Shown here: one piece after another, positions 1 to 64,000 of the stretch
How positions within the stretch are numbered: position 1 is the stretch's first letter
Layout of the letters: every line of letters starts with the position of its first letter
Origin: Octopus bimaculoides
Lineage: Eukaryota
Length of the DNA stretch: 64,000 nucleotides
Direction of reading: 5' to 3'
NCBI RefSeq assembly: GCF_001194135.2
Contig: NC_069004.1
Coordinates: 2,083,968 to 2,147,967 of the forward strand
Position numbers and translations under genes: made by a program
Notes under the pieces: model-generated
What the model saw: only the letters and a program-made list of their open reading frames with translations
Told to the model about the DNA's origin: nothing
Databases searched by the model: none

Positions 1-1084
1 TATTTGAATTACTAGTGTGACAAAACAATGGCTCAACCTTTCTGTATTGAAATTATCAATTAAAGGCTATCTTCATAGTATTAGCAGGGATGTAGGAAAC
101 GTAATGTATTTGGAAATTCCTTCTCCAAAACATTAATGAACTTTACCGAAAATAACTGCAATGGGAACCTAGATCGTAATAACAATTTCGCAGAAACCAT
201 GGGCAAAGCGGCATCCTAAGCAAGTGTGCTTTCCACGACTTTGTTTTTTTAATAACTTTCAGAGAAATTGATAATTTTAAATGATATTTTCTTCAGATAT
301 CTTTCAGATAGTGTTGATACTAATTATATTGGAGTTTAATGTGAAAAGAAAAAAAGAAAGAATGGGCGTACATACGTACAATGTTCACACGCATCACATA
401 CTTTTTTTCAAATTTTATTTTGAAGATAGATGTGATGTGCTAGTATGTTTGTGCGTGCGCCCAGCATTCTTTTTCACTTTAAATTCTGATATAATCGTAA
501 TATGCACCATCTGTAAGATATTTGTCGAAAATTTCATTGAAATCCATCCACTTCTCTGAAAGTTATGGGAGAAACAATGTCGAGAGGAAGGGCACACTTG
601 TGTAGGTGTGCTGCAGAAAAAAGTAAAAACAAAGATATAAAAATTAAGTTTCGTTCCGTCTTTCACAGTCTTACTTTTGTAGTGCATTTACAAATTAACA
701 TAACTTCTATGTAGTCTCATAAAACTGGGTATAAATCAGCATGCAGCATGTAAATAAATTGATGCTCGCTGTTTGTATTTGTTGTTGAGAAATAGGAAAC
801 TAAGGCTGATAGTTTGTAATATATCAGTTTGAATTTATCTGGTAAAAATACATTTTTTTTTCATTAACATTTGAGCAAAGCTAGTCGTTTCGCCTGCTTT
901 TTTTTTCGCCTTGTCCTAATTTTGCCTTATTCGCCTTCAAGTTTTACTTCTTTCGAATGTCTGCTCGTTTTGCGTGAAGTATCAGTGTCTTGCACATGCT
1001 GCCGTTGAATATACCGTACAAAGGAATATATATTTAGTTTATTTACATTTCTGCTGAAACATTTGCTACAGAGGTATTGTCACT

Positions 1085-1645
1085 ATGGCGAACGATTCGT
1101 TTCTTAATGTTAACCACGATTATAAGCTAAATAAAAAAAGGCAGACATTTAAACCGCGTCAGCCGGAGTATGAACTGGTAGTGACGACTAGAGGCGGACA
1201 ACTCTTGGCCTTAAATGGCTATTTGTTTCGTCTTAACTATAAACGTAAAGACAGAATTTACTGGAAGTGTAAAACATTGGGTTGTCTCTCTAGTGCTGTC
1301 ATGTCGAACAAACAAGAACTAATATCGTTTAGAGAAAACCACAATCACAGCAACGATCGGCCTTCCATACGTAACAGGTCGACTGCGAGTTCTTCGAAGA
1401 GATTACCAAAACCCGCGAGGCGTTTACTGAAAACCCCAAACATTGATGGGCTTCCGTTAAAATTCCAGGATGATCAGCAAAGTGCCCTTACTAACAGCAC
1501 ATCTCTACAGTTGGAACATGCCATCAAGACAGAAGTTGTTGCCGCTAACTTAATCTCCGCTTATGAATCTTCGTCCTACCTACCTGGAATTAACTGGGAT
1601 GCCAATCAACAAATCACAACTATTGCTGATGTCAAGTATGGGAAG
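1085..1645 (+). CDS. Variable 5' coding exon V1: FLYWCH zinc-finger domain (187 aa), predicted to splice to the BTB constant exons
   Basis: ATG at 1085 preceded by acceptor tttgctacag|1072, with an in-frame TGA at 1055. Translation ...TTRGGQLLALNGYLFRLNYKRKDRIYWKCKTLGCLSSAV...ENHNH matches the FLYWCH pattern (G-Y-x-F/Y, YWxC, C, HxH). Phase-0 donor AAG|gtatgt at 1645/1646. Confidence 0.82.
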
Positions 1646-2109
1646 GTATGTCAGGATAAAATTGATTATCATATTTGTGTTTTACATTACTTTCAAAACA
1701 ACGTCGTTATATTTTGCAGAGGAGGCCAGCGATTTTCTGGGTATTATTATTTCAAAACAGCGTGGTTGCACATGTCTTGGGAATGGTGACCCCTCCCCCC
1801 CCACTCCTCGCCAATCAATCGAAGTTTCAGTTCATACTCTGACATGAATAATTTTTGTAACCTGTTTCACTCAACAGAGAAACTATGGCATTTCATATAA
1901 GGCTGAGTTTGTAATTTTTATTTCTTTGAAGTATTTATAGGCATTAAAGGGTACTTATTTTGTAGAAGAGGCCAGGGATTTTCTGGGTGTTATCGTTTCA
2001 AAACAGTGTGGGGTAACACTTGTCTTGGGAATGGTGACGCGAGGTTTCATTCTATGCACTAACATAAATAATTTACCTAACAGGTTGCACTCAACTTCGA
2101 AACTATGCA

Positions 2110-2274
2110 CCGTATCTATTCGTGTATAAGTCGTGTAACAAATTCCGTATTAAATCACGGCACAAGATTTCTTCCATTCATAGTTTTAGCTTTGTCCCAC
2201 GTACAAGCCACACCCCAGTTTTTGAAATGAACATCAAATATAACATAATGCAATTGACATACGAGTAAATACTG
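2110..2274. mobile_element. Tc1/pogo(Tigger)-type MITE
   Basis: Degenerate TIRs ccgtatctattcgtgtataagtcg ... caattgacatacgagtaaatactg (reverse complement cagtatttactcgtatg). Confidence 0.45.
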
Positions 2275-2899
2275 ATTTCGTATAAGGCTGTGTTTGTAGT
2301 TTTTTTAACCTACAATCGTGACGTATTTATCATATAGGGAACTATTTCGTAGTCAACGGTTTTCTGGTAGCTGGTTCGTTTACCCATTAGTCAACCCCGT
2401 TACAGCAGACCAATGACCAAAGATGTTACAGACATAGTCATTCCGTATCTTGGACTACACTGTCCATATTATATTTCCCCTTTACCCACCACTTTCTGTA
2501 TAGACAGCAGGGTGTAATTTGAGGGACACTGATCAGTTATTTCTAACGAATCAAGACTCGTGAAGGCTTCTTTGTTGATTACTGCTGAAAATAGCTTGGG
2601 CATTGCAAGATAGTGCGATTATTTAGTGCAAAAAAGGAATATACTTTCAATTAGTTACTCTTTGTAAAGTAAGATTAGAAGTTATGTCAGACAAAATAAA
2701 AAGGTAGAAAAACCCCAGAGCTGTACTGTATTTTTAGACTAACCTTTATATGTATAAGGAAGATAAGGAAGGCACCTTGTCCTTAAGGAATTACTACTGA
2801 GATGCTTAGTCACCTGCATAGTAAATCAAGAAGTGCAGAAGGGTGTCATACACAATGACTTATGTAGCAGTCGTATTGTCAACTGTTGTAAGGGCAAAA

Positions 2900-3560
2900 G
2901 AGATACACCAGAGACAGGAAATTCCAGAAATGTAAAACTGTTAGACTAGTGGAACTCCATTGATGAGGAAGATAATTAACCTAGATGAGATGCTGATTAG
3001 TTTTGGGCTGAAAAGAAGTATGCTGACACCATATTCCTAGTGAAACAACTGAAAAGAGTGAATCCTCATATTTGGCATTTGATAGCATTCTACATTCTGC
3101 TGTATGGTGGTCACTGGGGGAACTTGGAGTAAATATATGGCTTGTGAGAACATGGTCTGTTCCAACAAGGAAGACATGAGCTGGAAAAGAGATTCTTGAG
3201 GGGTAATGTTTTAGGAAAAAAGGACTAGAAATAGTGGGGTTAGGGGTAGATGCAACTGAGGTAATGAGTGGGTGAAGGGTGTTCGAGTGATGGCTGTACA
3301 TAGCCAGTTGTTTCCAAAGGACAGAGGCTATTATAGTAGTAGTAAAGAAATAGAGGAAAAGGAGGCAGTATGCCTGTGAGTCAGATGTTGGAGTATGTGT
3401 CCATCAGTGAGTGGATGCAAGTGGATCTTCTTTGGCTGTGATCTAGGATGTCTGTGAAACAGCAACACCGTCTCAAATATAGGAGCAGTATTCCGTTGTA
3501 GGCTACTCCCTAGTTTTGTGGAGTGTCTGCTAGGATAGATCTTAGCAAAAAACAGTTAAA
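2900..3560 (-). mobile_element. Possible very old Penelope-like relic
   Basis: Purine-rich plus strand with minus-strand fragments such as HTPTSDSQAY (cf. HYKPTDSHSY) and NQHLI (cf. EQHLI). The similarity is weak. Confidence 0.25.
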
Positions 3561-4013
3561 CACCTCGGTTGTTTACTTGAGAATGGGGGTAAATGTGTGA
3601 GCAGACCGTGTGTGTCTGTGTTATAGGCCCGAGAATAGGGAGTGCAGCTGGTGCAAGCGCACCTTCCCCTAAAATTTTACAAATCTCTTACAAACCAGGT
3701 TTGTAAAAAACAAAATTTTGAACCTCAGTTTGCACACCCTAAGTAATTTTTTTCTCTCGTGTATATATGTGTGTGTGTGTGAGTGAGAGAGAGAGAGGAC
3801 TGTCTGTGNNNNNNNNNNNNNNNNNNNNNNNNNNNNNNNNNNNNNNNNNNNNNNNNNNNNNNNNNNNNNNNNNNNNNNNNNNNNNNNNNNNNNNNNNNNN
3901 NNNNNNNNNNNNNNNNNNNNNNNNNNNNNNNNNNNNNNNNNNNNNNNNNNNNNNNNNNNNNNNNNNNNNNNNNNNNNNNNNNNNNNNNNNNNNNNNNNNN
4001 NNNNNNNNNTACC

Positions 4014-4403
4014 ATGCCTCACGTATTTAACAGTATCCGCGGAGGGAAGAAACTTGTGGATGATATGAATTACATATATGAAATGCAGAAAAAAAATGCC
4101 GATGGATCTAAGACTTACTGGAAATGTGAAATTAGGTCTTGTAAAGCTCGAGTCCATACCATGACACGCGATGAATATTATACCATACTTAAGCGCGTTG
4201 GTGAACATCTTCATAATTCGTGTGCCTCAATGCCCAAAGTTCGCAAAACTTTAGCGGACCTGAAAGCACAAGCAGCTGCTTCCCAGGAATCTTCCCGTTC
4301 GTTAATTGCGACCATTTGTGAAAAGCTTGATGAAAATGAAATGGCTCTCATGCCTCCCTCTTCGTATGTAAGTCGCAATATAAGAAACTGGCGTCAGGCA
4401 AAA
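4014..4403 (+). CDS. Variable 5' coding exon V2: FLYWCH domain plus the helical linker of a MULE-type transposase (130 aa)
   Basis: MPHVFNSIRGGKKLVDDMNYIYEMQKKNADGSKTYWKCEIRSCKARVHT...GEHLH is a FLYWCH domain. It is followed by ...LADLKAQAAASQESSRSLIATICEKL...MPPSSYVSRNIRNWRQAK, resembling the post-FLYWCH region of animal MULE transposases. Phase-0 donor AAA|gtaagt at 4403/4404. The 5' flank lies in an N gap (3809-4009), so the true start is uncertain. Confidence 0.75.
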
Positions 4404-4550
4404 GTAAGTGGCCCCCCCAATCCCCTCAGAGTCGATTTGGTTTTATTGTATCTTTATTCAACGTTTTGGGGGTTTTTTCCTAACATCGAGGGTGAAATTG
4501 ATTGGCAGTCAAATTACCGAAGTCAAAATACCGGGTATCAAATTACCGGC
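4404..4550 (+). mobile_element. Decayed continuation and probable terminal repeat region of a Mutator-like (MULE) DNA transposon
   Basis: After the donor the frame reads VSGPPNP, and a shifted frame reads QSRFGFI, resembling the P-x-P...F-x-I linker of MULE transposases. Three tandem 12-mers gtcaaattaccg/gtcaaaataccg/atcaaattaccg lie at 4508-4519, 4522-4533 and 4537-4548. Confidence 0.5.
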
Positions 4551-4565
4551 TGAGACACATAACTC

Positions 4566-4857
4566 AAGGGTCTTCAACCCATTTTTTTTTCTATCTATAT
4601 TTTATTTTGGTGGACCCCCGTTGCCTTTCGATGATTAAAAACTAGTTTTATAGAAACTTTTTTCAAAATTCCCATTTTGTTTTTCACACATTGTGTAGTT
4701 TGAACCAGGTAGAGAAAGAACCTACCTGTTTCTTGCAATACGTAACAATACACACATCTAGATCAAAATGGTTTTCCAAGGGCCCCTAAAATACAATTTC
4801 CTATTTTGCTGCATGGATCCCCAAAAATCTTATATGGACCCTGCTTGTGAACCACTG
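4566..4857. mobile_element. hAT-type MITE
   Basis: Ends caagggtcttcaaccc ... gcttgtgaaccactg resemble cagtggttctcaac/gttgagaaccactg hAT TIRs. Confidence 0.4.
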
Positions 4858-6962
4858 CACAATGTTTATCAGGCGGTCCACACTATTAAAAGAAAAAAAA
4901 ATCGAAGGTAATTTTTCATTATTTGCGCCATTTCGGATTGCCCATGCCTGACCAAAACCTTTCATTTTGGAATAATCGTCTCTTAAAAAAAAAAAATTTT
5001 TTAAGACTCTAACAGATACAGTATATTTGGGTCGACACTGTACAATGCTTTTCCCTGTTCGTTTTAAAGACAGTGGGATGTGATATGAGTTTAAGTTAGC
5101 TGTTATTTCTAGTTAGCCAACGAGGGAGTTTCAATATTGCACTTTACCTGCTAGAAATAACAGTAAAACTTCACTCATATCATCGTCTTGAAGATAAAAT
5201 AGTCCTGGATAATGGATAGTCCTAGATAAGCTATTTCTGAATAACGGGCAAATATAACGGATATAGCTGTTTGAATCCTTTTGTCAAATGACTGCGATCA
5301 GTGTTGAATGGGGGTTGAAATAACAACAAAAATATAGTTCTTGAGACGAAAATGCATGTTCGAAGTTTCGATTAATTTAGCTTTCGTGTCTCGAGGCTTC
5401 GAATAGCGACTATAGTACCGTGTTCTAAAACAGTGGAAGTATTTGATGTCCAACTATAATCTGGAAAGAAAGAAGGGAAAAAGAAAACCCAACAAAAGAA
5501 TATTCTAATATTCAAGAGTAGTTAGTTGTCTTGTGATAGATTAAATAATGTGTTATCGATTAGTTTATGATGATAATAATGCAGTTTGTGTGATACGATG
5601 GGTGTGAGAAGAGACACTAAGCGTGCGGCACTATATAAAGTTAAGAGTTTCTACTGGAGACGTAGGTAGAAGACTACTACTATTCTATTAGCAGGCTGTA
5701 TTGTTGTATGTGGATGGAAGGCGTGAGAGACAGGCAAATAAACTAGATTATGGTGAACAAGTTGGAGCAAAATCCTGCTCTATATCGCTTCTCCCACTCT
5801 TGTGTGTGTGTGTGTGCATGGAGATTGGCACTAGTGTGTCTTCATCATTAGATAGATGTGTATCTCACACTAACACACACACACACAATGTTATTTCGTA
5901 TTTTCAGAGACATGAAACTGATTGTAACTCGTGTTTAAATCTTGTGTGTATTAAATATTTATCTCTCACTGGATGGAGTACTTGTCTTGTTGATATCACC
6001 AACAACGAAGCAGTACATCTCTCTCTCTCTTTCTCTCTCTCTCTCTATCTCTCTCTCTCTCTATCGTGTGTGTATTTGGTACTTCGTAACTTCAACAGTG
6101 TTCCAAACCTGGGTCACTAATGCTGATCAGTAACTAGGTCACTGTAGTTAGAAACACATAATCACTTTTCTAATTCACTTATTGTTTATCATAATACGTG
6201 TTAATGTAGTAGTAGTAGTAGTAGTAGTAAACGGTTTTTTTATGATATTCATGCTTTTTGCTTGTTTTTTTTCTTATTGTTTATGTTTTATATATATCTT
6301 GAATCTACTCTTCCTATAATTCACGAAGTTTATAATCCTGACCAAAACGCCAATATAGATGGTTCACAGAATATTGTTTGCAGCCAATATGAATTAAGTA
6401 TAAATATTTGGGGGGTTGTTTCTGTGTGTGTGCTGTGCGCGCGCGCGCAGCACACACTCTTTAACCGGACAGGTACTTGGTGCTCCAGTTTATGTCTGGT
6501 ATAATCAAACGGACGAACGGACCTCAGGTGTATCACACAGAACAATATGGAATATTTACCATATGCTATTTCGTAGGACAGCTGCATGTTTGACTAACTA
6601 TTCACCTCGTCAGCTGCTGTTATACTAAAGACAGTTAATAATTTGTTGAACCATACAGTTTTTATAATTTGATCGACTAATGGACAAAGTAACAAAATAA
6701 GATGCTTTATAGATATTTTAAGAATAACAAACTCCTTATTCTGTTGTTACACGCTTCAGTCATTGGATTGCAACCAAAATGAAGCACCACCTTCACGGGT
6801 TTAGTCAAACAAATCGACCCCAGTGCTTATTTTTATAGTCTGGTACTTTTCTTTCAGTTCCTTTGGCTGAACCACTGTTATACGGACGTAAACAAACCAA
6901 CACTGGTTATCTAGTGGGTGGTGGCAATGACATACCCAGAGAGACGAACACACATCTGTCTG

Positions 6963-7005
<43 letters not shown>

Positions 7006-7269
7006 AGAGAGAGAGAGGGTGAGGGTGAATTTGGTGGATAGAAACTGTGTAGAAGGTCTAACAAGGAATTGGTCAACTGGGAGCTATAGCAGAAGACATT
7101 TGCCCTTCCTAACACCAACCATTTTACAGACTGTACTATGGGCTTTTTATGTGGCACCTTGATTTTAGGATCTCAGTTCTGTTGTGGTGGGCGGGTCTTC
7201 TCAAGTACAACAATATATATATTAACTGATCCTCCTAAATTTTACCCAGAACCAGTATTTATTCAACAC

Positions 7270-7421
7270 CCCCCTCGTGTGTGTGTGTTTATATATGTAT
7301 GTGTATATATATATATGTGTGTGTGTGTGTGCATGTATATATATGTGTGTGTATATATGTGTGTGTGTATATATATATATGTGTGTGTATGTATATATGT
7401 ATGTATACATATGTATGCATG

Positions 7422-7452
<31 letters not shown>

Positions 7453-7493
7453 ATATATATAAATGTATAAATAAATATGTATATATATAAATG

Positions 7494-7525
<32 letters not shown>
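7270..7525. repeat. Compound (TA)n/(TG)n microsatellite flanking an assembly gap (N 7526-8290)
   Basis: Read directly from the sequence. Similar blocks at 8720-9015, 44880-45130 and 47850-48310. Confidence 0.95.
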
Positions 7526-8344
7526 NNNNNNNNNNNNNNNNNNNNNNNNNNNNNNNNNNNNNNNNNNNNNNNNNNNNNNNNNNNNNNNNNNNNNNNNNNN
7601 NNNNNNNNNNNNNNNNNNNNNNNNNNNNNNNNNNNNNNNNNNNNNNNNNNNNNNNNNNNNNNNNNNNNNNNNNNNNNNNNNNNNNNNNNNNNNNNNNNNN
7701 NNNNNNNNNNNNNNNNNNNNNNNNNNNNNNNNNNNNNNNNNNNNNNNNNNNNNNNNNNNNNNNNNNNNNNNNNNNNNNNNNNNNNNNNNNNNNNNNNNNN
7801 NNNNNNNNNNNNNNNNNNNNNNNNNNNNNNNNNNNNNNNNNNNNNNNNNNNNNNNNNNNNNNNNNNNNNNNNNNNNNNNNNNNNNNNNNNNNNNNNNNNN
7901 NNNNNNNNNNNNNNNNNNNNNNNNNNNNNNNNNNNNNNNNNNNNNNNNNNNNNNNNNNNNNNNNNNNNNNNNNNNNNNNNNNNNNNNNNNNNNNNNNNNN
8001 NNNNNNNNNNNNNNNNNNNNNNNNNNNNNNNNNNNNNNNNNNNNNNNNNNNNNNNNNNNNNNNNNNNNNNNNNNNNNNNNNNNNNNNNNNNNNNNNNNNN
8101 NNNNNNNNNNNNNNNNNNNNNNNNNNNNNNNNNNNNNNNNNNNNNNNNNNNNNNNNNNNNNNNNNNNNNNNNNNNNNNNNNNNNNNNNNNNNNNNNNNNN
8201 NNNNNNNNNNNNNNNNNNNNNNNNNNNNNNNNNNNNNNNNNNNNNNNNNNNNNNNNNNNNNNNNNNNNNNNNNNNNNNNNNNNNNNNNNNCATCATCATT
8301 TAACGTCTTTTGTCCATGCTGGTATGGGGGTTTGTCTTTGTGCT

Positions 8345-8530
8345 TGTTCCCCACCACTGCTTGACAGCCGTTGTTGGTGTGTTTACGTCCTCGTAATCTA
8401 GCGTTTCGGCAAAAGGGGCCGGTAGATTAAGTACTAGGCTTACAAAGGATAAGTCCCGGGGTCGATTTGTTCGATTAAAGGCGGTGCTGCAGCATGGCCG
8501 CAGTCAAATGATTGAAACAAATAAAAGAAT
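8345..8530 (+). mobile_element. SINE-like family C 3' body (ggtgtgtttacgtcc...gcatggccgcagtcaaatgattgaaacaa..aaaaga)
   Basis: Recurs at about 40762-40955 (+), 56975-57135 (+), 6745-6935 (-), 13690-13850 (-) and 32045-32165 (-). Confidence 0.7.
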
Positions 8531-8971
8531 ATATATATATATCATGAACATTAAATTAATTGTTTGATATCATTTTTAATTTCTGGAAGGAAAATGCTGA
8601 GAGTGACTTCGAAGTTTTGGCTGACAATCTAATGCGTGAGCCGAAACTTCGAAATCACAGTTAACTATTTTCCAACAGAAATACACACAATCGCGCGCAC
8701 ACACACAATATAGAGGTAATATTTATCTGTCTATATATGCACGTACGCACACACACAGCCGTACGTAGTCTGTGCATTTATATATACATATGCATACATA
8801 AACATATATATATAAATACACACACACACACACATTTATACATATGCATACATAAACATATATATATATAAATACACACACACACATACATTTATACATA
8901 TGCATACATAAACATATATATAAATATATACATGCATAGATACATATATCTGTCTATTTCTTTCTTTCTCT

Positions 8972-9014
<43 letters not shown>

Positions 9015-9233
9015 GCACCAGCTTAATAATAATTAGTAAAATTATATTGAAATGGTCATTTAATAATTATTTCTTCAGTTTTGGCTACATTGCCAATCTA
9101 TGATAACATAGTTATTTCTGTAAATATATCCTACTTCTGAAGGAATACGTATTCTACCCCCCTCCTCGTTTTGTCTTCCTCAACGTTTAATTAGTTAACT
9201 AACTAGCTGACTTGTGTTATTGTCTGTAGTTGG

Positions 9234-9259
9234 GCCGCCATTCTATCGTCATGGCGGAC
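9234..9259. promoter_or_regulatory. Inverted pair of YY1-like motifs (GCCGCCATT / CATGGCGG) upstream of exon V3
   Basis: gccgccattctatcgtcatggcggac in a locally CpG-enriched stretch of otherwise AT-rich DNA. Confidence 0.35.
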
Positions 9260-9557
9260 TAATCTTATATTTTTTTTTCTTTTGTGAGTGAAGCGGTCAG
9301 CAACATATAAGGATATAGTGATGTGTATGATAGACTGAGAGAGATAGTGGGAGAGGTGCTATCGACTATTAATTTGCTTCTTTGCTTTCTTTAACAACGT
9401 ATAAGCAGAGTATTCCCAGAAATATATAGCTGTGTGAAAAAATTACAAGGAGAAAAAAAATCCGTGCAACTTTTATATAAATCTGTAATATTTATTTGGC
9501 TTCTATAGTGTTGGGGCACTATGTCTTCTCGTAGTGCTCACTACGCATCTATGTTGC

Positions 9558-9569
9558 CGTGACGTCACG
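9558..9569. promoter_or_regulatory. Perfect palindromic CRE (cgTGACGTCAcg) just 5' of the V3 start codon
   Basis: TGACGTCA at 9560-9567 inside a 12-bp palindrome. Confidence 0.4.
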
Positions 9570-9606
9570 CTACTAGAACGTAGTGCCGTGCGGAAGAAGG
9601 TTACTA

Positions 9607-10914
9607 ATGGCTTCCAATCCACTAGATTCGTCGTCGCCGACTCCTCCGCCGTGCACTTCTACTGCAAACTCTCTGCTTGCTAGCACTAACATTCCTTTAC
9701 AATCGGCTGGAGTTATTCACGAAGATGTCCCTCTATTGGTCATGCCTCCACCATCGAAAGAACCCCAGCAGTATGACAGTAAAAAAACGAAAGAAGCCAC
9801 CAAGTACAGCGCGAAAATATTCCGTGACTTCTGCCATAGCCGTGGCATCAATACTGCCATTGAAGATATGGCCAAGAGTGAGTTGGATGAACTGCTCTCT
9901 GACTTTTACATCAATGTCCGTACACAAGGCGGTCAGTTTTATAGTTTTTCATCGTTAGTTGCACTTCGCCATGGACTAAACCGTTACCTGAAAACTGTGA
10001 ACATCGTCAACGACCCGGCATTCCGTAAATCGAACATGTCGTTTAAAGTAGCTTTGAAACGACTGAAAGAAGCTGGCAAAGGGTCGATTGAACACAAAGA
10101 GCCGATCAGTCAGGCTGACATGGCTACTCTCTATTCCCATAGCCAGGTGTTTAACCCCAACACACCAGAAGGCCTTCTCAATAAGGTCTGGTTCGAAATT
10201 ACATTTTATTTCTTTCGTCGGGGACAGGAGAACCAACGCTATCTCACCCCTCACCATTTTGGTTTTAGTACGGATGAATATGGTCGAAAATACGTTTACA
10301 AACGGAAATCATTGTCTCAATACACCAACGGATGTAATATCGAATCGAACAGCTCGCCGTTATCTCCAGACTCCAGTCGCAGTGCGAGAATGTATGCTAC
10401 AGGTAATGCCGTATGTCCAGTGGCCACGTTCGAGCGCTACCTTCGTAAGCGAAACCCGCACGAGTTAGCTCTGTTCCAGCATCCTCGGACCACATCCTTC
10501 CAGGACTCCATCTGGTATAATGCATCTCCACTAGGAAAAGAAGCTTTGTCCACGATGATGAAAAGGATAGCGCTTACAGCCAAACTCTCTCGTGTCTATA
10601 CAAACCACTGCATCCGTGCAACCGCGAAGTTCGTCCTCTTTCAGGTGTTCGATGCATTTCAGTTCGATCCCCAGCAAGGTACTAGCAGCTCTTTGACGAC
10701 ACCCTCTCAGTCGCTTGCTTTGCCCGGTATCAGTTCGATATCTGGTCTAAACACCCTGTCGTCCCATGAAATGCAGGCGACCCACGATGCAAACGCGGGT
10801 TCCATAAATTACAGCCCGCACCCGTCGGGTCTGCGTGTGTCAATGGTACAGAGCGATACTGACAACGCTTTCCCCCACCTGCCTAATTTGAGTGAAATCG
10901 CTCTGAACCGACAG
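9607..10914 (+). CDS. Variable 5' coding exon V3: DUF3504 / Crypton tyrosine-recombinase-derived domain (KIAA1958/ZMYM/QRICH1/KCTD1-like), 436 aa
   Basis: ATG at 9607 with in-frame TAG at 9574. Motifs TKEATKYSAKIFRDFC, LDELLSDFYINVRTQGGQFYSFSSLVALRHGLNRYL, LLNKVWFEITFYFFRRGQENQR, CPVATFERYLRKRNP, WYNASPLGKEALSTMMKRIA and YTNHCIRAT are typical of DUF3504 proteins. Phase-0 donor CAG|gtaagt at 10914/10915. Confidence 0.85.
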
Positions 10915-12645
10915 GTAAGTGCTTGTTTTCGTGTTCCTATCATCCGCTTAAAATACCTGGTCCTCAATATTAAATCCTGGCAAGATTTGTTTTGTGTTCG
11001 TGTCATCATGGTGGGGCACACACATACACACTTCACCCCGCTCCCTGTGTTTATACATCTGCACCTTTTATATACACCTGTCGACATACATATACACACA
11101 AGTGCCTTTGTTTATATTAAATACAATTTCGAAAATGTTATTTAAACTATTTTCTTTTTAACAACCAAAATATTTCTGAATTGCAAATTTATTGGAAAAG
11201 TATCTTTTGTGTTTCTATAATACATATGTTGTATAATTTAATAATGCAGTGTTTAATATGTTGTATAATGTGGTGTCTTTGGTTTTACTATATTCACAGT
11301 TGATATATTATACCATATTTAATGTGTCTCTGAGCATTGATCACGTTTTCAATAGTTTATTCATCTTTTGTTTATATAGTTCTAGAAAACAACTGTAAGA
11401 TGGTGATATTTTAACGTGCGTGCGTGTGTGTGTGGTGTAGGTATATATATATATATATATNNNNNNNNNNNNNNNNNNNNNNNNNNNNNNNNNNNNNNNN
11501 NNNNNNNNNNNNNNNNNNNNNNNNNNNNNNNNNNNNNTGTGTGTGTATATATATATATATGTATATATATATCGAAAAATTTACCTATATATCTACACAC
11601 ACACACACACACACTATAAGTGGTTGGGTAAGGAGACCTTATAATTAAAGGTGTTCCCGCAATGACCATTCCGTCTTCTCGGGCATTTCGTATCCCAGAT
11701 TATATATCCAATATGTTCCCCACCTTTTTTAAAGGCAACTTTTTTTTGGTTGCTATCTCTAGTAGGTCGAGTCCTCTTGTAGAGGGGACCCATCGTTGAT
11801 CTGTGTGTGTGTGTGTGTGTATTTATATGTGAGGTGGTGTAAGGGGTTTCGTATTTGATTCGTTACTTGCCGTATGTCTTCATACATCACTGTTTTTGTT
11901 TACATTTTAACAGAGGTTGACAAAGAAAAGCGACTTGCTTAAGAGGTAGTTCTTCAAATATATATCTGCTGTAGCTTAACGATTTTTAAAGAAATTTCCA
12001 ATTATTGATCTTCTTAGATGATTGATTTCTATAGTAACACTGATTTTAGAACCCTTCAGAAATTCAATTCCCTGATGTTATTTTCATAGAACAAGAGCAA
12101 AATGTCTATCTAAACTTGGGTGAGTTTTTTAACTTCCTTTTTTCCCCAAAAAATTTATGTTAAACCGATAGAAACTCTTCGGTTAAGTAACGATAGAAAT
12201 CTAATTAAACAAATCTATATTTTATAAAGGAAAGGGAGTATCTCAATTGAACCGATCCCTCTTGTTTTATCGATTTTTGGTAGGGTTGCGTTGAAAACTC
12301 GTCGATTCTGGCGAGATTTGAATGAAGCTGATTTCAGTTATTGTGAAGCATTTTATGTAATTTTTGAAATTCTGTGCAAATGATACAAACAATGATCGTC
12401 GTTTATTGAAGCTTCAGTTTTAAAGGGTGGAAATAAATTCTGTTTTGTAAGCAAAACTGGGTTTGTCGACTCGATTCATCGAGAAGAACTCGGCACCGCA
12501 GTGCGTCACCCCCAAACACAACACCATTTGAGGACGGCGGTTGGATGGCATAGACACAGGAAATAACGAGTACGGGTACGAAAGTACCGCGAGTAAAATT
12601 ATAGAAATATAATTTTGATCAAGTCAGTCTCTTGTTCCTCTGCAG

Positions 12646-12663
12646 GTACCACAGGCTCTTCAG
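12646..12663 (+). CDS. Candidate in-frame microexon (VPQALQ) with a GC donor; an alternative longer form ends at 12702
   Basis: Strong acceptor ctcttgttcctctgcag|12646. CAG|gcaagt after 18 nt matches the GC-donor consensus, and a second CAG|gcaaga follows after 57 nt. Both lengths are multiples of 3 and stop-free in phase 0. Confidence 0.35.
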
Positions 12664-15600
12664 GCAAGTTATGGTTTTCTTGAAGACCCGGTGCACCCAC
12701 AGGCAAGACTCAGTAGGAAGGGACTGGCTCAATCAAAATTATATATATATAATCTCTATTATTGTATTGAGTCACCTGTTTCCAACAGTCAATACTAAGT
12801 GGTGTGTGTGTAAGGTAGAATCGATTTTATCCATCAACTTCCATGTTGGTTTTTTGGGTTTTTTTAAAAAATTCTTTCATGCTTCTCGTTATTTTGGATC
12901 CTACTTGATAACAGAAATGCTATCTGTCTTGCTTATACATCATTGTCTCCATACTGTAGGTAGTTTATTTACTTGGCTAAGCCTAGCGGATAGATCGGTG
13001 AAGTTTGGCATATTGTTGAATCCTCAGTTAATCAATTACGTGTAAAATTAATTGATTTTAAAATTAAGATTCGGGTTATCTATATTAAAACATCGGCGTT
13101 TGATTCGTTACAGTACTATGCTGTTTTAATATTTGTCGAATCAACTCCTAATAAAAGAAATTAAAATGTACCCGTACACACAGTGAAAGAACTGCTGGTA
13201 CAATCATATATATACGAGCGAGTCAGGGAATGTTACCTATCACTTGACTAACTTAATTTTCTTTATTTCAGTCGGTATATATATATGTATGTAATTTTGA
13301 TGATAGATAAAACTTAAACAAAATCAAGAAAGAATTGCCGTATTGAGCGGGCCAACAATTTAACGGTTGCTAGTGTTGGTGAAAAAAAAAAAAAAAAAAA
13401 AAAANNNNNNNNNNNNNNNNNNNNNNNNNNNNNNNNNNNNNNNNAAAAGAAACACACGCCCGAAAGATAAATGAAATTATTTTATGGGGTTAAATATTAA
13501 AAGATAGGATAATGAAGTATTTACGTTGGCAAATTATGTTGATAACATTCGCGAACAGCTTGTATGTGTGACAACACGCTTCTTTAAAATAAGTTTTGGG
13601 AAGAAAAAAACGAAGAAAAATGTGACAAAGATAATTGTTTTATTTTATTGTCATAAATGTCTCAGATCTTTTACTTGTTTCAGTCACCGGGCTATGGCCA
13701 TGCTAGAGCATCACCTCGAAGGGTTTAGGCCATCAAATCGACCCCACTTTTTATTTCTAAGCGTGGTTCACTTCTTATTCTGTCGGTTTCTTTTGCCGAA
13801 CTGCTATATTACGGATGACGTAAACAAACCAACGCTAATTGTCAAGAAGTAGGGGTGGGGACATCACCGCCACCACTACCATCATCATCATCATCAAGGA
13901 TAAGTCTATTGTTCAACCCTTGCATGGGTTTGACGGAATTTTTTGTTCAGGTAGATCTTCAATGATTCCATTGCTCACAACTCCCCTTGTCTCTCCTAGA
14001 CCAAGATGACTGATATAGAAGCCTAGTATCTCAAATGAACTCCCCAAAAACCTAGTGTGGAGCAACAGAATATTAGTGATAAAACAGTAAACAGGAGGAC
14101 ACCATAGAGATGACGTGCTGTTGACTATCTGGACATTATAAAAAAAAGAAATGCAAAAGGCAGCGTTGTACCACATATGGTAAACTACTTCTTGCTAAAG
14201 CGTACAGTGTGTTACTCTGAAGCTGCTTGGAATATCTGGATTGCTGGAACTGGAAGTTCACATCTGGTTGAAAATCTTCAATTGATCATGATGCTACAGT
14301 AGGTGTAAAAAGATAACTTTTATTTGGATAAAAACTACTAAATTGTGTTTCTTCTGTGAATAGAATCAATTCAATTTTGATGAATCTTTACATTTCCTTT
14401 CTGATATGTAAAGACAGTGAGATACGCTTAATCCTAAAGCATTTCTGCTTCATTCCTTATGGATAGGACTTTCAAGGGAAGTGGGATGGGGCAGTCCAAA
14501 AAACCACAATGGCTTTTTGTCAAGTCCAGGCTCATTTTAGCAATGCAATTGCTAAAATTACCACCTCCTTATATAGAGATACAGTATTGAAGAATTTATC
14601 TGGCTTGTTTATTTGTATTTGTGTACGAGTGGGATAGTGAAAATATTGTTCATTTTGTATTTCATTTACCTTTTCAAAGTATCTTGTGAGTAGTTCATTT
14701 CTTTGAAACAAAGGATTATTTTGTAATGCACCAGAACTTTCTCTCGTGAATCTTCATCAGATTTTTGGTTTCTTTTACTCTTTTCATTTGAATGGAAGCA
14801 TTTCATTTCATTTTTCAATTAGAAGGCTTTTTGTTTGTCTAGTTTATCCGGTTAAACGATTTGAGGTTATTTTCATCCTTGTTGTATGAAAATTGTTATT
14901 CTATCTTTGGGAATATTTTTAGGAAGCTTGCTTCTTCTCCTTGGAAAATATCTGAGTTTAGCTTGCATTAATGACATAAAATGCTTCAGTATCCTTTCGT
15001 TATCTTGCATACAACCTCTTTTAATCGGGCTGCTTGTTGTTGAAATGCTGAGCTATAAGGATCACATATTCTAGGTTTTGATCAGAGAAGATTATAGGGG
15101 TTATTCATTGCTATTTTAATGTATTCTACATTATTTGTGAAGAGGAGATTCAGTGTGGTGTTGGCTCTTAGTAAAGAGGACCATCAATGATGTTTACCAT
15201 TTTTCCAAATAAAATATGTGCAAAGGGAAGATAACTCCCGTTAGAACAATGGCTTGGAATCTGTGCCTGTTTTAAGCCAAGGTGCTGCACTGTGGGACTG
15301 AACCTGAAACCACATATGCGCCTATGTTAGAAATTTCTATTACTGTTACCATTAGTGGTATTAAGGTTTGTGGTTTTTATATTTTTGTTTATTTATATCT
15401 TGCTTGGTATTGGAGCCATTTGGATTGTTGCTAAAAATGTGGAGCTACCTGTAGATTCCTTGCAGTTGTAATGGTTGGCTGTTTACTTTATCAAGCTTAT
15501 GTAATTGTTATGGAGCTTTAACTGCAGAAGATCAGCCTGGAAATGTGTTGTGGCATAAAAGTTTAAAGAGATAAAAGACTGATTTGGTATGGTGGGATCA

Positions 15601-15779
15601 GCTGGTGGAGAGGTGGCTGCACATATGCTGTTAATGGATAACAACTAGATCGTTTGTCTTTTACTTTTGTTGGTCTCTTTTACTAAACTGCTAAGTTATA
15701 AGGATGTAAACAAATCAACACTAGTTGTCATGCAGTGAGGGTGGCAAACACACTCTCACCCTACCACACACGTTTATAC

Positions 15780-15925
15780 ACAATGGATTTCCACACAGTT
15801 TCCCTTGACCAAATCTACGCATAAAGCATTGGTCATCCTACAGCTATAATAAAAGACACGTGTTCAGGGTGCTGTGCAGTGGGACTGAACCTAAAACCAC
15901 ATGTTTTTAGAGCAAGCTTTTAAAC
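15780..15925 (-). mobile_element. SINE family A copy
   Basis: Reverse complement of the family A sequence (gtgggactgaacc...aagcattggtc). Confidence 0.65.
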
Positions 15926-16136
15926 CACAGAGCCATCTACAACTTCTTGAATGTGCAAGATGTGATGTTTTGACATGGAATCACTTGGATGAGATAAACA
16001 AAGGATCAAGTCCTGCTGTACAGCAAACCAGCCCCTCCTAATCAACAATATGTAAAAACGACAGTGGTGAGGATGGTGGTATTATTTTTGTAGATTTGCT
16101 TATGTATTCTCACTGGATTGTTTGTTTAATTTGCAG

Positions 16137-16282
16137 GAGGCAATGGAGGTTCAGTCAGCTGTAGCTGCAGCCACTGGCACTATTATTGGTCAGCCTGAAG
16201 TTGAGACTTATGAACCAGAACCAGTACACACAATCCAAAATTCCAAGATAAGAATAAATCAGGAAAAAGATTTGTCCGTAAG
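16137..16282 (+). CDS. BTB gene constant exon C1 (EAMEVQSAVAAATG...QEKDLSVS)
   Basis: Acceptor tttaatttgcag|16137, open in phase 0, internal ATG at 16143. Donor AG|gtaaga is phase 2, matching the next exon. Confidence 0.75.
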
Positions 16283-16305
16283 GTAAGAATATTATCATTA
16301 TTATT

Positions 16306-16530
16306 AAGGCAGCGTGCTGGCAGAACCATTAGCACACTGTGCAAAATGCTTAGTGGCATTTTGTCTGTCCTTATGTTCTGAGTTCAAATTCCACCAAGGT
16401 TGACTTTGTGTTTCATCCTTTTGGGGTCAATGAAATATGTACCAGTTACTCACTAGGGTCAGTATAATCAACTAGCTCCCTCCCCTCAAATTTCAGGCCT
16501 TGTGCCTACAGTAGAAAGGACTATTATTAT
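16306..16530 (+). mobile_element. tRNA-derived SINE family B (aaggcggcgagctggcagaa...ctttcatcctttcggggtcgataaa...agtacc)
   Basis: B-box gagttcaaattcc. The central motif resembles the conserved domain of Deu/Nin-type SINEs (tentative). Confidence 0.7.
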
Positions 16531-16980
16531 TGTTATATAATTGCAAATTTGGGTACAAAAATGGGGGAACATTTGGAGTACTAGAGCAGGTGGGGGTGGA
16601 GAGTGATCTTGTTCTTCACCAAAAGTCAGATAAGGAATGATGCACGAGTTGTTGCATTGTCATGGTGCAGCATCTAGGTTTTGTTTGTCTCATATGCCCT
16701 CCTTTGTACTGTCTCCCTCTAATTCCTCCGGACAAATGAATAAGACTCTTTATTGATCATCTGGCTGCATCAAACAAACTTATGATGACCGACACCCTTC
16801 CCATGAAAACCTTATCATGACCACTTTCATATTAGAGTGAGCTCAACATAATGTTTTTGGCTGTGGTGGTGATCCAGCATTCATTGCAGTACAGGTAAAT
16901 CAGTAACTAACATATAGATGTGTGTGTTGATGAAAACATAGACAATGGTATTTATGTTAATCTCTCATTTGTATCAACAG

Positions 16981-17131
16981 CTTTTCCGCTTCTTCCCGCC
17001 CTGCAACCATCTTCAAAAAAACCTATGTCGATCCAGAACATGCAGATGGTATGATGAAATCATTGGCAAGTTTATGGAGGAAGAGGCGTTTATGTGATGC
17101 TAAAATTTGTAGTGGAAATAAAAATGTGATT
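16981..17131 (+). CDS. BTB gene constant exon C2, N-terminal part of the BTB/POZ domain
   Basis: Acceptor gtatcaacag|16981 (phase 2). Translates to ...YVDPEHADGMMKSLASLWRKRRLCDAKICSGNKNVI, the canonical BTB start (H...L..L...LCD). Donor ATT|gtaaga is phase 0. Confidence 0.85.
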
Positions 17132-17257
17132 GTAAGAATATTTTATTTATTTTTTGCTTTTAAAGATTATCTGGAATTTAATTTTGTTAGTGTTGTTTGT
17201 AAAAAAAAAAAATGTCTTGGAAATCATACTTTGTCTCATTATTTAGTTTTTGTTGAT

Positions 17258-17530
17258 AAGGTGGTGAGCTGGCAGAATTGTTAGCTTATCATTATAGCTC
17301 TTGACATTTTGAGTTCAAATCCCACCAAAGTCAGCTTTACCTTTCATTGTTTTGGGGTTGATAAAATAAACACCAATTGAGCAGTGGGTTCATTGTAATC
17401 AACTTATCCCTCTCCCCCTAATATTGCTGGCCTTGTGCCAAAATTTGAAACCTTATTATTATTAAGGCGAGCTGGCAGAATCGTTAGCATGCCAGGCAAA
17501 ATGCTTTGTGGCATTTTGTCTGTCCTTATT
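17258..17530 (+). mobile_element. SINE family B copy plus a second 5' fragment
   Basis: aaggtggtgagctggcagaattg... and aaggcgagctggcagaatcgttagc. Confidence 0.7.
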
Positions 17531-17754
17531 CCAGCATGAAAAGTGGATGTTAAACGATGATGATGATTATTATTAGAAATTGTATTAAAAAAAATTAACA
17601 TATTTTGTGTATTGCAGAAATATAACCAATTTATTGCACATAAATTTTAACAACAAAATCTTACATGGGTCCCCAGTTGAGAACCACTGCTATAAATCTA
17701 GATGACTAATTATTTACAGTATTTCTTATGGAGTGTTATTAATTTCTTTTCCAG

Positions 17755-18687
17755 TTACATCGTTTGGTTCTGTTTGCTGCCAGTCCTCACTTGATGGAAA
17801 AAAATATTACCGATGGTGCTGACTTGGAAGTGAATCTTCCACCAGGGATTAGTGAAGATGGACTGAAAATATTTGTCAGCTTTCTCTATGACGGTGTCCT
17901 TAATCTTAACGAACATCTGTATAAGGATGTCGAACGAATATCTAATCTGTTAAAAGTTGATAAAATTCAGAAACACTGCCGAGAGTTTGCTGCCAGTCTA
18001 AACGAACACAAGCAAATGACCAGCTCCCCGTCGACGTTGACGCCACGCCACCGAGATTCTCTTCCCAAGTCACAGAGTAATCGTCAAACAGTGGTATTGA
18101 CATTGAGTGATGATTCTAATCCTGCTGATGTAGCTTTTGACAACCAAGAACAGAATGTAGGTTTGTCGCATTCTCACCTGGAAGAAGTTCATAATTCACT
18201 GCTCGATGAGAGGATTCAATCTCTAAACGAACAGCATAATTATTTAACCTCTCACCAAAATCAGTTTCCTTCCACTTCCCAAGCCTCTTCCATGTCTCTA
18301 CAGAGTAGCAGTTCAGTCAGTGCCATTCCTTCTGAATGTGGTATCAAAACTGAACCAATTGAGATCTTAGACGATGACGTTACAGACTACAATCTATCTC
18401 AAGAGGACATTAAACAATGCAAACCCAGTATCAATCAGAGTGGCAAAGGTTACTCGGACGACAGTTCCAACTCGGAACCCCATAGACGATCATCTCAAGG
18501 GCACATTTCAAGTAAGGTTACAAGAACTTATATGACACCTAGTAAATGTGAATCAGGCATAGAGTTGGCTCCAATGGAAAGTATTTCTACTTGTGCCACC
18601 ACTGGGGCATCACCCTATCCAGTCAGTTTAGTAGCTTCATCTGGAGAGACGTTCCCACTTTATACCTTATCGTCCAATCAATCCTGA
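17755..18687 (+). CDS. BTB gene terminal constant exon C3: rest of the BTB domain plus a Ser/Gln-rich tail, stop at 18687
   Basis: Acceptor tttcttttccag|17755. LHRLVLFAASP...ISEDGLKIFVSFLYDGVLNL...VERISNLLKVDKIQKHC matches the ZBTB/Tramtrack-type BTB (HRxVLxAxS, F.Y.G.L). No C2H2 or other finger motif occurs before TGA. The three constant exons total 409 aa. Confidence 0.88.
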   Translation, partial: LHRLVLFAASPHLMEKNITDGADLEVNLPPGISEDGLKIFVSFLYDGVLNLNEHLYKDVERISNLLKVDKIQKHCREFAASLNEHKQMTSSPSTLTPRHRDSLPKSQSNRQTVVLTLSDDSNPADVAFDNQEQNVGLSHSHLEEVHNSLLDERIQSLNEQHNYLTSHQNQFPSTSQASSMSLQSSSSVSAIPSECGIKTEPIEILDDDVTDYNLSQEDIKQCKPSINQSGKGYSDDSSNSEPHRRSSQGHISSKVTRTYMTPSKCESGIELAPMESISTCATTGASPYPVSLVASSGETFPLYTLSSNQS

Positions 18688-19519
18688 CACTGCCTGAAAT
18701 TTGTCAAACAAGTTCAGAAATATATTTTTTACTTATGTCAATCTATAGATTATGTAATAATATTTCTTGGGATCTTTGTAATGTCAACAAAATGTGATTT
18801 AGCTGTTAAAGATGTGGTGTCTGAGTGTGCGCTTGCATGCATGAGTGAAAATAGGTGTTGGTGAAAGGAAGGAGAAAGTCTTAACAGTCAGTACCAGCTT
18901 AGTATCTCCAAAGATGTTTGGTGCTGCCAGTCTACAAAAGTGTTAAAACTTAATTGTTGCCTTAGATTTTAATTAAAGAAAATATCCATTGCCTGGCTAG
19001 AATATGCATCAGTGCACATGTCTCTGTGCATGTTATTGCACTGTGTGCGTCATCCGTGTATGAAAGCATCTACAGGCTCATTTTTTTATGCTGACTGAAT
19101 GCAGAATGGTTTCCCCCACCACCCAATTTTACTATTTTCATCTGTTCTGTAGGATTTGTTCATGATACATCTTTAAAATATATCCTCTTGAAAGCAATAT
19201 GTAATCTTTTTGGTGTGTTACTGAAAAAGCAAAATATATCTATTTTATTTAATAAGTACATCAGCAATACTACAATAATCAATGTACTTAACAGCAATAT
19301 TATATGTTCATATAATGGCTGATTATGTTGTTATATATTTTCTTCAATTTCAATCCAGTAGTGACTTACAAAGAGAATTTCTTTTATTCCCACCAAGTGA
19401 TCTTAGAAGTAAACTTTTGTTGTTGGCAGCTCTGAATATCTCTACCCATCCCAGTTTATGTATATTGTCAGGGTTCTGAAAAACTTTCCATTGCAAACCC
19501 AAACATTTTTACAAATACA

Positions 19520-19556
<37 letters not shown>

Positions 19557-20193
19557 ATGATTTTACATTAGCAATGAGTGATCATCTCCAGAGAATACTT
19601 GAGCTTTCACCTGATAGTAAAATATTTCTTTAAGGTTTTGCATTCGTTTCCTTACGAATATCTCCATACATTTTTTTTGTTATTCCTTAGTAGATGATTT
19701 TAGGTATTCTCGAATATATTTTTTGTTGCTCAGAAAGGGTAAGTTATAAGAACCACTTTCTTATATTTCTTTGTAGTAAATGCCCATAATGAGTACCTTT
19801 TGGTGGTATTTCACTAGAATGTCTGTGGTACTGAAAATATTCTTCCTCATAAAAAAATGTGAGGGAAATTAAAATAATATACATTGCAAAAAGTTTCTTT
19901 TTGTATACAAGTTGCTGTTCCACTTATTACTTAGATAATAAATTTGATACTTGCTGTGGCAAAGTTGTACTTTTAAGCAGGCAAATTAGTTGTGTGTGTG
20001 TGGGAAACTAAATTGAGCGGTTAGTAATTTGAAACTAACCATTCATAAGAAAATTTACGTTGAATTCCATTCCATACAAAATCCTTTAATTATCAATTTC
20101 AATGTTGAAAATCATTGTTGAGTGAGTAGTGTTTCATAGTTGCACAGATTAACCTTTATATAGACGTAAAAAGTAATAATGCTTTGAAGATAC

Positions 20194-20226
<33 letters not shown>

Positions 20227-21508
20227 TACAATATCTTAGTTAAGTGTAACAGAGATTTTAAAGGAGTAAGAGTGATCTAGCTCTGCTAGAACCATGATGG
20301 TTGAAATTTAAGAATGCTATATTAAAAATTATAGTTACATTCAGAATGTAGATGTAGTGTGACAGCATATAATGAAGTTACACAGTAACAAGATGACCTG
20401 TTACAATACATATCGAGTATATATTGAGACTGCTAACATTTGATGTTGTTGTCTCTTTTCCTTTGTATTAATTTTCAGTGAATAACACAAGACATTGAAA
20501 CAAAATATTCCACCCCCTCCCCCGTCCCTTACATTTGATGCCTAACTGATACCTGTTGTCTTTATTCCCCCCACCTCATCAACAGTGGGTTCTCCTCTCT
20601 CTCTCTCTCTTTCTCCCCCCTCCTCCGAATAGTCACACAAAACTACACGGTTCTTCTGTTTACTTGGTCTGCAATTTGTCGACTCAACCCAAGTGACTAA
20701 CAAGTTTGGACTTAGCAGACAGTATTTTGACAATCATATAAAGTGTCTTTCTCTCTAGAAACAATGGTGCCACAGAAACTTTGAAAGTTTTGGTGGTCTA
20801 TCTTTGGATGTAATATTTAAAAGAAAAAAAAGAAAAGAAAAATCATATTTATTTTTAATTTATATTTTTTATTTAATCATTGTGAGTGCCATAGTGTGGC
20901 GAAACATTCTCTGCAAAGCTGAGTCCATGATCCAGTTCCAATTCCCGACTGGAACGACCTCACTTTGTTTAATGCCTTTCGGAAAGGCATGAATGTCACA
21001 AAATCCAGTTATCCTTCACCTGGATGTTTTATGCCTATGTAAAAAATATTTTTTAATAGAAATGCTATTATCTCTCTCTCTCTCTCTCTCCCCTTTTTTT
21101 TTTTTTTAGTCCTAAATGTCTGTAACATAACCATGGGAATTTAATCTCCCTGGCATCTCTTGCTTTGATCTGGATCAGCAGAATAAACAAAAACAAACTA
21201 TTGTATAAAGTTCTCATACAAACACACACCACATTTGTCAGATTAATATTTATTCTCCTAAGATTCTAATTTCAACCATAAAAGGATGCAAAAAAGAAAA
21301 AAAAAATTTGTGATATTAAAACTATTTCTTTTATTTTTTTATATTTTCTCTCCCTATTCCTTGGTAATACCTGTCTTATCTACATAGAATGCCTCTGTCT
21401 TCTACACAATAGAATTCTGTGTATGTAAGATAATTGTTCATCCCAAAATATCTCTCCATTCATTATGTTACTTGTCCTTGTTTTGATGTCTATCTCTTAG
21501 ACAGTAGC

Positions 21509-21547
<39 letters not shown>

Positions 21548-21740
21548 TTTAGCCCTAGGTCAGTCCTGATCAAGTAGACCTATGATTAAAGCTGTGACCA
21601 TCCTGTCTTTAGTTTCCATTTTTTTATTTCCGAGCGTAGTGTCTCTGCGACTACATTATTTGGTGTGATCTGAGGGAGATTTACAAGTTATTTCTCGCAG
21701 GTTGAGCAACATAAGAGGCTCTGTCATTGGATTGTGTGTG

Positions 21741-21771
<31 letters not shown>

Positions 21772-22848
21772 GAGAGAGTGAATGATGGTAGATGGATAAT
21801 AATAATAATACTGGGTCGAATACTTTCCGATATCAGATTTGGTGCCTTAGAATTTAGAGGTTAATTTGCTAGTCATCTCTCTCCCTGGCATCAACAAAAC
21901 ATGGAGGCTGAAGGGTTTCGACCTCACGAGCCTCGTTAAGGCAACCACATGTTGTTGCTTGCATTATTGGTTCTCCCAGCAGCCAAGATGATCTCAGATG
22001 TGCTTGCTGTGCATATTTCTGGCATCATACAAGTGATGCCTGAAGATAGATTACGACATCTGAGCAAAGTGGAATAGTCATTACCCCCCCCCCCCNNNNN
22101 NNNNNNNNNNNNNNNNNNNNNACTCCCCCAAATAAATAAAAAGGTGGGGAGTGGGGGTGGAACTTTCTTGTGATTGTACTGCAAATATCGTGGTGTATGA
22201 TTGTCTTACCTGATAATTAGTGATGTATAAAGTAAAATGGGGATTCTCCAATGTTGCCAATTCATGCTCTCTGCTGTTCCTTAATTTTTTTTGTTTTCTT
22301 TCCCCCCATCCCTGCCCTGTCACTCCCTAATTCTACAAACATTCATTTTGAACTGAAATTTTCCCTATCATTGCATATCTTCTCTCAGAACAATATTTAG
22401 TTCCCAGCTTGTCAGTTAGTGTCTATGTGTGCACGTGTGTGCATCCATGCATGCACATACACACACACACATGCATATATATATATTTACAACTGATATC
22501 TATTCTCTCATGATGTCCTGTTAAAATTTAAAAAAAAAAAAATTATCAACTTATTTTATATAAACTCTGAATATATTAGTTTTATGAACCCTGTTTATAT
22601 GGTTCGTTTTATAGTTATAATAAAAAAGATATCACACACTATTGTATTCGATATCATCACTGTAAAGTGTTCATTTCTTGTTTTTATACACATTTTCTAT
22701 TTCCCCAGGTTATTGCAGCATTTTTATGTTCAGTATATTATGGTCTAACAGAGCTTGTCTCAATTTCACCAAACAAGAATATCCTTTTATAAAACCTCTC
22801 CTTTGCCTTGAATTATTTCATGTTTTCATACACATTCTCTATTTTCTT

Positions 22849-22974
22849 GGGTGTGGCTGTGTGGTAAGAAGTTTGCTTCCCAATCACATGGCTCTAGGTT
22901 CAGTCTCATTGCATGGCACCTTGGGCAAGTGTCTTCTACTATAGCCCCATGATGACCTAAGCCTTGTAAGTGGA
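22849..22974 (+). mobile_element. tRNA-derived SINE family A copy (ggtgtggctgtgtggtaagaag...gggcaagtgtcttctactatagc)
   Basis: A-box and B-box-like head (tggctgtgtgg; ggttcagtc). Many similar copies in the window. Confidence 0.75.
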
Positions 22975-24291
22975 TATCAATGTAATGTATAAAAGTCAGT
23001 ACTTGTACATAGACAACGTGTGTATCATGGCTGAAATAGGACTATATAAAATCATAAGAAAATTCTATCCAAGTTCATTAGAACAGGGAAGATGATTTTA
23101 TTCCCAAAACCAGTGACTCTTAAGGTCAAATTCCTAAAAAAAATACCTAAGAGCATTATAAGGAATAAGAATAAACATAATAAATAATATATAAAGAGAC
23201 AAAAACTGTAAAGTAATCCCTAAGTTAATGGCATTAATTTATAGTAAATATATGTATTTATCTCTGGGTAAGGGACGCCATATTTATTATGTGACTTTTC
23301 AGTATAAATGCTAAAGCACACTTATTTCGATTTAATTTACAGTAACTTGCCGGCAGAGAAGTCATGTTTTTTAAATTTATTCTAAACAATATTGACATAC
23401 GTTTTTTATTAACTTTATACACTAACACGTTTTTTACTTCTTCCATAATATTTTAACCTTGTTCACTATAATACTCCATTTGAATATTTTTAGTTTGTAA
23501 CTTTACTAATGATATTAATGCCAAATACTGACTTTTATACATTATATTATTAATTTTTACTGTCCAATTTATACTTTATTTGATTTTTAGATAAATATTT
23601 TTTTATGATGAATGTTTCTTTGCGTGATATATTATTAAAATTTTAGATTAGTATTTATATGGTATATGTCTCACAGCATCGTTTGGGACCGGTTCTTCGT
23701 TGACCGAGTTGTAGTTCGTCTCTAAATTAGTTATATACATATATATTACGAAATTCAGTCTAATATTATTATACTGAATCTTACCTGTAAGGTTGGAATA
23801 ATTATTTTATTCCCCAATATTATTACTATATATATGTATAGTAATATATATGGTCTTTCAGTTTCTGTGAACTAAATCCATTCACAAAGCCTTGGTCTGC
23901 TGTGGGCTACAGAAGTCAGTGGCCCAAGGTGTCACACAATGGCCTGTCGCAATTTTGTGCCACTATCTCATAGCATTGAGATTTCAATAATGTGATTATT
24001 AATTTTTAGAATGACATTGTAGAATAGGTTTAAGTGGCGAAATCTGGCCAGTTTGAGTCAGATTTGATTGGTTTAAATGCTAAAGAATTAAAGCCCAACA
24101 CTTTATTTCCAATGTAGGAAACTCTGCTCTGCTCACCCATTTCTGTACCCGTTTTATTCCTTCTTTTTTTTTTTGTGTCCATTTACAAACATTACACACT
24201 GCCTTTGCCTATCCAGTTGTTTGTGTGTGGAGTTGGATGAGCAAACATGCTGCTTTCACAACAACCTTGCTTGGTTGATATGTGTTATGTT

Positions 24292-24550
24292 CTTGAGTGG
24301 CCAAGTGGTTAGGTATCCGGCTCATAATCGCAGGGTCGTGAGTTCATTTCTTGGCAATGTGTTGTGTCCTTGAGCAAGATCCTTTATTTCACATTGCTCC
24401 AGTCTACTCACCTGTGTCACACTGAATCTCCCAGAGAACTACGTTAAGCGTTCACGTATCTGTGGAGTGCTCAGCCACTTGCACATTAATTTCATGAGCA
24501 GGTTGTTCCGGATTAACTGGAACCTTCATCATAACCGATGGAGTGCCAGT
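24292..24550 (+). mobile_element. tRNA-derived SINE family E (A box tggccaagtgg, ctcataa loop, B box gagttcatttc)
   Basis: The body tgtgtcacactgaatctccc...gtggagtgctcagccactt...atggagtgc recurs at about 36310-36470. Confidence 0.65.
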
Positions 24551-26259
24551 GATATGTGTTGTGCTTGCTTCTACATTTGTATAGGGTTGTGTTCACCATG
24601 TCAGCTGTGTCTGTTACTATTATTGTTTGTGTTTATCTCCCTATATATTGACCCTTTTCACTGGCCATCCTATGTCTTACTATTTTCCTAAAAAAAAGTG
24701 AGCTAAGAGAAAATTACTCCGTAGTCAGTAGCATGTATGTGAGCAACGTAGACTAATACAGGTCTATCAAATACCACACAATATAAATTCTTGATGTACT
24801 AAGGTTATCTCTGCCTACAGAGGATGTCATAGTTACCAAATGACGATGAAGACTAGTTTCACCTGAAAAGGGGAGATAATCTCAAGATTCTAGAATTTGT
24901 TTAAATTATCTTGGCCGTAAATGTGTTTTGCTCTCTTTCTGTATAAGCTACTGGGTATAAAGTTGGACGATTGTCATGACAACAGCTATTGAGCTACAAA
25001 CATGTCTCTATGGCTGTCCTTATATTTCCAGACAATAATCTTGTCCTTTGCCTGTTCAATGAATTTTCATAAGCTTGTCCCCCTCTATCTTACTTTAGCC
25101 TTTCAACATCCAACATCAAGCTACTGGAGATGATGATATATATTGTAGACATATATAGAGGCTCAGTCATGGCTATGTGCTCTAGGGGCTTGCTTCCCAA
25201 CCATGTGCCATTGAAGACTGTCCTTGGCTGACATAAACAGGTTTCCACAAAGCCCACTTAACCCATGAATGGAAGTCAGACAACCTCTGTAATATGAAAT
25301 TGGTGGCCTCCAAATTCATCTGATTTAAATCCCATAGGCTACTACACTTGGAATGTTGATGAAAGGGACCTTGACATCCTCACACCATTGTTCAACTGAT
25401 TTCCAAAATGAATAAGGAACATTTAAATGATGATGATGAAATAAATGTGTGTGTGTGTCCCCAGCTTCTAAAGCACTTTAATATTAAAGAATTAATAGAA
25501 ATGGGTTATCATATGATCTATTTAAGTTTGTTTATCACCCCCTCATATCGTTAACAATAAATAATTAATAAGAAATAGTTGATAACCTTTACACAATATC
25601 AAGTGCAAATGTCTCCACTCCAACTAACATAATTTTTCTTCAAATATTGCACACACAAAGAAAAAATTTCAATATTTTAAAATTTATTTACATATAATGA
25701 ATTTAACTTTTGGGAACAAACTTCTGCAATGAGATAAAACTGCAGGACAATGGTTTAAAAACATTGACAAGAATGTTTTCTTTAAATAATTAATTCATTA
25801 AAGCATTATTAATATGCTGGTGTTGCATTGCACACCATTGCACTTTGTCAAGCTTGTGTGTACACCAACACACATACAACAAAAAATAGTTGTATACAAG
25901 TTGACATAATAGTAAAGGTCACAGATTGCAATGTCTATATATGTGTTGGTGAGTGCATATGTCTGTATATATGTGTGTATGTGTATGCATGTGCAATTTT
26001 TTTTTTCTATGTGCACTTTCGTAAATATACAAAATTTTACAAGGTTTATTTTAGGGTGAAATATTAAATAAGGGGAAGTTGTGGGTCTGTAGAGATGGTT
26101 CCAAATGGTTCAACCAAAATGGTACACTGTGAAATGGCGCAATCATATACAACATCATATGGTGAACACACCAACAAAACGTGATCACAGTTCCTTAGCT
26201 TTTCTGGTTTGTTGCCTCTCCTTTGGCTTACCAACAAATGAAATCCTTAAGAATGGATC

Positions 26260-28628
26260 TCAGATACTTAAACTATCTTCAATGGATTTGAATTCTTCAT
26301 CGAGCTTCTGCTGATTGCGAAGATATTCGGTGTAGAGAGTCCTCGCTTGGTGAAGAACTTTGTGAACATTTTGTTTGCGAGTTAATCTCTGGAAATACAT
26401 ATCTATCTCTTCACATTCCAGTTTCTTGTTAATGATTAAATCACGGTGTTGGAGGAGAATAGTTAGGCAAAGGAACATGAGAAATGGGTTGCCGGCGCCA
26501 AAATCCTGTGGTGGAGGCAGTTTCTGCGACCGGTCCAGTGTAGCATTTTCATTTACAGGAGTAGTAGTAGTAGCAGTAGTGATGGTATTGGTGTTGGTAA
26601 TGTTAGTTGGCGAAGAAGCAGGATTAGAAATGGTGGTGGTCACACCAGTGGAACCATTTACAGCGAGCTGGGATGGGGAGCTGGCATCAAAGGAGGAATG
26701 GGTCGAGGCAGAGTCTGCCGGGGGAGGGTAAGGAGGAGATGACAATGAAGATGACGACGTTGAAATATTGGAAGGCGGCAATGGAAGTGGAGGTATGTCC
26801 GGATGTTGCAATGCTTGCAAGGAACAAGGGACTGTAGGAAGATGGGATGTGTCCCCACTGGCAGGTGACTCGCTTGGCGTAACCATCTGAGATGATGCCA
26901 CAGACGAAGAAGAAGTAGATAGAATGGAGTCGTTAGTGTGCACTTTTTTCATTTGTGATGGTGGTAGCGGCAGTGGAGGTGGTGGGAGTGTTAGTGGAAG
27001 TGATAGGGGGAGGGGAGGTTGGTTACCTGGAGATGGAGTTTTAACAGTTGATCTAAACTGTGGGCATTGTTGGCCAAATGATGTTGGAGTCCCGTTCTCA
27101 CTGTCAGTGGCATCGACATAGTCAGCATCCTCGGTGTGACTTTTATCACAGTTTGGAGACGTTGGAGTGACCATTGGCTTGGCTACGTTTAGAGACAGCT
27201 GAGCCGGTTTGTGCTTTACTTTTGTTTTGGTCTTTGGTACTTCAGAGACTGGGGAATGAAATGAACTGGATGGTTCCGTGGTTTGAAATTTCTCTACATT
27301 CTCAAGAGATAAATGAAACTGAGTGTCTTCGAAAGAACCGCTGTCTTTTATCCCACCCGAATCTGTTTTGTGACATGGATTGATGCTTCCGACACTTAAC
27401 TTGCTTTTACCTGATGAGGAAGAACTTTCAAATGCAAACACATCATCACTACCACCATGTGACTGAGGAGGAGGAGAACTGCACAACGACTTATCAATGC
27501 TTGAAGAACGAGCCTGCATCATCTTGGCTGTAGCATCCTCCATAGCTGGGAAATCTCCACCGGAGTAACTTTCTTCCATAGGTGAGACATCATGCTGATT
27601 AATTTGGATGTTGATGCAATTAGAAGATTTCTTCACTCCGTTCAGTCTCACATTTGACTCCGCATCAGTTGTCTTGTCGGAATCATAACTATTTGAATGT
27701 GCTACGTTTCGAGCTTTGGCAGCATCTTTTAAGCGGAGTGCAAGGAAATTGGCATACATACTCTGAGGGAAATTTAGTGTTGGGGATGAAGGTGAAGAAG
27801 AAATTAAACTAGGAGAATAATGCGGATCAGTGAGTTCAAGTTCAACAGCAGGCGGGTCTGGAGGTAGCGTACTCCACATCACCTCCAGCATATAAAGAGC
27901 ATCATCCAAGGGGAATTCACGCTTCAGTTCAAGAAGAAGCCATCGGAAGCAGAAAAGGTGATTTGGGCTGCTTTCACAGAGGTAAGTGTAGAATAGAGGA
28001 TCATAGAGTTGGAGAAGCAGTGACAAATGCTGTAGCTTGATCTTCATTGCTTGACCACTTGGATGAAAGTTAATCTTCATATGTTTCATCAAGCCACAGA
28101 AGCAAAGATATGCATGAGACTCGTCTTTCTGAACGACTAGTAAAGGTGAAGCTAAATCACTCATGCCCTGACAGTAGGAGATATCAGGATGTGTTACTGC
28201 ATAGGTTACTAAGATGTGAATTAAAGACAGGATATTGTTACTATCGTCCGACCCAGCATAAAACTTATAAGTCCGATCTGTTCTTAGCACATCCTTCTTG
28301 ACCACTGAAATGATGTTCTTGATTTCATCGGAGGCTGTGTCCGTCTCTAAATGTGCCTTCCATTGCTTTCGCACCTTGTAGTACTCCTGCTCCTTTCGTT
28401 TCAGGTAGTCATAACGCTCTTTCCCCGACATGTTATCAGGGAAAATATTCAGAAGATGCCGCCAGACCACTTTACGCAGCGATGGTTCAATACCACCTTG
28501 GTAAATACTCAGTCGGAGTTCCTGGGGTCTGATGAGATGTCCATCACCGTCTAAATAGTTGTGAAACTCCATATCAGTCATGGCTGGTTTCAATGCTTTC
28601 ACAGCATTATCTTCGTAAGATTTAAAAC
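26260..28628 (-). CDS. TBC1D25: TBC1 domain family member 25 (OATL1, Rab-GAP), terminal coding exon
   Basis: Acceptor ttttccctcag| at 28629/28628, phase 1. ...MTDMEFHNYLDGDGHLIRPQELRLSIYQGGIEPSLRKVVWRHLLN...IKKDVLRTDR-like R finger (VVKKDVLRTDR), YCQGMSDLASPLL Q finger and C-terminal FGAGNPFLMFLCL closely follow vertebrate TBC1D25. Confidence 0.93.
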
Positions 28629-29705
28629 CTGAGGGAAAATAGAAAAGAGAGGAAGTCAAAGATCTCCTTAAGTAATAAAGACAATGCTTTATATTATTGG
28701 GTTAAAAATTGTCAAACATTGAGCTAGCATTTATGCAGAGGTCATAGCTTACCACAAATCTTGTAGTGCATCTCTGAGTAAAGCTTTAGACTGCTTAGCA
28801 AGAAACTAGACACAATGATAAAGTACACTGCTAAGTGTAATCTATCCATCCATCTTCTCCACTCATTATTCTTGGAAGGGTTGCGAGAGTTGAGTCCTCA
28901 GGCACCTTCTCCATAGGGTCCTTTTAGAAGCGACCATCATTACACTTTCTGGCTGGATTCCCAAGCGTGACCAACTGAAACCATGGCCATTACCCAACCA
29001 TCTTGCCCTTGGTCTACTCCTAAGTCTCTTGCTGGCTGGCTTGGTTTGAAGAATCTTCCTGCAACATTCTAATCACATGCCTACAATATTGCTGCTGTAA
29101 CCTCTCAATGTGGAGAAGTAGGTATAATAAGGTATAAATTCAGTTTACGTAAACCTACGTAGTAGACACACAAACAGGTCAAATTTACCTCATTCTCTGT
29201 AGACAGAAAAAATGATGAGCAGTCTTAATGATTTTTCAATCCTTACTAGGGTCTACTCAGAGGTGCTGTGTCTATGTCACTTGTTCCAGTCCCAGAGAAA
29301 GAAGCCATTTTGTTTGTTACACACATCAAACGTTGTAGCTTCAGAGAAACGGGGTTACTAATTTGCATATCCTTAGTGTTAGTGCTGTGTAATATTCTCA
29401 ATGAATGAATTTCTGGGTGATACATCATCAGCATATTATCGAAAAATGATATCACTTTTGATATATAATAAGTGCTTAATTTATCATACTTTCTATAAGG
29501 GATATCACTGATTATTCTATTCAGTGTCTCATAGAATCCACTAAAGTATTGTCTGATTTAAAATTACATTCAGTTAAATAAAAATATTTACTCCAGTGCT
29601 AGAAACAGAAAACCTGAACAGAAGATGTAAAATTTCATAAAGTAATTATTTCATAAACTTTGTCAGTGTATGGTACATTTCTAGAATATTCTGAATAATA
29701 CCTAC

Positions 29706-29858
29706 CCATGACTTTTTGAACCTGCGATAAAGTCTTCTCTACATGGCTTGTGATGCTACCAGTCAAGGCACCAAGGAAGGAGTTCTTCTCAAACATGCTT
29801 GCTGTAACTTTCAGCTGAGGGATATCCCCTGGGGTTATGATGTCCCAATCTTCAAGAC
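29706..29858 (-). CDS. TBC1D25: TBC1D25 coding exon 4, containing the LIR motif EDWDII
   Basis: ttatttcag|GT CTT GAA GAT TGG GAC ATC ATA...GTC ATG G|gtaggt. 153 nt, phase 1-1. Confidence 0.9.
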
Positions 29859-30414
29859 CTGAAATAATTTTTAAAGATATATTTCTCTTTTCTTTTAACT
29901 TTCTTTTGGTCATTACTCTTTGGCAACGAACGCAGGCACAGAGTTAACTTTGTTATTACATAACTGATTCTTATTAAAGTTTTTTTCAATGCATGTTTAT
30001 CAATTTTTCTTTCTTACATCATAATTAATATTTATGACGTAAGAACAAAAAAATTATCCATCAGAAGATCACACATTAAGTACCAAGAAAAGAAAAAAAG
30101 ATGTATATAACTCGCAGGCCATGGTTTATTCTCGTACTGGTTCCAGTTCTTGTAGTGTAGCCAAAGAAAGGCATCAGCTTCAAATATTTTAATTGATTTC
30201 TATTGACACCAGTATTTATTTAATCAAGGTGTTTATGTCAATCGTGTCCATTTAATAAATTCTAATGTCTCTTCTTCTCACCCTCTCTATCTGTATTATG
30301 TACCTACATGCCTGGGCGTGTATGTGTTTGCCTCTAGTACAAAAAAAAACCCCAGTTAACTTTATCCTCTTAAACAGCAAAAAAAAAAAAGTTAAAGAAG
30401 AGATTTTGACATAC

Positions 30415-30563
30415 CTTCCTCAAATGGCTTCAGGTCAACTTTAAGCTTAAGATATGGTTCTGAAGCACACTGGCAAGCCGCATCCATATCCCAATCAGAC
30501 AACATGCTGAGATAAATTTTCTGGCCATCAGAAGCTTTAGCCAAGTAACTGGTAGAAAAATCA
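30415..30563 (-). CDS. TBC1D25: TBC1D25 coding exon 3
   Basis: cttcttgcag|T GAT TTT...; DFSTSYLAKASDGQKIYLSMLSDWDMDAACQCASEPYLKLKVDLKPFEE; G|gtatgt. Phase 2-1. Confidence 0.9.
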
Positions 30564-30861
30564 CTGCAAGAAGAACACAATAAATAAACAAATAGAATAA
30601 TCAAGTGATTATAGTCTTTTAAATTTAACATTAGATAAACGTATTAATGTCGTTATATTTCCTTTCTGCTGCCATGCTGGGCAAATATGGTTTAAGATTT
30701 CCAATTATTTCAAGATGTACTACATTATCATCATTTAGTGTCCATTTTTCCATGCTTGCAAGGAGTGTATTGAGGCAGTTTTTCTGTGGTCAGATGCCCT
30801 TCCTGTTGCCAACCCTCACCTATTTCCTTCGAGTATGGTAATATTTCCACATAGCCAGACA

Positions 30862-30985
30862 AGTTTCCATCAAACAAATTCACTCCTAAGGCATTGGTCA
30901 ACCTGAGACAGTTGCCTGTTCAGTGGGACTGAACCTGAAACCAGATGGTTGCAAACCGAACTTCTTAACTACACAGCTATGACTG
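30862..30985 (-). mobile_element. SINE family A copy
   Basis: Similarity to the other copies. Confidence 0.6.
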
Positions 30986-31318
30986 CACTTATATATACAT
31001 ATATATGTATGTGCCAGTGGCACGTAAAAAGCACCATTCGAGTGTGGCCATTGTCAGTGCCACCTGACTGGCTCCCATGCCAGTGGCACATAAAAGCACC
31101 CACTATACTCTCAGAGTGGTTGGCGTTAGGAAGGGCATCCAACTGTAGAAATCTTGCCAGATCAGATTGGCATGGGTTGGATGGTTTCACAGGAGCTAGC
31201 CAGCCAGAGAGCTGCATCAGGCTCCAATTGTCTGTTTTGACAAGATTTCTATGACTGGATGTCCTTCCTAATGCCAACCACATTCCAAAATGCACTGGGT
31301 ACATTTTACACATGTATG

Positions 31319-31357
<39 letters not shown>

Positions 31358-32689
31358 GACAAACAAATACATATTGTAGTAAACAGCCTACACACACTAT
31401 TTCCTGTATTCGGTTAAAACAAACACAGATCAAAAACAAATGGTTATTGCCAAACTTTACACAATACCGATTATTATTATGTGTTGCTTTATTATATTAG
31501 GACTATTATAAGAATATTATTGTACATGTATTGTGATATATAAAATTATGAGCTATTATTGCAATTACTATTGTATGCGTATTGTCATCATACCATTTGA
31601 AATATATTAATTGTTATTAATGTGATTAGTACCACAAAAAAACATTTCCATTGTACTTGTAGGGACAATGAATAAATTGTCAATCAAATGCTCTGCTAGG
31701 CTCTCAAATTCCTTCAACCAACTGAAAGAAATTGAGGCTCTGCACAATGGTTGGATCCTCAACTGGCATTCTCACTTGCTAAAGCCTTCTGTCAAATATC
31801 AACAGATTATGTGGCAAAACACACATGAAATACTGAATAACTTGATGGTGGTGGAATGTGGGGAATACCCAGGGAAGACGGCTGCATGGAAAACAAATAG
31901 TAAAATGGGTGCTAATAATCTTTATTAGACGAGGAATTTTAATTACTGTATTTGGTGGCATACAAGAAGCACTTAATTTTTTCAAAGAAATGTCTCAGTG
32001 AAAAATCACACTGAATCCTGGATGTGAAGCTTTAATCTTTAATCTTTAATCTTTTACTTGTTTCAGTCATTAGGCTGTGGCCATGCTTGGGCACTGCCTG
32101 GAAGAAATTTTAGTTGAATGAATCGACTTCAGGACTTATTTTTAAAGCTTGATACTTATTCTATTTTACTAAATTCTTTATAACTTTCAAAATTAACTGA
32201 AGCAAAGGCAGAGTATTTCATCAGAAATATGGTAATAGAAAAGTTAATTTCTGGTCAACAAAAATAGAGGTGATAATCTTGAAATTGAAATTAATTAAAA
32301 ATAGAATGTAGAAGAAGCAAGTCTGTTTTTTGGGAGTACAATGACAATGCTTGAGGAGATTTTCATCTGTTTGGTACATATAAAACCATTCTTCACACAA
32401 GAAGAATGATTGGGAATTTAGATGCATAATGATATCCCCAAACATGATATTCCCCAAGTCTTCCTCGTGTACCCAAACAATGTGTGCCTACTTTGAAGAT
32501 AACAAACTCAGTCACTTTTCTACCGAAGAAGAAGCTGGAATCCTCGACTGAAACAAATTTTGAAAGGTTTTAATTGTAATTCTAAGCTTATAGATTTGTA
32601 AAATTTTAAAATCACAGAAAATAATTTAAATAAAGGTATTCTCATACAAATTTTTAGTAATTTATTTAATTCCCTATAGTAATTATCTA

Positions 32690-32855
32690 TCTTTACATCA
32701 ACCCCAGTGCCTAACTGGTACTTATCTTAACTCCCATGAGTACAAAAGGCAAAAAACCAACCTCAGTGGAATTTGAACTCAGATCATAAAGACAGATGAA
32801 ATACCATGAGGCATTTTGCTCGGTATGCTAACAATTCTGCCAGCTAACCACCTTT
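32690..32855 (-). mobile_element. SINE family B copy
   Basis: Reverse complement (ggaatttgaactcag...attctgccagct). Confidence 0.65.
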
Positions 32856-33049
32856 TATATAATTGCAACTTTTATTAATTAGGTTGCACTAATGATGTTT
32901 CCTTACTCACTTGGTTCTTCAAATTAGGATAAAAATTAGTCATGAGGGTAAATTGAATTTTGTTCACTAATACTTTTATTTCTAAGAAGGTATTTTTCAG
33001 ATCCTGTTTCGTTGAATAAATCTAATATTTTCATAAACTATAAGGCATA

Positions 33050-33140
33050 TGTATGGCTGTGTGGCTAAGGAGCTTGCTTCCCAACTGTGTGGCCTTAGGT
33101 TCAGTCCCACTACCTGGCACCTTGAGTAAATGGCTTCTTC
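33050..33140 (+). mobile_element. SINE family A copy, 5' part
   Basis: tatggctgtgtggctaaggagcttgcttcccaac...ggttcagtcccact. Confidence 0.65.
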
Positions 33141-34145
33141 TATTAAAAGTACAATGTAGTTACTTCAGTTTCAACAGAGAGTCTTAGGATCAAATCACTT
33201 GCTAGACAATCAAAATAAGCAGATATATGTACACATACATAGAAATATATTTACATAAAAACCATACCTGGAATTAAGTGAATAGTCATCAGGTAAAACT
33301 CTTACATATGAAAATATGGTCCGTAAATGCTTGCTAAGAAAGTGTTAAAAAGATTTTAAAGAAACAACTTTTCATCGAGCTTCTGTGTTTTTAGAATTGG
33401 TTAGAATGACAATGGAATTTTTAGTCCAACTGTTCTTGATCTTAAGATGATGACATCTTCGGTCTAATACAAATGCGAGTTAAACAATTTCTTGTAAATT
33501 CTAAATTCTACACAATATATCGATGAAAAAACGCAAACTTTGAAATTCTGTTTATGTGATGCGAAGTCAACCTTGGTAAGATTGTGTCTGCTGCTAGAAC
33601 GGCAATGAACTGGCAAACATTGTCACAATGTTGAAGCAAAACCATAACAAACAACATCCACAATAATACTGGATGGTTTAGTTTGAATTTGGCTAAGTAC
33701 AAAAGCAACAGGCAGTAAATTGTCAACAGCCAATGGAGAGAACATGAAACAAAGCAAATATCAAAAATATATATTTAGAATAATTGCAATGAAAGACACT
33801 AATATAATGCTTTTACTTGTTTCATCTTCTACGCATTCTTCCTAAATCTATTCAAAAGTTCTTTAAATTGAAACTACAAATATATTCATACAAAGTTGTT
33901 AATGCTTTTAACAAATTGATATAAATAGTTGGTCAATTAACTATGTCAGACTGCAAACCAAATTTAAATGGAGAGGTGAAAGGTTGCAGAAATTAAATAA
34001 AATTTCGTAAATAGACATTATTTGTAATAACATTAACGAAATCTGTTAATAAATTTGTTTGTTTCTTTTTTTCATGATAGTGGACCAGTGGTTGTAAACT
34101 TTTGGTGAGTGAAGGCACAAGCTTTCTTTAGACATTGCCTAAAGC

Positions 34146-34293
34146 AGGCATGAGCAACCTTTTTCGAGAAGTGGGCCACATGAGACACACCTCATCACCA
34201 GACAGGCCACACTACTAAAAACAATTTGAGGTCATTTTTCATTGGCGTTTCATTCAGCAAGTGCCATGGGCCACCACAGTTTGCCCATCACTG
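34146..34293. mobile_element. hAT-type MITE
   Basis: caggcatgagcaacct ... gtttgcccatcactg imperfect TIRs. Confidence 0.45.
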
Positions 34294-34643
34294 GTCTAGA
34301 GTGTGCATGTGATGGGAAAATGTTTCAAATGTGTGAGAACACTTTCATGTAATAATGTGTTTGTACTTTGAGTCAACAGCTGTTCAGGGTTATAAACCAT
34401 GTAATTCAGTTGTTTTTATCATCTGCAAAATATCGATTCAATCCACAAGTTATCCTACTTTTTCATAAGTGGCCTTGTACTCAATTCAAAAGAGAAACCA
34501 TTATTATTGGGGTAGAGGAAAGGAAATGGAACCAGTAGAATGCTTTTAGGATTCAGCTTTCTTCTTCTTTAGTTAGAGTTCAAGATACCTCTTGGGATCA
34601 ATAAACAGTACAAGTTATATCCCAAGGTTGATTTACCCAATTA

Positions 34644-34768
34644 TATGAGGGGGTGCTGAGAAGTTTCTGCCTTTAAGGGTACTGCAAAAGGCCTTGTTGG
34701 GGGCCCAATCTTCTTCTAAGTTCTTTTACAGGGCTTAGAAAAACTGAAGGACCCCTGCAATAAGTGTC
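34644..34768 (+). mobile_element. Truncated mariner-derived MITE
   Basis: TA-flanked tatgagggggtgctgagaagtttc end followed by ...gggcttagaaaaactgaaggacc.ctgcaataagtgt, resembling the 3' end of a mariner transposase (GLEKLKD.CNKC). Confidence 0.5.
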
Positions 34769-35251
34769 CTGAAAGAAGCCTGTTGTGTGTGACTGTCTCC
34801 TTGCCTTGACTTTGTGCAATTGTTGTAAATGTGTGTCTCTGTCATGCAAGTGGTGTCCTTTGTTTCCAGTCTTCTGTGAAAATATGTCAGGTCATGAGAG
34901 AAATATTACGTTACTTGGAAATAGGTGAAGGCTAGAAACTAGAAGGGCATCCAGGTGTAAAACATCTGCCCCCAGCAAATTCTGTCCACGCCATGCAAGC
35001 ATGGGAAAGTGGGCATTAGAACAATGATGATGATGAAGCCATGTATCATCTTCAGATGAGATATTTCAGTGAGTGAAAGACAAATATAACTGAAACCTAG
35101 GCCAGATGCTCATACCACATCCCTTGATCAGAACATCTGGCATGAAAGAATTACATTAGTCTGGGCAAATCACCCAACCAGGATGGGGTGGAAAAAAAAC
35201 AATTCCAGATGATCACAAACAAATAACAGAGAAAAATATGTAACTACTTAC

Positions 35252-35361
35252 CTTTTGATATTAAATGCTTTTGCCAGAATTCCTTGTAACATCTCAAAAG
35301 ATGTGATCTGTGGATCAATGGAGAATTTCTTGTATTCAGGCTGCACAAGTCCATCGCATTT
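35252..35361 (-). CDS. TBC1D25: TBC1D25 coding exon 2
   Basis: atttttcag|KCDGLVQPEYKKFSIDPQITSFEMLQGILAKAFNIK AG|gtaagt. Phase 0-2, homologous to vertebrate KCE...FAVDPQITSLDVLQHIL. Confidence 0.9.
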
Positions 35362-49460: not shown

Positions 49461-51444
49461 CTTGAATGAAACTTTATACTTGGGTGCAAGTGGTTTCAAA
49501 ATAATATAAAATTGCTTAGACAATGAGTAGAGTGTGCATTGTGTGTGTGTGTGTGTGGGGGCTGTGTCTATAGACACACAAATACCCACAGAAGCTCAAA
49601 CCATCCATGTACATATTGTGTGCAAGTACAAAAACAGTGCTTATAGAATTGAATGGTGTATGAGGACCATATGAAATACTGCAATAATTTGAAAGAGAAG
49701 TGGTTGAGATGAAAAACATTGATATGAAGGAAAAAATGAATTCATCAGTGGACTAAGATTCCAGTAATCTTTAATCCCTGCTTCTCTCCATACGAATAAT
49801 CAACAGTGAAGTACATAAGTGGCCAAAACAGTAAACGATAATGTTAGTTCAAATGCCACCAGGATTATCATGGCGCCTGTATTCCTCTAAAAGAAATGAA
49901 ACTAATTCTAGGAATGCCATTCAATTGTCTGCATATCCTCCTCTATATAAGAAAACTGTTCTTGTACTTAATTAAAATGGGCATCTATAATGAAATTTGA
50001 GTATTTTTTTAAAGAATATTTTCTTATAAATATATAAAATGTCGTAGAAGTAGAACACGAAGCCGATTGAATCGATTCCGTATATTACTGGTTGGAACTT
50101 TTATCGATTTCTTGGAAAGGAAAGGCAAGTTAACCAGAGAGGATTTGAAATCAGAACGTAGTGGGTTAAAAGTAAATAGTTTAAGGCGGCGAACTCACGT
50201 TTGGATAATCCGTATTATTTAATAGCAAAAATGAAGTAAAACAACAAAACAAATAAACGAAAACATCGGAAGAATTGAAATTTAAGCCGTGGAAGAAACA
50301 ACAGTCTGCCAATATCTTTTGGTTCTGACAGTCTCTTGTACTGGGAAGCGAGTTTAATGTGATGATTAAAAAATGATGTCGACCTGACATGAAGGTGTTT
50401 TTATGGCACCGACGAAGCCTGTTATCAAGCATTTTCTTGTCACTATGTCCGTTTGTTTGAGCAAAATGTTCTCTAATTAATTCCTTAATTGACAAATCAG
50501 TTGGGTTTTTTTTTCTTCAGAGACATATTACCAGCTAGAAATAAAAGATAATTTCCGTCAAATTACAGACTCTACTGCTTCTATAAAGTAAGGATACACT
50601 ACATCTGTGAGAAAAAAAAATAACCGGGGTGGTCACGACTGGAATTCCTTTGATCATAGGTCTGCTCAGTCAAGGCTAACATAGAGTTAATCAACAACCC
50701 CAGTGCTGGGGGGGGGGGGTGTCATGTGCGTTTTTTGTAGACCGAAAACAGAAATTGACTAAAACGAAATATGAATTTGACAAATGACACTAAAACAATA
50801 AAGACGATGAGGCTGTCTTAACTGTTAAGCAACGAAATCAGTATTTTTGAGAGACGGTTTGCGAAGATTGGATCGGTCCAGGAATATGGTGAGCCCTTAA
50901 CAAACCAATAAAATAAAAGAAAGAGGTAAAAAGTCAACGCTCTGCTGGGTTTGAACCCAGAGCCTAAACTCGAAGAAACCTAATGTCTTAGTCAACACAA
51001 TATTGATTTATAACACAGACAGAAGACCAGAAAATCTGTGGGGGCGGGTATAGTCGACTACAGTGCTTCACTGGTACTTATTTTGTCGCTCGGAGAAGGT
51101 TTGAAAGAGAAAAATTATTTACCGGCAGATTTTGAACTCAGAAAGTGAATAATACGGCAAAGTACAGTGAATAGCGTGATTAATTGGTAGAGCAACAAGC
51201 AAAGATACTTTGTGACACTTTGTCATATTACAAGTCCAAATTTTGCCGGCGTTAATTTTGTCTTTCAAGATTTAAATATAGAAACGTGGCTACATATATC
51301 GAAGAATCATTTTTGCTCGAAGATTTTCCGATTCTGCTATCCCTCGCACTTTAAAATAAATAACAATAATTTCTAACAGAAGCATACAAGGCCTCATAGT
51401 CGGAAGAGGTGGAAAACACAATCCCTTACATTGAACCCCCCCCC

Positions 51445-51590
51445 CCATCCGTCCCCAGTAATTGAGAGGTTCTTCTTTTATTGACCCCGGAAGGATGACA
51501 GGCGAAGCTGAACTCGGCGGGATTTGAACTCACGACTTAATCAAATACCTCAAAGCATTTTGTTCGCAGTTCAAAGATTCTGCCAACCCA
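51445..51590 (-). mobile_element. SINE family B copy
   Basis: ttgaccccggaaggatgacaggcgaagctgaactcggcgggatttgaactc...ttctgcca. Confidence 0.65.
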
Positions 51591-51736
51591 GCACAACAAC
51601 AACAATAACATAGTCGGTTAAATCGATCAGTATTTGACTAGTACTTTATTTTACCAACGCCAGAATGATGGAAGACAATTTAATATTTCAAGAAATAAAA
51701 AAAAAACAATAATATAGTTCCGTATACTTGACCTAC

Positions 51737-51790
51737 CTTCACTTTGATCCGGATAACTTCCTTGTTTTCCAAACCGTAATATCCTGCCAT
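51737..51790 (-). CDS. TBC1D25: TBC1D25 first coding exon (MAGYYGLENKEVIRIKVK)
   Basis: ATG at 51790, AAG|gtaggt phase 0. EVIRIKVK matches vertebrate EVVRVRVK. Upstream acceptor aaattacag| at 51848/51847. The five exons sum to 2835 nt (944 aa plus stop). Confidence 0.85.
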
Positions 51791-51839
51791 GGTTGTTAGT
51801 ATCTTCTTTTTCAAGGGATTAGGGATATATTCAGAAGGA

Positions 51840-52330
51840 CTGCGTGACTGTAATTTTATCCATAGTCGGTACTAACGTCGGACCTGAATGGAGGTGGGTA
51901 CAAGTAGTGAGGGAATACATATATAAATGACACTTCTTGGGGACAGTAAATGAATACCACTTACTCCGAGATGTGTTGGGTGAATACAACACCTACTGGG
52001 TCGGTGGTGGGCGAGGTGTCACATATTGACCAGATACCTGTCGGTAGGAAGGAACCATCTGGTCTGGGATTGCGATGTTAACTTTATGGTCAAGGACTTG
52101 CTAGAGAATTGTTAGGTGAAACTGTAATGTCAGCTAATGGCTAGGCACCTTCTGAAGACGGTTTGAGTCAGGAGCGTTGGTGCTGGTAAACGGCCAGGTA
52201 CCTGCAGAAGACTGCGGTGACCTTAAGATGAACAGGATTAGGTGCCTGCTGGAAGTTGATGTACGATGACAATGGGATAACAAGTAATGTATGAAGTACC
52301 TGCCTGTTGAAGGGGATGAGATGTCAGTCT
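51840..52330 (-). mobile_element. Highly decayed Penelope-like C-terminal (GIY-YIG) relic
   Basis: Frameshifted fragments IPLSSY (cf. IPLVLTY), L*QVLDHKV (cf. LRDILVHSKL), SVIYICI and CTHLHSGPT (cf. NVIYCI...C..LYIGQT) occur in the right order. Confidence 0.35.
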
Positions 52331-52929
52331 GCGGATGAGGGAGCACCGAAACGCGAAAGAAGCGTCGATGCGACGTCAAACGACAACATTACCGGACCAA
52401 CCGATAATATTTAGTTAATCCGGAACCTGATAATACCAGCTGGATCATTTGCTGTCCTGGTCAGCAGTATGGTAAAGGGTTTTATCGGTTAGTAGAAGCG
52501 ACACGAAAAAATATACAGACATAGGTTTTTAACGGAGACGGTGTCAACTGTGAAGGAAGAAAGGTAGGGGAGCTGCTGCTGCTTCTAATGGTGGAGATGG
52601 TGAGAGTAAGGGTTACCGTTGGAGTGGCAGTGGTGGGTGTAGCAGCAGAGTGTAACGTTGTCTCTATTTATTTGCAAGCGAGGCTGACACTAAGGGCAGA
52701 TAACTCCTTTGATGTTGTTGTCTTCCTCGGACAGACATTGATTCAATTAACACGGGAACAGGTGTATGGCTTAGTTAAAGTAATGGATTGGTTATAAGCA
52801 CTTATGGCTTTTTTTTTATCTATATTTGCAGATACCATTTACAGTGTTTTTTTCTCTTCTTAGATACTTCTGAAAATGGGCAAAGAATAAAAAATAATAA
52901 ACACGAGTTAAATAGTTAGCTAGCCTTTT

Positions 52930-53310
52930 TACGTTGTCGTCCGAGCTACTAGAAAGAGCAATCAAATCCCCGTTCCCACCAACAACAACAACATATTACA
53001 CTCTACCGTCATAAAAAAAGGAGTAAGAACATATTGGATAATATGGTCTACACACTTAAAAATAGTTGATGATGGTCACAGCCGGAAAAAACATCTTACC
53101 TGGTCGCTCGACTCGCTAGTAACCAAATCTCCGTTCCCACCACCAATACCACCACCACCAACAACAACATCAAATTCTACCGACCTTAAAAAAATTGGAA
53201 GAACATATTGGATTATGTTATCTTCATACATTAGAATAATAGTGGATGGTCTCGGCTGGAATGTCTTTGATTATTAGATTGCTCGATCAGAATTAAATAA
53301 CAACTATCTA
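52930..53310. repeat. Diverged tandem duplication of a roughly 170-190 bp repeat-derived unit
   Basis: ccaaatc.ccgttcccaccacc...caacaaca...ctacc...aaaaaa...aagaacatattggat...atagt.gat...ggtc.c.gc.ggaa occurs twice. Confidence 0.6.
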
Positions 53311-54035
53311 AAACACGTAGCCTCTATCGAAACCACTTTAAACTAATAGCAAATATTCAACGTTTATAAATAATTGGAGTTAATTCACATCACTGATTAA
53401 AAAGTATTTTGGTCACTAGTAGAATCAGCTTCACGTTGTATGATTCTAAACAAATGTAGGTGATGCTACGTATTGGAAACGTAATCAAGAAGGTGGGAGT
53501 TAAGAAGAAAACAAAAACAAGTAATTTTAAAACCCGCAATTATTGTGAACGTATATTTTGAGAAATGCTGTGGATAATGGAAAATATAGCATTAAAATGG
53601 TATTCTTCAGTCGACCTTCACTAATTTGGCATCAATGGGACCCGTAGAATGCTGGACTCGATTAGCACGTACAGTTTATTCAACGACTACCTTATCTTAC
53701 CTTTAGTAAACCTTGTATAATTAACGAAAAAGAAATATTATGCATAAGATAATTAAAGAGAGAGAAATTAAGGACCTTGTTAATTTTTTTTTTTAATTCA
53801 AAGGAATTTATTGTTAACGCATACTTAAGTAGATAAAGATTCCATATTAAAATATAAATCCCAAACCAAAGAAAATATAATCATGAGCAAAGAATGGAAA
53901 AATGAAAAGTATAAAACATCAAATTGACAAAAGTTCAGCAATTAGTTGGACACCATAAAGTTCAACAGAGCTTATGGAAGCAAGCCAACATGCTTGTGAC
54001 ATTACTGCACAGAATGGTGAGGGGATATACTTGTT

Positions 54036-54288
54036 TGTGGCACGTAAAAAACACCTTTTGAGCATGGCCGTTGCCAGTACCACCTAACTGGCCCTTGTGC
54101 CGGTGGCACGTAAAAGCACTCACTACACTCTCGGAGTGGTTGGCGTTAGGAAGGGCATCCAGCTGTAGAAACTATGCCAGATCATATTGGAGCCGGTGCA
54201 GCCATCTGGCTCACCAGTCCTCGGTCAAACCGTCCAACCCATGCCAGCATGGAAAGCGGACGTGAAACGATGATGACGATGATGATGA
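54036..54288 (+). mobile_element. Interspersed repeat family D with an RTE-like tail (gtggcacgtaaaagcacc...ggaagggcatccagctgtagaa...catgccagcatggaaagcggacg(ATG)n)
   Basis: Further copies at about 31012-31175, 59336-59507, 60905-61262 (+) and 63080-63360, 59580-59700, 30720-30850 (-). Confidence 0.75.
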
Positions 54289-57200
54289 TACACACACACA
54301 CACACACAAATGACAAGCTTCTTTAATTTTCCATCATTTATCAAATACACTCACAAAGCTTTGGCTGGCACAGAGCTACAGAAGAAGATGTTTACCTAAG
54401 GCACCACACCGAACAAAGCAAAATCCATTTAATTGCAAAGTGTACTTCTTGCCAATACCTACTGAAATAAATTCTTTCCAAATGTTTAATTCCCACCAAT
54501 TCACACGTTTCTCTCACAAGAATCCTATTTTTGGCCTTCAAACACAGAATAANNNNNNNNNNNNNNNNNNNNNNNNNNNNNNNNNNNNNNNNNNNNNNNN
54601 NNNNNNNNNNNNNNNNNNNNNNNNNNNNNNNNNNNNNNNNNNNNNNNNNNNNNNNNNNNNNNNNNNNNNNNNNNNNNNNNNNNNNNNNNNNNNNNNNNNN
54701 NNNNNNNNNNNNNNNNNNNNNNNNNNNNNNNNNNNNNNNNNNNNNNNNNNNNNNNNNNNNNNNNNNNNNNNNNNNNNNNNNNNNNNNNNNNNNNNNNNNN
54801 NNNNNNNNNNNNNNNNNNNNNNNNNNNNNNNNNNNNNNNNNNNNNNNNNNNNNNNNNNNNNNNNNNNNNNNNNNNNNNNNNNNNNNNNNNNNNNNNNNNN
54901 NNNNNNNNNNNNNNNNNNNNNNNNNNNNNNNNNNNNNNNNNNNNNNNNNNNNNNNNNNNNNNNATATATATATATATATATATATATACCGGTGGCATGT
55001 AAAAAGCACCATCTGAACGTGGTCAATGCCAGTGCCGCCTGACTGGCTCCCATGCCGGTGGCACACACTACACATTCATAGAGATATTATCTTGGAAAAA
55101 AAAACTGCAGTAACCTGTCTGTTATTGGTGTATATACATTAAGTATGATACATAGATGGCTATTTTGATTTAATACTGCTTTAGTTGTGAACATTGCATT
55201 ATTTATTCAACTGGACAGCTATTCACAATACCAGTGAATGTATAACTCGCTGTTTCCTCTTCAGGAGGTAACAAATCTCATCTAGGCATGTGACTGGCTG
55301 TAAGCACATGTCATTGACACAGACCAACAAGGCCAATATGCATCTGGTGTTCTTGTTAACCATTGTCAGAACGATTTTTCCTCTCCTGCTGACGTATATT
55401 GATTTTTTTAAACAGCATGTTCACAGATCTTATCTTGGACATAAATGGCTTTTATGATATATTTGATTTTCTGAATGTCAACCTAAAAGAATGAATTGAG
55501 CAATCATTAATTGATGATCAGAAAATTATTTCTTGCAGAAAAAATAATGTTATATATTTTAGATATATTTCTTCGTTGTCAGTGTTGCTTGTTTCTCACG
55601 TCGAATATAGATATTTAGTAAATTTTACACTTTTGTTTCCATACTTTCCTTTCTTTTTTCACTCTCTATATATCTGTGTGTGTGTGTGCGTGCATGTGCA
55701 TCAAATTATAAAAACAGGAAAAAATATTACAATTGGCATTCACATATCTTTTATAATAAACTGCATTGTGTGTGTGTGTGTGTGTATATATATCATCATT
55801 GTCGTCGTCGTCATCATCATCATTTAACGTCCATCTTCCATGCATGCATGGGTAGGATGGTTGACAGGAACTGACTAGATTGAAAAACTACCCAAGGCTA
55901 CAGTATCTCTTTTGGCAAGCTACTTACCACACAGCCACCTATGTCTCATGTCTATATTTAACAATAATCTCTATTAAGGAATGGGCACAACTGTGTGAAT
56001 AAGAAACTTGCTTTGCAATTATGTGGCTTAGTGTGTCTTTTAAGCATCTAAAATGAATTTAAAATAGATGTAATTTCAGTGTTAACTGCTCTTGTACATC
56101 TGTGCCACATATAAAGTCTACTGTTCCTATCATCATACTTTTGATCCATCTGTACCACTTGAGTATCCACTTCCAGATGGCAAAAGGTGCGTCTTGTTTC
56201 CTGCTCTCTCAAAGTTTGGTCTTTATTAGGTCTGCTTTGAGAACTTTCAATTGTAGATTTTATTTCTGAGCTTGGAATTTCCAGTCTAAATCTTTAACTG
56301 ATTCAGCCATGAGAAATAGGTCACTGGCAGAGATACATGCTCTCATTCGAAGGTGGAACATTGCTATTGAGAGAAACGGTGACTATGTTGAGAAGTAGGG
56401 ATGTGATCCACAGAGGACCAACTTCATTTTGATGTATGATACATGTTCCTCTGTTGGTAATTATACCTGTCTTAAACAAAACGGTATTACTTTTTGACTC
56501 ACCCTCGTACTAACCATAAGCTATATTCTCTCAACCAAACTAATTCCAACATACAAGAAATGCCCAGAGAAAATCTCTAAAATAATTCCAAGAAATCTTC
56601 TTCCTTAGGTTTCTGTATTTATTGTGTGTTTGTGTTTAGAACAAAAGTTGTTATATGAAATGTATTGAATTTGTGTAATTTTCAGGAATTTTAAAGTTTT
56701 ACTCTCCTGATTCTATCTAGTAATGTGAAATATTTGGATTAATTAAGCATTTCTGATTTTTTGATTAGATTTTACACACACACATGTATATATGTATGTG
56801 TAAACGCTACTGTTTGCAGACTGCTGTGTCTGCTGCTGCTACTGCTACTGATGTCATAGCCTTAGTGTTTGTGTTTTATTTAAACGCTAATTTGTGTGGA
56901 ATTTCGTCATGGGAAAGTCCCTTTAAGACGTCGAATGTGTATATTTGTCCATCACCCCCACCACCGCTTGATAACTGAAGTTGGCTTGTTGATGCCCCGA
57001 TAATCTAGTGGTTCGGCACAAAGACCGATAGAATTGGTATCAAGCTGGGGAAAAAAATGTATTGGGGTCGATTCGTTTGTCTAAACCAGTGAAGGCGATG
57101 TAGAAGCATGGCCGCAATCCAGTGATTGAAACATGTAATATATATATAAACCCCTGAATAATAAAAAAAAAAATGATGATACACTAATGCAGGAACCAAT

Positions 57201-57502
57201 GTTGTTTATGTTAAGTCCCCTTATGTCTGTTTACCTAACGGTGCGACAAATAGGAATCGGTGAAAATGTATCAGACTGAAATAATGAACATATTCAATCA
57301 AGTCGGTCTCGGTCGTTTTTTCGGTCAGATACACCTTCACCGTTCATATATTTATACACACACACACACACACACACATACACCGGCAACGTGTAATACT
57401 CTCCTGTTTTAGCGGTAGTTATCTGCCCTTAGGCACAGTTATTGCTGGTTTGTTTTTCCTGCAATTAACGTTTTGACTTTTAAAATAATTTTAACTTTAG
57501 AA

Positions 57503-58954
57503 ATGGAGAAGGAGGAAGAAATTACGCAAACTGTGGTGGACGATCAATTGGACGAACCAGAATCTCGCAAACTTTCTAAATCGCAACATAGAGCGAAACA
57601 ACGTAAAAATAAAACCGTGCGTGATCTTGAGCACGTGGTTTTTGGAGACGAAAGTGAAGTTGTTGATCAAATTGAGAAGAATTTTCGCTCAAAGAAAAAA
57701 TCTAGAAAACACAAGGTCAGAGAAGATGATGTTCCATCTACAAGAAAAGCTGCTTGGGAAGATTTAGATGACGAGGCTGAATATGAAAATAATGTGACTG
57801 TTGTGAGACCTTCCTTTCAGCTTTCATTGGAGATACCAAAATGGGCCAAATTGAAGACGACAGAGAAACGAAAACGTTCGTCAAAACAGACAAGTGATTC
57901 TGACGATGACGAAAATCGCGATGACAACCGTATTGGACTGTTACAAAGTACCGGTAATTACCTATCAAAATCGTCATCTCTTTCCAGCCTCACTATCCAA
58001 TTAAAGAAATGCACAGATGCAAATCGTGAAAATCCAAGTCAATATCTAACTGCCTCGGAATTCCACCCGAAATCTACCGTTCTTATGACGGCCGGCAGAA
58101 AGTGTCGTTTTAACCTTTTCCAAGTAGATGGAGAAAAAAACCGGAAAATTCACACTATTTTTGTCGATCGTCTTCCAATTAAATGTAGTCATTTCAGCCG
58201 TGATGGTCTTCAGGTCGTTTTGAGTTCAGGATACAATTATTTCTCTTATTTTGATATGGAGGCAGCCAAACTTATCAGAGTTCCACGATTTAATTCCATT
58301 GATAACAACAAATTGTCGGACTTCATTCTGTCACCCGATGGCCGTTACATAGTATTTTTTGGACAGTATGGTTATATGCATCTAGTCTCATCAAATTCCA
58401 AAGAATATCTTACAAGTCTTAAAATGAATGGGAGCGTGGATGCCGCAGCTTTCTCTAAAGACGGCCATAGAATGTTTTCGTTCGGAAGTGATGGTCAAGT
58501 TTACGTTTGGGACATGAACAGTCGGTGTTGCGTTCACAGATTCTACGACGATGGCTGCGTTAACGGTACAGCTGTTTGTGTGTCACCCAATAACAAATAT
58601 TTAGCCTGTGGTTCTGATTCAGGCGTGGTTAATATTTATGATGTTGATACGTGCATGACTTCGTTAACTCCTCCGCCTCAAAAGGCCGTTATGAATCTCA
58701 CCACGGAATGTAATTCATTGGTGTTTAATCATTCTAATGAATTCCTTGCTGCAACTTCGATCCATTCGGAAAAAGGTGTGAAATTAATCCATTTACCTTC
58801 CATGACTGTTTTCAGAAATTTTCCCGATTCTTTAGATACGGATATAACATATCCTCGGCTCCTGGACATTTCTCCAAATAGTGGTTATTTAACGATTGGT
58901 AATAATAAAGGACAGGCTTTACTTTACAGAATTAAACACTTCGGAAATTACTAA
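57503..58954 (+). CDS. UTP18: U3 snoRNA-associated protein 18 homolog (WD40, SSU processome), 483 aa, single coding exon
   Basis: LEHVVFGD, AAWEDLDD, LLQSTGNYLS, FHPKSTVLMTAG, FQVDGEKNRKIHTIF, GQVYVWDMNSRCCVHRFYDDG, ACGSDSGVVNIY, VKLIHLPSMTVFRNFP and C-terminal GNNKGQALLYRIKHFGNY follow UTP18. An acceptor ttaactttag lies 2 nt before the ATG. Confidence 0.93.
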   Translation: MEKEEEITQTVVDDQLDEPESRKLSKSQHRAKQRKNKTVRDLEHVVFGDESEVVDQIEKNFRSKKKSRKHKVREDDVPSTRKAAWEDLDDEAEYENNVTVVRPSFQLSLEIPKWAKLKTTEKRKRSSKQTSDSDDDENRDDNRIGLLQSTGNYLSKSSSLSSLTIQLKKCTDANRENPSQYLTASEFHPKSTVLMTAGRKCRFNLFQVDGEKNRKIHTIFVDRLPIKCSHFSRDGLQVVLSSGYNYFSYFDMEAAKLIRVPRFNSIDNNKLSDFILSPDGRYIVFFGQYGYMHLVSSNSKEYLTSLKMNGSVDAAAFSKDGHRMFSFGSDGQVYVWDMNSRCCVHRFYDDGCVNGTAVCVSPNNKYLACGSDSGVVNIYDVDTCMTSLTPPPQKAVMNLTTECNSLVFNHSNEFLAATSIHSEKGVKLIHLPSMTVFRNFPDSLDTDITYPRLLDISPNSGYLTIGNNKGQALLYRIKHFGNY

Positions 58955-59776
58955 ACATATTTTTAAAGAAAGAACATTATATCTTTTATAACTTAAACTT
59001 TACCCAGATTTGATTAATTAAAAATGTTTTGTTAAAACACAATTCATCTTGATGTTCTTTAAAATGTGAAGCCATACTTTACAATTTTTTCTATTTGATT
59101 TATTTTTGTATATTAAAATGAGGGGATCTCTCGTTTTTAACCATTTTTAACAAGTTTTGCAATATGAAATATACATGCGGAATTCTGGTTTTAGCACCCC
59201 ATAAACACCTCAATTTTTACATCTATCAAATCCACTCACAAGGCTTTGGTTGGCCGAATGTCAATCAAAGTCCATATGGTTAGGTAGCAAGCTTTACAAC
59301 CACTCAGCCATACCTGCACCTATATGTATATGTAATGCTAGTGTCACCAGACTGGCTCCCCGTACCAGTAATATGTAGAAAGCACCCACTACACTCTCGG
59401 AGTAGTTGGCATTAGAAAAGGCATCCAGCTGTAGAAACCTTGCCAGTCCTCAGTCAGACCGTCCAACCCATGCCAGCATGGAAAGCAGACGTTAAATGAG
59501 GATGATAATCATCTGAACCAGATAAACAACAAGCCAAGAAAAAAAAATTAAAGATCAGTTTTGTTTCAGCATCAACACTTCTCCATGTTTGCATGAGGGG
59601 GTCAGTTATTTTGGGCAGATTTTCTACAGCTGGATGCCCTTCGTGTTGCCAACCCTCACCTATTTCCAAGCAAGGTAATATTTCTCCATGACCAGACATG
59701 TTCGACAACACTATAACTAACATTCATTTACAACTATCGTGCTATGTCCACACAAGGAGACACAACCACACACACA

Positions 59777-59941
59777 TGTATATACGACGGGCTTCTTTCA
59801 GTTTCCATCTACCAAATCCATCCACAAGGCTTTGGTTGGCTCATAGCTATAGTAAAATACACTTGCCCAAGGTGCCACTCAGTGGGAATGAACCTGGGAC
59901 CGTGTGGTTGTGAAGCAAACTTCTTACCACACAGCCACGCC
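59777..59941 (-). mobile_element. SINE family A, near full-length copy
   Basis: tatacgacgggcttctttcagtttccatctaccaaatcc...cttcttaccacacagccacgc. Confidence 0.8.
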
Positions 59942-61803
59942 TGCTTGTTTCTAGATAAATATTCAATGTTGAATGGTTTCCCTATAATCTGGTCACTTAC
60001 ACTTTCGAGATAATCCATTGCAGGTAATTGTCTTCCATGTTAAACTGAACTGCAGACAGTAATCAGTCAAAGGAAGTTCACGTATAGAATTTAAATTAAT
60101 GAAGTGTCGTCCAGAAATTGTAATTAATTAAACTTAAACTCCTAACGAAAAGAACCGATTCTGAACGTGATGACTGGCTCGGATTGAAGCAGGGGAGACA
60201 AATTGAAAAATACTTTAAAATTTGGTGATTTTCTCCCTTCTTCTAATTTGGTTGAAATCGGTCAATGGTACTGGCTTTACTCACTTTACTAATTGGTTTT
60301 CGTGGAGCATGAGTCCCTGAGTACTCCCCCACTCCTAGTCATTCTATAAATTTTAAGGTTTCGATAATTTCCTATTGGTAAAATATACGCGTTTTTCTTC
60401 AAAAAGATAAATAATTTCCAATCGCATGAAAAGGTCAACATTATACTACTGAAGAATGAAAACAAATTAGAATCTGAACTAAAGATGTGACTGAATACTG
60501 CAAGATACTTTGTCCTTTGCTCCACTCAGCTGTTCCCAAAATATTTTGTTTCAAAACCTGTTAATAGTTTCGCAAGATTTGCAAAATTGATTCCTAGATT
60601 TTATGGATAACCTCCACCATCTTACATTTAATAAAACTTTAAATGAAGCAAAATTTGTTTTAGAGAAAGAATTTGTTCATACATATGTATGTGTGCGTGT
60701 GCGTGCGTGTGTCCACATGAGACTAAGATAATTCTGGAATTACAAGGACTTTCTGCCTTTGATAAAGAGCTTGAGTACCTCAGTGACCCTGAAAGCTATG
60801 CCAACTGAATGAAATTTTTTTGGTAAGTCCTTGCATACTGGACATGTGAAAGGATTGATGTGAAACTAACATCAACCACCTTTTCCAGAAGGGAAAATGT
60901 CTTTTGTGTAGTTGTGGTCGTTGCCAGTGCTGACTGGTACCTGTGTTGGTGGTACGTAAAAAAGCACCATTTGAGCATTGGGCCTCATGGAGGCAGTGAC
61001 AGGTGGCCAAGACCTTTGGTGATGTACCATGCTTACGTAGACCTGTCAAGCCAAGTGAGATCGTAGTCGTGGCTGATATCAGTGTCGGGTCAATAGCACC
61101 CACTACATTCTTGGAGTAGTTGGCATTGGGAAAGGCATCCAGCCGTAGAAGCCTTGCCAAATCAGATCAGAAACTGGTGCAGCTCCCTGGCTTACCAGTT
61201 TTCAGTCAAACCGTCCAACCCATGCCAGCGTGGAAAACAAACGTTAAATGATAATGATGATAGGAATATGCAGTTATTCATTTAACACAAAAGTTGAGTT
61301 TTAGATTTTGTGGAGAGGAAATAAAACGATGAGACATTCATATATTACGCGGGTGGAGGCATAAAAAGATGATTATGAAATACGGGGGTCCCCCATGAAC
61401 GATCGGAACCATAAAGGGATATCTAGTTACAGAAATCTCTGTAGTACGCCACAAATTCTAAGGTGAAATATTTTATAATTTAATGTACAAGTGAATATCC
61501 TCTCACAAAATATTTCAGTTGATAGAGGAAAATAGAAGCAAAATCAGAATTCTGTAGAATTAATTTGAATCTAAATTTGTAATTTCTCTCATTTATTTAC
61601 GTTTATATATACGGATTTAGCTATTTAAAATGTAAGCCTAAATTTTTCGTTCTAACAAATTATTAACTAACCGTAAATATATTTTATTTTTCGAATAACG
61701 GTTTTTTTTTTAGGAGAAACTATTTGATCTTACACCGTATATAAACATAATAATAATCAAACTACCGTTTACCCATAATCCTTTCTTGTGAAGAAATTTC
61801 TCT

Positions 61804-61831
61804 CTTTCCGGTAGTGTCTCCATTAAGATAG
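61804..61831 (+). promoter_or_regulatory. RPL15: TCT initiator / 5'TOP non-coding first exon of RPL15
   Basis: tttctctCTTTCCggtagtgtctccattaagatag|gtaagt: a polypyrimidine initiator followed within 28 nt by a consensus donor, typical of ribosomal protein genes. Confidence 0.7.
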
Positions 61832-63866
61832 GTAAGTACAATTTCTAACCTTGTTCTAATTCACTGTAATCTGTATGGTTTTAGTAAAGCATCTTGTTTA
61901 ATTTATATTTTAATCAATAGCCAGATAAATTTATGTGATGTCTATTGAATTATGTTTCAAATATTTGCGTCCGATTTATTTATCTTTCCATGCTGAATGC
62001 CGTTCATGCATTCTCACCATTATACATGACCACCACGAGTATTATATATCTATCTTAAAAAGATGACTTCATTACCGCATATATATAAATATAATTCTTA
62101 ACGGTGTTAATACCGTTGTAGATCCTTTTTCCTAGTTTATTTCCTTCAGTATTTCAGCCGTCTTTTTATATTCCTATCCGCCCGGTTTGTACTAAAATAT
62201 GATATATGTCTCATACATGTGCTATTTGATGAATCGCTTATATTACACAATATCTTCAGTTAATTCAAACTTCCATAGTCTATAAGGGAATTTCTCAATT
62301 GTATATTTGGGGTTCGTAGAGAATTAAGAAACGGAAAAGAAAGAAACCAAGCTGAACATAATGTATCTGTACTGAGTCGGAGAGAGGGAGCATCTAGTAA
62401 TTCAAGCTTGTCTTTGATGACTTCGGGCATCAGTTCGTCTTCATTTGGTCTGATGTGGTGGTCACGGCGGATGTGAATTGTATCTTGAATCGCTATTCTT
62501 CCATACAGTGTCCAATATTTAATAATAACCCTGTCACACTAAATTTTCGCTTCACCACTCCCTCCTCCCGGGTCGCTCCACGTATTTGCATTATCTCACA
62601 AAACGGAACATCTTATACGTTCAATATCACTTATTTCTTGTTCACAGGTTTTCGTAAACAGTTTTCCAATGGATTTCATTCACGATTTTAGCATGTCTTA
62701 CCATGTCTTCACTTTCTATGGGCACTGAATTTAGTTTGCGTATTCCAAGCGTGGCCCCGTTCATTAGCGCTCACATATCCATTTACAAGTAATAAAGCAA
62801 TGTTAATATATTTGTCCTCCCATGGATTAGCGGATATTTGCAACACGAAATCGTTTTTGTATTCAACACATTGGGCAAATGTCTTCTATATGGTCCTGGG
62901 CCGGTCAAAACCTTGTGAATGACCACAGGAAACATTGCCCTGTTCAGAAACTGGACGGGTCTCCGTCTGTAGAAAATCTACTTCGACAGTTTCTCTCTGA
63001 GAAATAAAACTGGACGTTAGATGATAATGAAGTAGTTGATTACACTATAATCCCGTAGAGATATAAAGGTTTTCAAAATCGTGAAGAGAATGTACGACAA
63101 CTGACATGAGGTGCACAATAAAAAAAAAAGAACTCCTTTAATTCTATCACGAGGGCCAGTCCGCCGGTACTGGCAACGGCCACGCTCGAATGGTGTTTTT
63201 TATGTTCCACCGGCACAAGTGCCAGTAAGGCGAAACTGGAAACGATCGCGCTCATATGGTGCTTTTTACGTGCCATCGGCACGGGAGCGAGCCCGTTGCT
63301 CTGGCAGTGATCCCGCTTGGATGGTGCTGCTAACGCTCCACTGGCACGGGTGCCAGTCATCAAATTTGTTTCAGTTTCGATCTCGCCCCAACAGGTCTTC
63401 GTAAGCTGAGTTTAGTGTCCAATAAGGGAAGGTTGGCATGGGTGCCAATTTAATAAATTTAGCCATGGTTCACAAATATATATAACATACATGTGTAAAT
63501 ATTCCTGGCAAAATTTATACAAATTGTTATATAAAGTCTAAAAGCCATCATCTGCTTAATGGCCTCTAAATACATTTGGAACATTTTTAGGGAAGGTCTG
63601 AGGCCCGTGGAGAACACTTTAATGGCCCACTTGCTGGTTGCTGGGAAATAGGTTGTTGTATTGCATGTCTAGTATTGTCCTGATCAAGGTAGCCTATGAT
63701 CAAAGACTCTCCAGCCATGACCATTTCGTCTTAGGCTCAGTACATTTGTAAGAACACATTTTAAAAATAGGTTAGAATATAGTTTGAGGGTATTGTGACT
63801 GTTATTTCAAGCAGGTTCAAAAACCTTGGGATAAAAAAGGATGCTTTTATTCAATATTCCTCTTAG

Positions 63867-64000
<134 letters not shown>

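What the first reader, a model, noticed from the sequence alone, without database searches (positions are those of the whole stretch)
1072..18687. Array of variable, transposon-derived DNA-binding 5' exons spliced onto one constant BTB module (a reversed mod(mdg4)/lola)
Seen in the sequence: three unrelated coding exons (FLYWCH 1085-1645, MULE-FLYWCH 4014-4403, DUF3504 9607-10914) lie in tandem on the same strand. Each has its own ATG and ends at a strong phase-0 GT donor (gtatgt, gtaagt, gtaagt). The next strong phase-0 coding acceptor (16137) starts three exons encoding a BTB domain with no DNA-binding domain. Predicted products are about 596, 539 and 845 aa. V1 and V3 have in-frame stops just upstream of their ATGs, arguing that they are alternative first coding exons rather than links in one chain. 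Established: Drosophila mod(mdg4), lola, broad and tramtrack join a constant N-terminal BTB to variable C-terminal FLYWCH or zinc-finger exons, and clustered protocadherins use variable 5' exons with constant 3' exons. Inference: this locus combines protocadherin-style promoter choice with a swappable DNA-binding head on a shared BTB oligomerisation domain. That would give a combinatorial transcription-factor or insulator system built by repeated transposon capture, with domain order opposite to the insect genes. I am not aware of a description in molluscs but cannot search.
Basis: partly seen in the sequence, partly recalled or inferred. Interest (0 to 1): 0.92.

Follow-up and report, generated by a model that had tools for sequence, protein, structure and literature searches.

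The report
Octopus BTB gene with swappable heads
An octopus gene for a BTB (protein-pairing) domain is entered from at least two different, mostly transposon-derived, DNA-binding first exons.

Summary
The window is Octopus bimaculoides. All six exons exist at the stated coordinates, with the stated domains, splice phases and product lengths.

**Confirmed.** V3 (DUF3504) + C1-C3 is letter for letter XP_014789876.1. Its orthologues occur in O. sinensis/vulgaris and Argonauta, and two spliced cDNA contigs of more distant cephalopods carry the same junction.

**New support.** Upstream of the window lies a further exon U0 (integrase-H2C2-like, ATG to phase-0 donor) plus a mini-exon U0b. Joined to C1-C3 in O. 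sinensis, they give exactly XP_029650370.1, "LOC115223832 isoform X2"; X1 is V3+C. So RefSeq already models two different N-terminal modules on one BTB body.

**Not shown.**
- No record joins V1 or V2 to C1.
- V1 is single-copy, syntenic in three lineages (dN/dS 0.06), always ends at a phase-0 donor, and is annotated nowhere.
- V2 is a MULE transposase fragment (at least 150 genomic copies). Its GTAAGT is ancestral transposon sequence. It is absent from Argonauta but constrained within Octopus (dN/dS 0.18). The only model using its donor (O. vulgaris CAI9739954.1) splices it 98 nt upstream of the V3 ATG and stops.

**Verdict.** Partly supported. It is a new variant of known kinds: the KCTD1 isoform b pattern, host-transposase fusion, and lola/mod(mdg4) in reverse.

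The parts
919..948 (+). Short non-coding element about 150 nt upstream of the V1 ATG, conserved between Octopus and Argonauta. Candidate V1 promoter or leader element.
   Evidence: GCCTTATTCGCCTTCA is unique in the window and sits in a block aligned with Argonauta. The function is inferred.
1085..1645 (+). V1: FLYWCH coding exon, ATG to a phase-0 donor AAG|GTATGT. Its splice partner is unknown.
   Evidence: - Pfam FLYWCH 4.6e-12.
- Single copy in the genome.
- Syntenic orthologues in O. sinensis (97% aa), Argonauta (56%, ACG|GTAGGT phase 0) and an ENA cephalopod contig (CAG|GTATGT phase 0).
- dN/dS 0.06 against O. sinensis and 0.18 against Argonauta.
- The read-through tail is not conserved.
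- No gene model uses it.
3809..4009 (.). Assembly gap directly upstream of V2. It hides about 223 nt, including the upstream in-frame stop and a possible in-frame acceptor of V2.
   Evidence: the flanks are colinear with O. vulgaris L002 2579-2838 and 3062-3499.
4014..4403 (+). V2: FLYWCH exon made from the 5' end of a MULE (Mutator-like) transposase. Its phase-0 donor AAA|GTAAGT is ancestral transposon sequence.
   Evidence: - Pfam FLYWCH.
- At least 150 dispersed copies, mostly with stops.
- Homologues carry the MULE transposase domain, and their homology runs through the donor.
- The same AAAAGTAAGT is present in other copies.
- Absent from the Argonauta locus.
- dN/dS 0.18, p=1e-5, between O. 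bimaculoides and O. sinensis.
- O. vulgaris CAI9739954.1 joins this donor to the acceptor at 9508/9509.
9217..9606 (+). V3 promoter/leader. The last ~105 nt are almost invariant across cephalopods (TGACGTCA, repeated ACTACG/CGTAGT). It contains a candidate acceptor, AG at 9507-9508.
   Evidence: cDNA contigs L004 and L005 run colinearly through this region, so V3 transcripts start upstream of it. All three frames from 9509 are closed before or out of frame with the V3 ATG.
9607..10914 (+). V3: DUF3504 (Crypton tyrosine-recombinase-derived) first coding exon, with phase-0 donor CAG|GTAAGT.
   Evidence: - Pfam DUF3504 4.7e-11 plus a weak QRICH1 hit.
- V3+C1-C3 is exactly XP_014789876.1 / A0A0L8FH54.
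- The junction NRQ|EAMEVQ is present in all orthologues and in cDNA contigs.
- dN/dS 0.03.
16137..16282 (+). C1: first constant exon. Phase-0 acceptor (tttgcag|GAG), internal in-frame ATG at 16143, ends in phase 2.
   Evidence: Conserved in Argonauta, O. sinensis and the ENA contig.
16981..17131 (+). C2: constant exon, first half of the BTB domain.
17755..18687 (+). C3: constant exon, rest of the BTB domain plus a ~250-aa low-complexity tail. Stop codon at 18685-18687.
   Evidence: dN/dS 0.04. The nearest solved BTBs are gigaxonin, ZBTB17, BCL6 and BACH1.

Best explanation
This is one complex gene: O. bimaculoides LOC106883396, orthologous to O. sinensis LOC115223832. Its last three exons (C1-C3) encode a classical dimerising BTB domain plus a long disordered tail.

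The gene is entered from several alternative first coding exons. Each exon has its own ATG and ends in phase 0, so it can join the phase-0 acceptor of C1. Each carries a different nucleic-acid-binding-type domain, mostly taken from mobile elements.

**Shown**
- V3 (Crypton-derived DUF3504) -> C1 gives the main 845-aa product, made from a promoter directly upstream of V3.

**Shown at gene-model level**
- U0 (integrase-H2C2-like, 5.2 kb upstream of the window) -> mini-exon U0b -> C1 is isoform X2 in the sister species.

**Inferred**
- V1 (FLYWCH), V2 (MULE FLYWCH) and Vc (pogo/CENP-B HTH, 1.9 kb upstream of the window) are further heads of the same kind.
- The expected result is a small family of BTB proteins that share one oligomerisation and effector body but differ in their DNA- or chromatin-targeting head.
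- New heads appear to be recruited by transposon insertion upstream of C1, using donors the transposon already carried, as with the GTAAGT of V2.
For: - V3+C is an exact RefSeq/UniProt protein.
- Orthologues with the same junction occur in Octopus, Argonauta and two more distant cephalopods. Two of these are uninterrupted ORFs on 3-4 kb Logan contigs, which means spliced mRNA.
- U0+U0b+C1-C3 of O. sinensis is exactly XP_029650370.1, isoform X2. The gene's coding range in L001 starts at the U0 ATG.
- The U0->U0b splice is also present in the O. vulgaris model (P0175) and the Argonauta model (P0171).
- U0b keeps its frame: 57 nt in Octopus against 51 nt in Argonauta.
- Purifying selection between O. 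bimaculoides and O. sinensis at dS about 0.23 gives dN/dS of 0.046 for U0, 0.06 for V1, 0.18 for V2, 0.23 for Vc, 0.03 for V3 and 0.04 for C3. Conservation stops at each donor.
- Six independently arisen 5' exons (U0, Vc, V1, V2, V3 and Argonauta's own CENP-B-HTH ORF) all end in phase 0. The V1 donor phase is kept in three lineages despite many indels. Phase would not matter if these exons fed the closed frames of the V3 leader.
- V1 and U0 have conserved non-coding blocks upstream, which suggests their own promoters.
Against: - No protein record joins V1, V2 or Vc to C1 in O. bimaculoides, O. sinensis or Argonauta. NCBI isoforms are in that collection, because X2 was found there.
- V1 is not part of any gene model in four annotations.
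- The only model using the V2 donor sends it to the acceptor 98 nt upstream of the V3 ATG, with a stop after 17 codons.
- I could not see what evidence supports isoform X2. Gnomon can complete partial models ab initio, and two other pipelines stop after U0b.
- The phase argument is weakened because phase-0 introns are the commonest class.
- No read-level data could be inspected.
Confidence: 0.6

Rival explanations
1. Only V3+C1-C3 is a real BTB protein. U0/U0b, Vc, V1 and V2 are small independent genes, or upstream leader exons of long transcripts that splice into the V3 leader (acceptor at 9508/9509) or end nearby. They would give short stand-alone H2C2, HTH or FLYWCH proteins. Isoform X2 would be a gene-prediction artefact.
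For: - O. vulgaris CAI9739954.1 is exactly V2 (from an internal ATG) joined to 9509, with a stop.
- O. vulgaris P0175 and Argonauta P0171 end or break off after U0b.
- There is no V1/V2/Vc+C record.
- Without splicing, V1 would end after 4-47 further codons.
Against: - The tail encoded from 9509 is not conserved as coding sequence. There is a +1 indel in Argonauta and an immediate TGA in the two cDNA species.
- Such mRNAs would carry a stop far upstream of later junctions.
- The uniform phase 0 of six exons, and frame-keeping in U0b and in the variable V1 tail, would be unexplained.
- GTATGT/GTAGGT sits directly after the last conserved V1 codon in three lineages.
Confidence: 0.25
2. V2 (and Vc) are inert transposon remnants lying in the first intron of longer transcripts. 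Their ORFs and donors are leftovers of the transposase gene.
For: - V2 belongs to a family with at least 150 copies.
- Its donor is ancestral transposon sequence, and homology continues past it.
- V2 is absent from Argonauta.
- Octopus Vc and the Argonauta HTH ORF sit at different positions and are only about 30% alike on a by-eye reading of the two sequences, not a computed alignment.
Against: - The orthologous copies in two Octopus species keep intact ORFs, with dN/dS 0.18 (p=1e-5) and 0.23. The sequence just past the donor loses its frame.
- Most other genomic copies carry stops.
Confidence: 0.12
3. The main alternative product is a BTB-only protein (407 aa from the ATG at 16143), made from transcripts whose 5' exons are non-coding. 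The upstream ORFs would be irrelevant to it.
For: - There is an in-frame ATG 6 nt into C1, in the context GAGGCAATGG, conserved in all cephalopods.
- KCTD1 has such a BTB-only isoform a (PMC3212892).
Against: - The 407-aa protein is not in the collection for either species.
- This does not explain the selection on the upstream ORFs.
Confidence: 0.1

Closest known systems
KCTD1 isoform b of jawed vertebrates (Kojima & Jurka 2011, PMC3212892)
   Same: - A Crypton-derived DUF3504 domain lies in a single upstream exon.
- That exon is used as an alternative first coding exon and spliced onto exons encoding a BTB/POZ domain.
- The domain order is DUF3504 at the N-terminus and BTB at the C-terminus.
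- It is old and highly conserved.
   Different: - The octopus BTB matches Pfam PF00651 and BCL6/BACH1/gigaxonin-type structures, not the KCTD T1 type, so this is an independent, convergent fusion.
- The octopus locus has at least one further head (U0/U0b) and up to three more candidates.
Drosophila lola / mod(mdg4) (constant BTB, variable zinc-finger or FLYWCH exons)
   Same: One BTB module is shared by isoforms that differ in a DNA-binding module. FLYWCH modules are present at the locus.
   Different: - The order is reversed. The variable part is 5'/N-terminal and is chosen by promoter or first exon, not by 3' exon choice or trans-splicing.
- The BTB is not of the arthropod-specific TTK type (PMC11426971).
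- FLYWCH-BTB joining is not demonstrated here.
- The heads belong to unrelated families.
Host-transposase fusion genes born by alternative splicing (Cosby et al., bioRxiv 10.1101/2020.05.07.082677)
   Same: - Transposase DNA-binding domains are encoded in their own exons.
- They are joined to a host regulatory domain by splicing, using splice sites the transposon already carried (the GTAAGT of V2).
- Purifying selection follows.
   Different: - The cases described there are mostly single captures, typically through a transposon acceptor placing the transposase downstream of host exons.
- Here several different elements lie upstream and would use donors, in one locus, in a mollusc.
Variable-first-exon arrays (clustered protocadherins, UGT1A)
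   Same: Tandem first coding exons on one strand, each with its own ATG and a donor. At least two of them join a common set of constant exons.
   Different: - The variable exons are not paralogues of each other.
- No shared promoter element was found.
- One head uses an extra mini-exon.
- V3 has a candidate acceptor in its leader, which protocadherin variable exons lack.

Membership tests
lola / mod(mdg4)-type BTB locus | One set of BTB exons shared by isoforms with different DNA-binding exons | tested here: met
   Isoforms X1 (V3+C) and X2 (U0+U0b+C) of LOC115223832 share C1-C3 exactly. X2 rests on a gene model only.
lola / mod(mdg4)-type BTB locus | BTB is N-terminal and constant; the variable exons are 3' and C-terminal | tested here: not met
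   The BTB lies in the last two exons and the variable modules are 5'.
lola / mod(mdg4)-type BTB locus | TTK-group BTB domain (arthropod-specific) | tested here: not met
   The 43 PDB hits at E<0.001 are gigaxonin, ZBTB17, BCL6, BACH1/2, KLHL and the like. No TTK-type chain is among them. PMC11426971 describes the TTK group as Arthropoda-specific.
lola / mod(mdg4)-type BTB locus | FLYWCH (or zinc-finger) exon actually joined to the BTB in a transcript | tested here: inconclusive
   V1+C and V2+C are absent from the protein collection for O. bimaculoides and O. sinensis, and V1+C for Argonauta. No read data were available.
Variable-first-exon array (protocadherin / UGT1A type) | Each variable exon has its own promoter | tested here: inconclusive
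   V3: cDNA 5' ends and a strongly conserved upstream region. V1 and U0: only conserved upstream blocks. V2 and Vc: nothing.
Variable-first-exon array (protocadherin / UGT1A type) | Every variable exon splices directly to the first constant exon | tested here: inconclusive
   Met for V3. U0 goes through mini-exon U0b. V1, V2 and Vc are unknown. One model sends the V2 donor to 9509.
Variable-first-exon array (protocadherin / UGT1A type) | Variable exons are paralogues with a shared conserved promoter element | tested here: not met
   The domains are unrelated: H2C2, CENP-B HTH, FLYWCH and DUF3504. The HTH assignment rests on the annotation of the Argonauta ORF and on reading the Octopus Vc sequence, which was not itself scanned against Pfam. 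No shared 9-mers of note lie upstream, and the CRE/ACTACG motifs occur only at V3.
Host-transposase fusion / KCTD1b-type gene | The captured domain is of mobile-element origin | tested here: met
   - V2: a MULE family with at least 150 copies.
- V3: DUF3504, a Crypton recombinase derivative (PMC3212892).
- Inconclusive for U0 (Integrase_H2C2 at E=0.001, below the Pfam cut-off).
- Inconclusive for V1 (single copy, nearest relatives are multi-FLYWCH proteins).
Host-transposase fusion / KCTD1b-type gene | A fusion transcript exists and the fusion is under purifying selection | tested here: met
   V3+C: cDNA contigs L004 and L005, with dN/dS 0.03-0.05.
Host-transposase fusion / KCTD1b-type gene | Orthology to vertebrate KCTD1 (T1-type BTB, Pfam BTB_2) | tested here: not met
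   The only BTB hit is PF00651, and the PDB neighbours are BCL6/BACH/gigaxonin. The similarity of architecture is convergent.

The most novel reading that the evidence does not exclude
The locus is a long-lived 'landing pad'. Any DNA-binding fragment of a mobile element that inserts upstream of C1 in the right orientation, bringing an ATG and a phase-0 donor, becomes a new head of the same BTB protein. On this reading, cephalopods have kept old heads (U0, V1, V3) for hundreds of millions of years. Lineage-specific heads have been added since: V2 and Vc in Octopus, and another pogo HTH in Argonauta. This would give a promoter-selected family of five or more BTB transcription or chromatin factors from one gene, the mirror image of lola/mod(mdg4).
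Probability: 0.35. Interest if true: 0.8.

Novelty: new variant of a known kind. Interest (0 to 1): 0.6.

Why it matters
If the extra heads really join the BTB body, this gene shows in one place how transcription factors are assembled by repeated transposon capture. It would also show that the 'one oligomerisation domain, many DNA-binding domains' logic of insect lola/mod(mdg4) arose independently, in reverse orientation, in cephalopods.

Two results stand even in the conservative reading. The DUF3504-BTB fusion is a clear convergent twin of vertebrate KCTD1 isoform b. V1 is a strongly conserved FLYWCH exon that every annotation examined has missed.

Tried and rejected
- **Exact look-ups of hypothetical products**. 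I tried 24 in all: V1+C, V2+C, BTB-only, U0+C, U0+V2+C, V1+V2+C, Vc+C, Vc+U0b+C, the versions ending in the 17-aa tail from 9509, U0+U0b into the Octopus AG at 1071, and Argonauta V1+C. Only V3+C, U0+U0b+C and the O. vulgaris 98-aa model exist.
- **Homology searches with the constant part, with V1+V2 and with U0**. These return only cluster representatives within a length band, so they missed isoform X2. Their silence on V1+C is therefore weak evidence.
- **Representative-library search with V1**. It found only genomic read-through ORFs of V1 orthologues (P0014, P0022) and multi-FLYWCH proteins. There was no fusion.
- **U0b->V1 chaining.** The Octopus AG at 1070-1071 is in the wrong phase and is CGG in Argonauta. 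Rejected.
- **N-terminal extension of V3 through the 9509 acceptor.** All three frames are closed or out of frame. Rejected.
- **The BTB paralogue on C11 (~71.98 Mb).** It has C2- and C3-like exons but no V1, V2, V3 or U0 homologue within 30 kb upstream.
It is absent from every orthologous protein and is not conserved with Argonauta.
- **A bacterial promoter/terminator scan** was irrelevant.

Full report
**1. Observation**

The window is Octopus bimaculoides chromosome-scale contig C24, 2083968-2147967.
- V1 is 1085-1645, with a phase-0 donor.
- V2 is 4014-4403, with a phase-0 donor.
- V3 is 9607-10914, with a phase-0 donor.
- C1 is 16137-16282, with a phase-0 acceptor and a phase-2 end.
- C2 is 16981-17131.
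- C3 is 17755-18687.

The predicted products are 596, 539 and 845 aa. Pfam gives FLYWCH for V1 and V2, DUF3504 (plus a weak QRICH1 hit) for V3, and BTB for the constant part.

ORFs of this kind (ATG, at least 120 codons, phase-0 strong donor) are essentially absent from shuffled sequence. The mean is 0.01 per shuffle, against five hits on the + strand, all within V1, V2, V3 and C3.

**2. Gaps**

No gap lies inside an exon. The flanks of all four gaps are colinear with O. vulgaris and O. sinensis.

The gap at 3809-4009 ends 4 nt before the V2 ATG and corresponds to about 223 nt in O. vulgaris. There, the V2 frame is open for 44 codons upstream of the ATG, with no earlier ATG. A possible in-frame acceptor (cttaaag|AGA) lies 18 nt upstream.

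The window itself begins directly after a 1034-N gap.

**3. V3 + C1-C3 is a real, conserved gene**

The 845-aa product is letter for letter XP_014789876.1 / UniProt A0A0L8FH54. It differs by a few residues from O. sinensis/vulgaris XP_029650369.1, "LOC115223832 isoform X1".

DUF3504+BTB orthologues with the same NRQ|EAMEVQ junction exist in several places:
- Argonauta hians (871 aa).
- Two Logan contigs of 4.2 and 3.2 kb, on which the whole ORF is uninterrupted. These are spliced mRNAs of more distant cephalopods, 68-73% identical in the constant part; the species are not identified.

Their 5' ends run colinearly through the genomic sequence upstream of the V3 ATG. The last ~105 nt before that ATG are almost invariant across all five sequences (TGACGTCA, repeated ACTACG/CGTAGT). 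V3 therefore has its own promoter.

**4. V2 is a transposon fragment that looks exapted within Octopus**

Its relatives are FLYWCH+MULE transposases of crustaceans and insects. Their homology runs through the supposed exon end...WRQAK|VSGPPNP here, against ...WRQAKVSAPPIP.

The O. bimaculoides genome has at least 150 copies, most with stops. Other copies carry the same AAAAGTAAGT, with homology continuing beyond it. The donor is therefore ancestral transposon sequence.

V2 is absent from the Argonauta locus. Yet between O. bimaculoides and O. sinensis the ORF is intact, with dN/dS 0.18 (12.5 non-synonymous against 16.5 synonymous changes, p=1e-5). The frame is lost just past the donor.

The only gene model that uses this donor is O. 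vulgaris CAI9739954.1. I reconstructed it exactly: internal ATG of V2, donor, acceptor 98 nt upstream of the V3 ATG (window 9508/9509), 17 codons, stop.

**5. V1 is not a repeat**

It is single-copy. It has syntenic, same-strand orthologues in three places:
- O. sinensis, 97% identical.
- Argonauta, 56% identical.
- An ENA cephalopod contig, on which it lies 70 kb upstream of C1-C3.

dN/dS is 0.06 against O. sinensis and 0.18 against Argonauta.

In all three lineages the last conserved codon is followed at once by GTATGT, GTAGGT or GTATGT in phase 0. The read-through tails are unrelated and run for 47, 4 and 11 codons.

A short non-coding block about 150 nt upstream is conserved with Argonauta. 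The AG at 1070-1071 is not conserved.

No annotation calls V1 (O. sinensis, O. vulgaris, Argonauta), and no O. bimaculoides record containing it turned up. Its nearest relatives are multi-FLYWCH proteins, so a transposon origin is not shown.

**6. More heads upstream of the window**

The coding range of the O. sinensis gene starts 29 kb upstream of V3, exactly at an ATG. That ATG opens U0. It runs 195 codons, has a weak Integrase_H2C2 hit, and is named KRBA2-like by UniRef. It ends at AAT|GTAAGT in phase 0.
- U0 is single-copy in O. bimaculoides, at C24 2078742-2079329.
- Its dN/dS is 0.046, and its frame decays after the donor.

Argonauta P0171 joins U0 to a 51-nt phase-0/0 mini-exon, U0b. 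The O. sinensis counterpart is 57 nt, at L001 17254-17310.

Between U0 and U0b lies Vc, a CENP-B/pogo HTH ORF with ATG, 153 codons and ATA|GTAAGC in phase 0. It is intact in both Octopus species, with dN/dS 0.23.

Argonauta has a different CENP-B-HTH ORF, between V1 and V3, that also ends in phase 0.

**7. The decisive look-up**

U0+U0b+C1-C3 of O. sinensis (623 aa) is exactly XP_029650370.1, "LOC115223832 isoform X2". RefSeq therefore models two isoforms with unrelated N-terminal modules on the same BTB exons.

My earlier searches missed it because only cluster representatives are returned, and this cluster's representative is a 309-aa fragment. I could not see the evidence behind X2. The O. 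vulgaris model (P0175) and the Argonauta model confirm U0->U0b but stop there.

**8. Weighing V1 and V2**

*For joining to C1:*
- Six independently arisen 5' exons all end in phase 0, the phase of C1. If they fed the 9509 acceptor, phase would be irrelevant, because all three frames there are closed.
- The tail from 9509 is not conserved as coding sequence. There is a +1 indel in Argonauta and an immediate TGA in the cDNA species.
- The phase of V1 is kept in three lineages despite many indels.
- All heads are under protein-level selection.

*Against:*
- No record shows the junction, although NCBI isoforms are in the collection.
- V1 is unannotated everywhere.
- The single V2 model goes to 9509.
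- Phase 0 is the commonest intron phase anyway.

My estimates that each head joins C1 are about 0.98 for V3, 0.7 for U0/U0b, 0.4-0.45 for V1 and 0.25 for V2.

**9. Comparison with known systems**

- *KCTD1 isoform b* is the closest precedent. A Crypton insertion upstream of the gene created an alternative first exon encoding DUF3504, spliced to BTB exons (PMC3212892). The octopus BTB is PF00651 and nearest to gigaxonin, ZBTB17, BCL6 and BACH1. It is not a KCTD T1 domain, so the likeness is convergent.
- *Host-transposase fusion.* The capture mechanism fits fusion by alternative splicing with transposon-supplied splice sites (bioRxiv 10.1101/2020.05.07.082677).
- *lola/mod(mdg4).* The octopus locus shares the 'one BTB, many DNA-binding modules' logic. 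It is reversed in order, uses first-exon choice, and lacks the arthropod TTK-type BTB (PMC11426971).
- *Protocadherin-type arrays.* The heads here are not paralogues, and no common promoter element was found.
- *Octopus literature.* A survey of transposon-derived transcription factors notes THAP and CENPB proteins with BTB domains in Octopus. In the passages I read, it does not describe this locus (PMC10027918).

**10. Verdict**

The locus is a multi-head BTB gene, with two heads documented, one of them outside the window.

The FLYWCH heads are real, selected coding exons whose splice partner is still unknown. V2 is clearly transposon-derived; V1 is not shown to be.

It is a new variant of known kinds and is worth a direct look at transcript data.

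Noticed in passing
L031 (Logan SRR5025426 contig, 1151 nt), compared with window 16137-16156: A 199-aa ORF of unknown organism (P0037) has the closest non-cephalopod relative of the V1 FLYWCH domain. A MULE-like linker follows, then ...HQYP|EAMEMQS. Its DNA, GAGGCAATGGAGATGCAGTC, matches the first 20 nt of C1 at 18 of 20 positions. The similarity ends there and no BTB follows. It could be a FLYWCH->C1-type junction in another lineage, or chance.
   Followed up: partly
window 9500-9606: About 105 nt directly upstream of the V3 ATG are almost invariant from Octopus to the distant cDNA species, far more conserved than synonymous sites. The stretch holds a perfect CRE (TGACGTCA) and inverted ACTACG/CGTAGT repeats. 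It may be a promoter, a leader RNA structure, or both.
   Followed up: partly
proteins P0009 and P0010 (oysters): Two bivalve proteins share about 570 N-terminal residues, including an N-terminal BTB. They then diverge into an Ets domain (P0009) or C2H2 zinc fingers (P0010, 'glass-like isoform X3'). This is a conventional lola-like arrangement in molluscs, only distantly related to the octopus BTB.
   Followed up: no
G000:C24 2082934-2083967 (directly before window base 1): A 1034-N assembly gap abuts the window start. The mini-exon U0b, found in O. sinensis and Argonauta, has no match in O. bimaculoides and probably lies in this gap.
   Followed up: partly
L001 12490-14363 and 15420-16618 (O. 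sinensis): The segment carrying Vc is present twice in tandem in the O. sinensis assembly. The second Vc copy is 92% identical and has indels. O. bimaculoides shows one copy before its gap. This is either a real duplication or an assembly artefact.
   Followed up: no
G000:C11 ~71977129-71979700 (minus strand): A paralogue of the constant part (C2-like 53%, C3-like 35-40% identity), with none of the upstream heads within 30 kb.
   Followed up: partly
window 26260-28701 (minus strand): A large exon of a RabGAP-TBC domain gene, convergent with the BTB gene. The same neighbour occurs in O. sinensis and O. vulgaris. It coincides with the GC-rich, GC-skewed stretch at 26-28 kb.
   Followed up: no
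window 57419-58954 (plus strand): A 511-codon open frame with an acidic/basic N-terminal part and a repeat-like C-terminal part. By eye it resembles a WD-repeat nucleolar protein (UTP18-like). It was not searched.
   Followed up: no

What the first reader, a model, noticed from the sequence alone, without database searches (positions are those of the whole stretch)
9607..10914. Catalytically truncated Crypton recombinase exon fused to BTB, convergent with vertebrate KCTD1
Seen: the ORF keeps the first catalytic Arg region (FFRRGQENQR) and the HxxR box (NHCIR), but the expected following G-H...Y segment is replaced by FVLFQVFDAFQFDPQQGTSSS and a Ser/Pro-rich tail. The second His and the nucleophilic Tyr appear to be lost. 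Established: DUF3504 proteins (ZMYM2/3/4, QRICH1, KIAA1958 and the long KCTD1 isoform) are domesticated Crypton recombinases, and long KCTD1 joins DUF3504 to a T1-type BTB. Inference: this is an independent DUF3504-BTB fusion using a ZBTB/Tramtrack-type BTB.
Basis: partly seen in the sequence, partly recalled or inferred. Interest (0 to 1): 0.7.

Follow-up and report, generated by a model that had tools for sequence, protein, structure and literature searches.

The report
Tamed Crypton recombinase exon on octopus BTB gene
An octopus gene starts with an exon taken from a Crypton "jumping gene" enzyme that has lost its DNA-cutting tyrosine and is spliced onto a BTB protein-interaction domain; the exon is real, conserved and transcribed, so it is a clear invertebrate case of a transposon enzyme reused by its host.

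Summary
Confirmed. Window 9607-10914 (+) is a 436-codon exon with a DUF3504/Crypton tyrosine-recombinase domain (Pfam E=6.8e-11). It keeps R205 and H334-x-x-R337. The second His is deleted and the nucleophilic Tyr is Pro366, whereas about 30 relatives keep R-H-R-H-Y.

The exon is colinear with intact recombinases, so it is degenerate rather than cut short. Its last ~80 residues are a disordered linker.

Spliced at CAG|gtaagt to 16137-16282, 16981-17131 and 17755-18687, it gives an 845-aa protein identical to RefSeq XP_014789876.1 (Octopus bimaculoides). O. sinensis and O. vulgaris have 845-aa orthologues.

Four Octopus species give dN/dS 0.03 (dS 0.23), with no indels. Conservation collapses just after the donor. 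An intron-free contig from a more distant octopod carries the same ...NRQ|EAMEVQ... junction.

The BTB is PF00651, not the KCTD type (PF02214). Fish KCTD1 DUF3504 domains form their own clade without octopus. So this fusion is independent of KCTD1.

Two qualifications apply. It is one of at least two alternative 5' exons, and four more DUF3504+BTB proteins exist in unnamed organisms.

Verdict: a new member of a known kind. It is already a predicted protein and is undescribed in the papers searched.

The parts
9169..9606 (+). Conserved non-coding block upstream of the ATG, read as promoter and 5' UTR of the Crypton-exon isoform. It holds a TATA-like TATATAAA at 9474-9481 and a palindromic CRE-like TGACGTCA at 9560-9567.
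   Evidence: Four-species identity is 0.88-1.0, and the last 90 nt are 100% identical although coding dS is ~0.2. The transcript contig L016 aligns back to window 9502, so this stretch is transcribed as 5' UTR in a relative. An in-frame stop lies at 9574-9576.
9607..10914 (+). Exon 1: 436 codons, the Crypton-derived (DUF3504) first coding exon of LOC106883396, ending in phase 0.
   Evidence: Pfam PF12012 E=6.8e-11. The exon is exactly residues 1-436 of XP_014789876.1. dN/dS is 0.031 against O. sinensis, with no stops or indels in four species.
9769..10662 (+). Folded core (aa 55-352): a two-domain tyrosine-recombinase fold, made of an N-terminal helical 'QRICH1-type' domain and the DUF3504 catalytic-domain remnant.
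   Evidence: AlphaFold2 pLDDT is above 90 over ~55-345. Foldseek matches QRICH1 in Zincore (9hjt_H, E=2e-7) and Cre recombinase (TM ~0.55 normalised to the target, E~2e-6). A profile search also hits QRICH1 and XerA.
10219..10221 (+). Codon of Arg205, the first catalytic Arg in FFRRGQEN. Retained.
   Evidence: This column is invariant in alignment A2.
10606..10617 (+). H334-C-I-R337, the H-x-x-R box. Both catalytic residues are retained.
   Evidence: Fish KCTD1 has Gly at the Arg position.
10663..10914 (+). Degenerate box II plus a disordered Ser/Pro-rich linker (aa 353-436). The second His is deleted just after Gly358 (10678-10680). The Tyr column holds Pro366 (10702-10704). The linker ends in the conserved motif HLPNLSEIALNRQ.
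   Evidence: Colinear BLASTP alignment to the intact recombinase P0003. Residue table. pLDDT is below 50 for residues 357-436. dN/dS is 0.065 and there are 0 in-frame stops against 5+5 in the other frames.
10915..10920 (+). Splice donor GTAAGT after CAG.
   Evidence: Identical in four Octopus species. Downstream of it, identity drops to 0.36-0.74 with many gaps, and read-through ORFs stop after 8, 19, 67 or 77 codons depending on the species.
16137..16282 (+). Exon 2 (EAMEVQ...DLSV), a common exon. It has a phase-0 acceptor and ends in phase 2.
   Evidence: It matches O. sinensis X1 and X2. The acceptor is conserved in the ~70%-identity octopod L001. It is joined to upstream coding exons in transcripts L015 and L016.
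16981..17131 (+). Exon 3, which holds the start of the BTB domain (17072-17131).
17755..18687 (+). Exon 4: the rest of the BTB domain (17755-17991), a low-complexity C-terminal half with the conserved end motif SPYPVSLVASSGETFPLYTLSSNQS, and the TGA stop.
   Evidence: BTB PF00651 E=8.4e-10. dN/dS for exons 2-4 is 0.051, and 0.016 in the BTB. The closest solved BTBs are gigaxonin, ZBTB17/BCL6 and BACH1.
1085..1645 (+). Candidate additional alternative 5' coding exon: 187 codons encoding a FLYWCH zinc finger, with donor GGGAAG|gtatgt in phase 0. It is not in any annotated product.
   Evidence: Pfam PF04500 E=4.6e-12. dN/dS is 0.068 up to the donor and ~1.2 after it. The predicted FLYWCH+BTB product is absent from the protein collection.

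Best explanation
Window 9607-10914 is the first coding exon of a single-copy Octopus gene, RefSeq LOC106883396 in O. bimaculoides.

Shown:
- The exon is a domesticated Crypton tyrosine recombinase.
- It keeps the Cre-like two-domain fold and three catalytic residues (Arg205, His334, Arg337).
- It has lost the nucleophilic tyrosine (now Pro366) and the second histidine.
- It is under strong purifying selection.
- It has its own conserved upstream region.
- It is spliced in phase 0, through a disordered linker, to three common exons. These encode a PF00651 BTB/POZ domain and a conserved C-terminal tail, giving an 845-aa protein.
- The same BTB exons are also joined to a different 5' exon, which encodes an integrase H2C2-like zinc-binding module (O. 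sinensis isoform X2). The locus therefore makes BTB proteins with interchangeable, transposon-derived N-terminal modules.

Inferred:
- Without the tyrosine, the protein cannot make the covalent 3'-phosphotyrosyl intermediate, so it cannot cut or recombine DNA.
- The recombinase remnant probably serves as a targeting clamp. It would bind DNA, or DNA-bound zinc-finger factors as the DUF3504 protein QRICH1 does in the Zincore complex.
- The BTB domain probably supplies dimerisation and partner recruitment (co-repressors or CUL3).
- The fusion arose when a Crypton inserted upstream of, or into the first intron of, a pre-existing BTB gene. This is the same route proposed for vertebrate KCTD1 isoform b, but it happened independently.
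For: Identity of the domain:
- PF12012 E=6.8e-11.
- 50% identity to an intact Crypton-type recombinase, P0001.
- AF2 model plus Foldseek hits to QRICH1 and Cre.

Catalytic state:
- Octopus has R-H-R, a gap, then Pro; 30 relatives have R-H-R-H-Y.

Gene model:
- Perfect donor, matching phases and an 845-aa product identical to XP_014789876.1.
- O. sinensis isoform X1 and O. vulgaris CAI9739953.1 are also 845 aa.
- The Pfam hits on record for the called genes are PF12012+PF00651.

Selection:
- dN/dS is 0.031 (dS 0.228; 59 synonymous against 7 non-synonymous changes).
- The core gives 0.018, the tail 0.065 and the BTB exons 0.051.
- There are no indels within the exon in four species, and conservation collapses immediately after the donor.

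Transcription and splicing:
- The 3.2-kb intron-free contig L016 encodes MASNP...NRQ|EAMEVQ...SSNQS in one ORF, and was seen on 4 contigs.
- L015 shows that the alternative exon B-like to exon 2 junction is also used.

Copy number:
- One contig per sequencing run for exon 1 in a third species.
- One copy in each genomic locus.

Alternative 5' exon:
- XP_029650370.1 isoform X2. Its exons lie just upstream of window position 1.

Independence from KCTD1:
-, together with Kojima & Jurka 2011 (PMC3212892).
Against: - I could not obtain a transcript from O. bimaculoides itself. The direct junction evidence comes from a relative with 78% protein identity. I could not inspect what evidence supports the RefSeq models.
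- No function has been tested. DNA binding, the idea of binding zinc-finger factors, and the BTB partners are all inference from fold and from relatives.
- Deep nodes of the DUF3504 trees are unresolved (5-40% support). In one tree octopus sits next to the KCTD1 clade at 33% support. So a shared source Crypton lineage cannot be excluded, even though the fusions themselves involve unrelated BTB classes.
- Four other proteins combine DUF3504 with a related BTB. The octopus fusion may therefore be older or more widespread than 'octopus-specific'.
Confidence: 0.85

Rival explanations
1. It is a stand-alone, intronless KIAA1958-like gene, or a decaying Crypton copy, that merely sits in the first intron of a BTB gene. 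On this view the fusion is a gene-prediction artefact.
For: The ORF runs on past the donor to 11145 in O. bimaculoides. Exon 2 carries a conserved in-frame ATG in a good context (gcaATGg), so a BTB-only protein is conceivable. The exon lies inside the intron of isoform X2.
Against: The read-through ORF is not conserved: stops come after 8, 19, 67 or 77 codons and indels start right after the donor. No conserved stop codon follows the exon. dN/dS of 0.03 rules out decay. The intron-free contig L016 joins the exon to the BTB exons in one ORF. The 407-aa BTB-only product is not in the protein collection, whereas the 845-aa one is.
Confidence: 0.04
2. It is an active or recently active Crypton transposon whose recombinase uses another nucleophile.
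For: R205, H334 and R337 are retained, and the fold is predicted with high confidence.
Against: The Tyr and the second His are missing in every octopod sequence examined. The C-terminal third of intact Cryptons, including the conserved N-x-C-x-V-T-I end seen in P0001, P0002 and P0110, is absent. The exon is single copy and sits at the orthologous position in four species.
Confidence: 0.01
3. The octopus gene is not an independent fusion of its own. It would belong to an older DUF3504-BTB(PF00651) gene family shared with other invertebrates, from one ancient capture, and the different N-termini seen in cuttlefish would simply be other isoforms.
For: P0089, P0189 and P0169 have DUF3504 at the N-terminus and a BTB at the C-terminus. 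Their BTBs are more similar to the octopus BTB than generic BTBs are (58-94 bits). P0189 and P0089 end with a similar P-[YF]-P-V-x-L motif.
Against: Their DUF3504 domains do not group with octopus in the NJ tree. P0089 pairs at 85% support with an intact Crypton (P0110) and still has its Tyr, which points to a separate capture. P0147 has the reverse domain order. The cuttlefish homologues found carry other N-termini. The organisms of these proteins are unknown.
Confidence: 0.25
4. The fusion is orthologous to vertebrate KCTD1 isoform b, that is, one ancient bilaterian fusion.
For: Fish long KCTD1 proteins are among the best matches at ~41% identity. Both lose box II at the same place. One tree places octopus next to the KCTD1 clade, but with 33% support.
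Against: The BTB domains belong to different Pfam families (PF00651 against PF02214+PF20871). The KCTD1 clade has 90-94.5% support and excludes octopus. Octopus keeps Arg337, which KCTD1 lost. Kojima & Jurka place the KCTD1 insertion after the vertebrate KCTD1/KCTD15 duplication (PMC3212892).
Confidence: 0.02

Closest known systems
Vertebrate KCTD1 isoform b (DUF3504 + T1-type BTB), Kojima & Jurka 2011 (PMC3212892)
   Same: In both, a Crypton recombinase is confined to a single 5' exon and spliced onto the BTB exons of a pre-existing gene as an alternative long isoform. Both have lost the Tyr. Divergence begins right after the H-x-x-R box at the same alignment position. Protein identity is ~41%.
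   Different: The BTB here is PF00651, not PF02214, and there is no KCTD1-15 C-terminal domain. Octopus keeps the second Arg. The octopus domain lies outside the KCTD1 clade. The host is a cephalopod, not a vertebrate.
Other domesticated DUF3504 genes: KIAA1958, ZMYM2/3/4, QRICH1, WOC
   Same: All have a DUF3504 domain without a complete R-H-R-Y tetrad and are conserved as host genes. QRICH1 in the Zincore structure 9hjt is the best structural match.
   Different: According to Kojima & Jurka, all of those lost the Tyr and the second Arg, and all except KCTD1 also lost the His. Octopus retains R, H and R. The partner domains also differ (MYM zinc fingers, CARD/Q-rich region).
Intact CryptonA-type tyrosine recombinases (P0001, the Mytilus 'KIAA1958-like' P0002, P0003, P0110)
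   Same: 37-50% identity over ~290 residues, the same two-domain layout, and the same R and H-x-x-R boxes.
   Different: Those have G-H...Y and a ~120-residue C-terminal part, match PF00589, and occur in several copies (cluster of 9-12 members). The octopus exon lacks all of these features.
Host-transposase fusion genes formed by alternative splicing ('transposase capture'; my own knowledge of Cosby et al. 2021, not checked here)
   Same: A transposon-derived nucleic-acid-binding module is captured as an exon of a host regulator that supplies an effector or oligomerisation domain.
   Different: The documented cases are mostly DDE transposases in tetrapods. This one is a tyrosine recombinase in a mollusc, at a locus that seems to hold more than one captured module.
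Drosophila mod(mdg4)/lola-type BTB loci (my own knowledge)
   Same: A constant BTB part is combined with variable DNA-binding modules. In mod(mdg4) those modules include FLYWCH, and a FLYWCH exon also lies in this locus.
   Different: The layout here is the mirror image: the variable modules are 5' exons and the BTB is C-terminal. Only two isoforms are documented. Use of the FLYWCH exon is unproven.

Membership tests
DUF3504 / Crypton-derived recombinase domain (PF12012) | Match to the Pfam model above its gathering score | tested here: met
   42.9 bits against a cut-off of 29.7, E=6.8e-11, profile positions 13-161 of 162
DUF3504 / Crypton-derived recombinase domain (PF12012) | Tyrosine-recombinase fold | tested here: met
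   AF2 pLDDT above 90 for residues 55-345. Foldseek matches QRICH1 (9hjt_H, E=2e-7) and Cre (TM ~0.55, E~2e-6)
Domesticated (host) DUF3504 gene | Incomplete catalytic tetrad, with the nucleophilic Tyr lost | tested here: met
   The Tyr column holds Pro366 and the second His is deleted; R205, H334 and R337 are kept
Domesticated (host) DUF3504 gene | Orthologues at the same locus under purifying selection | tested here: met
   Four Octopus species, dN/dS 0.03, no indels, same exon order in O. sinensis and O. vulgaris
Domesticated (host) DUF3504 gene | Expressed as part of a host mRNA | tested here: met
   The intron-free contig L016 from a related octopod has a single ORF spanning DUF3504 and BTB. 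No transcript was available for O. bimaculoides itself.
Active Crypton transposon | Complete R-H-R-(H)-Y catalytic set and a PF00589 match | tested here: not met
   No PF00589 hit for the window ORF, whereas P0001, P0002 and P0003 have one. Tyr and the second His are absent.
Active Crypton transposon | Multiple near-identical copies | tested here: not met
   One copy in the window and in each orthologous locus. One contig per sequencing run in the third species. The 90% cluster has only 3 members. Whole genomes were not searched.
BTB/POZ, PF00651 class | Match to PF00651 above its gathering score | tested here: met
   39.2 bits against a cut-off of 20.5, E=8.4e-10. The nearest solved BTBs are gigaxonin, ZBTB17/BCL6 and BACH1.
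KCTD / T1-type BTB (PF02214); KCTD1 orthologue | PF02214 BTB_2 together with the PF20871 KCTD1-15 C-terminal domain | tested here: not met
   Neither family is hit by the octopus protein, while both are hit by fish KCTD1 P0007 in the same scan
KCTD / T1-type BTB (PF02214); KCTD1 orthologue | DUF3504 domain nested within the KCTD1 clade | tested here: not met
   The KCTD1 clade has 90-94.5% bootstrap support and excludes octopus. These are NJ trees and the deep nodes are weak.
ZBTB (zinc finger and BTB) transcription factors | C2H2 zinc fingers C-terminal to the BTB | tested here: not met
   Pfam finds only BTB in the 409-aa C-terminal part. No zinc-finger ORFs lie downstream before the convergent TBC gene.

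The most novel reading that the evidence does not exclude
The octopus BTB locus may be a modular 'variable head, constant BTB' system. It would hold a tandem array of alternative 5' coding exons, each a different transposon-derived nucleic-acid-binding module:
- an integrase H2C2-like exon (documented, isoform X2);
- a FLYWCH exon (conserved, phase-compatible, unannotated);
- the Crypton recombinase exon (documented, isoform X1).

All end in phase 0 and would feed one acceptor at 16137. Cuttlefish homologues carry yet other heads.

In addition, BTB genes of this family may have captured Crypton recombinases repeatedly in different animal lineages (P0089, P0189, P0169, and P0147 in the reverse order), in parallel with vertebrate KCTD1.
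Probability: 0.35. Interest if true: 0.7.

Novelty: new member of a known kind. Interest (0 to 1): 0.5.

Why it matters
Domesticated Crypton recombinases (KCTD1b, KIAA1958, ZMYM2/3/4, QRICH1) are ancient, and their origins can no longer be traced step by step.

The octopus gene is a separate and apparently less degenerate case. It still has R, H and R and lacks only the second His and the Tyr. Intact relatives reach 50% identity, and there is a clear before-and-after architecture: the same BTB exons are used with other N-termini.

It shows that 'Crypton exon plus BTB' has arisen more than once. This argues that a dead tyrosine-recombinase clamp attached to an oligomerising BTB is a useful combination in its own right.

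It also gives a tractable system for asking what DUF3504 domains bind. The recent Zincore work links QRICH1 to zinc-finger factors, which makes that question timely.

In practical terms, it gives a domain-level annotation to an 'uncharacterized protein' in three octopus genomes.

Tried and rejected
- The first homology search returned nothing above 50% identity and no PF12012+PF00651 protein. For a while I read this as absence of the exon from sister species and from a ~70%-identity octopod. That was wrong. The exact-sequence look-ups and the exhaustive HMMER search showed that the orthologues exist. The word-index search had not listed the window's own cluster or P0084. Absence from that list is therefore not evidence.
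- I looked in the window for remnants of the lost Crypton C-terminus (another frame or the intron), for extra copies, and for the cuttlefish or O. sinensis X2 N-terminal exons (tblastn). None were found. The X2 exons lie just upstream of the window.
- I screened every + strand ORF between 1 and 16136 for further conserved coding exons. Only the FLYWCH ORF and exon 1 stand out.
- Short direct and inverted repeats upstream of the ATG (CGTAGTGC twice, GTAGTGctCACTAC) are too short to interpret as recombination sites.
- A possible internal acceptor (ttcgtcctctttcag|GTG, ~10643) and donor (CAAG|gtacta, ~10688) inside exon 1 are not used in any model or transcript seen.
- A shared ~96-nt repeat is the only link between the P0001 locus and octopus DNA, so the source organism of the closest intact Crypton remains unknown.
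- I could not name the organisms of P0089, P0147, P0169 and P0189.
- The first 200-taxon bootstrap run timed out. I repeated it with 57 taxa.
Full report
WHAT IS IN THE SEQUENCE

The window is AT-rich eukaryotic DNA with TG/TA microsatellites and assembly gaps. On the + strand an ORF runs from 9583 to 11145, with an ATG at 9607.

Its translation matches Pfam DUF3504 (PF12012) at 42.9 bits against a cut-off of 29.7, E=6.8e-11, over almost the whole model. It also matches the N-terminal 'QRICH1 domain' weakly.

At 10914 the ORF meets a perfect donor, CAG|gtaagt. GC falls from 0.53 in the last 285 nt of the exon to 0.38 after it. The tail has no stop in frame, against 5 and 5 stops in the other two frames.

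CATALYTIC RESIDUES

A homology search found many relatives at 30-50% identity. Some carry a PF00589 phage-integrase match as well as DUF3504. Examples are P0001 at 50%, a Mytilus 'KIAA1958-like' protein at 43%, and P0003. The long KCTD1 isoforms of fishes match at about 41%.

In the alignments, 30 relatives show R-H-R-H-Y at the five diagnostic columns. Fish KCTD1 shows R-H-G-x-x. The window protein shows R205, H334, R337, a gap where the second His should be, and Pro366 in the Tyr column.

BLASTP against the intact recombinase P0003 stays colinear through this region: FDA aligns with FEA and QQG--TSSS with VSGHRNEAS. The segment is therefore degenerate, not deleted. The word 'truncated' applies only to the roughly 120-residue C-terminal part of intact Cryptons, which is missing entirely.

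THE FUSION

Downstream on the same strand are three exons with good splice signals and matching phases: 16137-16282, 16981-17131 and 17755-18687. Together they encode a PF00651 BTB domain (E=8.4e-10). There is no hit to PF02214 or to the KCTD1-15 C-terminal domain, although both are found in fish KCTD1 in the same scan.

The 845-aa product of the four exons is letter-for-letter XP_014789876.1, 'uncharacterized protein LOC106883396 [Octopus bimaculoides]'. Its 90% cluster holds the 845-aa XP_029650369.1 (O. sinensis LOC115223832 isoform X1), which is the same sequence as O. vulgaris CAI9739953.1. The window's UTP18 protein is also an exact database entry that clusters with the O. sinensis and O. 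vulgaris proteins.

IS THE EXON FUNCTIONAL AND REALLY SPLICED?

I fetched the orthologous DNA from O. sinensis (L008), O. vulgaris (L009) and a third species known only from Logan contigs (L010-L014).

- Exon 1 is 1308 nt in all four species, without stops or indels.
- Against O. sinensis there are 59 synonymous and 7 non-synonymous differences: dS 0.228, dN 0.007, dN/dS 0.031.
- The folded core gives 0.018 and the non-catalytic tail 0.065.
- The BTB exons give 0.051.
- The donor is identical in all four species.
- Four-species identity is 0.8-1.0 with no gaps inside the exon. It drops to 0.36-0.74 with many gaps from 10915 onward.
- The read-through ORF ends after 8, 19, 67 or 77 codons depending on the species.

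So coding ends at the donor and no conserved stop follows. The exon must be spliced to give a protein.

The 440 nt upstream (9169-9606) are even more conserved than the coding sequence, and the last 90 nt are identical in four species. This block holds a TATA-like box and a TGACGTCA palindrome.

Direct evidence came from the exhaustive HMMER search. P0084 is 78% identical and aligns in one stretch to residues 46-845. It is encoded on a 3212-nt Logan contig without introns. Its ORF reads MASNP...HLPNLSEIALNRQ|EAMEVQ...SSNQS, and its 5' part aligns back to window 9502. It carries the same degenerate box II. The Crypton-to-BTB junction is therefore used in mRNA of a more distant octopod, and the capture predates that split.

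ALTERNATIVE 5' EXONS

O. sinensis isoform X2 (XP_029650370.1, 623 aa) joins the same exons 2-4 to a different N-terminus. UniRef annotates the O. vulgaris counterpart of that exon as KRBA2-like, and it matches Integrase_H2C2 weakly: E=0.0013, below the Pfam cut-off. In O. vulgaris its two exons lie just upstream of the point where the window starts. The Crypton exon therefore sits inside the first long intron of X2 and acts as an alternative first exon with its own upstream region.

A partly spliced transcript from another octopod (L015) shows the exon B-like to exon 2 junction.

Cuttlefish homologues have still other N-termini. One is the Sepia pharaonis protein named 'ZBTB24' together with transcripts L002/L003, which carry a C-C-H-H finger. 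The other is P0099.

STRUCTURE

With a 36-sequence alignment, AlphaFold2 gives pLDDT above 90 for residues ~55-345. Residues 1-46 and 357-436 are disordered.

Foldseek finds QRICH1 in the Zincore-ZFP91-DNA complex (9hjt_H, E=2e-7). It also finds some twenty Cre-DNA structures (TM about 0.55 normalised to Cre), followed by XerH, integron integrase, Flp and XerA. A sequence profile also reaches QRICH1 and XerA.

The BTB resembles those of gigaxonin, ZBTB17/BCL6 and BACH1.

MECHANISM

Shown: a recombinase fold without the nucleophile, under strong constraint, joined by a disordered linker to a dimerising BTB class.

Inferred: the module cannot form a phosphotyrosyl-DNA intermediate. It probably acts as a DNA clamp, or as a clamp on DNA-bound zinc-finger factors. 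The latter is the known role of the QRICH1-SEPHS1 'Zincore' coregulator (Bianchi et al. 2025, as cited in PMC13538652). The BTB would supply oligomerisation and partner recruitment.

The origin matches the route that Kojima & Jurka proposed for KCTD1b, namely insertion of a Crypton upstream of a BTB gene that creates a new long isoform (PMC3212892).

INDEPENDENCE FROM KCTD1, AND WIDER DISTRIBUTION

In two NJ trees the fish KCTD1 domains form a clade with 94.5% and 90% support that excludes octopus. The octopod sequences form their own 100% clade. Deeper nodes are unresolved. Together with the different BTB family and the retained Arg337, this supports an independent fusion.

The architecture is not unique, however. 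Among the best 150 library representatives, P0089, P0189 and P0169 have DUF3504 followed by PF00651 BTB, and P0147 has the reverse order.

- P0089 still has the Tyr (R-H-R-Q-Y) and pairs at 85% support with an intact Crypton, P0110. This suggests yet another capture.
- Their organisms could not be determined.

NOVELTY

The gene is a predicted, unnamed RefSeq protein, and the Pfam hits on record for it are DUF3504 and BTB. Full-text searches found no paper linking DUF3504 or Crypton with a PF00651 BTB or with octopus.

It is a new member of a known kind, domesticated Crypton/DUF3504 genes. Its specific interest is that it parallels KCTD1b and lies in a locus with interchangeable transposon-derived heads.

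Noticed in passing
window 1085-1645 (+); ORF 1058-1786: A FLYWCH zinc-finger ORF (PF04500, E=4.6e-12) lies in the same long intron and on the same strand. It is conserved in O. vulgaris, O. sinensis and a third species. dN/dS is 0.068 up to a conserved donor GGGAAG|gtatgt and ~1.2 after it. The exon ends in phase 0, compatible with the acceptor at 16137. The predicted FLYWCH+BTB product is not in the protein collection, so this may be an unannotated third alternative 5' exon.
   Followed up: partly
just upstream of window position 1; O. vulgaris L007 10001-10600 and 17293-17349; O. sinensis L008 from 3001: Isoform X2 of the O. sinensis orthologue starts with an exon whose O. vulgaris counterpart UniRef calls KRBA2-like. 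It has a weak Integrase_H2C2 match (E=0.0013, below cut-off) and is spliced to the same BTB exons. This is a second transposon-like head on the same gene.
   Followed up: partly
window 9169-9606: This non-coding block is more conserved than the coding sequence (0.88-1.0 identity across four species, and the last 90 nt are identical). It contains TATATAAA (9474-9481), TGACGTCA (9560-9567) and two copies of CGTAGTGC (9530, 9579). O. vulgaris has a separate 98-aa gene model that ends 45 nt before the ATG, which is probably a mis-called UTR.
   Followed up: partly
library proteins P0089, P0189, P0169, P0147: Four further cluster representatives combine a DUF3504 domain with a PF00651 BTB related to the octopus one. 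One has the reverse domain order. One (P0089) still has the catalytic Tyr and groups with an intact Crypton. Their source organisms are unknown.
   Followed up: partly
L002/L003 (Sepia-like transcripts), P0053, P0099: Decapodiform homologues of the BTB gene carry other N-termini: a C-x2-C...H-x5-H finger, or an unrelated 335-residue region. They also have an AT-hook-like GKRKRGRPSK that octopus lacks.
   Followed up: no
window 57503-58951 (+): A complete 483-aa UTP18 (U3 snoRNA-associated protein 18) homologue is encoded in a single uninterrupted exon. It is an exact match to a database protein.
   Followed up: no
window 26263-28701 (-): An 813-codon open frame with a RabGAP-TBC domain (PF00566, E=1.5e-34) on the opposite strand, convergent with the BTB gene.
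   Followed up: no
one search compared: The word-index protein search did not list the window's own 845-aa cluster or the 78%-identical P0084. Negative results from that tool are not evidence that orthologues are absent.
   Followed up: yes
window 7526-8290, 11461-11537, 13405-13444: Assembly gaps (runs of N) and long TG/TA microsatellites flank exon 1. The 765-N gap lies 1.3 kb upstream, so the distal upstream region of the isoform is incomplete in this assembly.
   Followed up: no
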